A stretch of 64,000 bases of DNA from IMG/VR virus record IMGVR_UViG_3300032116_000001, positions 248,001 to 312,000 of that record; one strand, 5' to 3'. Positions within the stretch are counted from its first letter, which is position 1; every line of letters starts with the position of its first letter. The translations under genes were made by a program, and so were the position numbers. The notes below the pieces were generated by a model. The model was given only the letters and a program-made list of their open reading frames with translations, was not told the origin of the DNA and searched no databases. Positions 1 to 64,000 of the stretch are shown one piece after another.

Positions 1-82
1 GAGATAATAACAACTCGTGCACAAATTCTATTGATTTTGAGGATGCAATTTCTCGCAGCACTTGCTCAACGCTTTTCGCCAT
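1..82 (-). CDS. Hypothetical protein, runs off the left edge (MAKSVEQVLREIAS...)
   Basis: Minus-strand ATG at 82-80 with GGAGG SD just upstream; frame open to the window edge. Confidence 0.6.
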   Translation of the reverse strand, partial: MAKSVEQVLREIASSKSIEFVHELLLS

Positions 83-91
83 AGAGCCTCC

Positions 92-412
92 TTATTTTAG
101 GATGTCACTTGCAATATCTTCAATAACAGAAGTTATTCTTCCATCTTTTGAGTGAAGTCTCATGTTGTTAATGTTACGATATTTTTCTTTGATTTTACGT
201 ATAATCAAGTTCACTTTTTGATTAACTTCGTGAATACTGGGGTTGTAATGCCCTTTTGTTCTGAAAAATTTTCTCACAACATTTTCGGTGACCGAATACG
301 CAATTTTAGCCTCGTATCCGTGATCCGAGGCTTGACTTTTTTCAGATGCAAATTGCGTGCGATACCACATAGAATTATTTTTGCTTTTCAAGAGCTGCCA
401 CATTAATGGCAT
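92..412 (-). CDS. Hypothetical protein
   Basis: 106-aa ORF in tandem with flanking minus-strand ORFs; start could be 403. Confidence 0.6.
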   Translation of the reverse strand: MPLMWQLLKSKNNSMWYRTQFASEKSQASDHGYEAKIAYSVTENVVRKFFRTKGHYNPSIHEVNQKVNLIIRKIKEKYRNINNMRLHSKDGRITSVIEDIASDILK

Positions 413-599
413 AAGCCACGTTTTGACTTGCCACGTTCATAACACAGATTGTATGTGATTCATCTTCAAAGATCACATGAAAATCTTTGCCAACTAAAAG
501 CCATCCCTTAAAAATCCCAATGGATTTTTCAGGATTGTAAGTTGTTATTTCCCATTCTCCTTCGCCACGATTATTCAGCACATTGTCTCCTATTCCCAT
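375..599 (-). CDS. Hypothetical protein
   Basis: 74-aa ORF with AGGAG SD upstream on the minus strand. Confidence 0.6.
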   Translation of the reverse strand: MGIGDNVLNNRGEGEWEITTYNPEKSIGIFKGWLLVGKDFHVIFEDESHTICVMNVASQNVAYAINVAALEKQK

Positions 600-728
600 T
601 TTTTAGTTCTCCTGTTTTGTTTTTTAGAACCATGTTTATTTCGGTCATTGAACTTAATTTTCCTTTAAAAACAAAAACACTCGACATATATCCAGAAAAT
701 CCACGAATAAAAGTACATCACCATCGCT

Positions 729-2969
729 ATGGTAGACATTTTGGGTTTAAAAATGACTGCAGATCAAGACAATTTAGTGGAAATCATCGGAGAAGTAACG
801 CGAGTTAATCGCTTTGACAGTGGATACGCCATTGTGACCGTTAAGAAAGGTAATACATCTGTCAAATTAGTGGGAGATATGCCAGGAATTTCCGAGGGTA
901 TGACAATCAAAGCCCTCGCTGAAAAAACTGTACACCAAAAATATGGAGAGCAGTTTAAAGTTCGGGATATTGAGGAAAATGGATTTGCTAATATAGATTC
1001 GCTCATTAAATATTTATCTAGCAACACATTTTCTGGAATAGGGGTTTCCACGGCCAGGTCTATTGTGCAAGTTTTTGGGATGGAAACATTCGATATTTTA
1101 GACAATGATCCAGAAAGACTCTATGATGTCCCAGGCCTATCAGATTCAAAAGTTGACTCTATTATTCAATGTTGGACAGAAAATCGAGAATTTAACAGAA
1201 TTATAGCCGAATTAGTTAAGTATGGCATGACTCCCATGATGGCCAAGAAAGTCTACAAATCGCTTGGCGAATCTGCTTTAGATATGATTCGAGAAAATAT
1301 CTACACATTAACACAAGTTTCGGGAATTGGATTTCTTAAAGCGGATGAAATTGCCCTTAAGTCGGGTGTTAAATTAGATAGTCCACAGCGCGTTGACGCC
1401 GCTGTTTTGTACGTACTCGATCAAGCGTTGTCCAGTGGACATTGTTATTTGCCTCTTCCTGATGTTTCTGAACAATCAGTGGGGCTTCTAAAAGGCAACG
1501 TGAACGCAACACATGTTATGGAGTCTGTCCGAAGGTTGGCTTCGTCATCTCAAATTGTGAACGAAAACCACAAAATATTTCTTTCAGGTATCCGCGAGGC
1601 TGAGAAAAATGTTGCTAGTATGATCACAGATATGTTGTGCTACAAGGGTGATGCCATATACAAAGACCTTGCAGCACTTAGAAAGGATTTAAAACAAATT
1701 GATGTCACAAAAGATATTGTTCTTGCTGAAAAGCAAGAGGAAGCCTTGTTCACGGCCCTTAATTCAAGGGTTGCGATTATAACTGGTGGCCCAGGTGTTG
1801 GTAAAACCACGGTCACGAAAGCCCTTTGTGCGCTTTTCGAAAGGCACAACATGGATTTTTTGCTTTGCGCACCTACGGGCCGCGCTGCAAAAAGGCTTTC
1901 CGAGGCCACAGGATCAGAGGCCTCAACTATACATCGATTGCTAAAAGGGGATTCAACTTCCCAAAAGTTTACTTATCATCAGGGAAATCCACTTTGGGCC
2001 GATGTTGTTGTCATTGATGAATCGTCAATGATGGACATTAGATTGTTTAGATCGATTTTATTTGCAATGGAAAGACACATGAGACTAATTATTGTGGGTG
2101 ATAAAGACCAATTACCATCCGTTGGACCAGGAAATGTATTAAGAGACCTTATTTCATCAGGCAAAGTCCCTTGTGTTAAGTTAGATCAAATATTCAGACA
2201 AAGCAAGGGGAATACTATTATTCCCGTAGCACACGACATTTTGCATGGCGTAGTGCCTGATTTGCCAACACCTATTGAATCTAAAGGAAGAAATTGCGTT
2301 TTAGTTGTCTCTGAAGATCAGGCAACACTGACCGATATGATCATTAAGTTGGTTACTCAATCATTGCCAAAGGCAGGTTTCAAAAATGAAGACATTCAAA
2401 TTCTAACCCCCATGCGTGGTCGGGGACTGGGGGTTGAAGATTTAAATCCACCTCTGCAAGCGGCACTTAATCCGCCATCTGATAAAAAGCCAGAAATCCA
2501 GGATAGAAATCGTATTTTTAGGGTTGGTGATCGCGTTATGCAAATTAAGAATAATTATAAAAAGGGCGATGCGGGGGTTTTCAACGGAGACATAGGTTAT
2601 ATTTCGTCTATTATAAATGACGAAAAAGATGGCACGACAATTTGGGTTAAATACCCCGATATGGAATCGCCAGTTGAGTATTCTCGCGAAGACTGGGATG
2701 AAATTATGCATTGTTTAGCGTGCACTGTTCATAAGTCTCAGGGTGCAGAATATCCTTGCGTAATTTTGGTTCAACATCCTTCCCAATATAATATGCTCCA
2801 ACGCAACTTGATTTACACTGGAGTGACTCGTGCCAAAAAGCTTTGTATTATTGCGGGCACTAAGAAAGCGCTAGAGATAGCAGTGGCAAATGACAGGGAA
2901 ATATCTCGCAATACAACTTTATCTGATCTGTTGAAAAATTTAGTTGACGATACTTCTAGGGCATCATAG
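729..2969 (+). CDS. recD2: RecD2-like SF1B helicase
   Basis: N-terminal HhH repeats (SGIGVSTA, GIGFLKAD), Walker A GGPGVGKT, APTGRAAKRL, IDESSM, VGDKDQLPSVGPG, TVHKSQGAEY, YTGVTRAK. True start may be ATG 753. Ends in TAG. Confidence 0.95.
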   Translation: MVDILGLKMTADQDNLVEIIGEVTRVNRFDSGYAIVTVKKGNTSVKLVGDMPGISEGMTIKALAEKTVHQKYGEQFKVRDIEENGFANIDSLIKYLSSNTFSGIGVSTARSIVQVFGMETFDILDNDPERLYDVPGLSDSKVDSIIQCWTENREFNRIIAELVKYGMTPMMAKKVYKSLGESALDMIRENIYTLTQVSGIGFLKADEIALKSGVKLDSPQRVDAAVLYVLDQALSSGHCYLPLPDVSEQSVGLLKGNVNATHVMESVRRLASSSQIVNENHKIFLSGIREAEKNVASMITDMLCYKGDAIYKDLAALRKDLKQIDVTKDIVLAEKQEEALFTALNSRVAIITGGPGVGKTTVTKALCALFERHNMDFLLCAPTGRAAKRLSEATGSEASTIHRLLKGDSTSQKFTYHQGNPLWADVVVIDESSMMDIRLFRSILFAMERHMRLIIVGDKDQLPSVGPGNVLRDLISSGKVPCVKLDQIFRQSKGNTIIPVAHDILHGVVPDLPTPIESKGRNCVLVVSEDQATLTDMIIKLVTQSLPKAGFKNEDIQILTPMRGRGLGVEDLNPPLQAALNPPSDKKPEIQDRNRIFRVGDRVMQIKNNYKKGDAGVFNGDIGYISSIINDEKDGTTIWVKYPDMESPVEYSREDWDEIMHCLACTVHKSQGAEYPCVILVQHPSQYNMLQRNLIYTGVTRAKKLCIIAGTKKALEIAVANDREISRNTTLSDLLKNLVDDTSRAS

Positions 2970-2973
2970 CAAA

Positions 2974-3004
2974 AGCCCTGCAAATGAAAAACATTTGCAG
3001 GGCT
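2974..3004 (+). terminator. Hairpin after recD2, probable terminator
   Basis: 13-bp stem AGCCCTGCAAATG / CATTTGCAGGGCT followed by a T-rich tract. Confidence 0.7.
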
Positions 3005-3023
3005 GCTTGGTTTTTGTTGAGAA
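2999..3023 (+). promoter_or_regulatory. Putative phage late promoter AGG-N18-AGAA
   Basis: Same spacing recurs at 7 intergenic sites in the window. Confidence 0.6.
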
Positions 3024-3087
3024 TTTTTATTAAGATATTGAGCAACTTTATTGTTCATCGTAACTTCTGAGGAGATTTAAACACAAA

Positions 3088-3930
3088 ATGTTAAGAAAAT
3101 TCGCCGAAACTGCCATGTGGCTTGACCAGCAGGGGCTTTTTGCTGAAGCTGATGTTGTAACTGACGTGCTTCGCAAATATGCTGCTAATGCCCTTTGGGA
3201 GGCAGATGACGAAAATGATGTTGAGGAAATTGACCCATATCATGCTCAGATGTATCACACAATTAAGAATTTAGACTTAAGCGACCCTGAACACCTAGAA
3301 ATTATTCGCGGCGCACATCCAGAACTTGCCGATGCGATAGAAAATTATACACCTGGCCGCAGAATACCAATGAAAGAGCCAATGCGGTATGGACCTCGGA
3401 CAGTAATGTTGCCCCCAGGATTTAAAAGCAATTTTGAAAAAAGACTCCCAGAGTTTTTTATGAGCCCAGATCAACTTCAACGCAACAGAGAGGCTTTTTA
3501 TGACAGACTCGATAAGGCCACACGCAACCGATCTCGTCGTGCAACTTTTGATTTAGATTATGCTTCTACAAGCAAACCTGGATATGAGCGGTCTTACATT
3601 TTTGATCCCGAATTAAATAGTCTAATGTCTTCTGACCCCGATTTTAGACCAAGCGAAAACAATGTTAGTCTTTATGACAAAAGAAAGCTTCGCGCACTTT
3701 TTGATCCAACATTTGATCTTGAGTCACTGGATGAAGACGAAAAATCTGGAAGAGAGCGCTATTTAGGCGTTGATCCCAAGACGGGTGAACCATACTCTCT
3801 TCCTAAGCAGATTGGTTGGGCTCACCGTCAAATTAAGCCCGAAAGTGTTTTAACATTCCGCGGTCACAAAGGCGAAGTCGATCCCGAAACTGGAAAGCGC
3901 AAGCCAAATTACTACTTTAAAGCCAGATAG
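3088..3930 (+). CDS. Hypothetical protein with N-terminal A-x2-LD-x2-G-x3-EAD motif; possible virion/internal protein
   Basis: AMWLDQQGLFAEADVVTDVLRKYA; GAGGAG SD; ends TAG-TAA. Confidence 0.75.
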   Translation: MLRKFAETAMWLDQQGLFAEADVVTDVLRKYAANALWEADDENDVEEIDPYHAQMYHTIKNLDLSDPEHLEIIRGAHPELADAIENYTPGRRIPMKEPMRYGPRTVMLPPGFKSNFEKRLPEFFMSPDQLQRNREAFYDRLDKATRNRSRRATFDLDYASTSKPGYERSYIFDPELNSLMSSDPDFRPSENNVSLYDKRKLRALFDPTFDLESLDEDEKSGRERYLGVDPKTGEPYSLPKQIGWAHRQIKPESVLTFRGHKGEVDPETGKRKPNYYFKAR

Positions 3931-3944
3931 TAAAAGGATACATT

Positions 3945-5009
3945 ATGGATAAGCCTTGGTTAAAATCAGGAATACAAAGGTTGGATGAGGCGGATTCCGC
4001 CCTTATCCGCGAATCTGATTTTCTTTACAAAGAGGCTATTCGCGGCGAGATGGACTGGGGAGGCTACGGAAGAACCGCGCTAGAGGGCGGAGCAGGAGGG
4101 GCTATCGGTGGCGCTCTTTTCGGGGGCGTGGGAGCTGTTCCTGGGGCTGCCATTGGTGCGGCGGGTAACGTCGCGATCAAAGGCATAACAGACATATGGT
4201 ACAATACTCGCTCGAACCAAGATAAAGCATCTTGGCAAGCTGGCGATCTTGAGGAGAGATTGAACAAACTTGCGGACTTAATTCAAGGGCAAGACTCAAC
4301 TCTAGCCTCGGTACTAAAGACATTAGGTAACCAATACAAAGAGTTTGTTGACGGGCATATTCAGGGAAGAAAATCTGAAAATTTTCAAAGCAATAGATTC
4401 AATATTTCTCCTGAAGAAATGACGCAAAAATTTCAGCAGGAATATGCTAATTTACAAAACTTAAGAGCCTCATCATACGAGAGTATTAATCAAATTGTCA
4501 GAATAGCATCATCTGCGGATAATCAAAACTATTTTATATCAAACTCTAACAATTCGCCATCTTCAAATTATGGCCATGACTTAGGCTCTTCCGCTAAGCA
4601 ATTAGGCACGGAATTAGGCACAGGTGCATTGGGTGGTAATGCTGGGGAATACGCAGTTAAGAAAACTGTTCAAAACCTTGCTCCCAATATGTTAAAAGGC
4701 GTGGGCAGCCTAAAGAGTATGGGCGTTGGATTAGTCGGCGAATTAGGTGTTGGAGCTATCTTTGATGCCATTGAAAATTTACAAGGTGCTCAAAAACTTT
4801 ATCACAATCAGTCAGTAGATATACAAAAAATTATCACAGAAGTTAACAGGCTTACAGGAAATGATCCTCAAGTATTAGCTGCTGGAAATCAAGTTTGGAC
4901 TTATGTTTTAGAAGGCAAAGAGCGAATTGATAATATGGTTCAAAACGCCCAGTCGTCATATGCACAAAATAAATCTGCGAACACTAATGTTAGTAGATTT
5001 AAAAGATAA
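3945..5009 (+). CDS. Hypothetical glycine-zipper protein; possible internal virion/ejection protein
   Basis: Two Gly/Ala-rich GxxxG segments (GGAGGAIGGALFGGVGAVPGAAIG; LGTGALGG...GELGVG) between helical regions. Confidence 0.7.
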   Translation: MDKPWLKSGIQRLDEADSALIRESDFLYKEAIRGEMDWGGYGRTALEGGAGGAIGGALFGGVGAVPGAAIGAAGNVAIKGITDIWYNTRSNQDKASWQAGDLEERLNKLADLIQGQDSTLASVLKTLGNQYKEFVDGHIQGRKSENFQSNRFNISPEEMTQKFQQEYANLQNLRASSYESINQIVRIASSADNQNYFISNSNNSPSSNYGHDLGSSAKQLGTELGTGALGGNAGEYAVKKTVQNLAPNMLKGVGSLKSMGVGLVGELGVGAIFDAIENLQGAQKLYHNQSVDIQKIITEVNRLTGNDPQVLAAGNQVWTYVLEGKERIDNMVQNAQSSYAQNKSANTNVSRFKR

Positions 5010-5014
5010 ATCTA

Positions 5015-5209
5015 ATGAAAAGCCCATGTATTAAGATTTGCAAACTTGACAACAATGTCTGTATTGCTTGCAAGCGATCATTAGAAGAAATACGTAATTG
5101 GTCTCAATATTCAGATGAACAAAGAGAATTAATTATGATGGATATTAAAAATAATCGATTTTCTATTGAGTGTTATATGTATAAACCCAATAATGAAGTT
5201 AAAAAATGA
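5015..5209 (+). CDS. DUF1289-family small Cys-rich protein
   Basis: SPCIKICKLD..VCIACKRSLEEIRNWS signature. Confidence 0.85.
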   Translation: MKSPCIKICKLDNNVCIACKRSLEEIRNWSQYSDEQRELIMMDIKNNRFSIECYMYKPNNEVKK

Positions 5210-5240
5210 AATTTTAACTTTGCTCTAAGCGGTTACTGGT

Positions 5241-6632
5241 ATGATTGATCCTAATAAAATTATCTCAGATGCAAATTGTGTTGTTTGCGGTACTCCACCT
5301 GAAGAAGGCTCAACTGACCAGCGTTACATTCAGTTTCATGATCGTAAAATATTTTTGTGCGGCAAGCATGCCGAGGCCTTTCATATTGGTGCTGTGATGG
5401 GTCAGCTAGAGCTAAATTCTGCATTAGCGGAATTTATTTTAAAAATGGACGATCCATTAAATTCTCAACAAATCAAAGAGCACATACTTGAAATGGTTCC
5501 GTCAGCACGGCGGCAACTTGAAGATAAGCAATTGCAAGCTCATATAAAAGGAACATATAAGGAGCAATCACCTAGAGAAATTTATGAATATCTTGACAAA
5601 AATGTTATTGGCCAAGAAGAAGCAAAAAGACGCATAAGTTTAGCAGTCTACGAACATTATAAAAACGCCCAAAGACGCGCAGATAGCCCGCTATTAGAAA
5701 AACAAAATATACTTATGCTTGGGCCTTCTGGAAGTGGAAAAACATTAATTGCAAATTCCATTGCGAAAATATTAGACGTTCCATTTGTGTCCGCCGATGC
5801 AACAAGTTATTCTCCCACAGGGTTTCAGGGCGCAGATGTTGATACCATTATTTTTGAAATGATGTACAAATCAAGCGGGGTACATCATGCCGCAGAACAA
5901 GGCATTGCATTTATTGACGAAATTGACAAGCTTTCAACACATGCAATGCAAGGCACAAAATCAGAGGGCTTAAACTACGCAACACAAAGTTCTTTACTTA
6001 AACTTATTGAGGGCAAAAAAGTAAAAGTGCCAATGCAAAATTTGGGCCACCCGCCTGGAACAATGACAATGGTGGATACAACCAAGATGCTTTTTATGTT
6101 CGGCGGGGCATTTAACGGACTTGCTGAGCAGGTGGGCAAGTTGATGGGATACTCTGGAAGAACCATTTCCTTATCCAAAAGAAATGAAGAAGATCGTATA
6201 GAATCTTCGATACGCTCGTATAATATTCTTGCCGAAGCGTCAACCGATGTGATCATAAAAGCGTTGATAGATTTTGGAATGAACACCGAGTTTATTGGTC
6301 GAATTCCAATTATTGTTCCGCTTGCGCCACTAACTAAAGAGCAACTTTACAAGTGCTTAATTGATTTGCCAAACTCGCCAGTTTCCAGATCGCAAATGCT
6401 TTTCGCGGAATCAGGAGTAAAATTGGAGTTTGAGGAAAGCATGCTTCAGGCAGTTGTTGAAACAACTGCCAAATCAGACACAGGAACTCGTGCTTTAAAT
6501 ACTCTTGTTAAAAGAGCTGTTAGCCAAGCCGCGTTTGATCTTTTAGGTTCAGAACCTTCCAGAAAGATCAAACATGTTGTTATAACAAATGAGTGCATTG
6601 CCAATCCAGAATCGTATGTTACAATTAATTAA
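5241..6632 (+). CDS. clpX: ClpX-like AAA+ ATPase (divergent)
   Basis: N-terminal CxxC...CxxH, LDKNVIGQEEAK, KQNILMLGPSGSGKT, FIDEIDK, LLKLIEG, EFIGRIP, TGTRAL. Confidence 0.9.
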   Translation: MIDPNKIISDANCVVCGTPPEEGSTDQRYIQFHDRKIFLCGKHAEAFHIGAVMGQLELNSALAEFILKMDDPLNSQQIKEHILEMVPSARRQLEDKQLQAHIKGTYKEQSPREIYEYLDKNVIGQEEAKRRISLAVYEHYKNAQRRADSPLLEKQNILMLGPSGSGKTLIANSIAKILDVPFVSADATSYSPTGFQGADVDTIIFEMMYKSSGVHHAAEQGIAFIDEIDKLSTHAMQGTKSEGLNYATQSSLLKLIEGKKVKVPMQNLGHPPGTMTMVDTTKMLFMFGGAFNGLAEQVGKLMGYSGRTISLSKRNEEDRIESSIRSYNILAEASTDVIIKALIDFGMNTEFIGRIPIIVPLAPLTKEQLYKCLIDLPNSPVSRSQMLFAESGVKLEFEESMLQAVVETTAKSDTGTRALNTLVKRAVSQAAFDLLGSEPSRKIKHVVITNECIANPESYVTIN

Positions 6633-6894
6633 GCCATGATTTAGCTACAAAGAATGCAGCAAGAAGCCAAACTAATCCGATTATAATTGCAGGGCCGACC
6701 CCTGATCCAACAAAAGCCGAAATCATAACCCATGTGCCAAAGGCGATGCCTCCTGTTACGGCAATATAGATCAACACACCCATAAAAAGCAAAGGTAAAA
6801 GGCTCCATTCCTTTCGAGAATTGGGCAGAGCGGCATAAAGAATGATCGTGCCAATCGCTGACATAATCACGAGATTAATGATATTTAAAAACAT
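6625..6894 (-). CDS. Small membrane protein (about 3 TM segments)
   Basis: Hydrophobic 89-aa ORF with AAGGA SD. Confidence 0.7.
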   Translation of the reverse strand: MFLNIINLVIMSAIGTIILYAALPNSRKEWSLLPLLFMGVLIYIAVTGGIAFGTWVMISAFVGSGVGPAIIIGLVWLLAAFFVAKSWLN

Positions 6895-6929
6895 GTGTTC
6901 CTTATTGTACTATATTATTTCTCTATTAT

Positions 6930-6945
6930 AAAAAAGGGGATTTTT
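6930..6945 (-). promoter_or_regulatory. 16-bp motif AAAAATCCCCTTTTTT, copy 1
   Basis: Exact copies at 38121 and 60097; each lies upstream of a gene start. Confidence 0.6.
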
Positions 6946-6952
6946 TGATTCA

Positions 6953-6977
6953 AGGTTTTTTTAGAAAAAATATTGAA
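6953..6977 (+). promoter_or_regulatory. Putative late promoter AGG-N18-TGAA
   Basis: Upstream of the 7007 gene; conserved spacing. Confidence 0.55.
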
Positions 6978-7006
6978 TTTATACTTATACCCTTGGGCAA
7001 GACACT

Positions 7007-8230
7007 ATGACTAATAAATTTTCAAAGACAAATCCAATTGAGCGCGTGTTGGATAATATGCGCGAAGCGGCCATAAACGCTGACTCAGAAAGAGTTGTAG
7101 TTGCGGCTGGTGAGCTAAAAAGTCTGTGGAATTTTTTCAGACGAACGCGAAGTCCGTTTAAAAATACGGATGAAGTCAAAGAGTTGTTTAAAGGGCACAC
7201 TCCAAGTGCCCAAAATGAAATTTTGAACAGAGTTCTTCAAGAAAAAACACTTGAGGCCTTGTCTCCAACAAAAAGAGGAGTTCAAAATATTGGCGTCGGA
7301 AACTTTATGCCTGATGACATGAAAAATCCAACAAAAATTCATGACAGTGACACTTTGCGAGCAATGATTGAGTCTGCTAATTTTGGCCAAGGACGAGGCC
7401 AAATTGGCAATCTAATACAGAAAATCATAGGTGATAACAGGCTAAAGCAAACATTAGAAAAACCACTTGATCCATCAATTGTCGTCAGGGTTGATAACTT
7501 TAATATGAACCCTAAACCTGTTACGATGATGGAATTACTCACCAATCCATCAGCGGCAAACCTGAAAAGAATTGACTCACAAGGCCATGCTGTTGATTAT
7601 GATCAGGTCGAGCTAAATAAAGAAGTAGACAAAATAGCAACTCAATTTGCTGAGCAATACAAAGATGTTGCAGTTTTTAATTATATGAAGGGACTGGCTT
7701 ATAAAGCTATTCTTGCTGTCATTGGTTTAAAGGCTGCGGCTGGTATTGCCATTCCTGCGGCTGCTGCAGCGACCATGGGTTCACCAAGTTCCACGGACAT
7801 ACAAAAATCACTCAATCCATCGCCCACTGCTCCAGTTTCGCCCAATAATACGCAAACAAATAGCTCAAGTTCTGGTCACCCGCACATGACTAACGGCAAC
7901 AATTTTGGTTCACTCGGAGGTATTCAGTCGGCTCCCGATATGTTTGGCAATGATACATTTACAAACAAAGTTGTTGATTATTCTTCTATGTTTAGAGAAA
8001 ATTCAACAAATGACTTACGAATAAGTCTGGCCCAATCTATGATTCAAGAAGCGCCAGAAGAGGCAAAAGAATACCTTGCGTCGATTCCTGATGTTCATCA
8101 ATTTGTTCAAAATATCATTAGCATTATTAATCAACATGGTGGGCCAGAGTCCACGAAAGCAATAGAACATGCAAATCAGTATGTGGGAACAATTGCTGAC
8201 AAAACTGATTTAATATCAAAAACAATTTAA
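7007..8230 (+). CDS. Hypothetical protein; possible virion internal protein
   Basis: 407 aa with one Ala-rich hydrophobic segment and an S/P/N-rich linker. Confidence 0.75.
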   Translation: MTNKFSKTNPIERVLDNMREAAINADSERVVVAAGELKSLWNFFRRTRSPFKNTDEVKELFKGHTPSAQNEILNRVLQEKTLEALSPTKRGVQNIGVGNFMPDDMKNPTKIHDSDTLRAMIESANFGQGRGQIGNLIQKIIGDNRLKQTLEKPLDPSIVVRVDNFNMNPKPVTMMELLTNPSAANLKRIDSQGHAVDYDQVELNKEVDKIATQFAEQYKDVAVFNYMKGLAYKAILAVIGLKAAAGIAIPAAAAATMGSPSSTDIQKSLNPSPTAPVSPNNTQTNSSSSGHPHMTNGNNFGSLGGIQSAPDMFGNDTFTNKVVDYSSMFRENSTNDLRISLAQSMIQEAPEEAKEYLASIPDVHQFVQNIISIINQHGGPESTKAIEHANQYVGTIADKTDLISKTI

Positions 8231-8247
8231 GGCAATAGGGGTATTTT

Positions 8248-8988
8248 ATGAATTCAAACAATTATCAAAGTTTAGTTAAAATGGCGTCTAAAGCCGATAA
8301 CACGGGAGATTACAAAACAGCAGACGCTATTACAGATTTTCTTAGAATTTCCCAGGCTTTAACTTTAAACAAGGCCCTTCAGGGTGTTCCTGGAATGGAA
8401 ATGAGCACTCAAAACCTTGGCGACTCTGCCGAAGGAGCATACAAAGGTTATTTCAAGGGTAATCCTCGGGGAACATTCCAGGATTCATCATCATCTGCAC
8501 CCGATGCACCGATGGTATCACAGGCTAACAATCCTTTAAACTGGGAGGGTAAAAGCGCGGAAGAAATAGGAAAAATGATGTATGATGAATCAATTGCGCT
8601 GCGAAATGACCCAAGCATGGTTTACAGAAATCAGCAAAGCCTAATGCAATATGCAGAATTTCTCCGTCGATATCCAAATTTACCACAGCCCGTTAGACAG
8701 CAAATGTACCAGGCTATTTCTGGGATGCTTTTGGGACAAATGTGGGGTCAGAGCCCGCAAGTTATGCAACAAACTATGGCTCGATTATTCCAATCGTGGC
8801 CAGACATGCCAGCCGATTTGAAAAACTTTTTGAACTCTGAAGCACAAAAGATTATGCAAATGCAATCAACGAATCAGCAAATGCAGGGTGGTAGCGCAAA
8901 TTATTCAGGCCAATCATATAACAGCATGCCAACAACCAACTTACTTGGCTATCAGGGCGCGAGCGGAACACCAACTCCAATTACTTAA
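8248..8988 (+). CDS. Q/M-rich hypothetical protein with the shared N-terminal motif
   Basis: LVKMASKADNTGDYKTADAITDFLRISQ. Confidence 0.75.
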   Translation: MNSNNYQSLVKMASKADNTGDYKTADAITDFLRISQALTLNKALQGVPGMEMSTQNLGDSAEGAYKGYFKGNPRGTFQDSSSSAPDAPMVSQANNPLNWEGKSAEEIGKMMYDESIALRNDPSMVYRNQQSLMQYAEFLRRYPNLPQPVRQQMYQAISGMLLGQMWGQSPQVMQQTMARLFQSWPDMPADLKNFLNSEAQKIMQMQSTNQQMQGGSANYSGQSYNSMPTTNLLGYQGASGTPTPIT

Positions 8989-9009
8989 CTTGCTGTATAA
9001 AAATCTTAA

Positions 9010-9873
9010 ATGAAAAAGTTTGTTAAATTACCTGTCGGCCAAGCTTGCGAGTGCCCGTTTTACCTCCAGGATGTATCTGGTGATAACAAGTGTGTTTTTA
9101 AATTCTTTGTAACACAAGACAAACTTTCAAAATCTTTTTTAGAGCCAGAAGATTTCAGTGAAGACACCTGGAAGGAAGATTGCGAAGGTTTATATTCCCA
9201 GTGTTCTGTTTTGCCTATAATTTGGCAAATGGATGAAGATATCGAAAGCAATGATGAAGAAATCACAGAAGAAGATCAACTAGAAAGTGAAGATTCTGAA
9301 GATTACGACGATTCTGATGAGCCTGATGATTACGAGGATGGAGATGAACATGAAGTTGTTCAAGTTAGCATTCATCAGGTTGATAATCCTTATGCTGTGA
9401 AGTCTGATATTTTGGTTTTGCCTACAAACATTGGCTTAACAATAGATGACTATAAATTAAACCGCCTTTCAAAAGGCTTAATTCAAGAAGAATGTGATAA
9501 AATTGCCGAAGATTCTGTGAAGATGGGCCACGTTTACCTAACAAGCAATGGTGGAGAAAAAAGCTTAGTAGTTCCCAAGGCTATCGTTCATGCAGTTGTG
9601 GCTGGATTTAGCAGGTTGGTCAATGAGCAAGACATAAAAACAGCAATGAGAAAATCTTTATTAATGGCCGAAGAATTAGGCGCAAATAAAGTAGTAATTC
9701 TTCCATGTGATTGTGGCACTCATGACATTGCTCACACGGCCAGAGTGCAGCTATCTGCAATATATACATTTTTAAACAGTGTTGAAACAAAATCAATCAC
9801 CCATGTATATATTGTTATGGAAGATGAAGAAAGTTTTAATATTTTCCAGGAATACTTTAATAGAATATTCTAA
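9010..9873 (+). CDS. Macro-domain protein with Cys-rich N-terminus and acidic linker
   Basis: DILVLPTN, GHVYLTSNG, KAIVHAVV, AEELGANKVVILP..CG. Confidence 0.8.
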   Translation: MKKFVKLPVGQACECPFYLQDVSGDNKCVFKFFVTQDKLSKSFLEPEDFSEDTWKEDCEGLYSQCSVLPIIWQMDEDIESNDEEITEEDQLESEDSEDYDDSDEPDDYEDGDEHEVVQVSIHQVDNPYAVKSDILVLPTNIGLTIDDYKLNRLSKGLIQEECDKIAEDSVKMGHVYLTSNGGEKSLVVPKAIVHAVVAGFSRLVNEQDIKTAMRKSLLMAEELGANKVVILPCDCGTHDIAHTARVQLSAIYTFLNSVETKSITHVYIVMEDEESFNIFQEYFNRIF

Positions 9874-9893
9874 TAATACAAAGAGGAAAACCA

Positions 9894-10247
9894 ATGAGTG
9901 GCTCTGCTAAAACAACAAAATCATCTGAGAATTATCAGAAAATTTTGCAAGCTATGTTGGATAGTTACAGGCATCCAGTTTGGATTGTAGAGGATGATCA
10001 TATTCGACTCATGAATGAACCTGCGAAGGAGCTTGAAAGCCAGGGTTTTGTAATACAGAACTTATCGCAAAACATGAATGTCGGAGAAGTGAAAATTTTG
10101 AGCTTTAAAGGTAGAGACATAAGTATTAAAAAATCAATGATAAAAAATGGTGGAACTGTATTTTTGCATGAGGTGAGTTTTGAAACTCCATCCACCGCGA
10201 GGCTTAAAGCATCTACGGCTAAATTAAGAAAAGCGATTACTAGGTAA
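9894..10247 (+). CDS. Hypothetical protein with PAS-like N-terminus
   Basis: LQAMLDSYRHPVWIVEDDHIRLMNEPAKEL resembles the start of a PAS fold. Confidence 0.6.
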   Translation: MSGSAKTTKSSENYQKILQAMLDSYRHPVWIVEDDHIRLMNEPAKELESQGFVIQNLSQNMNVGEVKILSFKGRDISIKKSMIKNGGTVFLHEVSFETPSTARLKASTAKLRKAITR

Positions 10248-10266
10248 TTTATTAATTGAACTCGAA

Positions 10267-10310
10267 AAAAGAATCTTGGGCATGTTTTCAAAACGGTCAA
10301 AGATTCTTTT
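10267..10310 (+). terminator. Inverted repeat, possible terminator
   Basis: AAAAGAATCTT...AAGATTCTTTT between genes. Confidence 0.45.
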
Positions 10311-10344
10311 TAATTATAAAAGAATCAAAAGAGAGTGTTATACA

Positions 10345-11043
10345 ATGAGTGAAAAAAATTCAAATAATTCATCTATAGAAGATTTGAAAATGTTGCGCAA
10401 TGAAATCACAGCGCAAACTGAAGCTTATGTGGAATTTTCTAATGCACTCGTCCGTATTTACGATCTGCAAACAGAGATTAAAGCAGACATTGAAAAACTC
10501 AGCGAATCTGACTCAAAAGAAGTACGCGAAATTTTTGAGAAAATAACAACAATGAGCGAACTGCTGAAAACTTATCAGCAGTATCAACGCGAAGGCGATG
10601 CATTAATGTCGGAAGAAATTGAAGAGTTTAATGCAGTTTTGTCTCATTTTGGCTCTGAATTGGAGTTGTTTAAGGCCAAAATTGAGCAGCTTATTAGTGA
10701 CGATGGCAAGCTCGGCAGTGCCAATAGAGAGGCTGTCGAAAGTGCTTTAAATGATATGATTTCTGAATTTGAAATAATGGCAAAGGATACTCGTGCTCAT
10801 TTTGAAAGTGAAAGCCAAGCAAGAAAACAAGTTATTGAAAAGTTAGATCAAATAACAAATTATCTCGAATCTTTTAAACAAGTTCAGACAGGTTGGACCG
10901 AATGGAAAAAAAGAATTGGATGGGGAATTGCGGGCATTTCTGCTTTAATTGCAGTTCTTATGGCACTGGCTCAATTTAATGCATTGAAAATTGAATATTT
11001 CCCAAAAAACCATGAAGCAACGCCTGTGACAAGGCCACGATAA
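10345..11043 (+). CDS. Coiled-coil protein with C-terminal TM helix
   Basis: Heptad-rich sequence, then WGIAGISALIAVLMALA; start moved to ATG 10345. Confidence 0.75.
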   Translation: MSEKNSNNSSIEDLKMLRNEITAQTEAYVEFSNALVRIYDLQTEIKADIEKLSESDSKEVREIFEKITTMSELLKTYQQYQREGDALMSEEIEEFNAVLSHFGSELELFKAKIEQLISDDGKLGSANREAVESALNDMISEFEIMAKDTRAHFESESQARKQVIEKLDQITNYLESFKQVQTGWTEWKKRIGWGIAGISALIAVLMALAQFNALKIEYFPKNHEATPVTRPR

Positions 11044-11046
11044 GAT

Positions 11047-11439
11047 ATGAACGTTAAAGTAATTTCTGGAGCCAATAATAACATTGATGCAACGGGCCTT
11101 AAAAACAAACTTAAAGCCATAGGCTTGCATGAAAAGCACGATGTGATTGCGCTTAATGATGATCAAGCAAACTTTGATCTTAATATATGGTTTGGCGACA
11201 ATCCTCCTGAGAATACAGAGGCCTTAATAATGAATTCCAGTGAATTTAGTGGCCATGAAATGCTAAAGAAATATCCAAGATTATTATTATTGGCTCAAAT
11301 AGTTTCTACAAATGGATTAATACCTGAGTTTTATGCTGTTTATGAAAGAACGTCGTATAAGCCAGTGTTTTTTATTAACAAACACGAAATGGAAGGTTAT
11401 TTTGTGGACAAAATAGCATCAGTACAGGAGCTACCATAA
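11047..11439 (+). CDS. Hypothetical protein
   Basis: 130-aa ORF in a tightly packed operon. Confidence 0.7.
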   Translation: MNVKVISGANNNIDATGLKNKLKAIGLHEKHDVIALNDDQANFDLNIWFGDNPPENTEALIMNSSEFSGHEMLKKYPRLLLLAQIVSTNGLIPEFYAVYERTSYKPVFFINKHEMEGYFVDKIASVQELP

Positions 11440-11759
11440 TGTCAGAAAGAAAACCAGCAACAATTTCTTGCAAATGTGTAGAATGCGGAATGTCGTTTTA
11501 TGAAAAAGGCGATGCAGTTGGCGTCATGCCCTCGATGCGGCCTGTAAAAAAATGGCAGCGTGGTGATCCTTTAACAACATGGGCAGACTGGGTCATGCAC
11601 ATACAAACACACTGTCCAGACTGCAGAATAGTTGTGCCACCACCCGATTGTGTAAACGACTTGCGGGCTCAACTTTCTGAATTCAGGCATGCAAATTCAC
11701 AAGATTTTGAGCTTGAGTCTGATGAGTACACAAGATTATTTAATGAAAGGCTTAAGTAA
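11439..11759 (+). CDS. Zn-ribbon hypothetical protein
   Basis: CVEC...CPDC; TAATG overlap with the upstream gene. Confidence 0.7.
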   Translation: MSERKPATISCKCVECGMSFYEKGDAVGVMPSMRPVKKWQRGDPLTTWADWVMHIQTHCPDCRIVVPPPDCVNDLRAQLSEFRHANSQDFELESDEYTRLFNERLK

Positions 11760-11806
11760 TGTGTTAATTTGACTTATTTTTTACGAATAGATAAATAAGT
11801 CAAATT

Positions 11807-12589
11807 ATGATCGACGGCAAAATTTCTATAGACGTGGTGTTACTAGGTCCGCCAGCAAGTGGAAAAGGCACTGTTGTGTCTTATTTTTTGGATAAATATA
11901 ATTGGAATGCAATTGTTCCTGGCGATATTTATAGAAAAATACGCGACGAAGACAGCGACCTGGGCGCTTTAGTTAGAGAATCTCTTGAAAGGTACCATCA
12001 TTGTCCCGATGATTTAACAAATAGAATTATTCACAAAGCTGTTGATGATTGTCTAAAAATTAATCAACTCTTGGATTTACCAAATTCTAGATTTGTTTTT
12101 GATGGTTATCCAAGGTCTTTTGAGCAATTGGATTATTTAGATAAAAATTTCAATGTTTCTGCATTTATTCATCTTGATGCGCCGATTGAAACCACACTAG
12201 CTGCCGCAATCAATCGAAGATATTGTTCTGGTTGCAATAAGGTGTTTTCAAAGCAGTCTCCCCCAAAAATCACGGGTCCGAACATTTCGTGCATAGACGG
12301 TGAAGCTTCAAGACCTTATTTAACAAATACTTGTCTTGAAAACGAAGCCCAGTGGCTTTCGTGCTCGGATTCTTGCGCTGCTACATCAGAAAACAACTGG
12401 ATTACTCGATGGGACGATAGCGAGGAAAAGTATTATGAAAGAATAAGCGCATTTAACCAGAACACACTGCCTGTAATTGAGGCAATTTCACAAAGACCAA
12501 ATTATAAAAAGTTTCAAATTATCGGTAACGATAAGGGCTTAAGTGAAATTGAAGATTGGCTTAACGCTGTCTTAGGTAATAATTGTTAA
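11807..12589 (+). CDS. adk: Adenylate kinase family protein with expanded Cys-rich LID
   Basis: LLGPPASGKGT, GDIYR, FDGYPRS..Q, RRYCxxC, RWDD. Confidence 0.85.
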   Translation: MIDGKISIDVVLLGPPASGKGTVVSYFLDKYNWNAIVPGDIYRKIRDEDSDLGALVRESLERYHHCPDDLTNRIIHKAVDDCLKINQLLDLPNSRFVFDGYPRSFEQLDYLDKNFNVSAFIHLDAPIETTLAAAINRRYCSGCNKVFSKQSPPKITGPNISCIDGEASRPYLTNTCLENEAQWLSCSDSCAATSENNWITRWDDSEEKYYERISAFNQNTLPVIEAISQRPNYKKFQIIGNDKGLSEIEDWLNAVLGNNC

Positions 12590-12870
12590 TTTTTTCTTTG
12601 AACTCCATGAAGAGCTTCTTGAACTTCATTTTCAAAGACATTTGTACTCATAATTTCATCGTTGCTGACACCATCAAGACTAAGTTTCTGCAAAATTATG
12701 TTAATCAAATCGGATATCTTCTTGTCCTTAAGTCTTATGTCGTCTTGATTGTTGCTTTCGGGATAAGAAGATATAGCCTCGTCAATTTCGTTAGCTTCGT
12801 CAATGAAGCCCGATTCATCCAAGTCGTTTGCAATTTGGGCCAATCTTCTGATCACATCAACACTGATCAT
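12586..12870 (-). CDS. Small hypothetical protein with the shared motif
   Basis: RRLAQIANDLDESGFIDEANEIDEAI. Confidence 0.75.
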   Translation of the reverse strand: MISVDVIRRLAQIANDLDESGFIDEANEIDEAISSYPESNNQDDIRLKDKKISDLINIILQKLSLDGVSNDEIMSTNVFENEVQEALHGVQRKN

Positions 12871-12873
12871 GAT

Positions 12874-13182
12874 TTACCTCTTTGTAAATATATCTACAAA
12901 TATTTGATCAATTATTTTAGACGCCTCTGCAGATCGACCAGATTCTATAATAGCAGAGGCTTTTTCCATCATTTGCTCAGTGGTTGGATTATTTTGAAGG
13001 AAAGATTTTTGTGCATCTATGCAAGTGGGGCACTGCCAATAAGATACAAAAAGAGGTCTGTGTTTGCGACAAACAGCTTTGCCACAATTATCACAGAAAG
13101 CCCGCGCCCAGCCTTTCACCTGTCTGTTGCAGATAGAACAAATCGGGTCACTATAGAATTTCTTAATTGGTGCGCCTGGCAT
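12874..13182 (-). CDS. Zn-finger protein with the shared motif at its C-terminus
   Basis: CSIC, CDNC, CRKH, CPTC, then KASAIIESGRSAEASKIIDQI. Confidence 0.75.
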   Translation of the reverse strand: MPGAPIKKFYSDPICSICNRQVKGWARAFCDNCGKAVCRKHRPLFVSYWQCPTCIDAQKSFLQNNPTTEQMMEKASAIIESGRSAEASKIIDQIFVDIFTKR

Positions 13183-13206
13183 GGTTTCTTAACCTTATGT
13201 TTTTAT

Positions 13207-13231
13207 TTCTCTAATTTAAATAATCAATCCT
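13207..13231 (-). promoter_or_regulatory. Putative late promoter AGG-N18-AGAA
   Basis: Upstream of the 13182 gene. Confidence 0.55.
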
Positions 13232-13452
13232 GGTTGAACTTCAGCCAACATATAACGTTTTTTGAGATTGTTCTCAAAAAAAATCCCCTAAATTTATTTA
13301 AGCAAAATGCTAAAATATGGGGAAACAAGGCGGACACTGCCTGCAAACCGATTGTGTCGCCCGCGGCCACGCCTGCGTTGCTGGTTTTTTTCGGTACCAG
13401 CACAAAGACGTTGCGTAAATAAAACCTGCGGGAGAATAAAGGTAAAAAAAAT

Positions 13453-14187
13453 ATGAATATTAGAAACATAACCTTGACATTCGCGATTCTTTTCGCGTCG
13501 TATGCCACTGCTACATTTGTGCCCAACAGCACGGATGCCACAACTGTTGCCAATCAGGCTTCAAAGCCAATTAGCACTAAGGCGGCGAACATTGTACAGG
13601 TACATCAAACAAACACGGTGGATCAGGAACAAAAGCGCATTAGTGAATTTGTTTACATTGTTCAAAGCCGTTTGGGCCGCGAGTATGCCGACAGAGTTGC
13701 AAAGGCAATTGTAACGTCGGCGCGACGCAATGGCCTTCCTCCAATGATGGTTGCAACCACAGGATATATCGAAAGTGAATTTCGAATGGTAAGCCGCCCA
13801 GCTATTGGAATTATGCAAATTCTTCCTTCAACTGCTCGAAGAGTTTTTGGAAACAGCGGTCTCGATCCTTATAAACTCGAAGACAATATTGAAATGGGGT
13901 CGAGATACTTGGCAACCCATTATCGAAAATATGCTGGTTCATACTCTAGACTCAGAGGTAACACAACTAGTAGAAGCGGGTCTACTGGCTCTTCAGCATC
14001 CGTGCCAAATTTAACTCCTGATCAACAAGTTATCGTTATGCGACAAACTTGGGGGAGATATAATGGTAGTGGAATGAATGGAGCTTATCAAAGAAAAGCT
14101 ATGATTGTTTGGAATCGTGTTACAAAGTTAACCCCAGATGATTGGAAAAAGCATGTAAACACAAAAGGTCCTCTCTGGAAGAACTAA
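13453..14187 (+). CDS. Lytic transglycosylase (SLT family) with signal peptide
   Basis: IESEF (catalytic Glu), AIGIMQILPSTA, DNIEMGSRYL, RYNG; hydrophobic N-terminus. Confidence 0.9.
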   Translation: MNIRNITLTFAILFASYATATFVPNSTDATTVANQASKPISTKAANIVQVHQTNTVDQEQKRISEFVYIVQSRLGREYADRVAKAIVTSARRNGLPPMMVATTGYIESEFRMVSRPAIGIMQILPSTARRVFGNSGLDPYKLEDNIEMGSRYLATHYRKYAGSYSRLRGNTTSRSGSTGSSASVPNLTPDQQVIVMRQTWGRYNGSGMNGAYQRKAMIVWNRVTKLTPDDWKKHVNTKGPLWKN

Positions 14188-14188
14188 A

Positions 14189-14917
14189 ATGCTGAACAAA
14201 CCCATGATTCTTGATCTAAGAGGATATTTGTCCTATGCCATGCCTGAAAAAATTGCGCATGGACGAGGGCAGACAATGGCTAAGGACTTGATGGGTCAGG
14301 CTAGGTATACAGTTTATACCGAGGCTGCAGAAGCCATTGCAGAGGTTACTTATAGTCGCCTCTGCAATGTGATTGGCTTGTCATGTGTTCAATCAGAGTA
14401 TGCCACAGGCCTAGATGGCGTAAAACCCAATATCGTAAGCGCTTCAGAGTATGATGATTCTTGGATGCCAGCACCAACAAGTGTAGTGTCTCTGGGCTCA
14501 AGGCAGGCCAATAATGATGCTATAAAAAATTATGGATTGTCTATGCTTTTATTTAATCCCTTTACAAATAAAAAACCTGGCTATATTAAAGGTGATAAAT
14601 CTTTTGTAAAAGCAAATAATGGGCAGTGTTTCTATTCATTTGAGTTGAAAAAAATTTTAGAAGGAACCGATAAGGAATACAAATCCCCATATTCGCCAAT
14701 GTCTGTGGATGTTTATTTTCAAATTAGCAGCATGTTTCCTCAAATCAAAGAGATAATTCCACGAATTGAATCACTTACTGATGAGCAAATTGAATGGTGC
14801 GCAAGCACGCCAGGAGATTTGTATGGCGGTAAAATTGGCTCTGAATTTGTAAGTCTTCGGTTGCATCTACTAAGAGATTTTGCAAAAAAAGCAACAAGGG
14901 CCATGCTTGATGAATAA
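14189..14917 (+). CDS. Hypothetical protein; possibly a degenerate HipA/PI4K-like kinase fold
   Basis: AIAEVTYSRLCNVIGL and IESLTDEQIE..LRLHLL resemble HipA-like helices; no catalytic DxHxxN. Confidence 0.5.
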   Translation: MLNKPMILDLRGYLSYAMPEKIAHGRGQTMAKDLMGQARYTVYTEAAEAIAEVTYSRLCNVIGLSCVQSEYATGLDGVKPNIVSASEYDDSWMPAPTSVVSLGSRQANNDAIKNYGLSMLLFNPFTNKKPGYIKGDKSFVKANNGQCFYSFELKKILEGTDKEYKSPYSPMSVDVYFQISSMFPQIKEIIPRIESLTDEQIEWCASTPGDLYGGKIGSEFVSLRLHLLRDFAKKATRAMLDE

Positions 14918-14939
14918 GATTTCCAATAATTGAAAATTA

Positions 14940-14970
14940 AAAAAGCCGAAAGTTTTACTTTCGGCTTTTT
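14940..14970. terminator. Bidirectional intrinsic terminator
   Basis: AAAAAGCCGAAAGT-TTT-ACTTTCGGCTTTTT between convergent genes. Confidence 0.85.
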
Positions 14971-14992
14971 TAACGGACGGCTTACGGCTTTT

Positions 14993-15424
14993 TTAATAGC
15001 CTCTATTCCATCCAGATGGGTATCTAGATGCAGGAAGCGAGCCTTTGGTATCAATCAGTGATACATCTTCGGTAAGGCGGTTAAGCGCAAAAGCGAATTC
15101 TTCAGCTTTTTGCGTCAGAGTAACAAGTGTCAAAGAAAGAGCGTTAGCAATGTAATCCTTTTCAATTGCGCTAGTAGTAGCAATTGCAGCTTGATAAGCA
15201 TTTATTTCTGTTTCAAGAGTTTGAATAACTGTGTCAAAATCTTCGATAGTGGCCGTGGAATCTGTCAGATCGGTAGTACCTCTGGATTGGTCGGTGGGAT
15301 AAGGCCCAGCCTGGCCAATTGTGTTGACAGTAATGTTCTTAATTTCACGATTGTCCGTGATGTTATTTACGGAACGCTCGCCAGGAGCAGTCCCGCTTAT
15401 GAAAGATGAAGGGTAGTTAGGCAT
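14993..15424 (-). CDS. Hypothetical protein, probably structural
   Basis: 143 aa; AGGAG SD; late-promoter motif upstream. Confidence 0.75.
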   Translation of the reverse strand: MPNYPSSFISGTAPGERSVNNITDNREIKNITVNTIGQAGPYPTDQSRGTTDLTDSTATIEDFDTVIQTLETEINAYQAAIATTSAIEKDYIANALSLTLVTLTQKAEEFAFALNRLTEDVSLIDTKGSLPASRYPSGWNRGY

Positions 15425-15479
15425 TTAAGTTTCGTTCTCCTGTAGTAAGCAGCCCGCTGAAGCGTGCCACATTATCACA

Positions 15480-15504
15480 TTCTAGAAAATGTTCTTTGTC
15501 ACCT
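15480..15504 (-). promoter_or_regulatory. Putative late promoter AGG-N18-AGAA
   Basis: Upstream of the 15424 gene. Confidence 0.55.
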
Positions 15505-15574
15505 TTTCTTAAACTTTACAATCTATACCTTCTCAAAAGTTATTTTTTTTGTTTTTTTCAAATTTTCTGAATGT

Positions 15575-15599
15575 AGGCCCTGATCTTGTATTTGCTGAA
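15575..15599 (+). promoter_or_regulatory. Putative late promoter AGG-N18-TGAA
   Basis: Upstream of the tail-fibre operon at 15650. Confidence 0.55.
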
Positions 15600-15649
15600 T
15601 AATAAAATACATCTTTTGCTTTCAAAAAGTAAGCAATAAGGGCGATCAG

Positions 15650-17380
15650 ATGGATAATTTTGGCATAAAAATATCAAATAATAAGATTTCCATAGATACG
15701 GGTGCTAATTTCACATGGACGGGTAGTCATGCTTTTGTCAGACCTGTGTCTTTTTGCGCTGATCAAAAGATTTCAACAGACTCGTTGTTTAACGCAAGAC
15801 TATCTGCGGGGGATATGTTATTTGGCAACATCAATGGTTTTAGTCTGCTAAAAATTGGGCCAATAGGATCAGTGCTTTTTTCTTCTGGCAGCTCGCCAAC
15901 TTGGGGCTATGTTAATTTAGAGTCTCACGTAACTGGTGTTCTGCCATTGCATCTTGGTGGCACAGGGTTGTCATCTGCGCCTGAAAAAGGATTGTTTGTA
16001 AGTGATGGTCATAAAATATTGAGCTTGCCCCTGGGCGAAAGCGGAACATTTCTTTGTGTTGAACATGGCCAATTAATGTGGAAGCGTATAAATTTAAATA
16101 TTGACCAAAATGATGATTCTTATATAGAGCCCTTGTCTCAAATTAATAATGATAATTCTGAAAAAGAGAATCAGTTTGTTGCACAGTGGAATGATAGCGG
16201 AGAGTTAATCGAGGGCTTAGTGCCCTCAAAACACATTTTAGGCACAATTAACACTACTGCGGGTGGCACGGGAATAAGCAAGTTTGCCGTGGGGGATATT
16301 CTTTATGCATCGTCTGAAAACAAGTTGTCAAAACTTTCAACAAAGGGAAAAGAAAATTGCTTTCTACAAGTTTCAAACGGCGTGCCTGTTTGGAAAAAAA
16401 TACCCGAATTAGACAAGCTGGCTAAAAAATCTTATTCTTTTGAATTTGGTGATAATGGGCTAATTTATGTTGATGGTAAAAAACGTAAATCCATTGTTTT
16501 GCATGGCGAAGATATTACTGGGAAATCATCTGGGATAAATGGAATTTTAAATCTGGAGAGCGGTGGGACTGGTAGGGATTTATCAAGTTTTACAGCTGGC
16601 TCTCTAGTCATATTAAATGACAAGTCTTCGATGATAGGATTAGATCAGGGCAACAATGGGCTTGTCTTAGTTAGCAAGGGTGTGGGCAATCCTCCAGCTT
16701 GGGAGCCATCAGTGATGAGAGTTGAGGCTAATGAAGGCATACTTTGTTTTGAAAAAGATGGATTAGTGAGATTGGAAGTTGATTCAACTGAAAAATTTAA
16801 TCCCGTGTGGCAAGGACAACATGTTTTTGACAATACAGTTGGATTTTCCAAGCCTCCAATTATGGCTAAAGGGCTATCGATTGCAGAGAATAATGATTAT
16901 GAAAATCATGCCAGTGGAGATTTGTGGCGACAAAATGACCACTTGTATTATCGATCAGGCGCAAAAACCATTTGCATTTCGCAACCTGAAAATGATTCTA
17001 AATTATTGCGCACATCCCATTATATTAGGATTGCGTTTGGTGATTCTATTGACAATGGGGAAATTCAAAAAAACAGAACTTTAATGCCTCATACTTTAGA
17101 TAAAATCATTTCTGGGGCTCAGTGGAGAATTGCGCGAATTGATGTTTTGTGCGAGCAGTGTCCAACACAAGACTCTGGCGCACTAATAGATGTTGTTTTA
17201 GAAAATGGCTCTAGCGTTCTAGTGTCTCCGATTACTATAGAAAAGGATTCTAGAAGGGGATTCTCTGTAGAGTTTAAACAAGCAGTTTTAAGCGACGACG
17301 AGACTTTAAGGCTTGTTATAAAAAATAGCGGAGAAGCTAATTTTTGGTCAGCATGGGTTCTGATTGAAGAATTTTGTTAA
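15650..17380 (+). CDS. Tail-fibre-related protein
   Basis: Repeated LPxxxGGTG / GDILY / LxxGxxGxxLxxxxGxPxW fibre modules, shared with the two downstream genes. Confidence 0.75.
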   Translation: MDNFGIKISNNKISIDTGANFTWTGSHAFVRPVSFCADQKISTDSLFNARLSAGDMLFGNINGFSLLKIGPIGSVLFSSGSSPTWGYVNLESHVTGVLPLHLGGTGLSSAPEKGLFVSDGHKILSLPLGESGTFLCVEHGQLMWKRINLNIDQNDDSYIEPLSQINNDNSEKENQFVAQWNDSGELIEGLVPSKHILGTINTTAGGTGISKFAVGDILYASSENKLSKLSTKGKENCFLQVSNGVPVWKKIPELDKLAKKSYSFEFGDNGLIYVDGKKRKSIVLHGEDITGKSSGINGILNLESGGTGRDLSSFTAGSLVILNDKSSMIGLDQGNNGLVLVSKGVGNPPAWEPSVMRVEANEGILCFEKDGLVRLEVDSTEKFNPVWQGQHVFDNTVGFSKPPIMAKGLSIAENNDYENHASGDLWRQNDHLYYRSGAKTICISQPENDSKLLRTSHYIRIAFGDSIDNGEIQKNRTLMPHTLDKIISGAQWRIARIDVLCEQCPTQDSGALIDVVLENGSSVLVSPITIEKDSRRGFSVEFKQAVLSDDETLRLVIKNSGEANFWSAWVLIEEFC

Positions 17381-17423
17381 TTGAAAAAACTGTAAAATTA
17401 AAAACATAAGTCGGAGAAAGTAA

Positions 17424-19862
17424 TTGCCTAATTTCGTTATAATACCACCAAGATTAATAGTTGGTAGTTCTGTTGGCACTGATGTTGTAACGTCAGTGAA
17501 CGGGGTTCGTGGCGATTTAATATTTTCGGCTACAGATGGCTTACAACTTGGCTTGTCAGGCAAAACTTTCACTCTTTCTGTCATACCAAACACATATGTT
17601 TTAAAATCTGGGGACACATTTACTGGGAATCTTCAATTTGTTCCGACTGGTGGAGCCTATGGGCTCAGGCTGCACACGTCCACCACCGATCCATCCCAAA
17701 GTGCTGAAGGTGCCGCATACGTCAACACATCTGATGGAACTCTTAAAATTTATCTTGGCGGGTCTTGGCTGGATGTGGGGCAAATGGGGTCTCTTACCGA
17801 GGCACAAGCAGACCTCAGGTACTTAAAACTTGATGGCAGCAACGATCCTATCACTGGGGATATCTCCATGGGTGTTGCCACGCTTAGATTTGGGAATAAA
17901 GCAGGAGACCCTGTTTCTGGTTCTGCGGGAGACGTGTATTTCAACACAAGTCTTAACAAATTAAGGCTTCACAATGGCTCTGCATGGGTGGACGTGGGTT
18001 CGTCAGGCGTCACAAGTATTTCTTCTGGCAATGGCCTTGCAGCTTCTCCCAGCAGCCCCATTACTTCTACTGGAACTCTTTCTGTAGACCAGGCTTATAA
18101 TTTTAACTGGACGGGAGCACACACATTTTCTCAAGCGATCAGTTTTGCCAGCGGCCAAACATTTGATGCGTCAAAACTAACTATAGGAAGTCAGGCTACT
18201 GGCGACATTTTATATTACTCAGGGTCGGCTTGGAGCAGGCTCGCCATTGGGTCAAGCGGCGAAGTTTTAACAGTTGTGAGTGGCGCACCACAATGGGAGC
18301 CTGCGCTTGGAGGACAAATTGGTACGCCATCTGATGGGGTTTATAGTGATGGCTTTTTTGATTCTTGGACATCATCAACTGATGTATCTAACGCCTTTGA
18401 CGACGTAAATGAATTACTTAAAGATATCGCTCCAGTCAAAGCTGGCTTACTTACAGGTAATGCACTTACTCAAATTTCCATGCCTACATTTTACTCTGTT
18501 AAGCTTTCATCAGGCTTAACAGCAGATTGGTATCCATCTGGTGTGGCAGCAGGTGACACGATCAATACTTATTACTTAAGTGGCAATATTGAGCTTACTT
18601 CTCCCTCTGCTTCTAGCGCTTTTAGAGCAGGCAGAAAATTACAGCCATTAACTTTTGGAAGTGTAAATCATAGAATTCATAACAACACGAACCCATCTGG
18701 TGCCACAGCAGCGACAATTGATCTCACCACAGAACCATCTATACCAGCAACATCTGGGTCCCTAACCGTGACTGATCATGGCATATATAATTCAATTTGG
18801 ATGAAAGCTAATGCAGAAGTTAATTATACTCAAACCGCCGAAGGTTGGGAAGGGCATAGTATTTCGTCCACCGAGGCTGGGGAAACGCTTAGATTAGATG
18901 TGTGGCGCGATACGCACTCTAATTCTAACCCAACTCCGTCTTTTTCTACAAGCCCGACGGCCACTGAGGATACTCCCGTAAATAAATATTTAAGTGGGAT
19001 TAATCACTATGGTTTAAACAGCACTTTTGAAGTTCGATTCGCTGCCGCATCTGGCATATTTAACAGATGTTACAATAGCACACAAGTTGCGAGAATTTCT
19101 GGCACTGGAATGCCAAATCTGAATTTAAATCCAGGATCAACGCCGAATTATCTTGACGCTTATGATCGAACAGGGGTGAATTTTGCCCTGGCCACATTAA
19201 GTACATCCAATTCGGCATCACCGAACAAATATTTAACAGTTACTATTTATAAGGCACATGGTGCGTCTGCTTCATCAAACGCATCTATAAACAGGCCCAT
19301 TTGTACATACGGAACAGTATCCACAAATACATCTGACGTGTTTATGGACGAGGCTCAAAGATTGGTAATAGGCACAACGACTTCCTGGACTTCTTCTTCG
19401 GCACTAAGCAACGGAAATGCGCAGCAAAAAATAACAGGCACAAATGTATCATCCTTGCAATATCCTGACTCAAGTGATTATCCAGGGTTTACGGGAGATC
19501 AAGAGTACCAAAGATTTATTTACAAAACATCAGCTTCAACAGGAACAATAACATTTGGGACACTTACAGCCGCGCAAATTTCTCCCTATGGCACAGGTGA
19601 TGTTAACATTTTGTTATATTTAGACGATGACGCTGTATGGTTTGACCTCGGTGTTGTTCAGGGTTCTAATAGTAACGATGGAAGTAGTAGGGCCTTGGCA
19701 ATTCCTGTCAGAGTTTCCACAACAACATCGGGCAGTACTGTTGGCTTTTCTTTTGGAACATATACTACAGGACCCACAGGGTCTGGTAATTTGGGTAGAT
19801 ATCGAATTGTAATTATATTCAGAAATAATACTCGGACAATAACTTCACTCACTGGTGCTTAA
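17424..19862 (+). CDS. Virion structural / tail-fibre protein
   Basis: S/T/G-rich 812 aa; VTSVNG..G, DLRYLKLDG, GDILYY..WSRLAIGSSGEVLTV..GAPQW; TTG start with GGAG SD. Confidence 0.8.
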   Translation: MPNFVIIPPRLIVGSSVGTDVVTSVNGVRGDLIFSATDGLQLGLSGKTFTLSVIPNTYVLKSGDTFTGNLQFVPTGGAYGLRLHTSTTDPSQSAEGAAYVNTSDGTLKIYLGGSWLDVGQMGSLTEAQADLRYLKLDGSNDPITGDISMGVATLRFGNKAGDPVSGSAGDVYFNTSLNKLRLHNGSAWVDVGSSGVTSISSGNGLAASPSSPITSTGTLSVDQAYNFNWTGAHTFSQAISFASGQTFDASKLTIGSQATGDILYYSGSAWSRLAIGSSGEVLTVVSGAPQWEPALGGQIGTPSDGVYSDGFFDSWTSSTDVSNAFDDVNELLKDIAPVKAGLLTGNALTQISMPTFYSVKLSSGLTADWYPSGVAAGDTINTYYLSGNIELTSPSASSAFRAGRKLQPLTFGSVNHRIHNNTNPSGATAATIDLTTEPSIPATSGSLTVTDHGIYNSIWMKANAEVNYTQTAEGWEGHSISSTEAGETLRLDVWRDTHSNSNPTPSFSTSPTATEDTPVNKYLSGINHYGLNSTFEVRFAAASGIFNRCYNSTQVARISGTGMPNLNLNPGSTPNYLDAYDRTGVNFALATLSTSNSASPNKYLTVTIYKAHGASASSNASINRPICTYGTVSTNTSDVFMDEAQRLVIGTTTSWTSSSALSNGNAQQKITGTNVSSLQYPDSSDYPGFTGDQEYQRFIYKTSASTGTITFGTLTAAQISPYGTGDVNILLYLDDDAVWFDLGVVQGSNSNDGSSRALAIPVRVSTTTSGSTVGFSFGTYTTGPTGSGNLGRYRIVIIFRNNTRTITSLTGA

Positions 19863-19866
19863 TTTT

Positions 19867-22800
19867 ATGCCTTGGAACGAAACAGATATTGCTTTTAAGA
19901 AGCTTAATAACAAAAGAGTAACCACTAATCTTGGAAAGGGGATTAATGAAGAACGCGGCGCAAAAACCATCAATGTGAGTGCTGATGAAATTTGGACAGA
20001 TAGTGTTCCTGGTGTGCCGCCTGGATCAACCACATCTGTAATTGAAGTCTATGATTATGCCGATAGACTTACTTTGATAGAAGACCTATCAGTTCCTAAT
20101 CAACAAGCATGGTTTGCGACGACAATCACAAATACTGTGACTGCTAACAACGGCACAACTTTATCTGAGTCTTCTCGATTAATGGATTGGGTTTCAGATA
20201 AATATGATGCCCCTGGCACGGCCCCTGGTTTAGGCTATGAAATCAAAGTGTATGATAAAGATGACATATTAATTCCAAAGGGAGATGCAAGTCAGTGGTA
20301 CTTTGATTATCAAACTGGTATTCTAATTTTTAGAAATGCAAGCACAGATAGCGGAAGCGTGTCGTCAAGAGCGCCTTTTAAAATAGTAGGTTACAGATAT
20401 ATAGGAAACAAAGGCGCTGGAACAGTTTCTTCTATTGGTGGCAGTAATGGGATTATAACTGATTTAATATCAAATGCACCAATCACTTCATCAGGTAATT
20501 TGCAGCTAGATGTGGCATATTCGCCGTCTTGGTCTAGTAGACATACCTTTAGTTATAATCCAACATCAGGCGTTAGCACTAATCATATATTATCAATTAC
20601 TGGTGCGCCTTTTGGACAATCAAGTGGCGCGGCCATCGAAATAGGTGCCACAAGTGCCTTTGATGGATCAACCGCTGGTTTTTTCAATGGAAGTTCTAGT
20701 GGCACATACATTGCGATTAATGCTGCTTCTTCGTACACGGGTGATTTTTTAAATTTTGGCCTTGCCGCGGGCGCTGGCTACAGCGAAAGACTTAAAATTA
20801 GTGGACAAGGCGTCCTTTCTCTTTTAAACCCAGGAGGGGCGTCAGGCCCGCAAATCTTCTTTGGAAATGCTTCTGCTCCAAGCTCTCCGTCTAATGGAGA
20901 CCTTTGGTATACTGGCAGTGCGCTTAATTTTAGATCAAGTGGAACTATATATAATCTTATAGGAAGCACTATAGGCGATCCATTAAGTGGCGGAACTGTG
21001 GGTTCGGTTATTTTCGTGGGATCAGGTAACACATTGTCACAAGATAATGCGAATTTATTTTGGGACGACTCTAATAATCGCCTGGGACTTGGCAATGCTA
21101 CGCCGCAAATGCCGCTAGATGTCAGAACTGGAGCAAGCTCAATTATTAGAGCGTTAAACACGACATCTTCAGGGCTGAATGAGGGCTCGGTAATATCACT
21201 TCACCAAGGCGATGTTGGATTGATCGTTAATGGTAATAGACTTGGTGGTATCATGATGGGAGGGGCTGATGGAGCCAATTATTCATCTCAGCATAATGCA
21301 GCAGCAATACAGGCTTTTGCTGGCCAAACTTGGTCTTTTGGTTCGTCAGAAGGCTCTTATTTAACTTTTGAAACCACGCCATTGGGCTCTGCAAGTCGTG
21401 TTGAACGAATGAGAATTGACGCTGGCCCAATTATTTGGTTTGGTAATGGTGCAGCATCAGCCTCGCCTATTTCAACTACGATATCAGCAACCTCTGGCTT
21501 AGGAACTAATATCGGTGGCGCAAATTTAACCATAAGAAGTGGCTCTGGAACTGGCACTGGCCAAAGTGGAGATATAGTTTTTCAGACAGCTACCCCAGGT
21601 GGATCAGGGTCGGGGGCAAATGCCCACAGCGATAGATTTGTTATTTCTAGCCATGGGGATATAACCATTTATGGCAACACTGGAAATATTTTATGGCATG
21701 CAGATACAAGCAAATTAATTATTGATGGCGACGGTTATTCAGATCATGTTTCTATTAAGCAAGGAGGCGTAACATCAATACAGCTCGGGCATTCATCTTT
21801 GTCAGGTTTGCTGGGCGGAAGAATTTATGGTTCAGGAGAAGAAGCTGGCGGACTCGAAATTTCTTCAGTTAGTTCGATACAATTACTGTCTGGAGTCGAC
21901 CATGGCATAGACATATATCCACCTGGTGTTGGAGCAGGAGAAACTGGCCAGTTGCGCTTTAGAGAGCTTGATGCGAATGGCTCTAATTTCATATCTTTTA
22001 AATCCCCTGACGCAATTGCAAATAATGTCACATATGTTTTACCATCGGCACACCCAAGCACTAACCAAGTGCTCACAGCCTCAAGCATATCTGGCTCAGG
22101 CCCATATGAGGTTGTTTTAAGCTGGGGAACCCCGTCTGGTGGAGGAATTACAAGCTTAAATGGCCAAACAGGAGGAACACAGACATTTGCCAATGATACA
22201 AATGTTACTATTTCTTCATCATCTAATACTCATACTCTTGGATGGACTGGGCAACTTGCAGTGTCTCGTGGCGGCACAGGTGCTGGTACATTTACTTCCA
22301 ACGGTGTTTTACTCGGAAGTGGCACATCGGCAATTACAGCCACGGCGGCGGGGACGTCTAACCAAGTATTGAGAGTTCCTGGAGCGGGTGGCGCTCCCGC
22401 ATTCGGGGCAATTGATATTTCATCAACCGCGGCTGTTACAGGGTCGCTTGCCGTAACCAATGGCGGCACGGGCACGGGGACAGCATTTACAGAAAACAAT
22501 GTTGTTTTCGCTGGATCGTCGGGCGTATATTCACAGAGTAATGCTTTTGCATTTACTTCATCAACAGGACAACTGGCACTTTCGACAACAGGCGCTGCAG
22601 CAGGCGTGCTCATCGGCGGTGATGTCCAGTTATATCGTTCTGGAGCCAATATTCTTGGGATTCCAGACATTGTTGAAATTCGCTCAGCAAATGAATTACG
22701 TTTCAACAACTCTGCTGATACTAAATTCACTTCTTTTGTGCCTGGGTCACAGACGGTCACGATTAACTATACTCTTCCAGCGTCTGCGCCCTCTCTCAAT

Positions 22801-24669
22801 GATGTCTTAAAAGCGACGTCAGTGTCGGGAACTGACCCTGTCACAGTTGCATTGGGATGGGCTGCAGATACTGATACAGGAATTACAAGCCTTAATAGTC
22901 AGACAGGAAACACACAAACGTTTGCAAATGATACAAACGTTACAATTACATCAGGTTCTAACACTCATACACTTGGGTGGAGCGGCCAGCTTTCTGTTGG
23001 CCGCGGTGGAAGTGGTGCGGGAACGTTCACCTCAAATGGTGTCTTGCTCGGGAATGGAGCATCTCCTTTTAATGTGACAGCTGCTGGCACTGCCAACCAA
23101 GTCTTACGAATTCCTGGGGCTGGCGGAGCGCCAGTTTTTGGTGCAATTGATCTTGCACAAGCCGCCGCGGTCACGGGCACACTTGCGGTCGGAAACGGTG
23201 GGACTGGGACTGGAACTGCGTTTACGGCGGGGAGTGTTGTTTTTGCAGGTTCTGGTGGAACATATTCGCAAGACAATGCAAATCTTTTCTGGGATGACAC
23301 AAACGACCGCTTAGGAATAAGAACTAATACACCAGGTGCTACACTTCATATTAACCCGTCAACTGGCTCTCAGGCGTCATGGTTACAAGAAGGTGCTTTC
23401 TTTAGGGTTCAGGCTGGAACAAGAACAAACAACAGCACCGCAACATCTGGAACAGCTACATGGGCAGTGTTTAACTCATTTGCGCAACCAACCTTAGCGG
23501 CCACGAACACTGGCGTCACAACCACAAACGCAGCAACCGTATTTATAGCTAACTCTCCAGCGGCTGGGGCTAATATGACAATTACCAACAGGTATGCTCT
23601 ATGGGTAGACGCTGGTTGGTCAAGATTTAACGGCTCTGTGGGATTGGGCTTGGTCCCAGATGACAACAACATGTTGTTCAGTTTTATTACCACTTCCTCA
23701 AACTTAACTCGACGTGCGATACAGGGCTTAAATTCGGTTACGGGATCAATTACCTCAACATTTCCCGTTGGTATATCAGGAAGAATAGAGATTAATGCTG
23801 CCGCAAACACAATTTCATACGCAGCAGGGCTGTTTGGATCAGCAAGAACACTTTCGGGCCAAAGCGGGACTATTACCGCTCTTTACGGTATGGATTTCGA
23901 TGTATGGCATCAGGGCACCGCAAATATTGGCACCATGGCAGCGTCCAGAGCTTTTGCTACACTAACAAATACATCTAATGGAACCATTACTGATTGGATT
24001 GGCTATTCTGCACAGCTTAATACCTCTGTTGGCGGAAGTGCTTCTGCCACAAATGCATTAGGTTACGATACGATCTTTTCATTAAGCGGATCGGGAACGA
24101 TTGCAAATCTAACAGGCTACCGAATACAAAACCCGTCGGGAAGCCAAACGATAACAAATCTTTATGGCATTCGGATCGCTGACCTAACGCGGGGAACAAA
24201 CAACTTCGGTATCTACTTTGATGGTACATCAGGGCTGGCAAGGCAAGGCATCTGGTGGAATGCTGACACAAATCTTTATCGCTCAGCAGCAAACACACTG
24301 AGAACGGATGATGAACTAGTCGTTGGGCAAAGAGCTACATCAGGCGTTGTCGTGTTGACAGACGGGGCGAATATCTCACTAGATGCCAGTTTGGGCAACC
24401 ACTTCAGGGTGACTTTAGGGGGTAACAGAACACTACTGGCTCCGACAAATCCAGTCGATGGACAAAAGATTACGATTGAAGTCATTCAAGACGGTGGCGG
24501 AAATAGGACATTAACTCTAACCACGGGGAGTAGCGGAAGTTTCATTTTTGGGACAGATATAACAGGAATAACACTTACCACGACTGGTGGCCTGCGCGAT
24601 TTAATCGGATGTGTTTATTCATCATCGCTTAGTCGATGGATGGTTGTGAGTTTTGTCAAGGGATTCTAA
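19867..24669 (+). CDS. Long tail fibre / receptor-binding protein (about 1600 aa)
   Basis: G/S/T-rich; SQDNANLFWDD..RLG twice, ERMRID, large internal duplication, C-terminal DASLGNHFRVTLGGNRTL..PTN..GQ..IQDGGGNRTLT tip domain; ATG at 19867. Confidence 0.9.
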   Translation: MPWNETDIAFKKLNNKRVTTNLGKGINEERGAKTINVSADEIWTDSVPGVPPGSTTSVIEVYDYADRLTLIEDLSVPNQQAWFATTITNTVTANNGTTLSESSRLMDWVSDKYDAPGTAPGLGYEIKVYDKDDILIPKGDASQWYFDYQTGILIFRNASTDSGSVSSRAPFKIVGYRYIGNKGAGTVSSIGGSNGIITDLISNAPITSSGNLQLDVAYSPSWSSRHTFSYNPTSGVSTNHILSITGAPFGQSSGAAIEIGATSAFDGSTAGFFNGSSSGTYIAINAASSYTGDFLNFGLAAGAGYSERLKISGQGVLSLLNPGGASGPQIFFGNASAPSSPSNGDLWYTGSALNFRSSGTIYNLIGSTIGDPLSGGTVGSVIFVGSGNTLSQDNANLFWDDSNNRLGLGNATPQMPLDVRTGASSIIRALNTTSSGLNEGSVISLHQGDVGLIVNGNRLGGIMMGGADGANYSSQHNAAAIQAFAGQTWSFGSSEGSYLTFETTPLGSASRVERMRIDAGPIIWFGNGAASASPISTTISATSGLGTNIGGANLTIRSGSGTGTGQSGDIVFQTATPGGSGSGANAHSDRFVISSHGDITIYGNTGNILWHADTSKLIIDGDGYSDHVSIKQGGVTSIQLGHSSLSGLLGGRIYGSGEEAGGLEISSVSSIQLLSGVDHGIDIYPPGVGAGETGQLRFRELDANGSNFISFKSPDAIANNVTYVLPSAHPSTNQVLTASSISGSGPYEVVLSWGTPSGGGITSLNGQTGGTQTFANDTNVTISSSSNTHTLGWTGQLAVSRGGTGAGTFTSNGVLLGSGTSAITATAAGTSNQVLRVPGAGGAPAFGAIDISSTAAVTGSLAVTNGGTGTGTAFTENNVVFAGSSGVYSQSNAFAFTSSTGQLALSTTGAAAGVLIGGDVQLYRSGANILGIPDIVEIRSANELRFNNSADTKFTSFVPGSQTVTINYTLPASAPSLNDVLKATSVSGTDPVTVALGWAADTDTGITSLNSQTGNTQTFANDTNVTITSGSNTHTLGWSGQLSVGRGGSGAGTFTSNGVLLGNGASPFNVTAAGTANQVLRIPGAGGAPVFGAIDLAQAAAVTGTLAVGNGGTGTGTAFTAGSVVFAGSGGTYSQDNANLFWDDTNDRLGIRTNTPGATLHINPSTGSQASWLQEGAFFRVQAGTRTNNSTATSGTATWAVFNSFAQPTLAATNTGVTTTNAATVFIANSPAAGANMTITNRYALWVDAGWSRFNGSVGLGLVPDDNNMLFSFITTSSNLTRRAIQGLNSVTGSITSTFPVGISGRIEINAAANTISYAAGLFGSARTLSGQSGTITALYGMDFDVWHQGTANIGTMAASRAFATLTNTSNGTITDWIGYSAQLNTSVGGSASATNALGYDTIFSLSGSGTIANLTGYRIQNPSGSQTITNLYGIRIADLTRGTNNFGIYFDGTSGLARQGIWWNADTNLYRSAANTLRTDDELVVGQRATSGVVVLTDGANISLDASLGNHFRVTLGGNRTLLAPTNPVDGQKITIEVIQDGGGNRTLTLTTGSSGSFIFGTDITGITLTTTGGLRDLIGCVYSSSLSRWMVVSFVKGF
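22144..23271 (+). repeat. Internal duplication in the tail fibre (two copies of about 130 aa, 735 nt apart)
   Basis: GITSLNxQTGxTQTFANDTNVTI...GTGTGTAFT..VVFAGS.G.YSQ at about 22144-22536 and 22879-23271. Confidence 0.9.
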
Positions 24670-24671
24670 AG

Positions 24672-25250
24672 ATGATTTTACCTGGAGACATTACGCCATA
24701 TACTGACGAAGAAAGATCGTGGTTGAACGCTGCCTATGATTTAATTCGCGACAAGATCGAACCTGCTGAATGTGATGGAGTTATTTTAAGAGCAGGTAAG
24801 CACTATTGCGATCCTTTTTGGATATTAGACATCGACAAAATGTGCTGGATGGCCACAGCTCCGATTGATCTGTACGCCCATAAATGCATATTAGACGACA
24901 TGTATGGTGATGTTTGTTTAACAGGACTTGGGATTGGAGTTGGTCTGATATTTGCTGAGGCGAATCCGAGGATCAGCAATATAACTATTATAGAAAACGA
25001 TATGAGAGTAGCCAATGCTGTTTGGAATATGCATTTAGACTTAAAAAATGTTCATAAAGCAAAATTAATTATTGCCGATGCTAATAAATTTGACTTCAGT
25101 AATTTTGATTGTACATTTATCGATCACACACCAAATGTACAAGCTGAACTAGAGGTCCTTGATCGTGCATATAACCAAACAAAGGTTTTTAATTGGTATG
25201 ACATTGCCATTAGCATAGAAGATAGATGGAGGTCCAGGCCATGGCCGTAA
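24672..25250 (+). CDS. Class I SAM-dependent methyltransferase-like protein
   Basis: VCLTGLGIG, ITIIEND, LIIADA..FD..FID. Confidence 0.7.
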   Translation: MILPGDITPYTDEERSWLNAAYDLIRDKIEPAECDGVILRAGKHYCDPFWILDIDKMCWMATAPIDLYAHKCILDDMYGDVCLTGLGIGVGLIFAEANPRISNITIIENDMRVANAVWNMHLDLKNVHKAKLIIADANKFDFSNFDCTFIDHTPNVQAELEVLDRAYNQTKVFNWYDIAISIEDRWRSRPWP

Positions 25251-25825
25251 CCGTTTGGAAGCCCGCTGGAACGTGTGCCACAGATAGCACGATGGGAACA
25301 AAATCGTGGCTTACAACATCTTCGGGGACACTTGTTGGAACAGAAGTGTCTTCGAACAATGATGTTTTCGCAGCCACGACTGCATCACAAGGCGAAACGT
25401 CGCACTTACTAAGATGCACAAATTTTGGGTTCACATCAAGTGATGTCCCATCGGGGTCAACAATTGATGGCATAGAAATTAGGCTTCGAAGGTATAGAGT
25501 TTCTGGAACCGAACCTGTGGTCGTGGATACAAATTACAGAGTTGTTAAGGGAGGAACTGTCCAAACGACAAATACAACAAAATCTGGCGACTGGACCACC
25601 TCTGAGATCGAAGACACGCTTGGTAATTCAACTTATCTTGGTGGCACGACTTTTACACAATCGGATATTTTGAGTAGTGGTTTTGGAGTAGCCGTTGGCG
25701 TAACTACGGCCACTGGGAGAATCGGTGTGCCAGGCCAGTCACACTTCATAGATATTGTTGAGTCAAGAGTGTATTACACACCACCTTACTCAGCTAATCA
25801 ATCAAGTATGTTTTTGGCATTTTAA
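25241..25825 (+). CDS. Virion-associated / tail-fibre accessory protein
   Basis: TNFGF..VPSGSTIDGIE..., SSGFGV; GGAGG SD before ATG 25241. Confidence 0.7.
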   Translation: MAVTVWKPAGTCATDSTMGTKSWLTTSSGTLVGTEVSSNNDVFAATTASQGETSHLLRCTNFGFTSSDVPSGSTIDGIEIRLRRYRVSGTEPVVVDTNYRVVKGGTVQTTNTTKSGDWTTSEIEDTLGNSTYLGGTTFTQSDILSSGFGVAVGVTTATGRIGVPGQSHFIDIVESRVYYTPPYSANQSSMFLAF

Positions 25826-26025
25826 GCTCTTTTTTGTTTTCCAACTCTTTGGACTTTCTTTTCTTTCATGTCCTCATTTGGTGTTGTTTCAAGCACGTTA
25901 AAACCTTTTATTTTATCAAGAAAAGCCATTAACTCAATACACTCTGCGCCTTGAGTACCATTGGGCACAACATGTACATTTCCTTTTTCATCTATTTCAA
26001 CTTCAAGATAAACTTCTTTAGCCAT
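25822..26025 (-). CDS. DUF2997-family protein
   Basis: VEIDEKGNVHV..NGTQGAECIELMAFL; adjacent to DUF1257. Confidence 0.75.
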   Translation of the reverse strand: MAKEVYLEVEIDEKGNVHVVPNGTQGAECIELMAFLDKIKGFNVLETTPNEDMKEKKVQRVGKQKRA

Positions 26026-26456
26026 TATATCACCTTTTTGCTGCGCATATTTATTTTTGTCCTTGTTCTAGACGTTAAACCGATATCATCCTTAAGCGTG
26101 ACCTTCGTTTTAAAGCCTTGTGACTTTAGCGCCTTTTCAATGACAACTTTTGCATAAGCTTGCTTTACTCTTTGATCGATCATGCATGCCTTATCATAAT
26201 CAGAACAAAACATCACAAACTCTCCCTTTTGCTCGTCAAAAGCAAAGCCAAGATCATTTGAAGCCCCAGTGAAAGCCTTGTTCAGCTGATGTTTACCCAC
26301 TATAATTTCTGCCTTCTGTTCTCTTAGTGTGCCTTCAAAGCCGCTGAGGGACTGAGGGTTTTCATAAACTTTAGGGATTAATCCCAGCTCTTTTAAGGCC
26401 GATAACAAAGCATCTTTGTCTACTAGGCTGCATTCTATTCTTTTATAGGCTGACAT
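26025..26456 (-). CDS. DUF1257 (Ycf35-like) protein
   Basis: MSAY..I...D...LLSALKELG, AEII, NDLGF, SDYD, KQAYA. Confidence 0.8.
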   Translation of the reverse strand: MSAYKRIECSLVDKDALLSALKELGLIPKVYENPQSLSGFEGTLREQKAEIIVGKHQLNKAFTGASNDLGFAFDEQKGEFVMFCSDYDKACMIDQRVKQAYAKVVIEKALKSQGFKTKVTLKDDIGLTSRTRTKINMRSKKVI

Positions 26457-26472
26457 AACACTTTACTTCCAT

Positions 26473-26820
26473 TTAATTAAAACCTGGGCCTTTGAAATTT
26501 GGAACAAACTCTTTTTGGGGCATTCTGCACTGAGGACACAGCCAAATATTTACCATAATTTCCTGTGGGATTTCTGAAGAAATTTCTTCTGCATTTTCTC
26601 CCGCGATTAGATTAATATTGTTAATTGTAGGTTGCCCCAATGACCCCTGTCCCCTTTTACCCATTAAGCAAAGCGGACAGCCAATCGGAACATAATTAGA
26701 ATCATTAACTTTTACTATAGTAAGCCCAGTGGAATTACTAACAAAATGTTCTCCGCCCATTTTTTTGCTAATTTGTGCAACTTTTGTTAAAAATTCTATA
26801 TCTTGCTCTTTAAATATCAT
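26473..26820 (-). CDS. Zn-ribbon hypothetical protein
   Basis: CPLC...CPQC. Confidence 0.7.
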   Translation of the reverse strand: MIFKEQDIEFLTKVAQISKKMGGEHFVSNSTGLTIVKVNDSNYVPIGCPLCLMGKRGQGSLGQPTINNINLIAGENAEEISSEIPQEIMVNIWLCPQCRMPQKEFVPNFKGPGFN

Positions 26821-26823
26821 GAT

Positions 26824-27171
26824 TTAAAGGTATTCGTCAGTTGACGTGTTCTTTTGATTGGCTTCTGTGACATCGTTTAACTCAGTCTCAAATCTTGAAG
26901 ATACCCAAGTCACGGTATTTGCAAGTCCATTTCTCGTTCTGACAAGCGCAGAAATTAAAGCCGCTGCACCGACGTCTACCTGATTTGCCATTTCGATACC
27001 CTCAAGTACAACCTCAGTTGTATCAAGGCAGTATTCAATTAATTCCAGGAATTCTTCTGCGTTGAGGTTTTTGATTGCTTCCAATACCTGACGATTTTGA
27101 GATTCAGTAATATCATCAGTGGCATCAGCGGCGTCAAGAAAAATTTCGGAAGTTTTATTATTTGATTTCAT
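26824..27171 (-). CDS. Hypothetical acidic helical protein
   Basis: 115-aa ORF in the minus-strand operon. Confidence 0.7.
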   Translation of the reverse strand: MKSNNKTSEIFLDAADATDDITESQNRQVLEAIKNLNAEEFLELIEYCLDTTEVVLEGIEMANQVDVGAAALISALVRTRNGLANTVTWVSSRFETELNDVTEANQKNTSTDEYL

Positions 27172-27195
27172 AATTGTTTCTCTTATACATTAAAC

Positions 27196-27549
27196 TTAAT
27201 GTCCTTGGATAATTAAATTTTCCAATTGATCAAGAATGATCGCGGTTTGAATCTGGTGGGGAATAGACAATTCACTTACAGAGACCACTTCATCTGATGA
27301 CTCTATAATTTCTTTTGGCAGGCCTCGCGAATCTCCAACAAAAAATGTAACACAATCTCGTGCAAGAATTTCTTTGATCTTGTTTTCTGTTAATGGCTGC
27401 CCCGAGTTGCAAATAGAAACTTTAAAACCTGGTTTGGCTGGCATATCACTACTTAAATCTGCTTGCCGAAGTCGTGAAATTTTCTTTATTGAGTCTTTTG
27501 CGTAATTAGTGTACTTACCGCCAGTTCCTCTGTGTACGATGTGTATCAT
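27196..27549 (-). CDS. Truncated RlmH-like SPOUT protein
   Basis: FFVGDSRGLPKEI..SDEVVSVSELSIPHQI..IILDQL matches the RlmH knot (FxIGGxxGL...SLSxxTxPH..xLxEQ); C-terminal YRA...PYH is missing. Confidence 0.7.
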   Translation of the reverse strand: MIHIVHRGTGGKYTNYAKDSIKKISRLRQADLSSDMPAKPGFKVSICNSGQPLTENKIKEILARDCVTFFVGDSRGLPKEIIESSDEVVSVSELSIPHQIQTAIILDQLENLIIQGH

Positions 27550-27555
27550 AGTTAA

Positions 27556-27587
27556 AAAATATCCATTGGGTCAAGAATGGATATTTT
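27556..27587 (-). terminator. 12-bp hairpin, probable minus-strand terminator
   Basis: AAAATATCCATT-N8-AATGGATATTTT. Confidence 0.55.
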
Positions 27588-27721
27588 ATCATCGTGTATT
27601 TTCATTATTTTTTTAATGTGAAAATATTTTGTGTAAAAAATCAGAAATTTTGTCTGTTTTTTTACACCCTACTTAAGGCATATTAATAATGATCATTATT
27701 CTAATCATTTATTAATGATCA

Positions 27722-28666
27722 TTATTCAACTGGTCTGATGGACTGAAATCTTGCTTCGCCACTTGTGATATTGATTTTAAATCTTGCCCAAAACCTTAAT
27801 GGATTGCTTAAAAGCGTAGGTGGCTGCGTGTTCCCGTTAGTTACATCGTTAATAATATCATTGATCGAATCATTAATTTGCCTTTTCACCCAAGTAGCAG
27901 CATTAATCAAAACAACTCCGTCAAATCTAAATGATCCTGGAGAAGACATACCGTCCGACGTATTATCAAGAACCGAACCTGCCACTACCCATGCGGACCC
28001 ATTCCATACCTCCGCAGTTAATGCAGAATTTGAACCTGTGGATACGGTTGAAAATTCAAATAGCCATTTGTTTTGAGGTTTTTCTGACCCTACATAAACA
28101 TAATCATTTGCATTATTAAGTGGAAAATTTTCTCCCCCATGTAGGGTCATGGCGCTTGTGATGTCAGTCAGCGCCCCCGTGCCACTATCTTCATGAACGA
28201 CTTTGAAGCTTAGATCACGTGCTATCCCAGTGCTATCCCCCCTGTTGGCAGTTGTTGGGAAGCTTCTCTTCCCTTCGGCTCGAACAGTAAATACAGTGCC
28301 TGTTGTGATCGATGCAGCAGAAATCCTAAGATGTAGAACACCAACATTTCTTACATCTTCAACAAAACATTCACTTAAATCTAATACAAGCATATTATTA
28401 GCCATACTTCCCGAGGCTGATCCTGCTATGTAAAGTGGCTTGTTCGTTGCGCTGGCGGCTCTGTAGAGCGCAGAGTCTGTCAACACTGTCACCGTTACGT
28501 TGGCAATGCTGTTATTTGCCGACAGAATAATTCTATCAACAGTGCTGCTTTTTGGCCATCCACCGATGCTAATGTATACTTCCGTTGCCCCCGCCAATGA
28601 AGCTGGCGCACTGGCAACTTTACTTATGACGGAATTTTGATTTATTATAGATTGAATGTAATTCAT
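27722..28666 (-). CDS. Probable virion structural protein (beta-rich)
   Basis: DYVYVGS, AEVWNGSAW, DNTSDG...FRFDG, FWARF; late-promoter motif upstream. Confidence 0.7.
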   Translation of the reverse strand: MNYIQSIINQNSVISKVASAPASLAGATEVYISIGGWPKSSTVDRIILSANNSIANVTVTVLTDSALYRAASATNKPLYIAGSASGSMANNMLVLDLSECFVEDVRNVGVLHLRISAASITTGTVFTVRAEGKRSFPTTANRGDSTGIARDLSFKVVHEDSGTGALTDITSAMTLHGGENFPLNNANDYVYVGSEKPQNKWLFEFSTVSTGSNSALTAEVWNGSAWVVAGSVLDNTSDGMSSPGSFRFDGVVLINAATWVKRQINDSINDIINDVTNGNTQPPTLLSNPLRFWARFKINITSGEARFQSIRPVE

Positions 28667-28703
28667 GAAACCTTTTTCTCCAGCCTTGGATACGTCATTA
28701 TTG

Positions 28704-28728
28704 TTCTGCTTTTCTGCGAACCGATCCT
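28704..28728 (-). promoter_or_regulatory. Putative late promoter AGG-N18-AGAA
   Basis: Upstream of the 28666 gene. Confidence 0.55.
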
Positions 28729-28797
28729 GTTATTTGTAAAATAACTATTTTTGGCTCATCACGTGATTATTTTGCTGTAAAATTAACGTATATAGAT

Positions 28798-28897
28798 TTA
28801 GCAGCTTTGGGTAATCATGGTTGCTGAGGGGGTATACTCTGGAATTATCGTCTTGAAAAAGGCATGAGGCGCTCTGAGTTCCATGTGGATACCCCTT
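28798..28897 (+). ncRNA. Candidate structured RNA or 5' leader
   Basis: GC-richer intergenic island with a 9-bp hairpin and a long nested stem (AGGGGGTAT/ATACCCCTT, TGGAATT/AGTTCCA, CGTCTT/GAGGCG); G-U pairs favour the + strand. Confidence 0.45.
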
Positions 28898-28908
28898 GGT
28901 TTTAATTT

Positions 28909-29898
28909 ATGTCAAGTGTATTAATAGTATCGCATATCGCTGATCTTGATGGAGTCGCTTCAGCAGTTTTGTTAACTGCATATTTCAAGGAGTTCAGAGG
29001 GATATTGCCCAATGTTGTGTTTGCAGATTACGAAAATGCTCAAGAAAAAGTTTTGAGTAATTCTGATTTTGCAGATGAAATCTGGATATGTGATTTATCA
29101 TGGAAGGAAAATAATATTGATTTGATTGATAAACTAAAATCAATCAAAATATTTTTTTTCGATCATCATTCAAGTTCAAGAAAATGTTTTGAGCATTGGG
29201 CTAACTCCGCAAGTATTTTTTTTGATGATTCAGGAAAAATGTGCACGGCGGATATAATTTACGCTTATTTGAGTAGTTTGTCTGAATCCACGGAGCTTCC
29301 ACCGCCAACTGAAGATTTTTTAAAGCTTATGGCCCCCATAGTTTCAGCAACTCATAGCAGAGACTTATGGATTAAAGATGACCCAAATGGCTGTGCTATA
29401 TCATGTGTTATTGATGATTTGGGCGCAGAACATGTTTTTTTTGAACTTATTAAAAATCCAGAAAAAATACACATATCTAATTTCCCGAAACAATGGACTG
29501 ATTCTGTGAGTAAGTTTGAAGAAAAATTAAACTTATCATATGACATGGCCCAAAAAACACTTTTGACGGAAGTTGTTAATGGGGTTAATGTTTGTGCATG
29601 TTTTGCCTTGGGTGCAATTTCAGAAACTGGAGAAAGAATCCTCAAAGAAAAAGGTCCTAGTCTTATTGGTTTTATTGATTTGAACAGAAAGGAAATATCT
29701 TTTAGAACAAATGAAGAAACAATAGAAATTGTCGGATTTGGGGTAAATAAAATCGCATCATTTATTCATCAAAATGGTGGCGGTCACCCCTGTGCCGCTG
29801 GAGCAGCCTGTTCCTCCAAGCATTTCACAGAAGGCCCTATCGCCCTACTTAATGATATGCTTAAATGTGTCAAAAATCAACAATTAATTAAAAAGTAA
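28909..29898 (+). CDS. DHH/DHHA1 phosphoesterase (NrnB-like)
   Basis: SHIADLDG, ICDLS, FDHH, RDLW, SFR, GGGHPCAAG. Confidence 0.9.
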   Translation: MSSVLIVSHIADLDGVASAVLLTAYFKEFRGILPNVVFADYENAQEKVLSNSDFADEIWICDLSWKENNIDLIDKLKSIKIFFFDHHSSSRKCFEHWANSASIFFDDSGKMCTADIIYAYLSSLSESTELPPPTEDFLKLMAPIVSATHSRDLWIKDDPNGCAISCVIDDLGAEHVFFELIKNPEKIHISNFPKQWTDSVSKFEEKLNLSYDMAQKTLLTEVVNGVNVCACFALGAISETGERILKEKGPSLIGFIDLNRKEISFRTNEETIEIVGFGVNKIASFIHQNGGGHPCAAGAACSSKHFTEGPIALLNDMLKCVKNQQLIKK

Positions 29899-29910
29899 AA
29901 AGAGAAAAAT

Positions 29911-31461
29911 ATGAAAGTTACTCAAGTATCTATAATTCCATCAGAACAAGCTGCACTAGCTGGCCGACCCGCTCTTACTCCTGAATTACTTGCTGCGACA
30001 GGGGCCAGATATTCTCGCAATAACGAGGGATTGGATTCCATCATTGCCAATATCGACTTTGGAAATCGAGACGAAGTCATGTCTAGTGTTGCAGAATGGA
30101 TGCTTGAGCAATCAGAGCGCCATGATCAGGGAGATTGCGAATTCAATGACTTGGTGATTGCGTTTGATGAACATGCGCAGCGTATAAGACAGATTCGCGA
30201 TGCTAAGCTGGACAAGGGGGTGGATTCAATTTTCAAGATGGTGGACTACGGCCACGCCAGTATTGCCGATATGGCTCCTGTGGCGATTTTCATAGATGGA
30301 ATATCAATTTTTGCTGCATATTATCTATGGTCTATATGCCCTGTTGCAAGTGGGCAAGAATCTTCGACTAGATATATTAAACAAAACGCCTCTGGCTTAG
30401 TCTCACCCCATGTACTAGGAATACCTGAACACCTTCATGAAGAATGGGAGAAAGAAATGCTTAAGGCTTTTGAGTTGTATCAAAAAGCATTGGAGTTTTG
30501 GGAAAAATTAGCTCAAGAAAATCCAGAAATTACAAAAATACCAAAATCTCTTCTTGAGAGTACAGATGAAAAAGACAAGAAGAAAGTTGATCGAATGCTG
30601 AGGAACTATGCGTTCGATAGGGCCAGAGTTTACTTACCTGTTGCAGCTGCAACGAATGTCATGATGATTCAATCAGCTCGTGCCTGGGCCTCTACAGCAT
30701 CTTATTTGCAGTCTACTCCCTGGCCCGAATTAGTAACTCTTGGCGAGAATATCGCCAAAGAAATGGCTCTTGCCACCCCGAGACTACTTAAGCACACGAA
30801 GCCTACAGAATCAACTAAATTGGTCTTGATTGATGAAATTAACAATTGGAAAGACATGATCCTAGATATTTTGCTTTATCCATTAGAATTAGAACATGGC
30901 GTTGGTTCCGCTGCTAATCCAAAGGCAAATATTAGAATATCCGCCCCGCCTCTTACTAAGAGCGAATTTCAAAAAGCTCTTGTGCATAGAACGAATCGCT
31001 ATTCTTTGGTCGGCAGCGCTTTAGAAAGAACATGGGTTACATTCTGGTGGGACGCTGTTGCAATGGCTGAAATTCGTGACTTAAATAGACACAGGACGGG
31101 AAACAAATATTGCCCACTTGTACCCGTAGGTTTTTATGCTGCCCTAGATCAAATTCCCGAAGGAGTCAATGATAACGATATGATAGAAGCAGCTTTTTGG
31201 GGGCGTAATGCCTCTTTAGATGCTGCTGAGATGTTAATTCACGGATCATATCATTATATTTATTGGACTTACCTTGGGACTCAGTTTCCATTTGAACATC
31301 AAACAACTGCAGATAAATTCATTTATGAAATGGAACTTCGAACAGGAATAGGTTCGCATTACAGATACGCAAAGCATTGTTTTGATATGCTTGAACTATT
31401 TTATGAAGAATTCCCAGAGCTTAAAGGATTAGTTCTGGAAGGTACTGCAGAGCCAGAATAA
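29911..31461 (+). CDS. thyX: FAD-dependent thymidylate synthase-like protein (two ThyX-like halves)
   Basis: ARYSR, YGHASIAD, QESSTRY, FDRARVYLP, RDLNRHR, ELRT..GSHYRY. Confidence 0.8.
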   Translation: MKVTQVSIIPSEQAALAGRPALTPELLAATGARYSRNNEGLDSIIANIDFGNRDEVMSSVAEWMLEQSERHDQGDCEFNDLVIAFDEHAQRIRQIRDAKLDKGVDSIFKMVDYGHASIADMAPVAIFIDGISIFAAYYLWSICPVASGQESSTRYIKQNASGLVSPHVLGIPEHLHEEWEKEMLKAFELYQKALEFWEKLAQENPEITKIPKSLLESTDEKDKKKVDRMLRNYAFDRARVYLPVAAATNVMMIQSARAWASTASYLQSTPWPELVTLGENIAKEMALATPRLLKHTKPTESTKLVLIDEINNWKDMILDILLYPLELEHGVGSAANPKANIRISAPPLTKSEFQKALVHRTNRYSLVGSALERTWVTFWWDAVAMAEIRDLNRHRTGNKYCPLVPVGFYAALDQIPEGVNDNDMIEAAFWGRNASLDAAEMLIHGSYHYIYWTYLGTQFPFEHQTTADKFIYEMELRTGIGSHYRYAKHCFDMLELFYEEFPELKGLVLEGTAEPE

Positions 31462-31463
31462 TT

Positions 31464-32300
31464 TCATGATTGAATCTTGAACAGAAGCACACTGAACCCG
31501 TCTTTGCTTTTCAGTACTCGATAGGGCTTGATTTCGGATGAGGCTATAATACTTGCCTCATCCGAAATTTCAGTAAAAACTATAGCCGTTTTTTGGGGCG
31601 GCAAGGTGGCGATTGTTTCGGCAGTGGCGCTCACGTTACCAGAATGGCAGATGATATATGTTGATGGATTTTCTTGAACAAAATTCCCTGCTATTAGGGA
31701 AATCATTTGAATTTCGTTTATAAATTTAGTGTTTGATTTACTCAATGGGTGCAGTCCAACACTTGTCATTGATGCTGTTTCTGCGATTGATTTTATAACC
31801 GAATTTGTGCTAGCTTCTATGCCATTCATCGCCATTATAAAATCAAACTCGCTATCCGATTGATTATTTTGATTTTCTAAGATTTGTTTTTTTCTATATA
31901 CGGCTTCAAATCCATCAATGATAATGTTTTCTCTAATATTGCCCCAAACAAACTCATTTTCATAATAAGCTGATGAAGAGCTTATTTGTTTTAAACAATC
32001 GAGAATGTTATCCTTGGACGGACATTCATGAGCCCAGCAAAACAACAAATTCCAATGAGTAAAATTTGAATATATTACTCCAGTTTTTACAGCCAATTCC
32101 TCGCACAATGGATGTTCAATAACCCTTTCAAGATTCATTGTCCTGTCCGCCTCGGTCATCCATGATATTTCCGAAGCACTTGGCGTGTGACCAAGAAATA
32201 TAAAAAACCTATCTGTGTTTTCAATATGGCCAAGTTTTGCGCCAGCATAAGAAGCCTCTTCATGAGTTCGGCAAAAAATAATTATTAAATTAGAAGCCAT
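31464..32300 (-). CDS. Hypothetical protein
   Basis: 278-aa ORF filling the gap between genes. Confidence 0.7.
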   Translation of the reverse strand: MASNLIIIFCRTHEEASYAGAKLGHIENTDRFFIFLGHTPSASEISWMTEADRTMNLERVIEHPLCEELAVKTGVIYSNFTHWNLLFCWAHECPSKDNILDCLKQISSSSAYYENEFVWGNIRENIIIDGFEAVYRKKQILENQNNQSDSEFDFIMAMNGIEASTNSVIKSIAETASMTSVGLHPLSKSNTKFINEIQMISLIAGNFVQENPSTYIICHSGNVSATAETIATLPPQKTAIVFTEISDEASIIASSEIKPYRVLKSKDGFSVLLFKIQS

Positions 32301-32348
32301 ATGTTTATTTTACAAATTATTGATTGTATAAAGAAGCAAATAATCAAT

Positions 32349-33746
32349 ATGAATATTACGGGAAATATAAAGGGCAGTTTACCAGATGGTGCAAGCAGAA
32401 TTGCGCAAAAACTATTTGGCGCACCCGACGACCCAAATTTATATAATAAAGATTCGTATAAAATAGCATCTCGTTTTTCTAATGAGAATTTTTGCGTTGT
32501 TGGTATTGCTGCTGATAAGGGCGCGTGTGGTCATTACAGATTGAAATTTCCGTTAATGCATTTGGAAAAACTTGGAGTAGAAATAAGAATATCTGACATC
32601 GGTGACATATCTGATTTAGATATGATTATTTTCAAGGGAGCAACCCATGTTATTCTTTCGCGTTGTTCTGATCGAGACATGTTCGAAGCGATAAGGGCAT
32701 GCTGTAAAAGATATGACATTACGTTGATTTATGACATTGATGATTGTTTTCATGAGATTAATGTAAAAAACCCAGCTTTTGGATTTTTTGATATAAACAC
32801 GGAATTTGGGAATAAAAATTTAAGGAACTTTGAATATTTTCTTGCAGAATCAGATGGGGTTATTTTCTCAACCAGAGAGCTTAAAGGTTATTATGAAGAA
32901 CAATTCCCGCATAGTCACATTCTTCATAATGGCTTGGACCTGAGCCTTAAGTGCAGAAATTGGTCGCCTTCCTCCAAGGCCAAGCGAAATGAAATTGCCG
33001 CATCTCAAGGATGCTATGTAGATGAAAACACAGTTGTTGTGGGCTGGGCGGGCAGCATTACGCATATTGCTGATTTGGAGCCAATGTCAGATGCAATAAA
33101 TACAATTCTTCAACAGAATCCAAATTCTTTAATAGGAATGTATTGCGATCCAGAAATGGCTATGCATTTTTGTTTGAACTCCTGGGGGTTGGCAGAAAAC
33201 AGATATTTTTTAATCCCGCCAACATCATTCAAATATTATCCAGAAAAGTTATCTTATTTTGATATTGGTTTAGCGCCGATTAAAAACTGTGCATTTAATC
33301 GATGCAAAAGTGACTTAAGGCTCATAGAAATGGGAGCAATGGGAGTGCCTTATGTAGCCAGTAAAGTCGCCCCTTATTATAGATTTCATCTTCAGACCAA
33401 GGGGGTCGGAGGATACATAGCGGAAACAACCGAAGAGTGGGTTGAAAAAACAAGCTTGTTAATTAGAAAAACTCAAGAGAGAGAGCTACGAGGATTGACG
33501 CTTAAAAACTATGTTTATAATAATTGTGATGTAAGTAATTCGGCAAGCAGCCTTGTATACACGCTGAAAACAATAAGAGAAAATAGCTTTAGCTATACGA
33601 AAGCGCCAGACGCTACTATTTTAAATGATCGAAGCATCGGCGTACCCAAACCCCGAAAAGAATACAAGCTAACTGACCAATGTCCTTGCGGAAGTGGAGA
33701 TCAGTATGGGACTTGTTGGAGAAATTGTTCTCCTGCCTGGGGATGA
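32349..33746 (+). CDS. GT-B (GT4-like) glycosyltransferase with C-terminal SEC-C-like motif
   Basis: GACGHYR, YDIDD, GWAGS.TH..DL, DIGLAP....FNRCKSDLRLIE; C-terminal DQCPCGSGDQYGTC. Confidence 0.85.
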   Translation: MNITGNIKGSLPDGASRIAQKLFGAPDDPNLYNKDSYKIASRFSNENFCVVGIAADKGACGHYRLKFPLMHLEKLGVEIRISDIGDISDLDMIIFKGATHVILSRCSDRDMFEAIRACCKRYDITLIYDIDDCFHEINVKNPAFGFFDINTEFGNKNLRNFEYFLAESDGVIFSTRELKGYYEEQFPHSHILHNGLDLSLKCRNWSPSSKAKRNEIAASQGCYVDENTVVVGWAGSITHIADLEPMSDAINTILQQNPNSLIGMYCDPEMAMHFCLNSWGLAENRYFLIPPTSFKYYPEKLSYFDIGLAPIKNCAFNRCKSDLRLIEMGAMGVPYVASKVAPYYRFHLQTKGVGGYIAETTEEWVEKTSLLIRKTQERELRGLTLKNYVYNNCDVSNSASSLVYTLKTIRENSFSYTKAPDATILNDRSIGVPKPRKEYKLTDQCPCGSGDQYGTCWRNCSPAWG

Positions 33747-34553
33747 TTAGACATGATTGTGAATAGCTTCCGCTGCGCTTCTGTAATTAATAAGGGCAGC
33801 ATGGGCAGCATCCATGTCTCTTGGCGTTAAAGTGTCTTTTTCGGGATTATCATGATTTTGGTGGATACATATTGTTCTTTCGTCCATCAATGTGTCCGTT
33901 TGTATACCCAGAAGATGTCTTCTTCCAAGAAAGTCCATATCAATAGAACCCCAGGTGTCAAACTCAGTCATGCCCCCGATGCGTCTCCACGTGTTTTTTG
34001 ATAAACCTCCGAAAACCCAGGATTGCCATTCTGTATGTTTGTCCATTGCCGAGTGGGAATAGTCACTCATATTATAAGCAGGATCAGAAGAGTAAAAACC
34101 TTCAAGATTTCTGACTTCCAGTGGGTTCTCCCACCATTTCACGGTGTCTAAATTTTCTTGCTCTTGAGGACTTAGATAATATATCTTACTTGCTACATAT
34201 ACTTCGTCTCTCGCGGCTGCGGCAACATGCTGCAAGGTCATCCATCCTGGAATAACTTCTGGATGAGTTGCCACAATAAAATTCCCTTTCGCGGCTCGAA
34301 TACCAAGGTTGATATTTCTTGCACAATCGCGCCAAACGTTTTCCCGCTTTCTCACAATGATCGACTTAATATCTATCTTTTTAGCATACTCCTTTATTAC
34401 AGCTTGAGTGTTGTCAGTTGAATCATCGTCTATGATGATTAGTTCAAAATCTTTATATGGCTGAGATTCGTATACTTTGAGTGATCTTTCAAGCAAGTGA
34501 GCACGATTATAAGTGACCATGACGACAGATAGCATGAGTATTTTATACATCAT
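33747..34553 (-). CDS. GT2 glycosyltransferase
   Basis: SVVMVTYNR, ELIIIDDDSTD, NLGIRAAKG, GGMTE...WGSID; start may be 34535. Confidence 0.9.
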   Translation of the reverse strand: MMYKILMLSVVMVTYNRAHLLERSLKVYESQPYKDFELIIIDDDSTDNTQAVIKEYAKKIDIKSIIVRKRENVWRDCARNINLGIRAAKGNFIVATHPEVIPGWMTLQHVAAAARDEVYVASKIYYLSPQEQENLDTVKWWENPLEVRNLEGFYSSDPAYNMSDYSHSAMDKHTEWQSWVFGGLSKNTWRRIGGMTEFDTWGSIDMDFLGRRHLLGIQTDTLMDERTICIHQNHDNPEKDTLTPRDMDAAHAALINYRSAAEAIHNHV

Positions 34554-34561
34554 GCTGATAA

Positions 34562-35788
34562 ATGCCAGAAATATTTCGTATTAGTGGTATGCATATTTCA
34601 AATATAATTTACAAAGGCGACCACGATGAGGCTACAATAAAGCAGATTCAGAATTGCGCTACAGATGAGTATGCGCAGCATGCTGTGCTGTGTGCAGATG
34701 GACACAAAGGTTGGAATATGCCCATTGGCGGCGTAGTGGCTTATGAAAATCACATCAGCCCTGCGGGAGTTGGGTTTGACATTGCGTGTGGTAATAAGGC
34801 CGTGCAGCTCAATGTAACATACGATCAAATTAAGGACGATTTGGCCAAAATCGCTGATGAAATTTTTGCATCTTTATCATTCGGAGTGGGAAGGGTGAAT
34901 AATGAGCGTGTCGAGCATGATGTATTTAATGATGCTGCGTGGCGCAACGTTAACTTTCTTCGTAAAACTCAATCGTTGATGCCTCTTGCTAGAGAACAAC
35001 TTGGTACTATCGGCTCTGGTAATCATTATGTAGATGTGTTCAAAGATGAAAAGGATTGTGTATGGGTGGGTGTTCACTTCGGTAGCCGAGGCCTTGGGCA
35101 CAAGATTGCCACTGAGTTCATTACTCAAGCTGGTGCAAATCCCAATGGTAACATGGATGATCCTCCTTGTCTTTTGGATGTAAACACTTCACTGGGGGAA
35201 GACTATATTCAAGCTATGAATTTAGCAGGACGGTATGCTTATGCAGGAAGAGACTGGGTGTGTCAGAAGGTGGCTTCTATCCTTGGAGCACAGATCGTGG
35301 AAGAGATTCATAATCACCATAATTTTGCATGGAAGGAGAATCATTTTGGCTCGGATTATTGGGTAGTCAGAAAGGGAGCTACTCCCGCGGCTCCTGGGCA
35401 GAAGGGATTTGTCGGCGGATCAATGGGCGAAAACTCTGTGATCCTTGAGGGTGTTGACACTGAAGAATCTGCGAAAATGCTTTATTCTACAGTACATGGC
35501 GCAGGCCGTGTACTGTCAAGAACTCAAGCCGCAGGCAAAACAAGATGGGTGAACGGAGAAAAAATCAGAGTTTCTGAAGGCCTTGTGAACATGGATAATG
35601 TTTTAAAGAATCTTTCCGAAAGTGGTGTAATCCTTCGTGGCGGTGGTGCTGACGAAGCGCCAGAGGTTTACAAGAGATTACCCGAAGTGCTTGCGCATCA
35701 TGGAAATACGATCAAGGTTGTTCACCAATTGAGCCCACTAATTGTGTGTATGGCGGGATCGGAAATCAGAGACCCGTATAAAGATTAA
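34562..35788 (+). CDS. rtcB: RNA 3'-phosphate/5'-OH ligase RtcB
   Basis: ADGHKG..MPIGG, VGFDIACG, LGTIGSGNHY, HFGSRGLG, HNHHN, RKGATPA, HGAGR, DEAPEVYK. Confidence 0.95.
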   Translation: MPEIFRISGMHISNIIYKGDHDEATIKQIQNCATDEYAQHAVLCADGHKGWNMPIGGVVAYENHISPAGVGFDIACGNKAVQLNVTYDQIKDDLAKIADEIFASLSFGVGRVNNERVEHDVFNDAAWRNVNFLRKTQSLMPLAREQLGTIGSGNHYVDVFKDEKDCVWVGVHFGSRGLGHKIATEFITQAGANPNGNMDDPPCLLDVNTSLGEDYIQAMNLAGRYAYAGRDWVCQKVASILGAQIVEEIHNHHNFAWKENHFGSDYWVVRKGATPAAPGQKGFVGGSMGENSVILEGVDTEESAKMLYSTVHGAGRVLSRTQAAGKTRWVNGEKIRVSEGLVNMDNVLKNLSESGVILRGGGADEAPEVYKRLPEVLAHHGNTIKVVHQLSPLIVCMAGSEIRDPYKD

Positions 35789-35798
35789 TTAATGCCGC

Positions 35799-36575
35799 AT
35801 GAGTCATACTAATCCCCAAACACTAGAGCGAAAACACTACGATAATATCAAGGTGTTTTCGCCCGATGATATTTTGATGTTTTTAACTTCAAGAAGGAAG
35901 GCTAACTGGTATCTTAAAAAAGGCATTGCCGAAGATATCATCGGGGATGCGTCGTCAATTAAGCTGAAATTTAAGCCGAATCAGCTTGGCCATCACGGTG
36001 ATGATTTTTATCTTAATGAAAAAGACAATATTTGTGTATGTTGTGGTTCATCTTGTGAACTAACAAGACATCATGTCATACCTAAGTGTTTTAGCAGGTA
36101 TATGCCAGCAAAATACACAAAGCACTCGTCGCACGATGTTCTACTGCTGTGTCGTGTGTGCCACGAAAAGTACGAAGATTCTGCCACTGCTATTAAAATG
36201 CAAATGATTGAACCATTTGCACAAAACTATAGCGAAGTAAGAAAAGCCAGCAGTGCCGCCCGCGCCATACTTAACAACTATGACAATTTAAGCTTTGAAA
36301 GATTTCAACATTATTTTCATATCATTGAAAACTATTTAGATAATGATTTTAGCCAAGAAGCATTAAGAAATTTAGCCAACATAAATAGTGGATATCAAAA
36401 AAATTGGTGGGCCGAGTACATTGCCAATTTAGAAAACCTGGATGAATTTAATAAATTTTGGCGTTCACATTTTATTGAAACATTAAAACCAAAATATCTC
36501 CCGCACGGCTGGAGCGTAGATAGATTGCCAAGTCTTATTTTGGCGGAACAAAAACAAGAGGAATATTCATTATGA
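35799..36575 (+). CDS. HNH-type nuclease resembling the EXD2 C-terminal domain
   Basis: SPDD...RRKANWYLKKG, NICVCCG, RHHVIP, HSSHDVLLLCRVCH. Confidence 0.8.
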   Translation: MSHTNPQTLERKHYDNIKVFSPDDILMFLTSRRKANWYLKKGIAEDIIGDASSIKLKFKPNQLGHHGDDFYLNEKDNICVCCGSSCELTRHHVIPKCFSRYMPAKYTKHSSHDVLLLCRVCHEKYEDSATAIKMQMIEPFAQNYSEVRKASSAARAILNNYDNLSFERFQHYFHIIENYLDNDFSQEALRNLANINSGYQKNWWAEYIANLENLDEFNKFWRSHFIETLKPKYLPHGWSVDRLPSLILAEQKQEEYSL

Positions 36576-37537
36576 ACAATATTATGGTTTTCGGCGGTGG
36601 GTCTCATCCCCAATTAACACATGATATTTGTAAAATAATGTCATTGTCTCCTGGTAAAACTTTAACAACTCGATTTTCTGATGGCGAAACGAGGGTAATC
36701 ATTGAGGATTCGGCTCGTGGGAAAGACGTATTCATCATTCAGCCGACTTGCGCTCCTGTGAATGACACATTTATGGAATTGTTTATCATGGCTGATGCTT
36801 TCAAGCGAGCTTCGGCAAGAACAATTACAGCTGTAATGCCTTATTTTGGATATGCCCGACAAGATAAGAAAGTGAAACCCAGAGAACCAATTACTGCCAG
36901 AATGGTGTGCGATTTTCTTAAAGCCACTGGTGTAAATAGAATAATGGCCATTGACATTCATGCTGAACAAATTCAAGGCTTCTTCGACGGTCCATTTGAC
37001 CATCTTTATGCTGGTCCAATTTTTGCCAATGCCCTGTCATATGTCGAGAAAACTCCAGATGATTATGTGATTGTCAGCCCTGACGCTTCTGGAACGAAAA
37101 GGGCGGAAAATCTTGCCAAACATTTAAATTGTGATTTTGCTATCATCACAAAAAACAGGCCGTCTCCAAATGCTGTTACACCAGGTAAGCTTATTGGTAA
37201 TGTAAAAGGCAAAAAATGTATCATATTGGATGATATGCTTGATACATGTGGAACTATTTGTCAGGCGGCTGACATGCTTATTGATGCTGGAGGCGTTTCT
37301 TCTATGGCTTGTTGCACTCATCCAGTTTTGTCGGGGAATGGAGCGAAAAAAATAGGAGAAAGCCAGTCCATTGAAAAGATTTTGGTTTTAGATACGATAC
37401 CCATTAGTCCACAAAAGCTTAATCAATTAAATAACAAGGCTGAAATTCTATCTTGTGCCGATTTGATTGCGCAATCTATCAAGTTGCATACAAGAGGGGA
37501 ATCTGTCAGCAGTTTGTTTTCGGAGTGGAGAGTTTGA
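36572..37537 (+). CDS. prs: Ribose-phosphate pyrophosphokinase
   Basis: FSDGE, PYFGYARQDKK, DIHAEQIQGFF, VSPDASG, ILDDMLDTCGT. Confidence 0.95.
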   Translation: MNNIMVFGGGSHPQLTHDICKIMSLSPGKTLTTRFSDGETRVIIEDSARGKDVFIIQPTCAPVNDTFMELFIMADAFKRASARTITAVMPYFGYARQDKKVKPREPITARMVCDFLKATGVNRIMAIDIHAEQIQGFFDGPFDHLYAGPIFANALSYVEKTPDDYVIVSPDASGTKRAENLAKHLNCDFAIITKNRPSPNAVTPGKLIGNVKGKKCIILDDMLDTCGTICQAADMLIDAGGVSSMACCTHPVLSGNGAKKIGESQSIEKILVLDTIPISPQKLNQLNNKAEILSCADLIAQSIKLHTRGESVSSLFSEWRV

Positions 37538-38106
37538 GAGTTGGTATTTTCGGTGGGAGCTTTGATCCTCCTCACTTGGGTCACGCGCAAATTCTTTGCG
37601 ATGCTGTTCATGCAATAAATCTTGATAAAGTGATTGTTGTACCCGCGAAAGTGAGTCCTTTTAAAATTGGTTCCACAAAAACACCCCCAGAGCACAGACT
37701 CAGAATGTCTCAGTTGGCATTTCCGAATGCATCGGTAAGTGACATAGAGATAGCTCGCCCAGAACCAAGTTTTTCATATTACACATTGCTTGATTTTCAA
37801 AAGATTATAAACGGGGAATTTTGGTGGATAGGGGGCACTGATTTATTATCAGGGTTAACAAAATGGCACAAAATCGAAGAGATGGCTGGTGCTTGTCGTT
37901 TTGCGATAGGCAATAGGCCTGGGTTTTGCAAGAGGCAGGAAGATGATTTACCTGACTGGCTTGTTAATAAAATTGACTTCTTTGACTCTGATCACGGAAT
38001 TAGCCTGTCTTCCACTGTGATTAGAGAAAATAAAGACATATGGGAATCTGGTCTTGACCCCTTAGTGAGAGAATATATTGCGTCTCAAAATTTATATCTA
38101 CAATAA
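37534..38106 (+). CDS. nadD: Nicotinate-nucleotide adenylyltransferase
   Basis: GIFGGSFDPPHLGH, SPFK, IGGTD...WH, LSSTVIRE, YI..NLY; TTG start overlapping the prs stop. Confidence 0.9.
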   Translation: MRVGIFGGSFDPPHLGHAQILCDAVHAINLDKVIVVPAKVSPFKIGSTKTPPEHRLRMSQLAFPNASVSDIEIARPEPSFSYYTLLDFQKIINGEFWWIGGTDLLSGLTKWHKIEEMAGACRFAIGNRPGFCKRQEDDLPDWLVNKIDFFDSDHGISLSSTVIRENKDIWESGLDPLVREYIASQNLYLQ

Positions 38107-38120
38107 CTAAGCGCACCTAA

Positions 38121-38136
38121 AAAAATCCCCTTTTTT
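38121..38136 (+). promoter_or_regulatory. 16-bp motif AAAAATCCCCTTTTTT, copy 2
   Basis: Upstream of ruvB, followed by TATAAT. Confidence 0.6.
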
Positions 38137-38179
38137 CAAGCCTTAGATAAGATATAATAGACATCAAGGCACATTTAAA

Positions 38180-39229
38180 ATGAGTACCACAATTAACACT
38201 GAATTTCGTCCCCTTACCTTCGCTGACTATTCGGGCCAGGAAGAAAGCAAGACCTACCTGCAGCTTAAAGTTTCGGCTTTCAAGAAGACTCGCCAGGCGG
38301 CAGGGCACGTGCTTTTCCTTGGCCCCTCGGGTCTTGGTAAGACTACGATTGCTACGATCTTTGCGAATGAACTTGGTGTTCGATTTCATCAGTTGATGGG
38401 CACTCGCATCAAGTCTTTTCAGGATATTATCAATATCGTTCAAAACATTAAGGAAAATGATATTGTTTTCATTGACGAAATTCACGCCTTGAATTCTCGT
38501 ATTCAGGAAGAGTTGTATATCTTGATGGAAGATTTTGCTTACGATCACTTTAGTCACCACTATGGCAAGAGTATTCGCCGAACTGTTCCGCGATTTACTC
38601 TGATTGGTGCCACTACTCATGCTGGCGATCTTAACGCTCCGCTTCTTGCACGGTTTCAAGATCGTATTGAACTTTCGCCTTACTCTCGTGCTCAGTTGAC
38701 CGAAATGATTATTAAGGCTGGGAAGCGCATGTACATGATTGATATTCCTGTGATTATTGCTGATAATCTTGCTAGACTTTCTCGACGAACTGCCCGCCAT
38801 GCGTATAGTTTGCTCAAGAGTTACATGGAAGTTGTTGAGGCTATGACCCCTGGAAATGTTACTGCAAATGATCTTGCCCTTGACTTGCTGGAAAAGACAC
38901 TTCGCATGAAGCGCATTGACCCAATCCTTGGCCTTGACGTTGCTTCACGCAAGTATCTTGTTGCTATTCTGCGCGATCCTTCGCCCATGGGTATCAAGTC
39001 TTTGGCCACGATGATTAATGAACAGGAAAGCACGATTAGTTACATGATTGAGCCCTTCTTGTTCTCTGATACCACTCTTTCGTACAACGGTCAGGACTTT
39101 TCTGGTCCCATGGCCCGACCGACGAAGAAGGGTCGAGTTGTTACCGAAGTGGCTGAAGCTTATATTCTGGCTTGCCAAAATCTTCAAAAAGAATCTGGAT
39201 GGTTTAATAACGAGTCGTTGACTTTTTAA
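38180..39229 (+). CDS. ruvB: Holliday junction branch migration ATPase RuvB
   Basis: RPLTFADYSGQ, GPSGLGKTT, FIDEIH, MEDF, FTLIGATT..GDL..PL..RF, IEPFL. Confidence 0.92.
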   Translation: MSTTINTEFRPLTFADYSGQEESKTYLQLKVSAFKKTRQAAGHVLFLGPSGLGKTTIATIFANELGVRFHQLMGTRIKSFQDIINIVQNIKENDIVFIDEIHALNSRIQEELYILMEDFAYDHFSHHYGKSIRRTVPRFTLIGATTHAGDLNAPLLARFQDRIELSPYSRAQLTEMIIKAGKRMYMIDIPVIIADNLARLSRRTARHAYSLLKSYMEVVEAMTPGNVTANDLALDLLEKTLRMKRIDPILGLDVASRKYLVAILRDPSPMGIKSLATMINEQESTISYMIEPFLFSDTTLSYNGQDFSGPMARPTKKGRVVTEVAEAYILACQNLQKESGWFNNESLTF

Positions 39230-39263
39230 AAAACACACTAAAACCAATAAGGTATAGACTAAT

Positions 39264-40574
39264 ATGACGCAAAACACACAAGTCACTATGGACATGATTG
39301 ATCCCAAGATGTACACAACTGTATTTTCAACGGGTATTCTTGAGGCTGTCACAAGTAAAGACGGCCTCAAGTTTTGGCAAGGGCATGTTGCTTGTACACA
39401 TGACGAATCTACATGGGTGACATACACTACTTATTGCCAACTTCTTGCAGGGGGAAAGATTTCCGCAGATGAAAATAACTGGCCATCTTTACAAGGGTCT
39501 GACATTTCAAAGATTACTATTAGTGCCCCAACGGTAATTAAGGGTAAAAACATTGGCAGATCGAATGAGACAACCCCGAAAGAACAAGCATTATTCGAGA
39601 TTGATTCTACATATAAAAAGCAAATTGATAAAGGCTATTATCCTATTGGCGAGAAGACGGCAAGAGAAGGAGCATTGGTCTTACCTATGCTTGCGTACCC
39701 ATTTCCCGACAAGGCTCATAAAGTGGAATTCCCATTAACATTACAGCCAAAATACGATGGAATAAGGGCAATTTGTGATGGTGAAAAGATGTGGAGTAGA
39801 AAGGGCAAGGAATTTTCCCCAAATATCGTTGCTCATTTCTTTAAAAACAATGATCTAGAGAAAAATGAAATTAAAGTAGGCCAGGTCACCTTGTCTGATT
39901 TACTCTCAGATAATGATAGTGAAAGTATTGTAGGCGGATTGGATACACTTGGTTATATTGTAGACGGCGAACTAATTCTCCCCGAAGGTTACTCTTTGCA
40001 AGAGACGGTTAGCGCGGCAAAGAAATTCTACCCCGATTTGTCTCCCAAACTTTTGTATCGAATCTACGACGTTGTTGAACCCGATCTATGCTATACTGAG
40101 AGATACAAAATCGTACAAGAAATTGTAGCGAAATCAAATCATCCCCAGATCGTAGCCGCGCCTATTCATGTTATTGAAAGTGAAGAAGAAATGCATCCTG
40201 TACATGAGCGGTATGTAGCGGAGGGCTGGGAGGGAACCATGATCCGATTACATGGCATGGGTTACAAAGTGGGTCAACGCACTCACCAGTTATTAAAGCT
40301 TAAAGACTTTCTTGAAGAAGAATTTCTTGTGATCGGAGTAAAAGAAGGCGGCGGAAAATTTGCGGGTGCGGCAATTTTTATCTGCCAGACTAATGATGGA
40401 GCCGTGTTTGACACTGTGCCGATTGGGACAATGGAGCAAAGACAATATTATTTCCAAAATTCTCATGAAGTAATCGGGTCTTACTGGACGGTGCGCTTCC
40501 AGGCCTGGACCAAAGATCGAAAACCACAATTTGGCCGCGCTATTAATCAACGTGATGTGGATGTGCAGGGATGA
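39264..40574 (+). CDS. ATP-dependent DNA ligase
   Basis: QPKYDGIRA, DGEL, IYD, EGTMIR, LLKLK and an OB domain; N-terminal GKNIGRSNETT extension. Confidence 0.92.
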   Translation: MTQNTQVTMDMIDPKMYTTVFSTGILEAVTSKDGLKFWQGHVACTHDESTWVTYTTYCQLLAGGKISADENNWPSLQGSDISKITISAPTVIKGKNIGRSNETTPKEQALFEIDSTYKKQIDKGYYPIGEKTAREGALVLPMLAYPFPDKAHKVEFPLTLQPKYDGIRAICDGEKMWSRKGKEFSPNIVAHFFKNNDLEKNEIKVGQVTLSDLLSDNDSESIVGGLDTLGYIVDGELILPEGYSLQETVSAAKKFYPDLSPKLLYRIYDVVEPDLCYTERYKIVQEIVAKSNHPQIVAAPIHVIESEEEMHPVHERYVAEGWEGTMIRLHGMGYKVGQRTHQLLKLKDFLEEEFLVIGVKEGGGKFAGAAIFICQTNDGAVFDTVPIGTMEQRQYYFQNSHEVIGSYWTVRFQAWTKDRKPQFGRAINQRDVDVQG

Positions 40575-40966
40575 GTAAGTATCAGAGTAAATACATCGCT
40601 TTTGTGGTCGGAGCAGGGGAGGGTTGTGATTACACGATGGGTTGTAATCGCAGCCTCTTTGAGATCGTGGCAGAAACAGATGACCAGGCACACAAGGGGC
40701 TGTTTGAACTTCTATTTGGCGAGTGGTGTGAAGATAGAAAATGCTGGGTAAGCTCTGGGTTACATAATCCCGACAATCGTGTTGGCGAGGTGTATCTGTT
40801 CAAGGTTGACTCGTGCTCAGGAAACATCATAAGCGAGATGCTTCAGACAAAAGATATTTTTGACAATTCCGAAAAAGAGCAGATCGAGACAATTCGCCGT
40901 CATAAGTCCGAGGAAGCGGAACGCCTTGAATATGAGCGCCTCAAAGCCAAGTTCGGAGAACAATGA
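40571..40966 (+). CDS. Hypothetical protein
   Basis: GEGCDYTMGC; C-terminal ERLEYERLKAKF. Confidence 0.75.
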   Translation: MSKYQSKYIAFVVGAGEGCDYTMGCNRSLFEIVAETDDQAHKGLFELLFGEWCEDRKCWVSSGLHNPDNRVGEVYLFKVDSCSGNIISEMLQTKDIFDNSEKEQIETIRRHKSEEAERLEYERLKAKFGEQ

Positions 40967-41577
40967 AATCCTATCCATCTATTCCGCAAAGTACAGGCCA
41001 GTCATTTTGTGAGTTTCAGGCGTATGTTTTTGACAAACTTGACGGATCGAACTTGCGCTTTGAATGGGCGCGAAAATCGGGCTGGGGCAAGTTTGGGACA
41101 CGTAATCGGTTATTTGACGAGAGCGATCCTGTATTTGGCTCGGCAATACCCATCTTCTTTGATACTCTTGCCGAGCCCATCGAGAGAGTTGCGAGCATGG
41201 AAAAATGGGAACGTGTCACAGTATATGCCGAGTTCTGGGGCGAGAAAAGTTTTGCTGGCTTACATGAACCTGGTGATCCTAAAGTCCTAACACTCTTTGA
41301 TGTCGCACCTCACAAGAAGGGTTTACTCGGCCCACAAGAGTTTTTGAAGAAGTTCGACCACCTTCCAATTCCTAAGCTTCTAGGCCAGATGAAATGGACA
41401 CGCGACTTAGTACAGCGTGTGCGAGAGGGCGAACTTGAAGGAGTGACTTTTGAGGGAGTGGTTGGCAAGGCTGGCGAGGGTCACAAGCTCATTATGGCCA
41501 AAGCAAAAACTCAAGCCTGGATCGATGCAGTTCGGTCCCGATGTGGCGCAACCGCCGATCAGATAATTGCCAGTTAA
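40963..41577 (+). CDS. RNA ligase (Rnl2-like nucleotidyltransferase domain)
   Basis: DKLDGSN, AEFWG, LFDV, EGVV, AKAK motifs. Confidence 0.8.
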   Translation: MKSYPSIPQSTGQSFCEFQAYVFDKLDGSNLRFEWARKSGWGKFGTRNRLFDESDPVFGSAIPIFFDTLAEPIERVASMEKWERVTVYAEFWGEKSFAGLHEPGDPKVLTLFDVAPHKKGLLGPQEFLKKFDHLPIPKLLGQMKWTRDLVQRVREGELEGVTFEGVVGKAGEGHKLIMAKAKTQAWIDAVRSRCGATADQIIAS

Positions 41578-41604
41578 AATCCCATTTGCTGTATCTAGTA
41601 AATT

Positions 41605-42504
41605 ATGATGTTTAATACGAAGCGGTTTTTGGTGACGGGCGGAGCAGGCTTTATAGGCACGCAACTTATAAAGCATCTGCTCAATAAATACGAAGACTGT
41701 GTTATACTTTCAGTTGATAATTATTTCACAGGCCTTATTGAAAACCATATCACAGACCCAAGAGTTACTTACTTGGCATGCTGCACGACAGAGATAAATC
41801 AAAATGCGTCTACTGTAAATTTCAGCCCCGATATTGTTTTTCATCTAGGTGAATTCAGTCGAATAGTTAAAAGTTTTGACGATATTGAAGAATGTCATAA
41901 ATTTAACATGGCTGGAACTTTTCAGGTGCTTCTCTATTGCCGAAAAACTAATGCTCGTTTAGTTTATGCAGCTTCTTCATCAAAATTTGGCAACAATGGC
42001 GAAGACCAGCACTTATCCCCTTATGCCTGGATGAAAGCCAAAAATATAGAACTTATAAATAATTGGCATCATTGGTATGGGCTTGATTTCGTAATCACAT
42101 ATTTTTATAATGTATATGGTCCTGGTCAAATTATGAGCGGAGATTATGCTGCTGTGATCGGAAGATTTCAGCAGCAAGTTATTGACAATCAGCCGATCAC
42201 TGTGGTTGCCCCTGGAACTCAAAGGCGAGATTTTACCAACGTTGAAGATATTGTCCGAGGCATTGTTCTCGCCGCAGAAAAAGGATCAGGCGATGGATAT
42301 TTACTTGGAACAGGTAAAAACTATACTCTTTTAGAAATTGCCGAAGCTTTTGATCATCCTTATATGATAATTCCAGAGCGCAAAGGCGAAAGATTTTCTG
42401 GACAAGCATATCCATCAAAAGCCGAAGAAGAGCTTGGGTGGGTTGCGGAACATAATATCATTGAATACATTAAAAACTGGAAAAAAGAATTCACAAAGCC
42501 ATAA
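41605..42504 (+). CDS. NAD-dependent nucleotide-sugar epimerase/dehydratase
   Basis: TGGAGFIG, SPYAWMK, YNVYGP, GTQRRDF. Confidence 0.92.
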   Translation: MMFNTKRFLVTGGAGFIGTQLIKHLLNKYEDCVILSVDNYFTGLIENHITDPRVTYLACCTTEINQNASTVNFSPDIVFHLGEFSRIVKSFDDIEECHKFNMAGTFQVLLYCRKTNARLVYAASSSKFGNNGEDQHLSPYAWMKAKNIELINNWHHWYGLDFVITYFYNVYGPGQIMSGDYAAVIGRFQQQVIDNQPITVVAPGTQRRDFTNVEDIVRGIVLAAEKGSGDGYLLGTGKNYTLLEIAEAFDHPYMIIPERKGERFSGQAYPSKAEEELGWVAEHNIIEYIKNWKKEFTKP

Positions 42505-42573
42505 TTAATATGAACACTATGTTTGTTTTATCTGTATAAGTTCAATTAGTTCTTAAACAGAAGGAATTACTAA

Positions 42574-44217
<1,644 letters not shown>

Positions 44218-44240
44218 TTGTTGTATAACAATATTTGACT

Positions 44241-44274
44241 CAAGAGGACAAACTAAATTTAGTTTGTCCTCTTG
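44241..44274. repeat. Perfect 34-bp palindrome after groL (terminator or operator)
   Basis: CAAGAGGACAAACTAAA|TTTAGTTTGTCCTCTTG. Confidence 0.85.
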
Positions 44275-44302
44275 GCTTTGAAAATATCCCAGGTAAACAT
44301 AT

Positions 44303-45178
44303 ATGAAGAAAGCCTTTACGCTCATCGAACTTCTTGTTGTTATCGCAATTATTGCTATTTTAGCTGCGATTCTTTTCCCCGTCTTTTCTCAGGCCAAGCT
44401 TGCCGCCAAGAAAACTGTTGGTTTAACCCAAGTTAAACAGATTGGAACATCAATGCAGCTGTATGTCGGCGATTATGATGACATGCTGTTTCCGTACCGA
44501 CTTAATGGTACACAAAACCCCGATTATGCCCGCGCCATTGCTGCTCGGGGGCAGGCGTATGCCGATAGCGTTGTAGGAACTAGTGCAAGAAATGTTATTT
44601 TCTTTAACCAGCTTCTGCAACCATATATGAAAAATAATGATATTTTCAAGGCACCTACCAAGCCAAATGCCTGGGCTGGCGTTGATACTTTCGGTTCTGA
44701 CACTGAACCTGCATTCCGATCTTACGGCGGACAAAACAGCTATGGTGTTAACAATTATGTGTTTACATCTCAGGCGGGCACGTCATCAATCGGCGGGGGG
44801 CTTAATATGGGCGAAATAGCAGAACCAAGCAATACTTTGATTATGGTTGATGCAAGCTATTATAATGTTCTTCCCCGATTCGTTGGAAGACTTAATGGAT
44901 ACACTGGCACATTTAATGTGTGCAGCAGCAGTTACCCGTTGTATTGGAAGAATCTCGGCAACTCCTATCTCTTTAGATGGAATGGTGGACCAAACACGCC
45001 ATCTGACGCTGAAGCTCTGCGATTGATTAATAACCGATATAATGGACCATTGAATATGGTTCAGGGCGACACTAGTTCAAGAGCCGTTGCAGCTAATGCA
45101 ATTCTGAACAACCTGAGAGATCGGGGCGCAGAATCATTTTGGGACCCATACAAACTCGGCAACACTCCATGTCCGTAA
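44303..45178 (+). CDS. Prepilin-type N-terminal cleavage/methylation domain protein (DUF1559-like)
   Basis: [35 protein letters not shown]...Y..DYDD, PYMKN, SYG.N. Confidence 0.92.
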
Positions 45179-45207
45179 TGCAACAAAACTGCATTATATA
45201 ACGTATA

Positions 45208-45243
45208 ATAATTGGCTCAACTGATTGTAGTTGGGCCAATTAT
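45208..45243. terminator. 15-bp hairpin between the two pilin-like genes
   Basis: ATAATTGGCTCAACT-N6-AGTTGGGCCAATTAT (one G-U pair). Confidence 0.6.
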
Positions 45244-45255
45244 ATTAGAATTATT

Positions 45256-46017
45256 ATGAGACAGGCTTTTACACTTATTGAATTACTTGTTGTGATCGCA
45301 ATTATCGCGGTTTTGGCTGCAATCCTTTTCCCAGTTTTTTCACAAGCAAAGGAAGCTGCCAAGAAAACTCAGTCGATTTCCAACATGCGCCAACTTGGTA
45401 TTTCCTGGCAGCTTTACAATACTGACTACGATGATACCTTAATGAGAGTTTCTGTGCCTGATGAGCATGGTGTGGTTTATTGGTGGGGATGTTGGGAAGA
45501 AGACGAACAAGAACTTAGAGTTGAGGAAGGCCTTTTATATCCTTATACTCGAAACAATGGTATTTACAAGGATTCATCTTTTAATGCTCAAGTTACGGGA
45601 AGTATGAATTTCTCTGGGTATGGATATAATTATGCTTATTTGAGTCCGTCAACTTATTCTCCTCCGAACTGGGAAGAAAATCCCATTCCCGTAAATGCTT
45701 CATCGATTGAGTTTCCATCTGAGACAGTCGCTTTTGCATCAAATGCGAGACTAAATACATGGGCTTATGACAATCCTGTTTTAGAGGGCACGGGATACTT
45801 AGAGCCACCTTCTTTCGATTTCCCAACATTTCAGGGCCGACACAATAAGCATGGCGTAGTACTTTGGTCTGACGGGCATGCCAAGGCGCAAAAGCCTATT
45901 TTGAGGACTGGGGACTTCGGCTGGGGATATAACGGGGCTCAGTTTGCCCCATATAATCTTGGGGAAATAGATAAAGATGGTAATCTTTCAACTGATGAAC
46001 TTTTTGATTTAGAGTGA
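45256..46017 (+). CDS. Prepilin-type N-terminal cleavage/methylation protein with C-terminal H-X9-DG motif
   Basis: [16 protein letters not shown]...QAKEAAKKT; GYGYN; [16 protein letters not shown]. Confidence 0.92.
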
Positions 46018-46064
46018 ATTTGCAACAGGTGTTGATCAACAAACGTAGAATAATAAAACACTAC

Positions 46065-46422
46065 GGGGGCATAAGGGATCGATTGACGTTGCTATCTTAT
46101 GTTTGCAAGGCGCGGATGTATCCTTGGCCGCGATAACAAAGGATGCAAAAAGTAAATGCGGAAAACAACTTCGCTTTCGCTGCTTAATTAAGCTGGCGCA
46201 TGAACCTGAGACGAGTCTGTAGTTAATGGGGATTGTAAAATAAATCAGACTTAGCTTTGAAACTTCGGCTTGTAGTTGAAAAAGCGATATTAATCAAGCT
46301 GCTGTCAAGAAAGTGCTGGCCTCTAGCCAAAGCTTGACTTAAGATTAATATGAGGAGAACCTTGTGGCGAGCATAGGCTCTGTACGGACAACAAGCGGGT
46401 TCAAATCCCGCTGCCTCCACCA
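46065..46422 (+). ncRNA. ssrA: tmRNA with tag (A)AENNFAFAA
   Basis: 5' GGGGGCA pairs with 3' TGCCTCC-ACCA including the G3-U Ala determinant; T-arm GCGGG-TTCAAAT-CCCGC; resume codon GCG at 46158, TAA at 46185-46187. Confidence 0.95.
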
Positions 46423-46427
46423 ATTTT

Positions 46428-46461
46428 GCAGTATGATTTTTTCATACTGCTTTTATTTTTT
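46428..46461 (+). terminator. Intrinsic terminator after the tmRNA
   Basis: GCAGTATGA-TTTTT-TCATACTGC followed by TTTTATTTTTT. Confidence 0.85.
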
Positions 46462-46617
46462 GGGCGGACTCAACTTAAACATGCCCACAGGGGCTTTTTT
46501 AATAAAATGCTGAGCAGCCAAAAGTGAATAGAATTTTTTAATATCTCCTGCTTTAAATTTGACTCCGCTATAAACTCCAGGCCGACTGCATTCTACATAA
46601 AAAACTTTTCGGTTCAT
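46453..46617 (-). CDS. Small hypothetical protein (54 aa, MNRKVFYVECSRPG...)
   Basis: Manually read ORF that fills the gap between the tmRNA and the tRNAs. Confidence 0.45.
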   Translation of the reverse strand: MNRKVFYVECSRPGVYSGVKFKAGDIKKFYSLLAAQHFIKKAPVGMFKLSPPKK

Positions 46618-46691
46618 ATGATTTTTTTTGGGTTTTTAGTCCCAAATTGCCTACTTTTTATTTAAAAATACGTATTATAATTATATTGCTT

Positions 46692-46762
46692 GCTCCATTA
46701 GCTCAATGGTAGAGCTGGGGTCTCTAAAACCTTGGTCGCGGGTTCGATTCCCGTGTGGAGCA
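46692..46762 (+). tRNA. tRNA with CUA anticodon (amber suppressor) no. 1; CCA not encoded
   Basis: Acceptor GCTCCAT/GTGGAGC, D-arm GCTC..GAGC, anticodon arm GGGGT-CTCTAAA-ACCTT (CTA at 46724-46726), T-arm GCGGG-TTCGATT-CCCGT, A73. Confidence 0.85.
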
Positions 46763-46783
46763 GACAATATATTAAAAATACGC

Positions 46784-46858
46784 GCTCTAGTAACTCAGTG
46801 GTAGAGTGGCCCTCTCTAAAAGGGCATGTCGCGGGTTCGAGTCCCGCCTAGAGCGCCA
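46784..46858 (+). tRNA. tRNA with CUA anticodon (amber suppressor) no. 2
   Basis: Acceptor GCTCTAG/CTAGAGC, D-arm ACTC..GAGT, anticodon arm GCCCT-CTCTAAA-AGGGC (CTA at 46816-46818), T-arm GCGGG-TTCGAGT-CCCGC, G73-CCA. Confidence 0.93.
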
Positions 46859-46882
46859 AGGTTTCTAAAACAATACAGAGTC

Positions 46883-47098
46883 ATGTCAAACAAAAACAAT
46901 TATCAAGAATCTGATCAACCAGACGGCGTATTTCTTAAAGGGGTCATGTATGGGGCCGTCATAAGCATTTTTATTTTAATTATAGCAAAGGCCTTATCAT
47001 TGATTTTGAGCCTAAATATATTTGCCAGCTTGGGCATTTCCGTGCTTGCTATTTTCTTAATTGCTTTATTTTTTGAAATTTTTCGGAAAAGATGCTAA
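46883..47098 (+). CDS. Small membrane protein (2 TM segments)
   Basis: MSNKNNYQ... followed by two hydrophobic helices; start moved downstream of the tRNA. Confidence 0.7.
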   Translation: MSNKNNYQESDQPDGVFLKGVMYGAVISIFILIIAKALSLILSLNIFASLGISVLAIFLIALFFEIFRKRC

Positions 47099-47115
47099 CT
47101 TTTTTGTTGAAAAGC

Positions 47116-47140
47116 AGGTATTAAAGATATAACACGAGAA
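47116..47140 (+). promoter_or_regulatory. Putative late promoter AGG-N18-AGAA upstream of the leader/tRNA-Lys unit
   Basis: Exact spacing match to the six other copies. Confidence 0.5.
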
Positions 47141-47155
47141 TTAAGGTAATTCAAA

Positions 47156-47197
47156 ATGAGACACAACATTCTTAAACGCAAACCTAAACATTACTAG
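47156..47197 (+). CDS. Putative leader peptide MRHNILKRKPKHY-amber
   Basis: TAAGGT SD 8 nt upstream; three AAA codons; TAG stop; lies within alternative hairpins. Confidence 0.6.
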   Translation: MRHNILKRKPKHY

Positions 47198-47314
47198 GTT
47201 CTAGTTCTTTCCGAGGCTAGAATCTGGCCTCTTTGCGTATGTGTCTGCAAATCAAAAGTTATTTTTAACTTTTCCTGCGATCAGAAAACCTTCGGGGCCA
47301 AAACTTTAAATTTT

Positions 47315-47390
47315 GGGTCAGTAGCTCAGTTGGTAGAGCAGCGGTCTTTTAAACCGCGGGTCGCGGGTTCGAGCCCCGCCTGGCCCACCA
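47315..47390 (+). tRNA. tRNA-Lys(UUU)
   Basis: GGGTCAG/CTGGCCC-ACCA; anticodon arm GCGGT-CTTTTAA-ACCGC. Confidence 0.96.
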
Positions 47391-47401
47391 GAATTTTTCA
47401 T

Positions 47402-47477
47402 GGAGGGATAGCTCAGTCGGTAGAGCAGCTGACTCTTAATCAGCATGTCGTGGGTTCGATCCCCACTCCCTTCACCA
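47402..47477 (+). tRNA. tRNA-Lys(CUU)
   Basis: GGAGGGA/TCCCTTC-ACCA; anticodon arm GCTGA-CTCTTAA-TCAGC. Confidence 0.96.
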
Positions 47478-47482
47478 ATATA

Positions 47483-47590
47483 TGGTGTTCTGGTACAAGT
47501 GGATTAACTCTGCGCCACAGGAAAAAGACGATGGAAAAACCCATCCATATTTGCAGAGATGTTCAGGCTCGTCCCCTGATAATTTCATCA
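47483..47590 (+). ncRNA. tRNA-like structured element or pseudo-tRNA
   Basis: D-loop-like AAGTGGATTAA, CTCTGC/GCAGAG stem enclosing a GATGG/CCATC hairpin, T-arm-like TCAGG-CTCGTCC-CCTGA. Confidence 0.35.
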
Positions 47591-47632
47591 AGATTGATTT
47601 ATTTTATTGGGCAAATTAACGGCTCAATTAAA

Positions 47633-47752
47633 AAGGAGGTCTCACCTATGTTGTAGGTCATTCGTCCGCCTTAATCATATTTGTAATTCCATTCACTAAC
47701 TTCGTTCATGGCTTTGCATAGCCCACGATTACAAACAGAAATACAAATATGA
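47633..47752 (+). promoter_or_regulatory. Amber-containing leader (ATG TTG TAG GTC ATT CGT CCG CCT TAA, 47648-47674) and an 11-bp helix over the next start codon
   Basis: AAGGAGG SD at 47633-47639; TCATATTTGTA (47675-47685) is exactly complementary to TACAAATATGA (47742-47752), which contains ATG 47749. Confidence 0.7.
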
Positions 47753-48192
47753 AAAACACACTTAATAAAAACATAACATCGACGTTCTTTAACTCTCCTG
47801 ATGGCTACGAAAAGCTTCGGTCTAAATGGAGTGAAATTGTAAATTCTAACTCAGAATACAAACTTACTGCAGCAGATTACATGCTTTATGCAATTCTTCG
47901 TGGAAAAGATTGGAGAAAAGGATTTACAATGCCCAAAAAGCAAGACCCATCTTGGGAGTACGAGACTCCAATTATTGTTTCAAACTCAATGTATACTTCT
48001 AGTACAATCCTGAGATCAATGGCTTGTCCAGTATCAAAGAGTCAAAAATTTTGGGCTGATAATTTCGGGGATATTTTAAATCTCGAAACTGCAAAATCTA
48101 TTTCTAAATTTTATTATCGTCTTGATAGAAGGGAAAATATACTTAAGCAAAGCGCTTATATTTTGGAGGATTCTTCCGAGAATGTGGCCTAA
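47749..48192 (+). CDS. Hypothetical phage protein, first gene of the leader-controlled operon
   Basis: 147 aa; LTAADYMLYAILRGKDWRKGFT; no clear SD of its own. Confidence 0.8.
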   Translation: MKNTLNKNITSTFFNSPDGYEKLRSKWSEIVNSNSEYKLTAADYMLYAILRGKDWRKGFTMPKKQDPSWEYETPIIVSNSMYTSSTILRSMACPVSKSQKFWADNFGDILNLETAKSISKFYYRLDRRENILKQSAYILEDSSENVA

Positions 48193-48775
48193 AATTGTAA
48201 TAAATGAAGATTTGCAAGTGGTTGAGACTTTGGAAACTTATGGATCACGAAGTCTGGCTCAGGCATTCGACCACTATCAAGCGCCTCGTATTAGGGATGG
48301 CGTCGAGCTTGTAACCCTTGCTGACCCAGAGACCTGGGTGCCAGCAGACTATGATAAACAATCCGAAAATTGGACCGAAAGGTCTGTTATTTTAATGTCA
48401 AAGCTATATAAAGCTTTTGAAGAAAAAATTAAAATGGTTTCTGATTATTACGTGCTCACAATGGGAGAAAGCGGAGAAAGGTTTCAACGAATTTATGCTA
48501 TTGGCGACGACCATATCACGGTTGAATATTCTTCTCGTGGATGTTTGAGGGGGTGCTGTCCCGATGAAGAATATTCTTATGATATTCCTATACAGGCACT
48601 CTGGGACACCAGCGTTATTGACAATATGAAAACCGAAAAAGAAAAAGCCGCGCAAGAGAAAAAAGCACAAGAGATTAAAGATGCCCGCGACCGCGAAAGA
48701 CAACGTAAAAAAGAACGAGAAGAAAATGAACTTAAAGAATATCATCGGCTTATGGAAAAATACAAAGGAAACTAA
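48182..48775 (+). CDS. Hypothetical protein with charged C-terminal helix
   Basis: GGAGG upstream of ATG 48182; CxxCC; ends ELKEYHRLMEKY. Confidence 0.75.
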   Translation: MWPKIVINEDLQVVETLETYGSRSLAQAFDHYQAPRIRDGVELVTLADPETWVPADYDKQSENWTERSVILMSKLYKAFEEKIKMVSDYYVLTMGESGERFQRIYAIGDDHITVEYSSRGCLRGCCPDEEYSYDIPIQALWDTSVIDNMKTEKEKAAQEKKAQEIKDARDRERQRKKEREENELKEYHRLMEKYKGN

Positions 48776-48776
48776 A

Positions 48777-49502
48777 ATGACTACCGAATACAAACCGCCA
48801 TATGTTGCTCGCCTTGGTGAAGGTTTTTTAAAGCCTTGCAAGTTTAGTGACGGAAAAGTTCACAAGATTAAATATCACTATGTTGATGTCTATGAGGTTA
48901 ATGAGGACTCAGAAACTAAAATAGGAACATACGAGGTTTCCGATTTTAAGTCCCCGCGTGTTGTGTTTCATCCGTTTAGACATGACGGTGAATGGTACGC
49001 ACTAGTAAGTGAAAGCAAAAAAATATTTGTCTATTCATTGCCAGAAATGAAATTATTAGCTGAACTTGAACCACAGGGTTGCATTAAGTTTTTAGAATTT
49101 TATATACCCAGATTTCATCATGTAGTATATAAAGGAGTTGCTTTTACTCTTGTGGACAAAGAAATTGAAGAAGATTATAAGGATAATGAAGCATGGTGCC
49201 ATGCAGATTTTGCTTTTGTAATGGGGTATGACCCGTTCTGTAATTCGCCTAATTACGTAAATATTGTTGATCTTTCAAATATTAAGATCGGAGAAATTAA
49301 ATTTAAGCAAGAATATTGGCATGAATGTCCGCAGTGGCTTGATTTAAATCAAATTGTGCAAATATCCTATTGGGATAAAAGCTTCCCTGCATTTGCAATC
49401 GCCACAGTAGAGTATGCTTCAACGTCAACGGGCTTAAAATGCGGAAACAATGGATGGACTGACGAAACTCTTGGTGCCATAGATAGTGGTGAAAAATCAT
49501 GA
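48777..49502 (+). CDS. Hypothetical beta-rich protein
   Basis: AAGGA SD; ATG 1 nt after the previous stop. Confidence 0.75.
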   Translation: MTTEYKPPYVARLGEGFLKPCKFSDGKVHKIKYHYVDVYEVNEDSETKIGTYEVSDFKSPRVVFHPFRHDGEWYALVSESKKIFVYSLPEMKLLAELEPQGCIKFLEFYIPRFHHVVYKGVAFTLVDKEIEEDYKDNEAWCHADFAFVMGYDPFCNSPNYVNIVDLSNIKIGEIKFKQEYWHECPQWLDLNQIVQISYWDKSFPAFAIATVEYASTSTGLKCGNNGWTDETLGAIDSGEKS

Positions 49503-49825
49503 GCTAGACTACCGCGCCTTATATATATATTTTCGTTAGAAAAGACATTGGCGTAGCGGACCAGATGGTTCAGGCCTGTCATGCTGCGCAAGAATCGGGA
49601 GCTAAATTTGGCTGCCCCGATTCTTGCCACCTTGTTCTTTGCTCGGTTGAAAATACATTTGAATTGGAAAAAATAAGCTATGTTTGCCAAGAGAATGACA
49701 TAAAATTTGTTACTTTTTACGAGCCTGATGACCAGATGGGAGACACTGCAATTTGCACGGAACCAATCTGGGGAGAAAAAAGAAAGGCTTTTAGAAAATT
49801 TAACACATGGAAACCCGTGGTATAA
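49499..49825 (+). CDS. Pth2-like peptidyl-tRNA hydrolase with in-frame TAG at codon 3 (49505-49507)
   Basis: ATG AGC TAG ACT..., then YIFVRKDI...QMVQACHAAQE...HLVLCSVEN..EL...FYEPD....TAICTEP; ATGA overlap with the upstream stop; the ORF-track start at 49565 would remove the conserved VRxD strand. Confidence 0.8.
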
Positions 49826-49853
49826 ATATTGATTTCTTTTCGTAGAATAATTA

Positions 49854-51659
49854 ATGAACATTGTTATTGCTCAATTAGAACTCCGCACGGGCGACCTATA
49901 CGGGAATACTGCGAAAATTATCAACACCGTGGAAGAATCAAGCGACAATTCCGTGATTATATTTCCAGAACTTGCTGTCACTGGGTATAATTGCGGGTCG
50001 CTTTTTGAAAGTGACGACTTTATCAATGACGCCCTTGAGTGTGTGGATCAAATTGTTAAAGCGACTAAGGGCACAAACAAAACTGCTATTTTTGGAGCAC
50101 CGAGATTTGCCACGCCTGATAGAGAACCTAACGGTAACATCAGACTCCACAACAGTGCTATGATCGCAAGAGACGGAAAACTTCTTGCTGTTTACGACAA
50201 GATTTTGTTGGCTAATGATTTTCAGCATGAAGATCGAAAATATTTTATTCCTGGTGAGAATCTATTCACATTCCAGGTTGGCGATCAGGTGGCGGGCGTT
50301 CTTATCTGTGAGGATATCTGGGCACCCGATCATGACCGAAACTTGGTTGCAGAGCTTAAAGCCCTCAATCCTGATCTTTCCATGATCTTTTGCATCAACT
50401 ATAGTTACTACACTTATGAGAAGCATTCAGCTCGTCAAAATTTGCTTTCTAATCTTGCACGAGATCATAAAGTAGGAATTTTTTATGTTAACGCCGTGGG
50501 GGTGGGAGATATTGTTAAGAACTTTATGGTTTATGACGGTAGGTCGATGGTTTATGATGCCTTGGGCAATCTGTTTGACATCCTTCCGTCTTTCGAAGAA
50601 AAAATTATATCTTGCTCCTTAAAAAAGGGGAAAATTTTCAATTGGTTTGACAATGATTGGGATGGAATTGACAAGCGTAATCAAAGGAGATTTCTATATT
50701 CAAAGAATGATAAATACCAGACTATCTGGTGTGCCCTGAAATATGCTTTGCGTCAGTTGATGGACCAAACTGGCATAGAGCGTGCCCAAGTTCACGTTTC
50801 TGGTGGCATAGACAGCGCCGTTGTGGCAGCGCTTTGCGCCAAGGCGCTTGGGCCTGATCGTTGTGTTTTCATTAGTAATCCCTCCCAATATAATGGAGAT
50901 ATTACTAAAAATAATGCTCAGTACATTGCTGACAAGCTCGGGGTCCCCCTGTATTGGATGCCCGTGGGCGATCTTACAAATCATGCCAAGTCGATTTTCC
51001 AAAATGCTTACTTGGAATCTGCAGAAGATGGTTGTCGCATGCCCCTTGCCAGCGAAGAGCTTCCCCAGATGGTGGACACTACATTAGATGCTGTAGGTCG
51101 AACATTGCTTGGCCTGTCAATCTGTCATTATTTTAAATCGGCTATTATTTCCACGGGCAATCACACTGAAAATGTACTTGGATGGTTTACTTTCCATGAC
51201 GTGGGCAGCGTGGGTCTTTTCCAGCCGCTTGGTGACCTGACAAAATCAGAGGTAAATTGCTTGGCGAAATATATCAATGAAATATATGAGGATGAAATCA
51301 TTCCAATCAATCTTTATGATGGAAGCACCAAGCCCATGGCTGAGCTTGCAGACAGTAGCGAAGACCCATTTGATTATCCTCTGTATTCTGGAATTTGTGC
51401 CGAAATTATCCGACGCAGGATGACTGTAAGAGACCTGGAAGAAGCCTATGATAATCACACGTTAACTACTGATTATTTTTGCGAATGCGACCCATACAAT
51501 TATCCCAAGGATGTTTTTGTGTCGGCGGCACGTGATGCCTGGAATCGATCAAAGAGGAGTGTATTTAAGTGCGCACAATCATCCCCAACACTTATTGTTT
51601 CTCCCAGAAGCAGAGGCTTTAGTTCAAGAGAGACAATTTTAAACTACTATAATTCTTAA
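49854..51659 (+). CDS. nadE: Glutamine-dependent NAD+ synthetase
   Basis: Nitrilase-fold FPELAVTGY, YDK..L, ICEDIW; synthetase SGGIDSAV, STGNHTE, LGDLTKSEV, PMAEL. Confidence 0.93.
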   Translation: MNIVIAQLELRTGDLYGNTAKIINTVEESSDNSVIIFPELAVTGYNCGSLFESDDFINDALECVDQIVKATKGTNKTAIFGAPRFATPDREPNGNIRLHNSAMIARDGKLLAVYDKILLANDFQHEDRKYFIPGENLFTFQVGDQVAGVLICEDIWAPDHDRNLVAELKALNPDLSMIFCINYSYYTYEKHSARQNLLSNLARDHKVGIFYVNAVGVGDIVKNFMVYDGRSMVYDALGNLFDILPSFEEKIISCSLKKGKIFNWFDNDWDGIDKRNQRRFLYSKNDKYQTIWCALKYALRQLMDQTGIERAQVHVSGGIDSAVVAALCAKALGPDRCVFISNPSQYNGDITKNNAQYIADKLGVPLYWMPVGDLTNHAKSIFQNAYLESAEDGCRMPLASEELPQMVDTTLDAVGRTLLGLSICHYFKSAIISTGNHTENVLGWFTFHDVGSVGLFQPLGDLTKSEVNCLAKYINEIYEDEIIPINLYDGSTKPMAELADSSEDPFDYPLYSGICAEIIRRRMTVRDLEEAYDNHTLTTDYFCECDPYNYPKDVFVSAARDAWNRSKRSVFKCAQSSPTLIVSPRSRGFSSRETILNYYNS

Positions 51660-51671
51660 GGAGATTTTACA

Positions 51672-52064
51672 ATGACACAAAGAATGAAAGAGCGCAAGAT
51701 TAAGTATATCGAAAAAACCATGGAATATCTAGATATTGAATTTATTTCAGTTTCTGACAAAAATTCTGTTTCTGAAATAATGAATGAGATTGGCTTGCCG
51801 ATGCCAGAAGATGGCCACCGTTTAAGTTTTAGGTATTATCTTTACTGTAGCCCTGGACAACAAGAAATGATATTAAGAGACGGAGGTTTCGAGCGCGGCT
51901 CTTACCCTGCCACAAACACTATGATTGATGAAGTTTTCTTTCATTGTTGTCAAATTTTGCCACAAAAGATATATCAAGACATTTTGGAAAACGAATATAA
52001 AAATAAAATCCACAATTTGATTCTTAAATTTGAAGATATAGAAGAGCGATTAAGAATATTTTAA
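51672..52064 (+). CDS. Hypothetical protein
   Basis: 130-aa ORF with GGAG SD. Confidence 0.7.
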   Translation: MTQRMKERKIKYIEKTMEYLDIEFISVSDKNSVSEIMNEIGLPMPEDGHRLSFRYYLYCSPGQQEMILRDGGFERGSYPATNTMIDEVFFHCCQILPQKIYQDILENEYKNKIHNLILKFEDIEERLRIF

Positions 52065-52079
52065 CATGATACAAATTAT

Positions 52080-52820
52080 ATGATGAACCAATTATTTCAA
52101 AAAGACAAAAACACTTCTGTTAGAGAGCACCCGCTTTCTCTAAATTCAGCAATGGTGCAGGCCGTCCTTGATGGCCGCAAGACGCAGACGCGGCTGATCG
52201 TGAAGATGACCGACTTTGGTAAGCCTGCTCCTGGTCCATGCAATCATACCCAACGAGTGTTTGAATCAGACGGCAAATTCTATCAACAAGATTGTTTTAT
52301 TCCCCCATGCGCTTTGCCTATTTTGGGGCCGCGACATGAAATTTCATGTCCTTACGGCATTCCTGGCGACCGCCTTTGGGTGCGCGAGACGTGGTGTGAG
52401 CTGCGCGTGGGCCACTTCAACGAGCTTGGCCTCCCGCGTGACCTGCTTGTTACTCGTTACGACGACCCGCGTCGCAACGGGGCGGCGTATCGCGCCAATT
52501 GCAGCGCGGAGGGCGAAGAAATCCGCGCCAGCTACGGCTATCGCTGGAAGCCCTCCATCCACATGCCCCGATGGGCCTCAAGACTTACACTTGAAATTGT
52601 AAATGTTCGCGTGGAACGATTGCATGACCTGTCCGAAGCCGACGCTCTTGACGAAGGATGTGACATTAATCTTTTGCCTGACGGTGCGGGAGAAGGTGGT
52701 GAGTTTACCTGCCCAACAGAATGGTTTATGAACTTATGGAATACCAAATACGGTTCGAAGGCATGGGATGATAATCCATGGGTATGGGTTATTGATTTCA
52801 AGCGAACGGAGGATGAATAA
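52080..52820 (+). CDS. ASCH/PUA-like conserved phage protein
   Basis: MVQAVLDGRKTQTR, PYG..GDRLWVRETW, WKPSIHMPRWASRL, VERL.D, NPWVWV. Confidence 0.85.
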   Translation: MMNQLFQKDKNTSVREHPLSLNSAMVQAVLDGRKTQTRLIVKMTDFGKPAPGPCNHTQRVFESDGKFYQQDCFIPPCALPILGPRHEISCPYGIPGDRLWVRETWCELRVGHFNELGLPRDLLVTRYDDPRRNGAAYRANCSAEGEEIRASYGYRWKPSIHMPRWASRLTLEIVNVRVERLHDLSEADALDEGCDINLLPDGAGEGGEFTCPTEWFMNLWNTKYGSKAWDDNPWVWVIDFKRTEDE

Positions 52821-53054
52821 ATGAAAAACGCATATGTTCGGCCCAGAGGGGAACAATGGATTGTGATTTCCGAAGGATGTAAGAGGCCATCAACAGTGCG
52901 TCATACGTTGGCGGACGCTATTAAAATTGGCCGCAGAATTGCCATGAACCGAGGTTGTGAGTTGATTGTCTATCGGGTAGACGGTACGATGCGCTCAAAA
53001 GATAGTTTGGGGACCGACCCATTTCCGCCAATGCCGAGGGATGATGAGAAATGA
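52821..53054 (+). CDS. DUF2188-family protein
   Basis: V.PR...W.V..EG..R.S....T..DAI...R.IA...EL.....DG.....DS.G.DPFPP. Confidence 0.85.
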   Translation: MKNAYVRPRGEQWIVISEGCKRPSTVRHTLADAIKIGRRIAMNRGCELIVYRVDGTMRSKDSLGTDPFPPMPRDDEK

Positions 53055-53347
53055 CAATTCTCTATAAGTCTTACGGACAGCTGGTTTTGTGGGCCAACTG
53101 TGAAGAAATTGGCGGTGATTACTGGCAACATGCTCATATTATTGATGATAGTGAATGGGAACGCTTACTTAATGAAGCGCAAGGGAATAAGGACGTGATT
53201 AGGCCACAAGATATTGATTCTACTGGGCACACAGTGCCGCTTTTAGAAGTTACGGAAGACCTTCTTAGTATAATGTGCGAAAGCGAAGGTGTTGAGTTAA
53301 TTCATATTTGGCCTGATGACCAGGAGGAACAGGATGACATGTTATGA
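53051..53347 (+). CDS. Hypothetical acidic protein
   Basis: ATGA-coupled 98-aa ORF. Confidence 0.7.
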   Translation: MTILYKSYGQLVLWANCEEIGGDYWQHAHIIDDSEWERLLNEAQGNKDVIRPQDIDSTGHTVPLLEVTEDLLSIMCESEGVELIHIWPDDQEEQDDML

Positions 53348-53552
53348 GGCTTTTGACGCCCTGCTGGCAGGCAAGCGAGTGCGTCGAGCAGCGTGGACTG
53401 AAGCGACTTCATGGAAGATGTCGTCCAAGCAGGATGATTACCCAACTCTTATACAAATGTGGGTGGGTAATACCGTAATCACTACGTATGTCACCGAGGA
53501 AGACCTCACTGCTACCGACTGGGAAGTTGTACCCAACCAAGAAAATAAATAA
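53334..53552 (+). CDS. DUF2829 / Tad2-like (Thoeris anti-defence 2-like) protein
   Basis: MTCYEAFDALLAGKRVRRAAW...EDLTATDWEVV; AGGAGG SD. Confidence 0.75.
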   Translation: MTCYEAFDALLAGKRVRRAAWTEATSWKMSSKQDDYPTLIQMWVGNTVITTYVTEEDLTATDWEVVPNQENK

Positions 53553-53557
53553 AAACA

Positions 53558-54007
53558 ATGACACAAACCATATATTTAGCTGGCCCTATTGGGGGATTCG
53601 CCAAATGCGCCGATTGGCGCAAAGAAGCAGAACAAGCCTTAGAAAATCATAATTTAATTGGCCTCAACCCTCTTCGTCATAAAGAGCAAATGCTCATGAA
53701 CACAAGCGCCATGACTGAACTAAATGATACGATTCACGCCCTTGAAAAGATTATCATGAGACGAGACGCTTTAGATATAGAGCAGTCTAGTGGTATGATT
53801 GTATGTTTTCAAGGGGCGGAAAAAGTCAGCGTTGGAACATGTATAGAAGTTGGGATTGCTTATGCACTTAAAAAACCAATTATTCTAGTTATGGACAGGG
53901 GTGTTGGGAACCCACACGATCATGCTATGGTCAGAGAAGCCGCTTGGGCGATAGTCAACGACATTGAAGAAGCAGTGAGGCTTATGGCAAGCTTTCTGAA
54001 TAAATAA
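53558..54007 (+). CDS. Nucleoside 2-deoxyribosyltransferase-like protein
   Basis: IYLAGPI, LNPLR, RD..DI, SVGTCIEVGIAYALKKPI. Confidence 0.85.
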   Translation: MTQTIYLAGPIGGFAKCADWRKEAEQALENHNLIGLNPLRHKEQMLMNTSAMTELNDTIHALEKIIMRRDALDIEQSSGMIVCFQGAEKVSVGTCIEVGIAYALKKPIILVMDRGVGNPHDHAMVREAAWAIVNDIEEAVRLMASFLNK

Positions 54008-54008
54008 C

Positions 54009-54659
54009 ATGAAATTATCACTTAAATCAGATTGGCGAGATTATTACGATCATATGTTTCATATGTTTGGCGATGACCTTGTCGTGTTTGAAAGACTATC
54101 GCGTAGCGGGCCAAACAAAGAGCAACAATTTGATTTTTTAGTAAGTCTGGGACAAAATACTCCTTCTTATGGGAAAATTAGTGATTTGCTAGACGAAACG
54201 AAAGACGATACGCAAAAATTTGTTATTTATGATGATTTAGACGCTCATGCTGGAGATGGGAAAAGGCTTGTAGATTATCAACAAGCCTTAAAAGAGCCTG
54301 TTGATTCTTTTGCATCTTCATATATCCCGCGCCAACAAGAAAATCCGATTACTTTACGATGGCTTCAGGTCGGATATCAACCATTTCTTCTTGAATATTC
54401 TAGCGATGATGACTGGAGATCAAATTGCGGAGATGTTAATATCAAAATTCTCCAAGTCAGCGATCTTATTGGCCCAATAAGAAAAGTGCCTTACCCTTTG
54501 TGGGCGATAGATTATATACCACTAAACAATGGAGAGGTTGTGGCTATTGACTTTAATATTTCCCCTGGACTAAGGGGCACTGGTGTAGAAGAGCATATGA
54601 CAGCTTCAGAGGTCGTTCACGCAATTACTTATGTAATGGAGATTCTTTTAAAAAAATAA
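54009..54659 (+). CDS. Hypothetical protein with ATP-grasp-like C-terminus
   Basis: DWRSNCG, WAIDY, AIDFNISPGL. Confidence 0.6.
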   Translation: MKLSLKSDWRDYYDHMFHMFGDDLVVFERLSRSGPNKEQQFDFLVSLGQNTPSYGKISDLLDETKDDTQKFVIYDDLDAHAGDGKRLVDYQQALKEPVDSFASSYIPRQQENPITLRWLQVGYQPFLLEYSSDDDWRSNCGDVNIKILQVSDLIGPIRKVPYPLWAIDYIPLNNGEVVAIDFNISPGLRGTGVEEHMTASEVVHAITYVMEILLKK

Positions 54660-54714
54660 ATGAAAACAACACTATAATAAATTACAAACCAATTTCAAAC
54701 GAGGCGAATCAAAA

Positions 54715-55413
54715 TTGACAGCAGAACTTAAAATCCCATCACATATCCCCGATCATTGGCCCCGAGAGAAAAAAATTGAAAACTTAATGGGAATTGCTTT
54801 TTATTTATCCAAGCACTGGAAATCAGTAGACAATGGCCTTGTGACTATGGATAGTGATGATATTTATCAAGTGGCTGCCATGGCAATTGTAAAGGCCGTA
54901 GATACATACAACCCTTCACACGGGGCTAAGCTTTCCACATGGGCCACGTCCCAGGCTAAACTTTCTATCAGAGACGCTGTAAGAAAAAATTCTCATGCCA
55001 CCAGAAGCATGCAGGAAAAAGGCAACAATATACGATGGGTTAGCTTTGATCAGTGTGTATCAGATGGCACAGGAGACATGATATCAATAGAAGATATTAT
55101 ATCAGAATCACAATCTTTTTCATCGGTTGATATCATCGATTTGTTACATAAAGACTGGGAAAGACAAAAGATTGAAGAATATTTACAGCGGCTAAACAAA
55201 CGTGAACAAGAAGTCATACGTGAATACATTTCTGGAAAATCTATATCTTCTATTGCAAAATCTATTGACGTTTGCGACTCAAGGGTTTATCAAATTATTG
55301 ACACTTCGATTAAGAAAATGCAAAATTATGATCGGATAGAGAGAAAAAAAGAAGAAATATCATTAGATAAACTTGAGAAGCATTATAATAATTTAGGAAG
55401 AGAAGATTTATGA
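54715..55413 (+). CDS. Sigma-70 family sigma factor (FliA/WhiG-like)
   Basis: Region 2 DDIYQVA..AIVKAVDTYNPSHGAKLSTWA; region 4 LNKREQEVI...SISSIA....SRVYQI. Confidence 0.88.
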   Translation: MTAELKIPSHIPDHWPREKKIENLMGIAFYLSKHWKSVDNGLVTMDSDDIYQVAAMAIVKAVDTYNPSHGAKLSTWATSQAKLSIRDAVRKNSHATRSMQEKGNNIRWVSFDQCVSDGTGDMISIEDIISESQSFSSVDIIDLLHKDWERQKIEEYLQRLNKREQEVIREYISGKSISSIAKSIDVCDSRVYQIIDTSIKKMQNYDRIERKKEEISLDKLEKHYNNLGREDL

Positions 55414-55706
55414 AATTAAATATTGAAATTGATAATATTACCCAATCTCAGGCGGCAGCCATTGAAGATATGCTGGCACTATGGTCAGAGCTTGGTGAAC
55501 AAAATGCCAGTCGATGGGTAGCATTTTTTGCCAACGGGCATGAAGGATTTGCTCCGATCATTAAAGTCGAAGGAAATTTCGCCAGCCGATACAAAGGTGA
55601 CATGGGTCAAAGATGGGGCAAAGTTGCTTTTAATAACAAAAACAACGAAGACGAAGAATTGGAAACAGTGTATTTCATTGACCCTCATAAAATTCACACA
55701 GAATAA
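55410..55706 (+). CDS. Hypothetical phage protein
   Basis: QAAAIEDML..W..LG...SRWVAFFA.G..F.P. Confidence 0.7.
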   Translation: MKLNIEIDNITQSQAAAIEDMLALWSELGEQNASRWVAFFANGHEGFAPIIKVEGNFASRYKGDMGQRWGKVAFNNKNNEDEELETVYFIDPHKIHTE

Positions 55707-55723
55707 AACGGGGAAAATACTCA

Positions 55724-56275
55724 ATGAATCATCCAAACATACTTGTAAATTTTTTTGGCGGCCCAGCAATTGGAAAAAGCAATTGCGCAAGATCGCTTTG
55801 TTCATTATTGAGTGAATTCGGTATATCAAACGAATATGTTCCCGAATTTGCAAAAAAATTAACTTGGAAATCTGACTTAAACACCAGATCAAACCAAGTG
55901 TTTGTTACAGCAACACAATTTGACGACATACTAACTGTTTATGATAAGGTGTCCGTAACGGTCACTGATGGCCCCTTAATTCTGGGCATGGTTTATCCAG
56001 GCCCATGCTGCACTCCCGTTTGGAAAGAACATGTTATTGAAATGCATAATTATTTCAACAACATCAACATATTTATTCAAAGAAATAATGAATGGTATCA
56101 GCCAATTGGCAGAACCCAAACACTTGAAGAATGCATAAGTGCCGATCAAAGAACTTTAGACTTCTTGAATCAATATCAAATTGATTATGTCACCATCCCA
56201 GCTGACAGACACATGTCTAGTCGTGTCTTTGATGTTTTAATGGAGAAAATAAAAAATGAGAAAACACACACATAA
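55724..56275 (+). CDS. P-loop NTPase, NadR/AAA_28-like
   Basis: NFFGGPAIGKS, EFAK.L.W, TDGPL, GRTQTLEE. Confidence 0.8.
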   Translation: MNHPNILVNFFGGPAIGKSNCARSLCSLLSEFGISNEYVPEFAKKLTWKSDLNTRSNQVFVTATQFDDILTVYDKVSVTVTDGPLILGMVYPGPCCTPVWKEHVIEMHNYFNNINIFIQRNNEWYQPIGRTQTLEECISADQRTLDFLNQYQIDYVTIPADRHMSSRVFDVLMEKIKNEKTHT

Positions 56276-56750
56276 ATACATTGAAGTGATCGTGAACGGC
56301 AAAGTTATTAGTCGATTTACTCGCCCAGAAGCTTACAAAAGTATAAATGAAGCTCGCGACAATTATTCAAGTATTTACAAGAAATGGAAAAGAGATGACT
56401 CTGATTATCCATGTCTTAATTGCGATGGGGCAGGCACTTATCATAAGTTTGAAGATAGAGACATTATAGAGGGCTACAAACTGGCTCCGCTTTATACATG
56501 TAAATCGTGCAGTGGCTCTGGCCGCGGCCCCAAAGAGATGTTTAAGGCATACTATGACGCTGAAAAACAAAAGATTAAAGCGCAACAACAAAAATTTGAC
56601 AAAGACTTAGATTCTTTTATGGAAGCGATACAAGTTCTTAGCCCCGAACAAATTTTAACACTAAATAAAATGCTAGGAAATGTGTGTCCAATTTATGAAA
56701 AAAATGCCCCAATTAAGAAAATTAAGGTGAGAAAAAATGGAATGGCGTAG
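56256..56750 (+). CDS. Protein with DnaJ-type zinc-finger repeats
   Basis: CLNCDGAG and CKSCSGSG; ends in TAG. Confidence 0.75.
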   Translation: MRKHTHKYIEVIVNGKVISRFTRPEAYKSINEARDNYSSIYKKWKRDDSDYPCLNCDGAGTYHKFEDRDIIEGYKLAPLYTCKSCSGSGRGPKEMFKAYYDAEKQKIKAQQQKFDKDLDSFMEAIQVLSPEQILTLNKMLGNVCPIYEKNAPIKKIKVRKNGMA

Positions 56751-57225
56751 TGGTGATATGCTGCAGGTAGCAAGGGAAGAAGAATGCGAAATTATTGCCT
56801 TCACTGCAAACTCCGTGCTTAAAAGCATCAACGGAAGTCAAGCTTTAGTTATGGGCGGCGGCGCAGCTAAGCGTGTTCGAGATGCTTTTCCTGGTATTGA
56901 TGTTCAGCTTGCTGAAAAAATCATAGAGTCAAGAAGTATTGACAACAATAATTCAGCAGACTATTATGTTGTTGCATCAAAAACTAATGGTTTGTGGGTT
57001 GCCGCAGTTCAAGTAAAAAGACATTGGAAAGATGATGGAGACTGGAAACTTACTGAAACAAGCCTCAAAACCTTGGCCAGACATTTGTCAAAAAATCCGA
57101 ACCGTAAATGTGTTCTTAATTGCCCGTTAATTGGGCTTGGTGGCTTTTCTGACCGCATTGATGATGTGAAACAGATGGTAGAGGACACACTTAAAGACGC
57201 CAATGTTTTCGTTTGTATAATTTGA
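56737..57225 (+). CDS. Macro-domain-like (ADP-ribose-binding) protein
   Basis: GDM, FTANS...LVMGGGAAK, VKRHWKD, PLIGLGG. Confidence 0.8.
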   Translation: MEWRSGDMLQVAREEECEIIAFTANSVLKSINGSQALVMGGGAAKRVRDAFPGIDVQLAEKIIESRSIDNNNSADYYVVASKTNGLWVAAVQVKRHWKDDGDWKLTETSLKTLARHLSKNPNRKCVLNCPLIGLGGFSDRIDDVKQMVEDTLKDANVFVCII

Positions 57226-57228
57226 CAA

Positions 57229-58614
57229 ATGGCATCAAAAAACAATCCAGAATTTAGCATTATAACTTGGGTTAATAAACCTGAATTATATGATGGGTTG
57301 GTCAAAAGTTGCTCGCATATTGATTGTGAATTTATATGTGTTGATCAGAAATTTAACAACATGTCATCAGCCTATAACTTTGCCACGGATAAGGCAAGGG
57401 GGAAATTCTTGGTTTATTGTCATCAAGATGTTGAGATATTAGACACACAGTTTTGTGATAAGGTTAGGTTTGTTTTTGAGAACCATAAAGATATTGGATT
57501 TTTAGGCCCCATTGGTTCTATAACAAATCATCGAAAACGACTTTGGTTTAATGAAGGTCATGAAAATTCACGTGGATGGATACTTCAGGGTAATCGAATC
57601 ACTGGCTGCGGTAATTACAATGGAATTGCAAGATTGCTTGACGGGCTGATGATGATTACAGATAAGCGTATGGATTTTCCAGAATTTCTTCCTGGAATTC
57701 ACTGTTTAGACACTATGATGTGTATGCAAGCAGAATCACAAGGTTTGAGAAATTGGATTACTCCTTTGGCTATCAGGCATTGGTCTGAAGGAGACACTGG
57801 AAGCCCAGATATTGATGTAAATTCTGATTATCTTTTAAGGTTCATATCCCAGAAATATAAAGATTCTTTTCCAGATGATCTTTTCGATCCTGCAAAGGCT
57901 TTTTGGCACTCAGAGGGTCTTTATGATTGTGACGGAAGTGATTTAACAGTTGTTATACCCGTTCTGAATCAGATAGAACACACAAAAGAATGCCTGGAGT
58001 CACTAAAAAAAGATGTTCCTCAAGCCACGGTAATTATTATTGACAACAATAGTCTTGATGATACATCTGTTGTTATTAAGAGGGATTTTCCGTGGGTTAA
58101 ATATGTAAAAAATACATTTAATGCTGGTGTTGCCGCATCGTGGAATCAGGGGGCAGCATTATCAGACACAGATTTAATTTGTTTTTTAAACAATGATACG
58201 ATTGTTCAACCAGACGGAATGCGGATGCTTGTCCGTGAGGCCAGAAGAGTCGGTGCATCAACAGTTGTGGGAAGAATGTTGAACCCCAATTTTACTTGCG
58301 GCCCAATTACTGAAAATACCGACCAAATGCATTATCCCGAGGCATTTGCACTTATTTTAACAAGAGATACATATAAAAAAGTTGGCCCATTTGATGAAAG
58401 ATTTTGGCCTGCGTATTCAGAAGACGCAGATTATGGTATTAGAATGTTATTAGCAGGCATTAAATGTGCTATTGTCCCCAATAGTATAGCACACAAGGGC
58501 TCTGCGACATCGACAGAAATACCCGACATCGCTGATGTGATTTCAGCAAATAGACAAAAGCTTTTTAAAAAATGGTCTAAAACACCTAATATTCATAAAA
58601 TTTTAACCGTATAA
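57229..58614 (+). CDS. Two-domain GT2 glycosyltransferase
   Basis: N-terminal AYN...YCHQDV..LDG; C-terminal VVIPV, IIDNNS.D, FLNNDT, FDERF...EDADY. Confidence 0.88.
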   Translation: MASKNNPEFSIITWVNKPELYDGLVKSCSHIDCEFICVDQKFNNMSSAYNFATDKARGKFLVYCHQDVEILDTQFCDKVRFVFENHKDIGFLGPIGSITNHRKRLWFNEGHENSRGWILQGNRITGCGNYNGIARLLDGLMMITDKRMDFPEFLPGIHCLDTMMCMQAESQGLRNWITPLAIRHWSEGDTGSPDIDVNSDYLLRFISQKYKDSFPDDLFDPAKAFWHSEGLYDCDGSDLTVVIPVLNQIEHTKECLESLKKDVPQATVIIIDNNSLDDTSVVIKRDFPWVKYVKNTFNAGVAASWNQGAALSDTDLICFLNNDTIVQPDGMRMLVREARRVGASTVVGRMLNPNFTCGPITENTDQMHYPEAFALILTRDTYKKVGPFDERFWPAYSEDADYGIRMLLAGIKCAIVPNSIAHKGSATSTEIPDIADVISANRQKLFKKWSKTPNIHKILTV

Positions 58615-58628
58615 CAAATGTAAACATA

Positions 58629-59081
58629 ATGAAACCCGTATATTCTGATCAATCTGTGCTATACAACCAGCCTTCAATTTTCTTAGCTGGTCCGACCCCT
58701 CGCGCTGGCGGACCAGAGTCCTGGAGAAAAGAAGCGTTGCTAATTTTGGATCAACTAGAATTTAAAGACAATGTTTTTATTCCAGAGCCCTCTGACGGTC
58801 GCTGGCCAGAGCATTATGAAGAACAAGTAGGCTGGGAATACGAGGCCTTACATGCCTGTGGTCTTATTGTTTTTTGGGTGCCCCGATCAGAACTGATGCC
58901 TGGTTTCACAACAAACGTTGAATTTGGTTACTGGCTTCGAAGTGGGAAAATCTTATATGGTCGCCCCGACTGGTCTATTAAAAACAGATACTTGGATTCC
59001 ATGTACGAAATTGAAACTGGAATGAAGCCATACGACAATTTGCAATCTCTTTTGGCCGAGGCCGTAAACAAACTTAAATAA
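58629..59081 (+). CDS. Nucleoside 2-deoxyribosyltransferase-like domain protein
   Basis: SIFLAGPTPR, SWR, QVGWE, FWVPR, TTNVEFG. Confidence 0.85.
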   Translation: MKPVYSDQSVLYNQPSIFLAGPTPRAGGPESWRKEALLILDQLEFKDNVFIPEPSDGRWPEHYEEQVGWEYEALHACGLIVFWVPRSELMPGFTTNVEFGYWLRSGKILYGRPDWSIKNRYLDSMYEIETGMKPYDNLQSLLAEAVNKLK

Positions 59082-59082
59082 T

Positions 59083-59478
59083 ATGAACTTTACAATAACA
59101 ATAACAGAATCAGCAGCAAAAGAAGTATTATCGCTGCGCGAAAGCCAATCACTTGAGGATGCCAAGTTGCGCGTTTGGGTTGCTGGCGGTGGTTGTTCTG
59201 GGCTTTCGTATGGCATGGCCCTTGACCCAAATGACCCCGAAGAAGACGATATTGTAGTGGAAAACAATGGGGCCACGATTGTTGTCGATGCCATGTCAGC
59301 AAAATACTTATCTGGAAGCATAATTGAATTTGATGATAACATGATGTCTGGTGGCTTTCGAATTTCTAATCCGAATTCCGTAAAAAGCTGTGGCTGCGGC
59401 TCATCGTTTTCTACAGATGAAGAAGGAATTTCAGAACTTAATGATGGCAAAGGGTGCGGCGGCTGTGGATCAAGATAA
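59083..59478 (+). CDS. iscA: A-type Fe-S carrier (IscA/HesB)
   Basis: GGGCSGLSY, GF..NPN..SCGCGSSF; extra C-terminal GCGGC. Confidence 0.92.
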   Translation: MNFTITITESAAKEVLSLRESQSLEDAKLRVWVAGGGCSGLSYGMALDPNDPEEDDIVVENNGATIVVDAMSAKYLSGSIIEFDDNMMSGGFRISNPNSVKSCGCGSSFSTDEEGISELNDGKGCGGCGSR

Positions 59479-59512
59479 TTTCCCCCTTTTGATAGCGGGA
59501 AGAACATTAGAA

Positions 59513-60097
59513 ATGCCTATTGACACTATCGCTGCGTCAATGGCGAGACAGCTCGTAGGACGATCTTCTTTGCCTACGGGACTGACGTATTACAGTACGT
59601 TTAAATTATATATTCCTGACATTATCGAATACCTTAAAGAATCGCGGCATCTCGATCCACAATTTAGTATTGATTTATTTGGAGATATTTGGATTGATAA
59701 TTTTTTTGATTGGAAAAAAGAAAAAAACAAGCCATTTTGTCGAGATTTAGTGGTTACATTTCCTGATGGAAGCGAATGGAGTGTTCGCGCAGTTGATATT
59801 GCCACGCTGTATGCAGAAAAATTACTTAACGATCAAGAAGACTCTACTAACGATACTATATTTGATCTAAGGGATTCATTTTTGGAAAACGATGAAGATT
59901 TAATCAATTGGGTGAATGGCAACCTCGAATGGGACGATGTCGCCCCATATGCGGAGGAAGTTAAAAGACCACAGCCAGAAACAAATTATTCAGACGCTTG
60001 GCAATCATCTCCAAAAAGAATGCAGCCATGGGAAGATGCTGATTTTGTGATAGGCTGGCTGGCTGATCCAGAAGACGATAATCTAGACGAAGAATGA
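59513..60097 (+). CDS. Hypothetical acidic protein
   Basis: Start moved to ATG 59513, after the iscA stop. Confidence 0.7.
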   Translation: MPIDTIAASMARQLVGRSSLPTGLTYYSTFKLYIPDIIEYLKESRHLDPQFSIDLFGDIWIDNFFDWKKEKNKPFCRDLVVTFPDGSEWSVRAVDIATLYAEKLLNDQEDSTNDTIFDLRDSFLENDEDLINWVNGNLEWDDVAPYAEEVKRPQPETNYSDAWQSSPKRMQPWEDADFVIGWLADPEDDNLDEE

Positions 60098-60112
60098 AAA
60101 ATCCCCTTTTTT
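60097..60112 (+). promoter_or_regulatory. 16-bp motif AAAAATCCCCTTTTTT, copy 3
   Basis: Runs into TTGACA; upstream of the exonuclease gene. Confidence 0.6.
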
Positions 60113-60137
60113 GACATCCAAGACTAATACATAAAAA

Positions 60138-60689
60138 ATGTTTAGAGATATATCGAAAATTCTTTGCGTGGATGTTGAAATGACTTGTTGGGAGTTTTTC
60201 ATCCCAGAAAATCAAGTCCCCGAGATCATTCAGATTGGATATTGCTGGTTAGACACTAATACATTAGAGATTGAAAACAAAAAAGCTATTTATGTCAAGC
60301 CTGTTTTTTCGGAAGTCTCTGACTTCTGCGTTAATTTAACAGGCATCACCCGAAAGCGTGCCTATGGCGGGATGACCTATGAAGCAGCTTGTAAAAACTT
60401 AATTCGCAAAGCTGGTAGCCGAAGATTTGCGTGGGCTGGATGGGGCAACGAACGACAGCCATTCTATGCAGACTGTGAGCGAAAGCAGGTGGAATACCCC
60501 TTCAACGATCAGTTCTTGGATATTAGCGCTTTAGCAAGCTTGTTCTTGGGATTACCCGTAAATAATGGACTTGACAAAACTCTTGCTGACTTTGGCATTT
60601 CTTTTGAAGGTCGGAGACACGATGGCGCAGACGATGCATTTAATCAGGCTAGGGTTCTTGCGGAAATTATTCGCAAGGTTAGACAATAA
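60138..60689 (+). CDS. DEDDh 3'-5' exonuclease (ERI1/KapD-like)
   Basis: VDVEMTCW, EIIQIG, FC..LTGIT, FEGRRHDGADDA. Confidence 0.9.
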   Translation: MFRDISKILCVDVEMTCWEFFIPENQVPEIIQIGYCWLDTNTLEIENKKAIYVKPVFSEVSDFCVNLTGITRKRAYGGMTYEAACKNLIRKAGSRRFAWAGWGNERQPFYADCERKQVEYPFNDQFLDISALASLFLGLPVNNGLDKTLADFGISFEGRRHDGADDAFNQARVLAEIIRKVRQ

Positions 60690-60697
60690 TAATTACA

Positions 60698-61369
60698 ATG
60701 ATTAATCCAGAAGAAGTTTATTTTTTTGAATCTGATGTTCATGAGCTTGAGGAATTCATTCTTTTCTGCGTCGCAGTGGCAGGGAAGAATGCCTCAACAC
60801 AATCGAGGTTACTGCACAAGTTGCTTTATGAGTACATGCATGTTGATTTTTGCAAAGATCATGGATGGATGATAACTTGTTTGCTCGACCTTCCTGACCC
60901 AAGGCTATATGGCGGGCCTGTGGAAAAAGACTCTCCTTTTGAAAGACTAAGATTTTTAGAAAGGGAGGGTCTTCTTGGGCAATTCATTCGGCATTCTAAA
61001 CTTGGACAATACAATAAAATTGAACGATCATACCGAGAATTGATTAAAAGCAACATATGCCTAAAAACATGCTCTGTGGAGGAACTTGAATCTATTCATG
61101 GCATAGGCATGAAAACCAGTAGATTTTTCTTACTAAGAACAAGGCCTAATCTTAGACTTGCGGTTTTAGATACACACATACTAAAATACATGAGAAATGA
61201 AATGGGATTAGAAAATATACCCAAGGCTACACCAAGTAATCCCAAACAGTATGCCAGATTAGAAAAAATATTTTGCGATCATTGTGATTCTCTTGGGAAA
61301 ACTGTTGATGATCTTGACCTTGAAATTTGGACCAAATACTCACAGTTAGCTCGCGGAGAAAAGAATTAA
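60698..61369 (+). CDS. HhH-GPD DNA glycosylase-like protein (Ogg-like)
   Basis: IHGIGMKTSRFFL and AVLDTHILKY. Confidence 0.8.
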   Translation: MINPEEVYFFESDVHELEEFILFCVAVAGKNASTQSRLLHKLLYEYMHVDFCKDHGWMITCLLDLPDPRLYGGPVEKDSPFERLRFLEREGLLGQFIRHSKLGQYNKIERSYRELIKSNICLKTCSVEELESIHGIGMKTSRFFLLRTRPNLRLAVLDTHILKYMRNEMGLENIPKATPSNPKQYARLEKIFCDHCDSLGKTVDDLDLEIWTKYSQLARGEKN

Positions 61370-61424
61370 TTTAGCCCACCACGTGGATTTGTTAAATTAT
61401 TGCTTTTATGATCGTATAATAAAT

Positions 61425-61988
61425 ATGAAAACCTACTTTACGGCGGACCTACACTTCGGTCACGCAAATGTCATTAAATACAATTCTAGGCCATTTAACT
61501 CAGTAGAAGAGCACGATAGGGCTTTGGTAGACAATTGGAACTCCGTCGTCACTAACAAAGACCGTGTGTATTTTCTTGGAGACTTGGCATTTCACCCTAG
61601 CTCTGCTGCGAAATGGGTGGAAAAGCTAAATGGCCTTAAGTATTGGATTAGAGGCAACCACGATAATCCCTCAGTGCTCTCTAATCTTCGGCAATATTTT
61701 CAATGGGTCAGAGAGATGGAAGAAATTTGCATATTAGACAATGATGCTCCTCATGGAAAGCGATACATAACCTTGAATCACTATGCTATGCGCGTCTGGA
61801 ACAAATCTCACTACGGGGCATGGCATCTTTACGGACACAGCCATGGCTTGCTCCCAGATGATCCAAACTCACTTTCTTTTGACGTGGGTGTTGATTGCCA
61901 CGATTACACTCCGATTTCATATGATCGTGTAAAAGAAATTATGAGCCTTAAAACATGGACCTCTCCATTGGAAAAACAAAACACATGA
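61425..61988 (+). CDS. Calcineurin-like metallophosphoesterase
   Basis: ADLHFGH, LGD, GNHD, HY, GHSH, DVGVD. Confidence 0.92.
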   Translation: MKTYFTADLHFGHANVIKYNSRPFNSVEEHDRALVDNWNSVVTNKDRVYFLGDLAFHPSSAAKWVEKLNGLKYWIRGNHDNPSVLSNLRQYFQWVREMEEICILDNDAPHGKRYITLNHYAMRVWNKSHYGAWHLYGHSHGLLPDDPNSLSFDVGVDCHDYTPISYDRVKEIMSLKTWTSPLEKQNT

Positions 61989-62428
61989 AAGACCTCTCTG
62001 CTAACAATAGTCAATACTTATCGGTTGAATTTTTTAATGCCAATACATGTGAAATCCCGACCATAAAATCCTGTAATTCATTAGGTATGCATGTAATTCT
62101 GGAGCTTATTGGATGCAACCCCAATAATATGAGCGGGGTTGAGAAAATTCAACAAGCTTTTCATGATGCAGCAAAGCTGGCCAAGTGCAACATCGTCACA
62201 GAAGCGTTTCATGAGTTTGAGCCCCATGGCGTTTCAGGAGTTGTTGTAATAAGCGAGAGCCATTTGACCTATCATGGGTGGGATGAACATGGTTATGCCG
62301 CGATTGATTTTTTCTATTGCAGCGATGAAGTGCAAATATCTTTGGCCATTGAACACATAATGAAGTTTCTAGAGGCCGAAAGTTATCAAATCACTGCAAT
62401 CCCCCGTGGATTTAAAAACAGTGTATAA
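61985..62428 (+). CDS. speD: S-adenosylmethionine decarboxylase proenzyme
   Basis: G.H...EL.GC, F.PHGVSGVVVISESHL..H.W.E.GYAAID; exact start uncertain. Confidence 0.9.
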   Translation: MKDLSANNSQYLSVEFFNANTCEIPTIKSCNSLGMHVILELIGCNPNNMSGVEKIQQAFHDAAKLAKCNIVTEAFHEFEPHGVSGVVVISESHLTYHGWDEHGYAAIDFFYCSDEVQISLAIEHIMKFLEAESYQITAIPRGFKNSV

Positions 62429-62439
62429 TATATAATGCT

Positions 62440-62646
62440 ATGTTAAGATTGTTTAAATCATTATTTAAGCGCGAAAAAATCTATCACAAATCTGAGCCCC
62501 TAGTTGAAATCAACCCATCTGATGTTCAAGAGCCATGTGTAAGAATCACCGTAGGGAGAAAATCAATACTCTTATCAGGTGGACAGGCCAGAAGACTGTG
62601 GGGCAAACTTGGATCGAACTTGGAAAAAATTACTCCTGATAAATGA
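62440..62646 (+). CDS. Hypothetical protein
   Basis: 68-aa ORF, ATGA-coupled to the next gene. Confidence 0.6.
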   Translation: MLRLFKSLFKREKIYHKSEPLVEINPSDVQEPCVRITVGRKSILLSGGQARRLWGKLGSNLEKITPDK

Positions 62647-63092
62647 GCTATCAAGATCGATTGCTTAACATAGAACTTGTTCCAGAATCATCATGGTGCA
62701 ATAATGTTCGATCTCATGTCAAGAAATCTTCATGGGACCGAATTAGAAAACAAGTTTACAAAGATTATCAGCATAAATGTGGCATATGCAACTCAAAAGG
62801 CGCTCTTGCCGCCCATGAAATATGGAATTATGATGATTCGTCTTCAAAGCAGACACTAATTGGTATGATTGCGCTTTGTGGCTTGTGTCATCATGTTAAG
62901 CACATTGGATTCGCTGAAGTTTTAGCCAATCAGGGAAAACTAAACTTTCAGCGTGTTGTTAATCATTACTGCAAAATCAACAAATGCACAAATGACGAAT
63001 TTTGGGCCGACAGAGAAGAGGCATTTTATGAATGGTCGAAAAGGTCTAGAAACACATGGTCGGTTGATATATCGTATATAGAGCGATATTAA
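62643..63092 (+). CDS. HNH-like Zn-binding nuclease family protein
   Basis: ELVP.S.W..NVR, CGIC, HEIW.Y, LCGLCH.VKH.G. Confidence 0.8.
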   Translation: MSYQDRLLNIELVPESSWCNNVRSHVKKSSWDRIRKQVYKDYQHKCGICNSKGALAAHEIWNYDDSSSKQTLIGMIALCGLCHHVKHIGFAEVLANQGKLNFQRVVNHYCKINKCTNDEFWADREEAFYEWSKRSRNTWSVDISYIERY

Positions 63093-63146
63093 TTTGCGAA
63101 GAATTCTTGCGCTAATTTCAGATGAATTAATATCGTATTAAAGATA

Positions 63147-63527
63147 ATGCTATTTGATTCTAATCCACAACATGCTGAAAGATACAATGTTGTTTCGATA
63201 ATTTTGAATAACCAGCTTTGGTCTTTTGCCGAAGTTCCAGGTGTTAAAATCATGTCGCCTACTTTTCCGATTAAACACTTTGGCACCGCAACAAATAAAT
63301 CTTGTCCGTCTCCTGTGATTAGATATGCTGTAGATTCAGATTTAAACATCTGGATCGGCAACGATGAAAATGGCATCATGTTTTGCGATGATCAACATCA
63401 TGTTTTGAGCATCCTATTCTTGTACAATCCTTTGGCCTGGGCCTCTGTTTGCGAACAAATTGGAAACAATGCTGTACAAGAAATTATTAATTCATGCGAT
63501 TGGAGCATGACTGACGGTATAGAATGA
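63147..63527 (+). CDS. Hypothetical protein
   Basis: 126-aa ORF. Confidence 0.6.
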   Translation: MLFDSNPQHAERYNVVSIILNNQLWSFAEVPGVKIMSPTFPIKHFGTATNKSCPSPVIRYAVDSDLNIWIGNDENGIMFCDDQHHVLSILFLYNPLAWASVCEQIGNNAVQEIINSCDWSMTDGIE

Positions 63528-63691
63528 ACCAAAACTCTGAACAACAAGAAATTTTTAATCGCCTTAATCGGTATCAAGAATGTTGCCCAAAAGATCATGA
63601 TGTTCAATCAGTGCTATTATTGTGCATACTTGAAGAAATGTCGTCTATTCGAAAATTCTTAGAAAAAATAACCAAAGAAAACAAGGACTAA
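63524..63691 (+). CDS. Small hypothetical protein (55 aa, MNQNSEQQ...)
   Basis: ATGA overlap with the upstream stop; read manually. Confidence 0.55.
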   Translation: MNQNSEQQEIFNRLNRYQECCPKDHDVQSVLLLCILEEMSSIRKFLEKITKENKD

Positions 63692-63693
63692 AT

Positions 63694-64000
63694 ATGAATG
63701 TTATCACCAATGCAGACATTATGTCTGCTTACAAATATATAAAAAAAGACGGACAGGCTGATGGACTAACAAACTTCCCCGATGTTGTGCATGCATTAAA
63801 GGCCGACGAAGAATGCCAATATGTTTGGGGTTCTGATTCTATCATGAAAGTCCCAAAAGGGAGCTGGATTTTGGCCGAGAATGATAATGATTTTCCCAGG
63901 CTGCTAGACGATGAATTCTTTCATAAGTTATATGCCTTTGACAGGCAACAAATGGATTTGATTTTTGATGATATTATAAAAGATGCATTTGGAGACCAAG
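63694..64000 (+). CDS. Hypothetical protein, runs off the right edge (MNVITNAD...)
   Basis: AAGGA SD; frame open to the edge. Confidence 0.6.
   Translation, partial: MNVITNADIMSAYKYIKKDGQADGLTNFPDVVHALKADEECQYVWGSDSIMKVPKGSWILAENDNDFPRLLDDEFFHKLYAFDRQQMDLIFDDIIKDAFGDQ

Follow-up and report, generated by a model that had tools for sequence, protein, structure and literature searches.

Close in-frame stops behind TAG in a standard-code jumbo phage with two tRNA(CUA) genes

In the jumbo phage genome analyzed here (G000), TAG stop codons have a further in-frame stop one or two codons downstream about three times as often as expected from composition, from the other frames, from genes ending in TAA or TGA and from related phages. 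The analysis started from a stretch of 64,000 nucleotides (the window), which is part of a complete contig of 378,848 bp (379 kb) from an environmental metagenome that uses the standard code. The window also encodes two tRNAs with the anticodon CUA, and it is plausible, in a reading that we hold tentatively, that selection for fail-safe stops behind TAG was driven by the phage's own tRNA(CUA) pair.

Genomes and gene calls

Genes were called with an in-house caller based on open reading frames and codon usage, which is crude, but the position of a stop is independent of the choice of start. Three apparent TAG genes that end inside tRNA genes were dropped and the statistics were repeated with a strict filter; the TAG genes number 28 under the earlier tRNA filter and 27 under the strict one. 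Six related phages were compared, with DnaE proteins 54-64% identical to that of G000, and all of them use the standard code and are without tRNA(CUA). Searches of phage records, IMG/VR and metagenome contigs turned up no relative beyond about 50-60% protein identity, and the sole match among the metagenome contigs was the source contig itself.

The three TAG-ending genes of the window

The 73 genes called in the window end in TAA (55), TGA (15) and TAG (3). The first-pass annotation had reported that only three window genes end in TAG and that each has a close second stop, and the same three genes were recovered, with the next in-frame stop 6, 1 and 2 codons downstream. No further plausible TAG-ended gene of at least 40 aa was found in the window, the other candidates lying inside called genes or having a negative coding score. 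The genes and the hairpin behind the first of them are as follows.

729-2969, + strand: RecD2-type helicase gene (Pfam AAA_19, AAA_30, HHH_RecD2, SH3_13, UvrD_C_2)
2974-3004, + strand: terminator-like hairpin 3' of recD2 (13-bp stem, -26.4 kcal/mol, z=-3.8, T-rich run after it)
3088-3933 including the backup stop (ORF 3088-3930), + strand: TAG-TAA-ending gene, function unassigned, no Pfam or PHROG match
56256-56756 including the backup stop (ORF 56256-56750), + strand: gene ending TAG-TGG-TGA, weak PHROG match to an anti-termination Q-like family

The TAG of recD2 (2967-2969) is followed by five sense codons and then, six codons after the TAG, by a TGA (2985-2987) that sits within the stem-loop of the terminator-like hairpin. 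In the 3088 gene, TAA (3931-3933) stands immediately after TAG (3928-3930), and the next gene runs from 3945. The 56256 gene has TAG at 56748-56750 and TGA at 56754-56756, both within the overlapping next gene (56737-57225), which is read in another frame.

For the whole pattern, ordinary stop usage plus coincidence is nearly as probable an explanation as fail-safe selection: a small-sample fluctuation aided by terminators, ribosome-binding regions and overlapping genes, with no imprint of tRNA(CUA). TAG is the least-used stop in most AT-rich phages and bacteria, and stops are frequent in the AT-rich DNA behind genes. The terminator-like hairpin (recD2) and overlapping codons (56256 gene) constrain the sequence of two of the three backups for other reasons, and the share of TAG genes in the window (3 of 73) is no different from that elsewhere in the genome (binomial P=0.14). 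As many as 29% of TAA/TGA genes (100/344) have a stop within six codons anyway; by simple arithmetic from this rate, the chance that all three TAG genes of the window would have one is about 0.025.

TAG usage and the code in use

Across the genome TAG is the rarest stop, ending 27-28 of about 375 genes (7.4%), while its share in the six relatives is 9.3-17.5% (pooled 12.6%; p=0.002 for G000 against the pooled share). TGA is low as well, the TAG:TGA ratio of 0.44 falls in the middle of the family range (0.28-0.94), and TAG use in core orthologues is about equal to that of three of the six relatives (G007, G011 and G012). Other standard-code phages with tRNA(CUA) have TAG at 8-37% of their stops, and the share in E. 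coli K-12 is also 7.4% (PMC8954436). TAG has not been purged, since several large conserved genes end in TAG in G000 and in TAA in the relatives. A null based on mononucleotide composition was dropped as uninformative, because low use of TAG as a stop is nearly universal, and the TAG share was set instead against off-frame and intergenic trinucleotide shares and against the relatives. The proposal of the first-pass annotation that TAG rarity reflects tolerance of amber suppression found no clear support: the rarity appears to follow a general preference for TAA that is common to relatives without tRNA(CUA), and these figures speak for ordinary stop usage.

G000 uses TAG as a stop, and no gene needs TAG to be decoded. 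Coding density drops from 0.886 under code 11 to 0.872 with TAG read as sense, with a gain in no 20-kb bin, whereas the same change raised the density of a positive control (G021) from 0.54 to 0.78. TAG is followed by a long open extension no more often (5/28) than the other stops are (59/350), and in-frame TAG within genes was found nowhere in the genome. Four candidates for read-through of TAG, at genome positions 40352, 68361, 111321 and 227982, correspond in relatives to separate genes in other frames or to true ends, and with the fall in density this led us to reject TAG recoding (code 15). Across the whole genome there was no match to PF00472, PF03462 or PF00749, and thus no phage gene for RF1/RF2 or GlnRS/GluRS was found; in control genomes, the release factor families were positive in 10 of 14 and PF00749 in 14 of 14.

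Close stops behind TAG across the genome

With a threshold of two codons, which was picked after the data had been seen and applies to a small sample, a second in-frame stop was seen in 10 of the 27 TAG genes, as against 3.3 expected from dinucleotide shuffles (P<0.002). The same distance was found in 35 of 344 TAA/TGA genes (p=0.0006 for the TAG excess with the 28 TAG genes of the earlier filter, p<0.001 with the strict one) and in the other two frames after TAG in 5 of 54 cases (p=0.004 against in-frame), and close stops follow 23 of 190 TAG genes in the relatives (p=0.003 against G000). Within six codons the count is 15 of 27, with 8.8 expected (P=0.013), and high-score genes alone gave 7 of 18 against 2.3 expected (P=0.003). 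The agreement of four different controls, with P of about 0.001-0.01, argues against coincidence, and so does the persistence of the pattern outside the discovery window, where 8 of 24 TAG genes show it at the two-codon threshold (3.0 expected, P=0.007; p=0.003 against TAA/TGA genes).

The signal is weaker when only TAA or TGA is counted as a backup, which favors coincidence: a Mann-Whitney test gave p=0.09 over the whole genome and 0.26 for the genes outside the window, and among the latter 9 had such a stop within six codons where 6.4 were expected (P=0.17). TAA and TGA are the sole kind of backup able to halt a fully suppressed ribosome. The base after TAG is T in 46% and A in 14% of cases, against 36% and 31% in the relatives, differences that are not significant (p=0.30 and 0.075). 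The direction of this bias fits a poor context for suppression. Finally, 12 of the 27 TAG genes lack any stop in the next six codons, and read-through would add 50 to 300 or more residues to the products of five TAG genes; the earlier claim that each TAG has a close backup therefore does not extend beyond the window.

The excess peaks at exactly +2 codons (7/28), as it might be if the TAG stops were young, that is, recent nonsense mutations one to two codons upstream of an ancestral TAA or TGA, with the old stop left as an apparent and unselected backup. By the logic of this explanation TAG stops would be mostly recent because TAG is disfavored and short-lived, and the orthologues of most TAG genes of G000 do end in TAA or TGA in the relatives. 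However, the same process would be expected in the relatives, where TAG is the rarest or second-rarest stop and no excess was seen, and alignments of C termini show no systematic shortening of the G000 proteins by one to two residues. We consider this origin very unlikely.

The tRNA(CUA) pair and its surroundings

The two tRNA(CUA) genes lie in a block with the following features.

45256-55409, + strand: accessory block, orthologues absent in the six related phages
46065-46422, + strand: tmRNA gene with the tag AENNFAFAA (Rfam RF00023, 91 bits)
46428-46450: terminator-like hairpin after the tmRNA gene
46692-46762, + strand: tRNA(CUA) copy 1 (RF00005, 60.5 bits with Infernal; cloverleaf fold)
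46784-46858, + strand: tRNA(CUA) copy 2 (RF00005, 69 bits with Infernal; cloverleaf fold)
47315-47477, + strand: two tRNA-Lys genes (UUU, CUU) in the same cluster as the tRNA(CUA) pair

Both tRNA(CUA) genes are intact and tandemly duplicated, with A36-A37-A38 in the anticodon loop. Copy 1 has G1-C72, A73 and the anticodon loop CU-CUA-AA and does not encode CCA, while copy 2, 83% identical to it, has G73 and encodes CCA. ARAGORN labeled them tRNA-Pyl because of the CUA anticodon and nothing more. The architecture of tRNA-Pyl includes a short D-loop without GG and a variable loop of three bases, and the label was rejected on the end-to-end alignment to the general tRNA model, the canonical GG of the D-loop and the T-loop TTCGA. 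Among 263 phage tRNAs none stood out as the parent isoacceptor that would point to the inserted amino acid: the best matches share 79-84% identity and are scattered across His, Lys, Glu, Pro and Trp. The same pattern of anticodon loop and T-arm occurs in a tRNA(CUA) of more than 119 IMG/VR contigs, none of them more than 80% identical.

Besides the tRNA(CUA) and tRNA-Lys pairs, the accessory block contains the tmRNA gene, 270 bases upstream of the tRNA(CUA) pair, an NAD synthase and a sigma factor. Its flanks, GroEL and the gene at 55410, are only about 1.8 kb apart in the relative G001. A general linkage of tmRNA and suppressor was not seen: G007 has a tmRNA but no tRNA(CUA), and tmRNA is missing from four phages that carry tRNA(CUA).

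Close stops in other genomes

Replication in other genomes was mixed. In six genomes without tRNA(CUA), close stops after TAG showed no excess (74 observed, 72.8 expected). Three unrelated standard-code phages with tRNA(CUA) had a stop within six codons in 39 of 81 TAG genes, with 25.0 expected (P=0.0017), and at this distance TAG in these three phages differed from other stops (p=0.016) and from off-frames (p=0.004); within two codons there was no excess in the three genomes (13/81, 9.4 expected). By simple arithmetic from the counts, the odds ratio is 2.06 with tRNA(CUA) and 0.82 without (z of about 3.6, or 2.6 without G000). This contrast argues against coincidence. On the other side, a set of 61-90 short loci around the tRNA(CUA) genes of other contigs gave a deficit (close stops in 13/42 after TAG versus 218/400), although it is confounded by hidden recoding and by ORFs called by length alone. 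TAG-ended ORFs in these loci stay open for more than 40 codons in 39% of cases versus 21%, a sign of hidden recoding.

Discussion

G000 is a standard-code phage whose two tRNA(CUA) genes are, judged from their structure, intact and of suppressor type. In the explanation that we tentatively favor, the two tRNA(CUA) would compete with host RF1 during infection and make UAG leaky, UAG-ended phage genes would then be extended up to the next stop, and selection may have favored, by retention or new formation, TAG stops backed by a nearby fail-safe stop. Such an adaptation would be partial, close to half of the TAG genes being left unprotected. The view of the first-pass annotation that the genome is adapted to tolerate amber suppression is supported in part: two well-formed tRNA(CUA) genes and the roughly threefold excess of close stops, also outside the window, agree with it, and TAG rarity lends it no clear support. 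For its further suggestion that UAG is retained for a regulatory use, no sign was found. The comparison of genome-wide stop counts and backup distances with a null and with relatives, which it had proposed, was divided along the same line, with an excess of backups over shuffles and relatives and a rarity of TAG that looks ordinary.

G000 might alternatively be an early intermediate toward the recoding of TAG to an amino acid (code 15), in which the stop is rare, suppressors have been acquired and in-frame TAG has not yet accumulated. Such a route was already proposed, as the sections of the preprint at hand describe, from a standard-code phage that has acquired a suppressor tRNA, ends 2.7% of its genes with the corresponding stop and is regarded as a recoding precursor (Borges et al., bioRxiv 10.1101/2021.08.26.457843). 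G000 shares with it the standard code, a phage suppressor-type tRNA and a matching stop that is the least used; the lineage-specific accessory block that holds the tRNA pair is consistent with acquisition, and tRNA(CUA) is often tied to recoding in other contigs, G021 among them. Yet in those sections the example concerns suppression of TGA in gut Agate phages that have recoded phages among their very close relatives, whereas G000 has a TAG pair and no recoded relative was found (0/6), and its TAG depletion does not look specific, TGA being low too. In addition, in-frame TAG and an RF2 gene are absent from the genome, 27 genes still rely on TAG as a stop, and one genome gives no evolutionary direction. 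We consider an intermediate state unlikely. This reading is compatible with fail-safe selection or with coincidence and replaces neither. No discussion of backup stops behind the suppressible stop was found in those sections of Borges et al. (bioRxiv 10.1101/2021.08.26.457843).

Other known systems also share some of these features. First, phages of code 15 that read TAG as glutamine (Lak megaphages, crAss-like phages) likewise have a phage tRNA(CUA), a large genome and many tRNAs, but in them late or structural genes contain TAG in frame, coding density is low under code 11 and RF2 is sometimes present, and G000 has none of the three. Second, yeasts, and ciliates in which stops have been reassigned, are reported to have fail-safe tandem stops, likewise an excess of in-frame stops just after a leaky stop (Liang, 2005; Adachi and Cavalcanti, 2009); those systems are eukaryotic, whereas the leak in G000 would come from the phage's own tRNAs and affect TAG only. 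Third, it is reported that bacteria generally show no selection for fail-safe stops (Ho and Hurst, 2019), which supports coincidence. In E. coli, the highly expressed UAG genes atpE and sucB carry another stop either immediately after the first or one codon later (PMC8954436), and there too UAG is very rare (7.4% of genes) and the second stop close; these cases are anecdotal, however, and no general excess was found in E. coli (PMC8954436).

The role of suppressor tRNAs in standard-code phages has so far been modeled as a stepping stone to recoding. A bolder idea, which we think improbable, is that standard-code phages with amber-suppressor tRNAs use them as a tool of host take-over: UAG-ended host proteins would be extended or held in non-stop complexes, the phage's own UAG genes would be shielded by fail-safe stops, and its own tmRNA would clear stalled ribosomes. 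The close-stop statistic is simple, needs sequence only and can be computed for phage genomes by the thousand. Should the pattern not hold at that scale, the window is simply that of an AT-rich phage with ordinary stop usage. A fail-safe excess limited to phages with tRNA(CUA) would indirectly indicate activity of these tRNAs in infection, at a cost high enough to shape gene ends, and it would also counter the view that additional stops are not selected in prokaryotic genomes. If the take-over idea were true, the close-stop excess of four or five genomes with tRNA(CUA), which none of the six genomes without it shares, would count as the first genomic trace of a phage's self-protection from its own suppressor.

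Genome Features and Genetic Code

The phage genome under study, G000, is a single contig of 378,848 bp (G+C content 40.6%) that was estimated to be complete, and the window corresponds to its bases 248001-312000. A scan of metagenome contigs for G000 gave contig Ga0315903_10000009 as the sole match. G000 is a jumbo phage, as judged from its 379-kb contig, a gene content including a DnaE-type polymerase, GyrB, RecJ, PhoH/PIN, RecD2, GroEL, NAD synthase and DNA ligase, and the 34 tRNA genes and one tmRNA gene found by ARAGORN. About one third of its proteins (122/383) were shared with IMG/VR relatives at roughly 50% identity, and DnaE identity ranged from 54 to 64%. Genes were called with an in-house script that retained ORFs of at least 50 codons, scored them by codon-usage log-odds trained on ORFs of at least 300 codons, and made a greedy non-overlapping choice; the stop codon of an ORF is independent of the start chosen. 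All main stop-codon results were rerun with high-scoring genes alone.

G000 uses the standard code despite its pair of tRNA genes with anticodon CUA. Treating TAG as sense lowered the coding density from 0.886 to 0.872 and brought a gain in no 20-kb bin, and four candidate read-through joins of coding ORFs across TAG were rejected, since relatives had either two genes in different frames or a true gene end there. Long open extensions followed 5/28 TAG stops versus 59/350 other stops, and a search of G000 for RF1/RF2 and GlnRS/GluRS genes found none. Taken together, density, relatives, extensions and the absent release factor and synthetase genes indicated that no phage gene needs TAG to be decoded, so that any UAG met by these tRNAs in phage messages lies at gene ends only. 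The positive control for the code test was G021 (IMGVR_UViG_3300021431_000004), an unrelated complete 130-kb phage with one tRNA(CUA), which is clearly TAG-recoded: with TAG taken as sense, its density was 0.78 rather than 0.54, and 53/71 TAG-ended ORFs stayed open for at least 50 codons past TAG. In G000, a gene of 2282 residues has five more in-frame TAGs behind its own TAG and neither TAA nor TGA for 102 codons (G000:C1 200584-200895, outside the window). This is probably an off-frame effect, since its coding score is negative and the next gene overlaps it in a different frame.

The tRNA(CUA) Pair and Its Accessory Block

Features of the tRNA(CUA) accessory block
46692-46762: tRNA, anticodon CUA, copy 1
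46784-46858: tRNA, anticodon CUA, copy 2
window 49854-51659: glutamine-dependent NAD synthase (CN_hydrolase and NAD_synthase)
window 54715-55413: sigma-70 family sigma factor

The two copies share 83% identity, fold as cloverleafs with the anticodon loop CU-CUA-AA, and lie 270 bases 3' of the tmRNA gene, with two tRNA-Lys genes farther 3'. The ARAGORN label 'Pyl' was set aside, as it mirrors the anticodon only and the D- and T-loops are ordinary in both. When a parent isoacceptor was sought by similarity, the nearest tRNAs were spread over several isoacceptors and pointed to no single amino acid; the pair is presumed to be expressed, charged and active in suppression. A block of ~10 kb around the pair had no orthologues in six whole related phages, and in one of them (G001) ~1.8 kb separates the two genes that flank it, GroEL and the one at 55410.

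The tmRNA gene (window 46065-46450) encodes the tag AENNFAFAA and has its own terminator. NNFAFAA tags are encoded in many Bacillota and Armatimonadota, and among genomes with such tags the best nucleotide matches (~77% over 90-120 bases) were Armatimonadota/Fimbriimonadales MAGs, a weak host lead and the only one. Directly 5' of the tmRNA gene, the products of two neighboring genes (window 44303-46017) begin with a prokaryotic N-terminal methylation motif and are type IV pilin-like. In addition, a Lys/Arg-rich mini-ORF of 13 codons (MRHNILKRKPKHY, window 47157-47198) sits just 5' of the tRNA-Lys pair, ends in TAG and is preceded by a Shine-Dalgarno-like sequence; it may encode a leader peptide or have arisen by chance.

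Stop Codon Usage

Genes of G000 ended in TAA (75.7%), TGA (16.9%) and TAG (7.4%, 28/378), after removal of ORFs ending inside tRNA genes. Such ORFs stop at the TAG formed by U8-A9-G10 and meet a second in-frame TAG four codons on, in the D-arm, which is a built-in artefact for stop-codon statistics of tRNA-rich phages. Three G000 tRNAs were also longer than their isoacceptors would suggest (83-87 bases by ARAGORN) and may contain introns or insertions.

Selected tRNA genes of G000
genome 18056-18142: example of the U8-A9-G10 TAG artefact
genome 24531-24613: example of the artefact; also the long tRNA-Thr(UGU), outside the window
genome 45048-45123: example of the artefact
G000:C1 44114-44199: long tRNA-Gln(UUG), outside the window
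G000:C1 312947-313033: long tRNA-Trp, outside the window

No tRNA(CUA) was found in the six whole relatives, whose TAG shares were widely spread (17.5, 9.3, 11.0, 12.7, 12.7, and 11.5%; pooled 12.6% versus 7.4% in G000, p=0.002). Two of them, G006 and G012, had identical matches and identities to G000 proteins and are probably one phage assembled twice, to be counted once in comparisons. The first-pass annotation had suggested that rare TAG stops with close backups would fit adaptation to amber suppression, or an intermediate toward recoding; for the rarity by itself, our data showed no specific link to the tRNAs. TGA was low in G000 too, and therefore what stands out is a strong preference for TAA; the TAG:TGA ratio of 0.44 fell within the 0.28-0.94 of the relatives. 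TAG-ended core orthologues numbered 7-12 in G000, 6-9 in three relatives and 15-24 in the other three, and several large conserved genes carried TAG in G000 where relatives carry TAA, showing that TAG was not purged. Four unrelated standard-code phages with tRNA(CUA) had TAG shares of 11.9, 8.3, 17.9, and 37.1%, and thus the tRNA by itself is not paired with TAG avoidance. The bacterial TAG share averages ~20%, and that of E. coli K-12 is 7.4% (PMC8954436). TAG rarity in G000 was only marginal and unspecific.

Backup Stops Behind TAG

TAG-ended genes in the window
729-2969: RecD2 gene (Pfam); TAG, with TGA after five sense codons
3088-3930: TAG directly before TAA
56256-56750: TAG, TGG, TGA

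Gene calls confirmed that only three genes in the window end in TAG, each with a second in-frame stop nearby (73 genes: 55 TAA, 15 TGA, 3 TAG), and every further TAG-ended ORF of at least 40 codons lay within a called gene or had a negative coding score. The TAG share of the window (3/73) did not differ from that elsewhere in G000 (P=0.14). Given that 29% of TAA/TGA genes have a stop within six codons, the chance of three in three is ~0.025; the RecD2 backup is part of a strong terminator-like hairpin, in its stem-loop, and that of the 56256 gene coincides with codons of the next gene, which overlaps it. Taken alone, the window proves little.

For the whole genome, a strict filter removed ORFs that touch a tRNA gene or are followed by one within 60 bases, leaving 27 TAG genes. 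The distance to the next in-frame stop, which the first-pass annotation had proposed to compare with a null and with relatives, showed an excess within two codons against all four controls: 10/27 versus 3.3 when the 60 downstream bases were dinucleotide-shuffled (P<0.002), 35/344 for TAA/TGA genes (p<0.001), 5/54 in the two off-frames behind these TAG genes (p=0.004) and 23/190 for TAG genes of relatives (p=0.003). Within six codons, 15/27 compared with 8.8 in shuffles (P=0.013), 100/344 for TAA/TGA genes (p=0.005) and 22/54 in the other frames (p=0.15). TAA/TGA genes fell slightly under their own shuffles (35 versus 43), showing no upward bias of the null. High-scoring TAG genes gave 7/18 versus 2.3 expected within two codons (P=0.003). 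Excluding the three window genes behind the original hypothesis left 24, with 8 backups within two codons versus 3.0 expected (P=0.007; compared with TAA/TGA genes, p=0.003) and 12 versus 7.9 within six (P=0.057; p=0.03). The two-codon threshold was picked after the data were seen; a threshold-free Mann-Whitney test gave p=0.007 for all TAG genes and 0.03 for those outside the window. Only TAA/TGA backups would halt a fully suppressed ribosome, and with these alone the results were weaker than with all stops: 8/28 TAG genes had one within two codons (p=0.007), and the Mann-Whitney test gave p=0.09 for the full set and 0.26 for genes outside the window. Genome-wide, close backups like those of the window were in excess, but not every TAG gene has one, as 12/27 had no stop within six codons. 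Moreover, 13/28 had no TAA or TGA within ten codons, and read-through would lengthen five TAG genes by 51 to >300 codons, in three cases as far as the gene behind. The unprotected genes ending at genome positions 112469 and 227982 would be fused to their downstream neighbors in this way.

Replication in Other Genomes

Six unrelated IMG/VR contigs were chosen by a pattern match to the tRNA(CUA) anticodon loop and T-arm. Besides the recoded G021, three (G025, G027, and G029) combined the standard code with tRNA(CUA), as did G045 (60% G+C) less clearly, and ARAGORN found no tRNA(CUA) in G030. In the former three, 39/81 TAG genes had a stop within six codons where 25.0 were expected (P=0.0017), the excess held over other stops (p=0.016) and over off-frames (p=0.004), and high-scoring genes gave 27/46 versus 15.8; within two codons there was no excess (13 versus 9.4). 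G045 had 17 versus 12.4 within six codons (P=0.077) and 12/76 versus 4.2 within two. The six genomes without tRNA(CUA) showed no excess (74 versus 72.8 within six codons, 27 versus 25.8 within two). Apparent backups would also arise if TAG stops were young, fresh nonsense mutations just upstream of an old stop, a process to be expected in the relatives as well, where no excess was seen. The odds ratio of a stop within six codons, TAG versus other stops, was ~2.06 across the four clear carriers of tRNA(CUA) and 0.82 across the genomes lacking it (z ~3.6; 2.6 excluding G000), in a comparison of few genomes in which those without tRNA(CUA) come mostly from one family.

A wider but cruder sample consisted of 61-90 short loci that flank tRNA(CUA) genes in other contigs, with ORFs defined by length only. 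Among ORFs with the next stop within 20 codons, close stops after TAG were fewer, not more (13/42 versus 218/400). Recoded phages visibly contaminate this sample (39% of TAG-ended ORFs stay open for >40 codons, versus 21%), and it lends the backup excess no support. Replication was therefore mixed, with an excess within six codons in the standard-code carriers and a deficit in the contaminated loci.

In those of loci L175-L293 (IMG/VR contigs with tRNA(CUA)) that passed a coverage-gain test, 38-50% of TAG-ended ORFs were nevertheless open for at least 50 codons versus ~20% for other stops; this test misses recoding in genes with just one or two in-frame TAGs, because both halves cover the same bases. 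G045 (208 kb, the record behind locus L247) carries tRNA(CUA), yet 37-39% of its genes end in TAG, with many TAG-TAG or near-tandem stops. Long open extensions are over-represented in it as well (36/83 versus 36/130), and it may be partly recoded.

Discussion

The best reading, itself tentative, is that the tRNA pair would render UAG leaky during infection and that TAG-ended phage genes would be preferentially tolerated or shaped where a second stop is close by, self-protection by backup stops being partial. Small-sample fluctuation over ordinary stop usage is about equally likely as an explanation, and neither reading reaches even odds. An intermediate toward recoding, a route put forward by Borges et al. 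(10.1101/2021.08.26.457843), is compatible with both leaky UAG and fluctuation.

Standard-code phages with a suppressor tRNA and depletion of the matching stop have already been described in that work. Fail-safe stops are known from yeasts and ciliates (Liang 2005; Adachi and Cavalcanti 2009), and bacteria have been reported to be without them (Ho and Hurst 2019). A TAG-specific fail-safe excess in phages carrying tRNA(CUA) was not found in the literature searched. The evidence for it is suggestive, not conclusive; if true, it would extend the known fail-safe stops.

Follow-up and report, generated by a model that had tools for sequence, protein, structure and literature searches.

In the sigma cascade of Bacillus phage SPO1, gp28 directs middle and gp33/34 late transcription, and the -35 element of gp28 promoters begins AGGAGA. 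The sigma factor gp47 of Salmonella phage 7-11 reads late promoters of the form GTAAtg-16-aCTA, with transcription starting 6-9 bp downstream (PMC8948821). Among bacterial sigma factors, the published consensus for Firmicute SigH, RMAGGRWWW-N11-12-RRMGAAW, equals AGG-N18/19-GAA (PMC4754846), and the SigW promoter of B. subtilis reads tGAAACnTTTt ... CGTA (PMC5758882).

Here we describe a short two-block element, AGG-N19-GAA, that precedes some 40 genes in the 379-kb genome of an uncultivated freshwater phage. It is most likely a phage sigma-type promoter, a real yet fairly ordinary kind of control element. From the sequence we infer its promoter role, reader and timing: it would be the core of a promoter class read by a phage-encoded SigH-like sigma factor, probably late or middle-to-late, a reading that we hold to be rather likely.

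A two-block element with one fixed spacing upstream of genes

The first-pass annotation of the 64,000-nt window, the whole stretch of DNA analysed, had listed seven copies of AGG-N18-WGAA with exact spacing and an N17 variant at 46027, all of which are present where reported and on the strands reported. When AGG-Nx-WGAA was counted upstream of genes, in gene orientation, across the 378,848-bp genome (genetic code table 11 throughout), 31 matches were found at x = 18, and each of the other spacings between 10 and 27 gave 1 to 8 (mean 3.4). The peak has a Poisson P of ~1e-19 and was absent from coding DNA in the same scan. An unbiased dyad search without prior knowledge agreed, returning CAGG-N18-AGAA, which bears out the genome-wide enrichment upstream of genes for which the annotation had proposed a motif search. 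An EM motif search was dominated by tRNA T-arms before masking and, with the 34 tRNAs and the tmRNA masked, returned TGTATAAT-like and CGATCATA elements, not AGG-N18-WGAA.

Substitution at any one of the six fixed bases returned the count to background. The degenerate position before GAA was A at 22, T at 9, G at 6 and C at 2 upstream sites; since G is also tolerated there, we restate the motif as AGG-N19-GAA (equivalent to AGG-N18-DGAA). The bases around the two blocks carry almost no information (after AGG: T 11, A 8, C 7, G 5; after GAA: A 12, T 11, G 6, C 2, with W favoured), and an AT-rich stretch directly follows GAA. Co-orientation with the next gene was seen for 44 of the 45 intergenic AGG-N19-GAA sites, the median distance to the gene start being 41 nt, and minus-strand sites are confined to places where genes run on the minus strand. 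The distance from the first base of AGG to the first base of the GAA-side block, 22 bp, fits -35/-10 geometry. A fixed two-block spacing, co-orientation with genes and an available sigma factor, as expected of a bipartite promoter of the sigma-70 family, are all found here.

A degenerate seven-base pattern picked by eye might also be a product of chance. Counted over both strands of the whole window, the 24 AGG-N18-WGAA matches show no excess over shuffles (19.8 +/- 4.3), as chance would have it, and ~4 of the ~37-45 AGG-N19-GAA sites genome-wide (<1 in the 64-kb window) are expected by chance. The excess is missing because 14 of the 24 matches fall within genes; the signal is visible only once intergenic, gene-oriented DNA is split off from the remainder, and the intergenic DNA of the whole genome holds 35 matches against 9.1 +/- 2.9 expected. 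The spacing peak, the need for every fixed base and the retention of orthologous sites in five further contigs (below) refute a chance origin, the probability of which we regard as negligible.

As the annotation had remarked, the element is unlike the sigma70 consensus: neither hexamer of the canonical TTGACA-N17-TATAAT promoter resembles it, and that promoter type was rejected. Upstream of genes TTGACA was not enriched (5 sense vs 8 antisense occurrences), a TTGACA/TATAAT consensus scan gave no excess (67 vs 54.3 +/- 6.9), and no excess was found for TAnnTTTG promoters. A T4-type late promoter, a single TATAAATA element read with gp55 at -10 only, was ruled out by the requirement for the AGG block at fixed spacing.

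A binding site for a phage or host transcription regulator, as opposed to a polymerase recognition element, would likewise be short, would have two conserved halves separated by roughly two turns of the helix, and could occur as the three tandem copies that stand before one gene (below). The AGG and GAA half-sites are, however, neither direct nor inverted repeats of one another, the strict agreement in strand between sites and genes and the AT-rich bases that follow GAA are as expected of a -10 element, no separate promoter motif was found accompanying the sites, and the likeness to an established sigma consensus, that of SigH, is specific. We consider a regulator site very unlikely and retain the promoter reading.

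Copies in the window and in related phages

All seven listed copies are intergenic, point toward the next gene and lie 16-65 nt upstream of its start, close to the 15-65 nt first given; the list itself had omitted three further intergenic matches. The copy at 2999-3023(+), AGG-N18-AGAA, lies 65 nt before the 3088 start of a 280-aa gene without known function; its AGG sits in the descending arm of a strong terminator hairpin (2974-3004) and, with no orthologous region for comparison, its genuineness is less certain. AGG-N18-TGAA at 6953-6977(+) precedes the 7007 start of a 407-aa gene by 30 nt, and the orthologous spacer of a relative, contig L023 (48% amino-acid identity, 53.6% GC), keeps AGG-N19-GAA with C at the degenerate position. 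Another AGG-N18-AGAA, at 13207-13231(-), is found 24 nt before the 13182 start of a 102-aa gene, and L023 has copies at 7419-7457(-), immediately 5' of the orthologous gene.

The spacer between a 143-aa gene (14993-15424(-)) and the divergent gene starting at 15650 holds three tandem minus-strand copies and one plus-strand copy. The proximal copy (15480-15504(-)) would serve the 143-aa gene; the second (15506-15530(-)), whose GAA lies one base away from the proximal AGG, and the distal third (15557-15581(-)) were both missed at first. The divergent copy (15575-15599(+)) lies 51 nt before the 15650 start of the first gene in an operon, encoding a 576-aa product assigned as tail-fibre-like by its similarity to tail-fibre-type repeats, with 812-aa and 1600-aa proteins encoded in the same operon. 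The orthologous divergent spacer of L023 likewise contains three copies on the minus strand and one on the plus strand, with diverged spacers: the proximal copy is kept in register, the second retains AGG and GAA with its 18-nt spacer almost wholly replaced, and the third and the divergent copy correspond to 9875-9899(-) and 9903-9927(+), respectively.

Farther along, AGG-N18-AGAA at 28704-28728(-) stands 37 nt before the 28666 start of a 314-aa gene without known function. The remaining omitted match, a doubtful one at 28662-28686(-), overlaps the 28666 start codon (distance -5) and is probably due to chance. Finally, AGG-N18-AGAA at 47116-47140(+) lies 16 nt before a 13-codon ORF ending in TAG, which is followed by two tRNA-Lys genes (47315-47477).

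Transcription was seen behind the triple motif, where a 473-nt freshwater metatranscriptome contig matches 14976-15448(-) with 0 differences; it was the only RNA contig on the 5.9 kb (5,901 nt) searched, and it covers the gene behind the three copies. Its 3' end adjoins an intrinsic terminator (14936-14974(-)), and its 5' end, which as an assembled contig end does not fix the start site, is found 32 nt past the GAA at 15480. The position of this contig is compatible with the promoter reading.

Relatives were found through homologous proteins and then through the contigs encoding those proteins. No near relative was found in the phage collection; a search for related loci with the tail-fibre-like protein alone found none, and one with an alignment of that protein yielded nothing but distant tail-fibre repeats of unrelated phages. 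Contigs of relatives include JBMFGH010000408.1, JBJKNJ010001686.1, Ga0214164_1000025 and Ga0438283_000081, and a scaffold-like head gene is present on ~350 contigs. Five other contigs, of 35-55% GC, carry the motif at orthologous positions, with AGG and GAA kept and the spacers diverging. L108 (55% GC), L109 (36%) and L110/L111 (35%) retain the site before the scaffold-like head gene, L110/L111 also retain that before a ~1400-aa protease-like gene, and the intergenic spacing profile of L109 again peaks at N18 (6 vs 0-2 at other spacings). More distant relatives, L106 and L107, have one copy each in little intergenic DNA, and L112 is likewise poor in such DNA. The strand-specific, fixed-spacing two-block element first noticed upstream of genes in the window is genuine and also conserved across related phages.

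A second, ECF-like promoter class

The N17 variant, located at 46027 ahead of the tmRNA gene, turned out to belong to another class, TGCAAC-N17-CGTAT, and not to AGG-N18-WGAA. An ECF-like promoter, TTGCAAC-N17-CGTAGAATA (46020-46052(+)), stands there 13 nt before the tmRNA gene (46065-46422). The core of this second class, AAC-N17-CGTA, has 12 occurrences against ~1 at other spacings, and the class predominates in the 280-340 kb block of the genome. The DNA of 47116-47140 can also be read as GCTAAC-N17-GGTATTAAA, a loose second-class promoter with a G at a position where G is rare in the class (1 vs 11 C), and whether this copy is AGG-N19-GAA or second class is ambiguous. The earlier placement of the amber leader/tRNA-Lys unit in the late class is insecure because the 47116 copy loosely fits the second class too.

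Genes behind the element

Head, tail-fibre and baseplate-like genes are preceded by AGG-N19-GAA, and most genes downstream of it are unannotated. In a small, hand-picked set, 6/9 virion-type genes or operons lie behind the motif vs 0/9 replication genes (Fisher P = 0.009), in line with the preference for virion-like genes described in the annotation. Non-virion genes behind it encode PhoH, an RNA ligase, a CCA-adding enzyme, a pyruvyl transferase, a transposase and a sigma factor, and no copy was present directly upstream of the terminase and portal genes. The bias toward virion-type genes fits a class that is probably late, or middle-to-late.

A 578-aa protein looks scaffold-like (acidic, Ala-rich) and unlike a capsid protein. 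Neither this nor the 143-aa protein had a usable match in the protein atlas, family searches of the genome for sheath and terminase_6N found none, and a gp23 family search of the genome gave no match, but as the gp23 control gave no match anywhere either, this negative is uninformative.

Sigma factors of the phage and candidate readers

The genome encodes three sigma-70-family genes, sigma regions 2 and 4 were detected among their products, and no homologue of the RNA polymerase beta subunit was detected in the phage genome. One sigma gene, outside the window at genome positions 109,410-110,102, directly follows a clamp-loader-like gene in the replication block. Its five best NCBIfam matches are all SigH models, over full length (E 3.5e-32 to 3.5e-24), its best match among solved structures is the sigma-H factor 3mzy (E 7e-12), and its orthologues, at 43-70% identity, are found on other phage-like contigs. 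At about 102-112 bits vs SigH equivalog cut-offs of 208-295, the protein is classed by its sequence as SigH-like and not as an equivalog, and SigH specificity is not to be assumed because the scores fall far under those cut-offs. An ECF-like sigma gene at genome 112,530 is itself preceded by an AGG-N19-GAA copy at 112,468.

The window carries a sigma gene of its own (54715-55413(+)), and the annotation had suggested a phage sigma such as this one as the reader. The 232-aa product does belong to the sigma-70 family, with a region 2 match and a weaker one to region 4, and has orthologues at 46-58% identity. Its best matches are, however, generic (the ECF superfamily at 74 bits, FliA and SigK), with SigH models at just 32 bits or so, whereas the 109.4-kb sigma reaches its 102-112 bits on four SigH models and has a sigma-H factor as its best match among solved structures; the window gene also lies in the part of the genome, 280-340 kb, that is dominated by the second promoter class. 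That it reads the same promoter appears doubtful to us, and the SigH-like sigma looks the better candidate.

Alternatively, the reader could be an alternative sigma factor of the host, such as a Firmicute SigH, with the phage sigmas serving other promoter classes. The core and spacing of the motif equal the Firmicute SigH consensus (PMC4754846). Many phage genes have GGAG-type ribosome sites, which would also suit such a host. Against this, the motif is unchanged across relatives of 35% to 55% GC that probably infect different hosts, so that the reader probably travels with the phage, which does encode a SigH-like sigma of its own. Furthermore, the phage is present in freshwater metagenomes from 12 studies, and Firmicute hosts are unusual in freshwater; its tmRNA tag peptide, AENNFAFAA, is presumably not Bacillus-like. 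We judge a host reader unlikely and continue to favour the SigH-like sigma of the phage.

Discussion

In the mechanism that we propose, AGG-N18-DGAA would be the -35/-10 core of one phage promoter class, bound by host core RNA polymerase with a phage-encoded sigma-70-family factor, for which the SigH-like protein of genome 109,410-110,102 would be the best candidate. Region 4 of the sigma factor would contact AGG, and region 2 would contact (D)GAA and the AT-rich bases after it; transcription would start a few bases downstream, leaving leaders of ~5-60 nt. The class would drive head-morphogenesis, tail-fibre, baseplate-like and many unknown genes within genome 60-280 kb.

A wider picture is tentative, and we give it a limited chance of being right: a widespread clade of huge freshwater phages whose entire programme would do without host-type promoters, and in which three phage sigmas and three promoter grammars would operate as a sigma cascade. 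An early class of ~35 bp, with the ATG 3-4 nt after a TATATAA box, would produce leaderless mRNAs, the SigH-like class (AGG-N19-GAA) would drive virion genes, and the ECF-like class (TGCAAC-N17-CGTAT) would drive the tRNA, tmRNA and amber-suppressor module. The ECF-like sigma gene may itself be switched on by the SigH-like class, because the copy at 112,468 lies directly before it. If this is true, translation-apparatus genes would be the last tier of a sigma cascade.

For a large uncultivated clade of 100-380-kb phages, found in freshwater metagenomes of many studies, the results offer a promoter grammar open to testing and name one sigma factor as its candidate reader. Since the motif marks the starts of transcription units, it can be used to divide genomes into such units. 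Most genes of these freshwater phages are without annotation. The motif could also help to assign genes without known function to expression classes and to choose strong phage promoters. A SigH-like phage sigma together with a SigH-like core outside the known Firmicute context would be a small case of promoter and sigma co-inherited in a virus.

SPO1 likewise combines several phage sigma genes with discrete promoter classes that split the genome into blocks, and its gp28 -35 element shares the AGG start; the -10 elements differ, and the proposed early class of the present phage is not of the host sigma-A type. Phage 7-11 also places a short bipartite element of fixed spacing before late genes and uses host core polymerase with a phage sigma containing regions 2 and 4. 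It is an unrelated phage, however, with another sequence and spacing, and its start sites and sigma dependence are experimental, where ours are deduced. ECF sigma promoters, for example that of B. subtilis SigW (PMC5758882), resemble the second class of the phage, TGCAAC(T)TTT-N-CGTAT, including the copy before tmRNA, the phage spacing being AAC-N17-CGTA; they are unlike the AGG...GAA class.

SigH (Spo0H) promoters of Firmicutes differ from AGG-N19-GAA in several respects. The A after AGG and the T after GAA are weak or absent in the phage motif, and only the 19-nt distance is used; in terms of the extended consensus, W after GAA is favoured, and R/WWW after AGG and RRM before GAA are not clear. 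The phage-encoded sigma lies under the equivalog thresholds, and the phage host is probably not a Firmicute. The two nevertheless share AGG and GAA cores 18-19 nt apart and an AT-rich segment after GAA, and the likeness extends to the probable reader, as the phage genome also has a SigH-like sigma gene.

A two-block motif with fixed spacing

The window contains seven copies of the two-block element AGG-N18-WGAA, at 2999(+), 6953(+), 13231(-), 15504(-), 15575(+), 28728(-) and 47116(+), together with an N17 copy at 46027, all exactly where the first-pass annotation had placed them. These copies are intergenic, aimed at the next gene, and end 16-65 nt ahead of its start codon. Three further intergenic minus-strand copies had been missed (15506-15530, 15557-15581 and 28662-28686).

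The phage record is a single sequence of 378,848 bp (40.6% GC), linear in IMG/VR and complete according to CheckV, of which the window represents bases 248,001-312,000. The standard code gives a good reading, and the genome carries 34 tRNA genes and one tmRNA. Near-identical DNA is present in 12 studies, namely freshwater metagenomes plus some ‘fungus’ metagenomes; no close relative was found in the cultured-phage collection. A rough gene map built from codon usage (about 420 genes, 90% coding) served as the basis for statistics only.

Over the window as a whole the motif is not enriched (24 matches versus 19.8 ± 4.3), because 14 matches are ordinary coding-region ones. Genome-wide, 35 matches are wholly intergenic, compared with 9.1 ± 2.9 in Markov shuffles of the intergenic DNA, which makes up 9.7% of the genome. 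The spacing scan, which provides its own internal control, is decisive: in gene-oriented upstream regions of the genome, AGG-Nx-WGAA has 31 matches at x=18, compared with 1-8 (mean 3.4) at each of the other spacings from 10 to 27 (Poisson P ~1e-19), and no peak is seen in coding DNA. The smaller antisense peak at N18 (11 matches) is explained by divergent spacers, in which a site has the sense orientation relative to the other gene. A pattern-free dyad search returned CAGG-N18-AGAA and AGGT-N17-AGAA among its top results.

Swapping any single base of the AGG or GAA blocks reduces the N18 count to background, and at the degenerate position A is found 22 times, T 9 times, G 6 times (11 times the background for G) and C twice. 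Since G is accepted there and all six fixed bases are needed, the motif is better written AGG-N18-DGAA, in effect AGG-N19-GAA. The spacer and flanks are nearly information-free, except that G is avoided immediately upstream of AGG and GAA is followed by an AT-rich run. Across the genome, 44 of 45 intergenic sites share the orientation of the gene that follows, minus-strand sites are confined to minus-strand gene blocks, and the distance from GAA to the start codon has a median of 41 nt (interquartile range 29-67). We regard the motif as almost certainly a real functional element.

Conservation in relatives

A homologue of the tail-fibre-like gene at 15650, 48% identical, is carried by a JGI contig (L023; 114.7 kb, 53.6% GC), where gene order is the same as in the window over 22 kb. 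In the divergent spacer of this contig, three copies on the minus strand and one on the plus strand align in register with the four in the window, while their 18-nt spacers are largely replaced, one having changed from AT-rich to GC-rich. On this contig the motif is more frequent than in any of 100 shuffles (18 versus 7.7), and the spacing profile of its intergenic DNA has its peak at N18.

Conservation could also be traced from a second anchor, the head gene at genome position 137,569. Its 578-aa product is acidic and scaffold-like, and the gene comes after the portal gene and one for a 1426-aa protein whose N-terminus is prohead-protease-like. More than 350 homologous proteins make up the family of the head gene, and the contigs that encode them are up to 380 kb long. 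The copy ahead of the head gene is retained at the orthologous position on L108 (70% identity, 55% GC), L109 (41% identity, 36% GC) and the NCBI metagenome contigs L110 and L111 (39% identity, 35% GC). On the latter two, the protease-like gene of about 1400 aa is also preceded by a copy, and each copy lies just after a terminator hairpin. L109 has six intergenic N18 copies versus 0-2 at other spacings, all aimed at genes 28-151 nt away; the more distant contigs L106 and L107 have one copy apiece. Relatives that share gene order, with 39-70% identity in a head protein, are at 54-55% GC in some cases (L023, L108) and 35-36% GC in others (L109-L111), and this 20-point GC gap implies a clade spanning very different hosts.

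A transcript behind the triple motif

In a freshwater metatranscriptome, comparison of a 5.9-kb stretch yielded one run with a single RNA contig, 14976-15448, without differences. It covers exactly the 143-aa gene (14993-15424(-)) behind three tandem minus-strand copies, reaching from 32 nt past the proximal GAA to the foot of a strong intrinsic terminator (14936-14974(-)). This is compatible with a discrete, well-expressed unit beginning after the motif, although assembled contigs leave RNA ends unfixed. The 5' leader of the gene (15425-15480(-); 9738-9790 on L023) is conserved at the nucleotide level far above the surrounding spacer between phages of 40% and 54% GC, which suggests a structured or regulatory leader.

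Two further promoter-like classes

The same analysis yielded two other fixed-spacing classes. Class I, a very strong promoter-like module, spans about 35 bp, with AAAAATCCCC, about 17 nt and ATCGGATATATAA, often with CACGATCATTATAAA ahead, and has 60-70 copies, nearly all at genome 1.6-60 kb (loci L004-L006). In its -35 part it resembles no sigma-70 consensus. Most copies have an ATG at exactly 40 nt from AAATCCC, which places it 3-4 nt past the TATATAA box and suggests that the early mRNAs are leaderless. Weaker examples occur in the window at about 6895-6950 (-), 38123-38179 (+) and 60099-60137 (+).

Class II, TGCAAC(T)TTT ... CGTAT(A/T)A, resembles ECF promoters such as those of SigW (PMC5758882); AAC-N17-CGTA is found 12 times versus about once at other spacings. 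It is concentrated at genome 280-340 and 360-378 kb, ahead of the tmRNA and of many tRNA genes and small genes, whose starts are often only 5-20 nt away. Sites in the window lie at 45179-45210 (+), 46020-46052 (+) and about 46660-46690 (+), with others at genome 293-340 and 370-378 kb. The supposed N17 variant at 46027, which lies 13 nt upstream of the tmRNA, proves to be a clean class II promoter (TTGCAAC-N17-CGTAGAATA). At 47116 there is an exact AGG-N18-AGAA that also fits class II loosely, with G where C is usual (1 versus 11) and class II neighbours. The class of the tRNA-Lys unit is therefore ambiguous, and its proposed assignment to the late class insecure. Two other copies, at genome 17,720 and 23,453, also sit within class II promoters.

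The translation module at 46065-47477 encodes a tmRNA with the tag AENNFAFAA, two CTA-anticodon tRNAs (amber suppressors, named tRNA-Pyl by ARAGORN), a 13-codon ORF ending in TAG (about 47157-47198), tRNA-Lys(TTT) and tRNA-Lys(CTT). Read in the standard code, the genome has long ORFs throughout, so no sign of general TAG recoding was seen. At genome ~24,060-24,100 (L005), an ‘upstream region’ without an ARAGORN call contains a stretch starting GTAGCTCAGTGGTAGAGCG, typical of a tRNA D-arm, which may be a degraded or intron-containing tRNA.

Candidate sigma factors

Two strand-specific, gene-proximal blocks whose first bases are 22 bp apart have the geometry of a -35/-10 promoter, and the motif is very probably a promoter. 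The SigH consensus RMAGGRWWW-N11-12-RRMGAAW has AGG and GAA 18-19 nt apart (PMC4754846), so that the phage motif has the same core and spacing. No enrichment upstream of genes, in the whole genome or in window 1-20000, was found for TTGACA/TATAAT or Bacteroidota-type TAnnTTTG promoters, and no RNAP beta homologue was found in the phage genome. In the simplest model, the host core polymerase with a phage sigma would read the motif. As the motif is unchanged in relatives of 35-55% GC, we infer that the protein reading it probably travels with the phage, not the host.

Three sigma-70-family genes are encoded. The window gene at 54715-55413, suggested initially as the reader, has generic family matches only, and the other two are just 20-23% identical to it. 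One of these (genome 112,530-113,120) resembles ECF sigmas and has a strong region 4; an AGG-N18-AGAA copy stands 38 nt ahead of this gene, a hint of a sigma cascade. The other (genome 109,410-110,102) is the best candidate: its five best NCBIfam matches are all full-length SigH/PRK08295 models (E 3.5e-32 to 3.5e-24), and its closest solved structure is the sigma-H factor 3mzy (E 7e-12; runner-up 4e-4). Because it scores below the equivalog cut-offs we call it SigH-like rather than SigH. It lies at the end of a replication block (DnaB, DNA polymerase, RecJ, RNR), immediately after a 340-aa gene that, judging from synteny with the related contig L112 alone, is probably a clamp loader, and has orthologues of 43-70% identity on other phage-like contigs. 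Reading by a phage sigma, as originally proposed, is likely; that the SigH-like protein is the one has about an even chance. Taken as a whole, the statement that the motif is a promoter read by a phage-encoded sigma is fairly probable.

Genes behind the motif

Copies lie ahead of, or head operons that include, protease-like and scaffold-like head genes, a 1049-aa, weakly baseplate-hub-like gene, the tail-fibre-like gene followed by 812-aa and 1600-aa genes, an Ig-repeat head-decoration-like protein (via PhoH), a minor-head/lysin-domain protein and an operon with a minor tail protein. No copy lies directly ahead of DnaB, DNA polymerase, RecJ, RNR, the two topoisomerase II subunits, RecD2, the DHH phosphoesterase or the ATPase. 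In this hand-picked set, six of nine virion-type genes are behind the motif versus none of nine replication genes (P = 0.009). The motif also stands ahead of genes for an RNA ligase, a CCA-adding enzyme, a pyruvyl transferase, a transposase and the ECF-like sigma, and the terminase and portal genes have no copy directly upstream; for these reasons the late class is plausible, with the balance tilting slightly in its favour, but unproven.

The transposase-like gene (genome 144,338-145,456, L011; PHROG 506, E 2e-118) lies within the head-gene region and is preceded by both an AGG-N18-AGAA copy and a loosely matching class II site. In relatives, homing-endonuclease or LAGLIDADG signals occur in the portal and large head genes.

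Comparison with known systems

Judged from sequence, a SigH-like core paired with a SigH-like phage sigma would work like a SigH promoter. Since the phage sigma falls short of an equivalog and the extended consensus is not clearly matched, we do not file the motif as a strict SigH promoter. Phage-encoded sigmas with short promoters of their own are already well known, SPO1 and T4 being further examples. The sigma gp47 of phage 7-11 reads the bipartite GTAAtg-16-aCTA, and gp36 of phiEco32 reads a single element (PMC8948821). What is new here is this particular motif, which had not been described before and is conserved across a large clade of uncultivated phages.

What the first reader, a model, noticed from the sequence alone, without database searches (positions are those of the whole stretch)
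3088..13182. Shared helical module (A-x2-hD-x2-G-x4-AD-xh) in unrelated putative late proteins
3088: AMWLDQQGLFAEADVVTDVL. 8248: ASKADNTGDYKTADAITDFL. 12870(-): ANDLDESGFIDEANEIDEAI. 13182(-), C-terminal: ASAIIESGRSAEASKIIDQI. The proteins are otherwise dissimilar, and all lie in units behind the putative late promoter. Short h-[RK]-x-[AS] motifs flank it or recur nearby (LRKYA, LVKMA, LRISQ, IRRLAQ, IVRIA, LTKVAQ, ISKVA). Inference: a capsid-targeting or scaffold-docking signal with prohead-protease cleavage sites, analogous to the T4 internal-protein targeting sequence.
Basis: partly seen in the sequence, partly recalled or inferred. Interest (0 to 1): 0.6.

Follow-up and report, generated by a model that had tools for sequence, protein, structure and literature searches.

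The report
Shared helical-hairpin tag in jumbo-phage proteins
Three of the four reported sites are copies of a real, undescribed 33-38-residue helical hairpin that uncultivated relatives of Bacillus phage G attach to the ends of 14-21 unrelated proteins per genome; it is probably a docking tag, and its partner (the capsid interior or something else) is still unknown.

Summary
P0001 (3088-3930 +), P0002 (8248-8988 +) and P0003 (12586-12870 -) each start with one module: helix, D-x-x-G turn, helix. The fourth site (C-terminus of 12874-13182 -) scores 0.6 bits and is not a member. The flanking "h-[RK]-x-[AS] cleavage sites" are the module's own helix 1 and the end of helix 2.

The window lies in a 378,848-bp phage genome whose capsid protein, portal and protease resemble those of Bacillus phage G. 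That genome has 17-18 module proteins, nearly all with the module at the true N-terminus and otherwise unrelated. A profile search of 1.84 billion proteins gives 1,847 cluster representatives. Four other large phage contigs carry 14-21 copies each, often in tandem gene arrays. Phage G, 50,697 GenBank phages, Pfam, PHROGs and the PDB show nothing. Cellular genomes gave only two short contigs that look like phage fragments.

The module resembles one solitary TPR-type repeat. One member is a syntenic core gene between terminase and portal. Recurrent passengers are cell-wall hydrolases.

Best reading: a portable docking tag, with the assembling head as the leading candidate for the partner. This is unproven; the one complex prediction gave no verdict. 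Cleavage and late-promoter control are unsupported.

The parts
3088..3198 (+). Module copy at the N-terminus of P0001 (aa 1-37)
   Evidence: Leave-one-out profile E 3e-7. Foreign-only profile E 1.4e-6. Conserved in orthologs P0115 and P0293.
3088..3930 (+). P0001, 280 aa: module, acidic linker, then a conserved passenger of unknown fold. It starts a new unit after the terminator at 2974-3004.
   Evidence: No Pfam or PHROGs family above the curated cut-offs.
8257..8367 (+). Module copy at the N-terminus of P0002 (aa 4-40)
   Evidence: Leave-one-out E 7e-8. Foreign-only profile E 6e-4, which is borderline.
8248..8988 (+). P0002, 246 aa: module followed by a Q/N/S/M-rich low-complexity passenger
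   Evidence: 48% Q+N+S+T+G+P. No family hits. No relatives in IMG/VR.
12745..12858 (-). Module copy at the N-terminus of P0003 (aa 5-42)
   Evidence: Leave-one-out E 4e-7. Foreign-only profile E 2e-9.
12586..12870 (-). P0003, 94 aa: module plus an acidic tail. It lies 3 nt downstream of P0004 on the minus strand.
   Evidence: Its only similarity to other phage genomes is the module itself.
12874..13182 (-). P0004, 102 aa, Cys-rich and zinc-ribbon-like.
   Evidence: 0.6 bits, E 82. Absent from all profile hit lists.
4479..4592 (+). Doubtful half-module (helix 1 only) inside the 354-aa protein 3945-5009
   Evidence: E 0.29, below the noise level of the shuffled control.

Best explanation
The motif is a self-contained module of about 33-38 residues. 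It forms an amphipathic helix, a D-x-x-G turn and a second helix, that is, a helical hairpin. Its sequence pattern is that of a single TPR_10/12-type repeat, but it stands alone at a protein terminus and is followed by a linker.

A clade of uncultivated aquatic jumbo phages with a phage-G-type capsid uses it as a portable tag on 14-21 otherwise unrelated proteins per genome. I infer that it is a protein-protein docking unit that brings these proteins to one common partner. My leading candidate for that partner is the assembling head (prohead interior or core). Tagged proteins would then be co-packaged and delivered with the DNA, making this an independently evolved functional analogue of the T4 capsid-targeting leader and of encapsulin cargo-loading peptides.

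Shown: the module is real, is under protein-level selection, is restricted to viruses, sits at termini, is multi-copy, and folds as a hairpin in models.
Inferred: docking to a common partner.
Speculative: that the partner is the head. I see no evidence that the module is cleaved off.

The confidence given is for the full chain including the head as partner. For 'real portable module' alone it is about 0.9, and for 'docking tag with a common partner' about 0.6.
For: Reality and reach:
- The iterated profile finds 17-18 ORFs in the genome. 11 of 18 reach E<1e-4 in leave-one-out tests.
- 1,847 cluster representatives reach E<=1e-3 among 1.84e9 proteins.
- Of the best 149, 116 carry a copy within 12 residues of the N-terminus, 27 at the C-terminus and 18 at both.

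Protein-level selection: in the G004 array, 43% of identical residues use different codons.

Virus restriction:
- A strict peptide pattern gives 64 loci in IMG/VR.
- It gives only 2 in 596 Gb of prokaryote genomes, both on short contigs that look like phage fragments.

Copy number: 17, 17, 14 and 21 copies in four other large phage contigs.

Fold:
- AF2 gives helix-turn-helix with pLDDT 74-90.
- hhalign against TPR_10/12 repeats gives 96% probability.

Tag-like behaviour:
- Passengers are unrelated.
- Module-only mini-proteins of 46-75 aa exist, as do module-linker-module proteins.

Link to the head:
- The 153-aa member is present and syntenic between terminase and portal in 35 of 35 long related loci. 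Its N-terminal module is conserved.
- The rest of that protein is highly conserved but predicted non-globular.
- Passengers include GH108 lysozyme + PG_binding, an M15-like peptidase and LysM.
- G-type capsid protein genes occur in 7 of 9 module-bearing large contigs; the other two are 67% and 38% complete.
- None of the roughly 37 early-promoter-driven genes carries the module.
- The tandem variable arrays parallel the T4 internal-protein loci (PMC3012670).
Against: - No proteomic or binding data exist, and no cultured phage carries the module.
- Phage G shares capsid protein, portal and protease but has no copy. The module is therefore not part of the basic capsid assembly of this lineage.
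- C-terminal, internal and multiple copies are unlike a cleavable leader.
- Some passengers are unexpected as packaged cargo: a CCA-adding enzyme homolog, and AP2, FHA and ferritin-like domains.
- The window's three members lie among replication-type genes (RecD2-like helicase, ClpX-like ATPase), not structural genes.
- BLAST found no phage-encoded receptor gene shared by the module-bearing genomes.
Confidence: 0.35

Rival explanations
1. Self-associating 'sticker'. Modules bind one another (hairpin on hairpin, as neighbouring TPR repeats stack). They would assemble tagged proteins into a multi-protein network or body in the infected cell. Two- and three-module proteins would act as multivalent scaffolds, and module-only proteins as caps. 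The capsid need not be involved.
For: - Many hits carry 2-3 copies separated by long, probably disordered linkers, often one at each end.
- The two-module protein P0055 folds with pTM 0.64 as four helices, consistent with the two hairpins packing together.
- A lone TPR-like hairpin normally needs a packing partner (established knowledge of TPR folds).
- BLAST found no dedicated receptor gene shared by the module genomes.
Against: - Most proteins in any one genome carry a single copy.
- I could not inspect the contacts in the P0055 model, and it came from a single sequence.
- The conserved exposed acidic residues (D14, E21, D23, D26) suggest a basic partner surface as readily as self-pairing.
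Confidence: 0.25
2. Host-factor-binding domain. The hairpin binds a conserved host protein. It is carried by many host-takeover or counter-defence effectors, and the module-only proteins would be simple inhibitors.
For: - Arrays of small, fast-evolving, mostly orphan genes are typical of phage accessory and anti-defence loci.
- The module sequence stays about 50-60% identical between phages that share only 13-23 BLAST-detectable genes. This suggests a conserved target.
- Passenger types such as AP2, FHA and zinc ribbons act inside cells.
Against: - No member is driven by the early leaderless promoter motif.
- One member is a core gene of the terminase-portal block.
- The marine and freshwater carriers span 34-43% GC, so hosts probably differ widely.
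- The module is absent from all 50,697 deposited phages, whatever their host.
Confidence: 0.15
3. One reading: a T4-like N-terminal propeptide that is removed by the prohead protease at h-[RK]-x-[AS] sites flanking the motif.
For: - The module is mostly N-terminal.
- A prohead protease domain related to phage G gp19 is encoded at L008:87-4367.
- The end of helix 2 is often K-[KR]-h-A-Q.
Against: - The cited motifs are helix 1 and the end of helix 2 of the fold itself. They also occur once per 211 aa by chance.
- The columns after the module are variable.
- C-terminal and internal copies cannot be leaders.
- There is no sequence similarity to the roughly 10-aa T4 leader and no conserved Glu-ended site.
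Confidence: 0.08
4. There is no common function. The hairpin is just a stable N-terminal cap spread by gene duplication and shuffling, or the similarity is chance or compositional.
For: Short helical motifs are easy to over-interpret. Some weak members (E 0.01-7 in leave-one-out) may be noise.
Against: - E-values reach 1e-15 within the genome and 4e-20 in 1.84e9 proteins.
- The shuffled control gives a best hit of only 9e-4.
- Ten columns are near-invariant across 144 foreign copies.
- Codon variation shows purifying selection.
- The module is retained on unrelated passengers in phages that share almost no other genes.
Confidence: 0.05

Closest known systems
T4 capsid-targeting sequence (CTS) of internal proteins IPI-III, Alt, gp67 and gp68
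   Same: A short conserved terminal element is shared by otherwise diverse proteins, which are partly encoded in hypervariable tandem loci. In T4 it directs them into the scaffolding core for packaging and injection (PMC3012670).
   Different: From my own knowledge, the T4 leader is about 10 residues, is strictly N-terminal and is removed by gp21 after Glu. The module here is a 33-38-residue folded hairpin with no sequence similarity to it. It also occurs at C-termini, internally and in multiple copies, has no conserved cleavage motif, and has no evidence of packaging.
TPR repeats of the TPR_10/TPR_12 (kinesin-light-chain) type
   Same: The pattern is the same over helix A, the turn and the start of helix B (L-x-x-L-A-N-x-L-x-x-x-G-x-x-x-E-A). 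hhalign gives 96% probability. True TPR_12 proteins appear among the low-scoring multi-repeat hits.
   Different: The module is solitary and terminal rather than in tandem arrays of three or more. No Pfam TPR model detects it even at E<=1. It has its own conserved acidic positions (D14, D23, D/T26). It is restricted to viruses.
Coat-binding helix-turn-helix of scaffolding proteins (P22 gp8 C-terminus) and encapsulin cargo-loading peptides
   Same: These are small terminal elements that tether a protein to the interior of an HK97-fold shell. Encapsulin cargo tags can be N- or C-terminal, and can be repeated (my own knowledge).
   Different: There is no sequence similarity. Binding to the capsid protein was not supported in the single prediction, which gave no verdict. 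The P22 element is basic, whereas this module has a conserved acidic face.
Conserved N-terminal anchor domains of multi-tailspike phages
   Same: A conserved N-terminus sits on variable C-terminal parts, with the genes in tandem arrays.
   Different: The passengers here are small (46-390 aa), often disordered or enzymatic, and are not long beta-helical receptor-binding proteins.

Membership tests
T4-type capsid-targeting sequence | Conserved terminal element shared by otherwise unrelated proteins in variable loci | tested here: met
   Passengers are unrelated once the module is masked. Tandem arrays occur in G001, G003 and G004.
T4-type capsid-targeting sequence | About 10-residue, strictly N-terminal leader homologous to the T4 IP leaders | tested here: not met
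   The module is a 33-38-aa hairpin. 27 of 149 best hits carry a C-terminal copy and 24 carry only internal copies. No T4-like family was hit.
T4-type capsid-targeting sequence | Removal by the prohead protease at a conserved site (L/I-x-E in T4) | tested here: inconclusive
   No conserved site follows the module; columns 34-38 are variable. Cleavage itself cannot be tested in silico.
T4-type capsid-targeting sequence | Tagged proteins are present inside the virion | not testable with these tools
   No cultured carrier exists, so there are no proteomes.
TPR repeat (Pfam clan CL0020) | Helix-turn-helix unit with the TPR residue pattern | tested here: met
   AF2 gives hairpins. hhalign against TPR_10/12 repeats gives 96.3% probability over 26 columns. 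Caveat: those repeats were picked because the module profile had hit them.
TPR repeat (Pfam clan CL0020) | Recognised by curated TPR profiles | tested here: not met
   No TPR family was hit for any module protein, even at E<=1, while a true TPR control scored 1e-89.
TPR repeat (Pfam clan CL0020) | Tandem arrays of three or more repeats forming a superhelix | tested here: not met
   There is usually one copy per protein, at a terminus and followed by a linker.
Scaffold-type coat-binding hairpin / cargo-loading peptide | Direct binding to the HK97-fold major capsid protein | tested here: inconclusive
   Capsid protein (A5) + module (A2) complex prediction scored 0.02. The tool's verdict is 'no answer', which counts neither for nor against.

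The most novel reading that the evidence does not exclude
A whole clade of abundant aquatic jumbo phages has independently invented a universal cargo tag. It is a solitary TPR-like hairpin that loads 15-20 different proteins per genome into the head for co-injection: lysins, nucleic-acid enzymes and small orphan effectors. The tag would then mark the injected proteome of uncultivated phages directly from sequence, and could serve as a programmable capsid-loading handle.
Probability: 0.3. Interest if true: 0.8.

Novelty: new variant of a known kind. Interest (0 to 1): 0.62.

Why it matters
- The module defines a large domain family that Pfam, PHROGs and the PDB do not detect. It has up to 1,847 clusters at 50% identity and appears confined to uncultivated jumbo phages related to phage G.
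- It is used 14-21 times per genome on unrelated proteins.
- Whatever the partner is, the tag groups a set of orphan proteins that must meet at one place. That makes the organisation of these phages experimentally approachable: one bait should recover the hub.
- If the hub is the prohead, the tag would predict packaged or injected proteins from sequence alone. It would also be a second, independent example of T4-style cargo targeting.

Tried and rejected
- Pfam and PHROGs on P0001-P0004 and all other members: no family covers the module.
- ESM Atlas feature search with the module: best scores 0.84-0.87, below the useful range.
- PDB profile search: only designed or consensus TPRs, at E>=0.04.
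- Foldseek of the two-module model against the PDB: nothing at E<=0.001, only generic helical bundles.
- Complex prediction, capsid protein + module: score 0.02, 'no answer'. This is not evidence either way.
- tblastn of three module variants and of the 153-aa member against 50,697 GenBank phages: no module match.
- Megablast of window 729-6632 against the same phage collection: no match.
I repeated it with the closer alignment A4.
- Pfam PF25209 does not detect even this genome's own capsid protein. I used alignment A5 instead.
- Search for a shared receptor gene: BLAST between G000, G003 and G004 leaves only 10 common genes, all ordinary (NUDIX, ArdC-like, UDP-glucose dehydrogenase, DnaB, UvsW, PhoH, ligase, epimerase, GT2, CCA-adding enzyme). 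BLAST is too insensitive to exclude structural proteins.
- Late promoter: no shared upstream motif is visible by eye. K-mer enrichment found an early leaderless motif and a TGTATAA motif, and neither precedes the window's members. The sigma-70 scan is not above the shuffles.
- P0001 and P0002 have no relatives in IMG/VR. P0001 has only close orthologs in the large protein set.
- PHROGs on the ten neighbours of the 153-aa gene: uninformative.
- DNA-level conservation as the cause of the motif: rejected, because synonymous codons vary.
- TAG recoding, suggested by two tRNA-CUA genes: rejected for now, because reading TAG as sense barely lengthens ORFs.
- I could not identify which of the 142 hits carried the weak T7 capsid-assembly (scaffold) match.


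Full report
**1. What is at the coordinates**

- P0001 (3088-3930 +, 280 aa), P0002 (8248-8988 +, 246 aa) and P0003 (12586-12870 -, 94 aa) begin with a similar stretch.
- P0004 (12874-13182 -, 102 aa) has a vaguely similar C-terminal stretch.

The window is bases 248,001-312,000 of a single 378,848-bp virus contig of 40.6% GC. IMG/VR/CheckV rate it complete.

**2. Is it more than chance?**

A regular expression found eight copies in the genome's six-frame ORFs. A profile built from these and iterated converged on 17-18 ORFs, aligned almost without gaps over 38 columns (alignment A2).
- Leave-one-out test: 11 of 18 copies reach E<1e-4 against all 2,319 ORFs. Four more copies reach 0.003-0.02, and three are marginal.
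- A profile made only from foreign sequences recovers the same set. A shuffled ORF set gives a best hit of 9e-4.
- P0004 scores 0.6 bits (E 82) and is not a member.
- With the module masked, only two pairs of the 18 proteins show any similarity.

The "h-[RK]-x-[AS]" elements are the start of helix 1 and the end of helix 2 of the module. The pattern occurs once per 211 residues in this proteome.

**3. Anatomy**

The consensus comes from 144 foreign copies: h-h-x-[SK]-L-x-K-[IL]-A-N-x-L-D-x-x-G-[LF]-x-K-E-A-D-x-h-[DT]-x-h-h-K-[KR]-h-A-Q.
- Near-invariant positions are L6, A10, N11, L13, D14, G17, E21, A22, D23 and D/T26.
- After correcting over-long ORF calls, the module sits within the first 1-10 residues in most proteins of this genome.
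- Exceptions: one C-terminal copy, two or three internal copies, and one protein with two copies.

AlphaFold2 models:
- The 153-aa member, with a 38-row alignment, is helix 3-20, turn, helix 23-39 at pLDDT 74-86.
- A two-module 95-aa protein folds as two such hairpins (pLDDT 82, pTM 0.64).

Selection acts on the protein. Among 14 copies in contig G004, 61% of residues are identical on average, and 43% of those identical residues use different codons.

**4. Distribution**

- A profile search of 1.84 billion cluster representatives gave 1,847 with E<=1e-3 and 43 with E<=1e-10.
- Of the best 149, 116 have a copy at the N-terminus, 27 at the C-terminus and 18 at both.
- About eight of the best 150 are true TPR_10/12 repeat proteins hit weakly many times. 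The figure of 1,847 is therefore an upper bound.
- A strict peptide pattern finds 64 loci in IMG/VR. It finds 2 in 596 Gb of prokaryote genomes. Both of those are 3.7-7.4-kb MAG contigs with two module genes each and similarity to the phage contigs, so they are probably mis-binned phage fragments.
- Whole-record scans give 17, 17, 14 and 21 matches in four large IMG/VR contigs, and none in the 497-kb phage G genome.
- tblastn with three module variants finds no module match in 50,697 GenBank phage records.
- Pfam, PHROGs and the PDB have nothing for it.

**5. What kind of phage**

- Terminase (114,897-118,121), portal (130,479-132,941) and a head-protease domain at the start of a 1,426-aa protein were found with PHROGs.
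- The portal is 29.6% identical to phage G gp14.
- The 284-aa protein at 139,986-140,840 is 47.7% identical to the phage G major capsid protein gp27. The protease domain is 36.7% identical to gp19.
- The capsid-protein family has more than 900 clusters in metagenomes.
- G-type capsid protein genes are present in G001 and G002 (91% identity), G003 (42%), and in G005, G006 and G008, which were reached only through the module. Two fragments (67% and 38% complete) show none.
- G000 shares only 23 and 13 BLAST-detectable genes with G003 and G004. The module therefore spans deep divergence within a G-like super-clade, yet phage G itself lacks it.

**6. What is attached to it**

Passengers are mostly orphans.

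Recognisable passengers:
- GH108 lysozyme + PG_binding in this genome (15,307-16,233 minus).
- An M15-type peptidase signature in G004.
- LysM (two proteins), zinc ribbons, FHA, AP2, ferritin-like, EF-hand/dockerin, and one weak T7 scaffold match.
- A CCA-adding-enzyme homolog in G004 with a C-terminal copy.

Other architectures:
- Module-only proteins of 46-75 aa.
- Module, long linker, module proteins.
- Tandem arrays: G004 has 12 consecutive module genes in 8.7 kb, and G001 and G003 have similar arrays.
- In this genome the members form small clusters at 61.5-62.5 kb, 120.5-122.3 kb, 331.8-333.9 kb and 346.1-350.1 kb, plus the three in the window.

P0001-P0004 have no orthologs even in G001, whose capsid protein is 91% identical. 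P0001 has only close orthologs elsewhere, and its full-length orthologs keep the module.

**7. Link to morphogenesis**

The 153-aa member lies between terminase and portal. In all 35 related loci of at least 15 kb, the block terminase, g364, the 153-aa gene, g174, g164, g329, g286, g328 and g519 is present in the same order. The portal follows in the 32 loci that reach that far.
- The N-terminal module of the 153-aa protein is conserved across 38 orthologs. Most of them have a 3-residue shortening of helix 2.
- Its C-terminal 110 residues are highly conserved but predicted non-globular. I take this to mean that it folds onto a partner.

A TGTATAA (extended -10-like) motif precedes this operon and the portal gene.

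A different, very strong motif, ATCGGATATATAA placed 3-4 nt before the start codon, marks about 37 genes at 1-60 kb, plus one at 366 kb. None of them is a module gene.

P0001 follows a 13-bp-stem terminator at 2974-3004.

**8. Mechanism**

Six properties together indicate a portable docking unit with a common partner:
- terminal position;
- a linker after the module;
- unrelated passengers;
- many copies per genome;
- module-only proteins and two-module proteins;
- strong conservation across phages that share little else.

Reasons to favour the assembling head as the partner:
- the syntenic core member;
- the recurrence of cell-wall hydrolases, which tailed phages commonly carry in the virion (my own knowledge);
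- co-distribution with one capsid lineage;
- exclusion from the early regulon;

Reasons for caution:
- phage G lacks the module;
- C-terminal and internal copies exist;
- some passengers are unexpected as cargo;
- the window's members sit beside a RecD2-like helicase and a ClpX-like ATPase;
- BLAST found no shared receptor gene.

The single complex prediction allowed (capsid protein + module) returned 'no answer' and is not evidence.

I put head targeting at about 0.3-0.35, self-association without a capsid role at 0.25, and a host target at 0.15. Cleavage at [RK]-x-A is unsupported.

**9. Comparison with known systems**

- The module works like the T4 CTS in logic but fails its defining features of length, position and homology.
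- It resembles one TPR_10/12 repeat (hhalign 96%). It is solitary and no curated TPR model sees it.
- It is not related by sequence to scaffold coat-binding hairpins or to encapsulin tags.

**10. Verdict**

This is a real, widespread and apparently undescribed phage module. The functional interpretation is plausible in outline but unproven, and wrong in its details (cleavage sites, late promoter). I used no sequencing-read tools and took no contig for human.

Noticed in passing
G000 1-60 kb and 366 kb (e.g. L001:1961, L001:2931, L001:3637, L003:9711-19348); outside the window: About 37 copies of ATCGGATATATAA lie 3-4 nt upstream of start codons of small genes on both strands. This looks like an early promoter that gives leaderless mRNAs. 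None occur in the window.
   Followed up: partly
window 8994, 27183(-), 42533, 44222, 62422; also upstream of the terminase operon and the portal gene (L007:109, L007:16470): A TGTATAA(T) motif, like an extended -10 element, is enriched in intergenic regions outside the early region. It is a possible middle or late promoter.
   Followed up: partly
window 46065-46422 (+): Phage-encoded tmRNA (Rfam RF00023, 91 bits) with tag peptide AENNFAFAA. A ClpX-like AAA+ ATPase is encoded at window 5241-6632.
   Followed up: partly
window 46692-46762 and 46784-46855 (+): Two tRNA genes with a CUA anticodon (amber suppressors) lie next to two tRNA-Lys genes. TAG still ends 48 genes, and reading it as sense barely lengthens ORFs, so there is no sign of recoding.
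   Followed up: partly
window 12583-13422 (+) versus 12586-13182 (-): A 279-aa TTG-started plus-strand ORF overlaps both minus-strand genes. The minus strand is favoured by the significant module in P0003, the CxxC pairs in P0004, and the local loss of GC and AT skew.
   Followed up: partly
window 729-3004: RecD2-type helicase (729-2969), followed by a 13-bp-stem intrinsic terminator at 2974-3004. P0001 therefore starts a new transcription unit.
   Followed up: yes
L008:87-4367 (G000 133087-137367): The head-maturation protease domain (aa 54-243, 37% identical to phage G gp19) is the N-terminus of a 1,426-aa protein. The remaining ~1,180 residues match no Pfam family and no further PHROGs family beyond the N-terminal 243 residues.
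   Followed up: no
L012:10827-13913 (G000 219827-222913): UvsW-like helicase interrupted by an intein splicing domain.
   Followed up: no
L007:6465-6926 (G000 120465-120926): The C-terminal 110 residues of the 153-aa member contain an almost invariant Pro/Gly-rich block (E-G-x-L-x-G-x-D-x-V-P-G-P-A-Y-[IV]-D-P-G), yet are predicted disordered (pLDDT<50). This looks like a conserved segment that folds only on a partner.
   Followed up: partly
G004:C1:110494-112848 (-): A 784-aa homolog of this phage's tRNA nucleotidyltransferase (G000 183320-185488) carries a module copy at its extreme C-terminus. The G000 protein has none.
   Followed up: no
window 9010-9873 (+): The 287-aa protein has a weak Macro-domain match (E 2e-4, just under the Pfam cut-off). 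It is 46% identical to a protein in G001.
   Followed up: no
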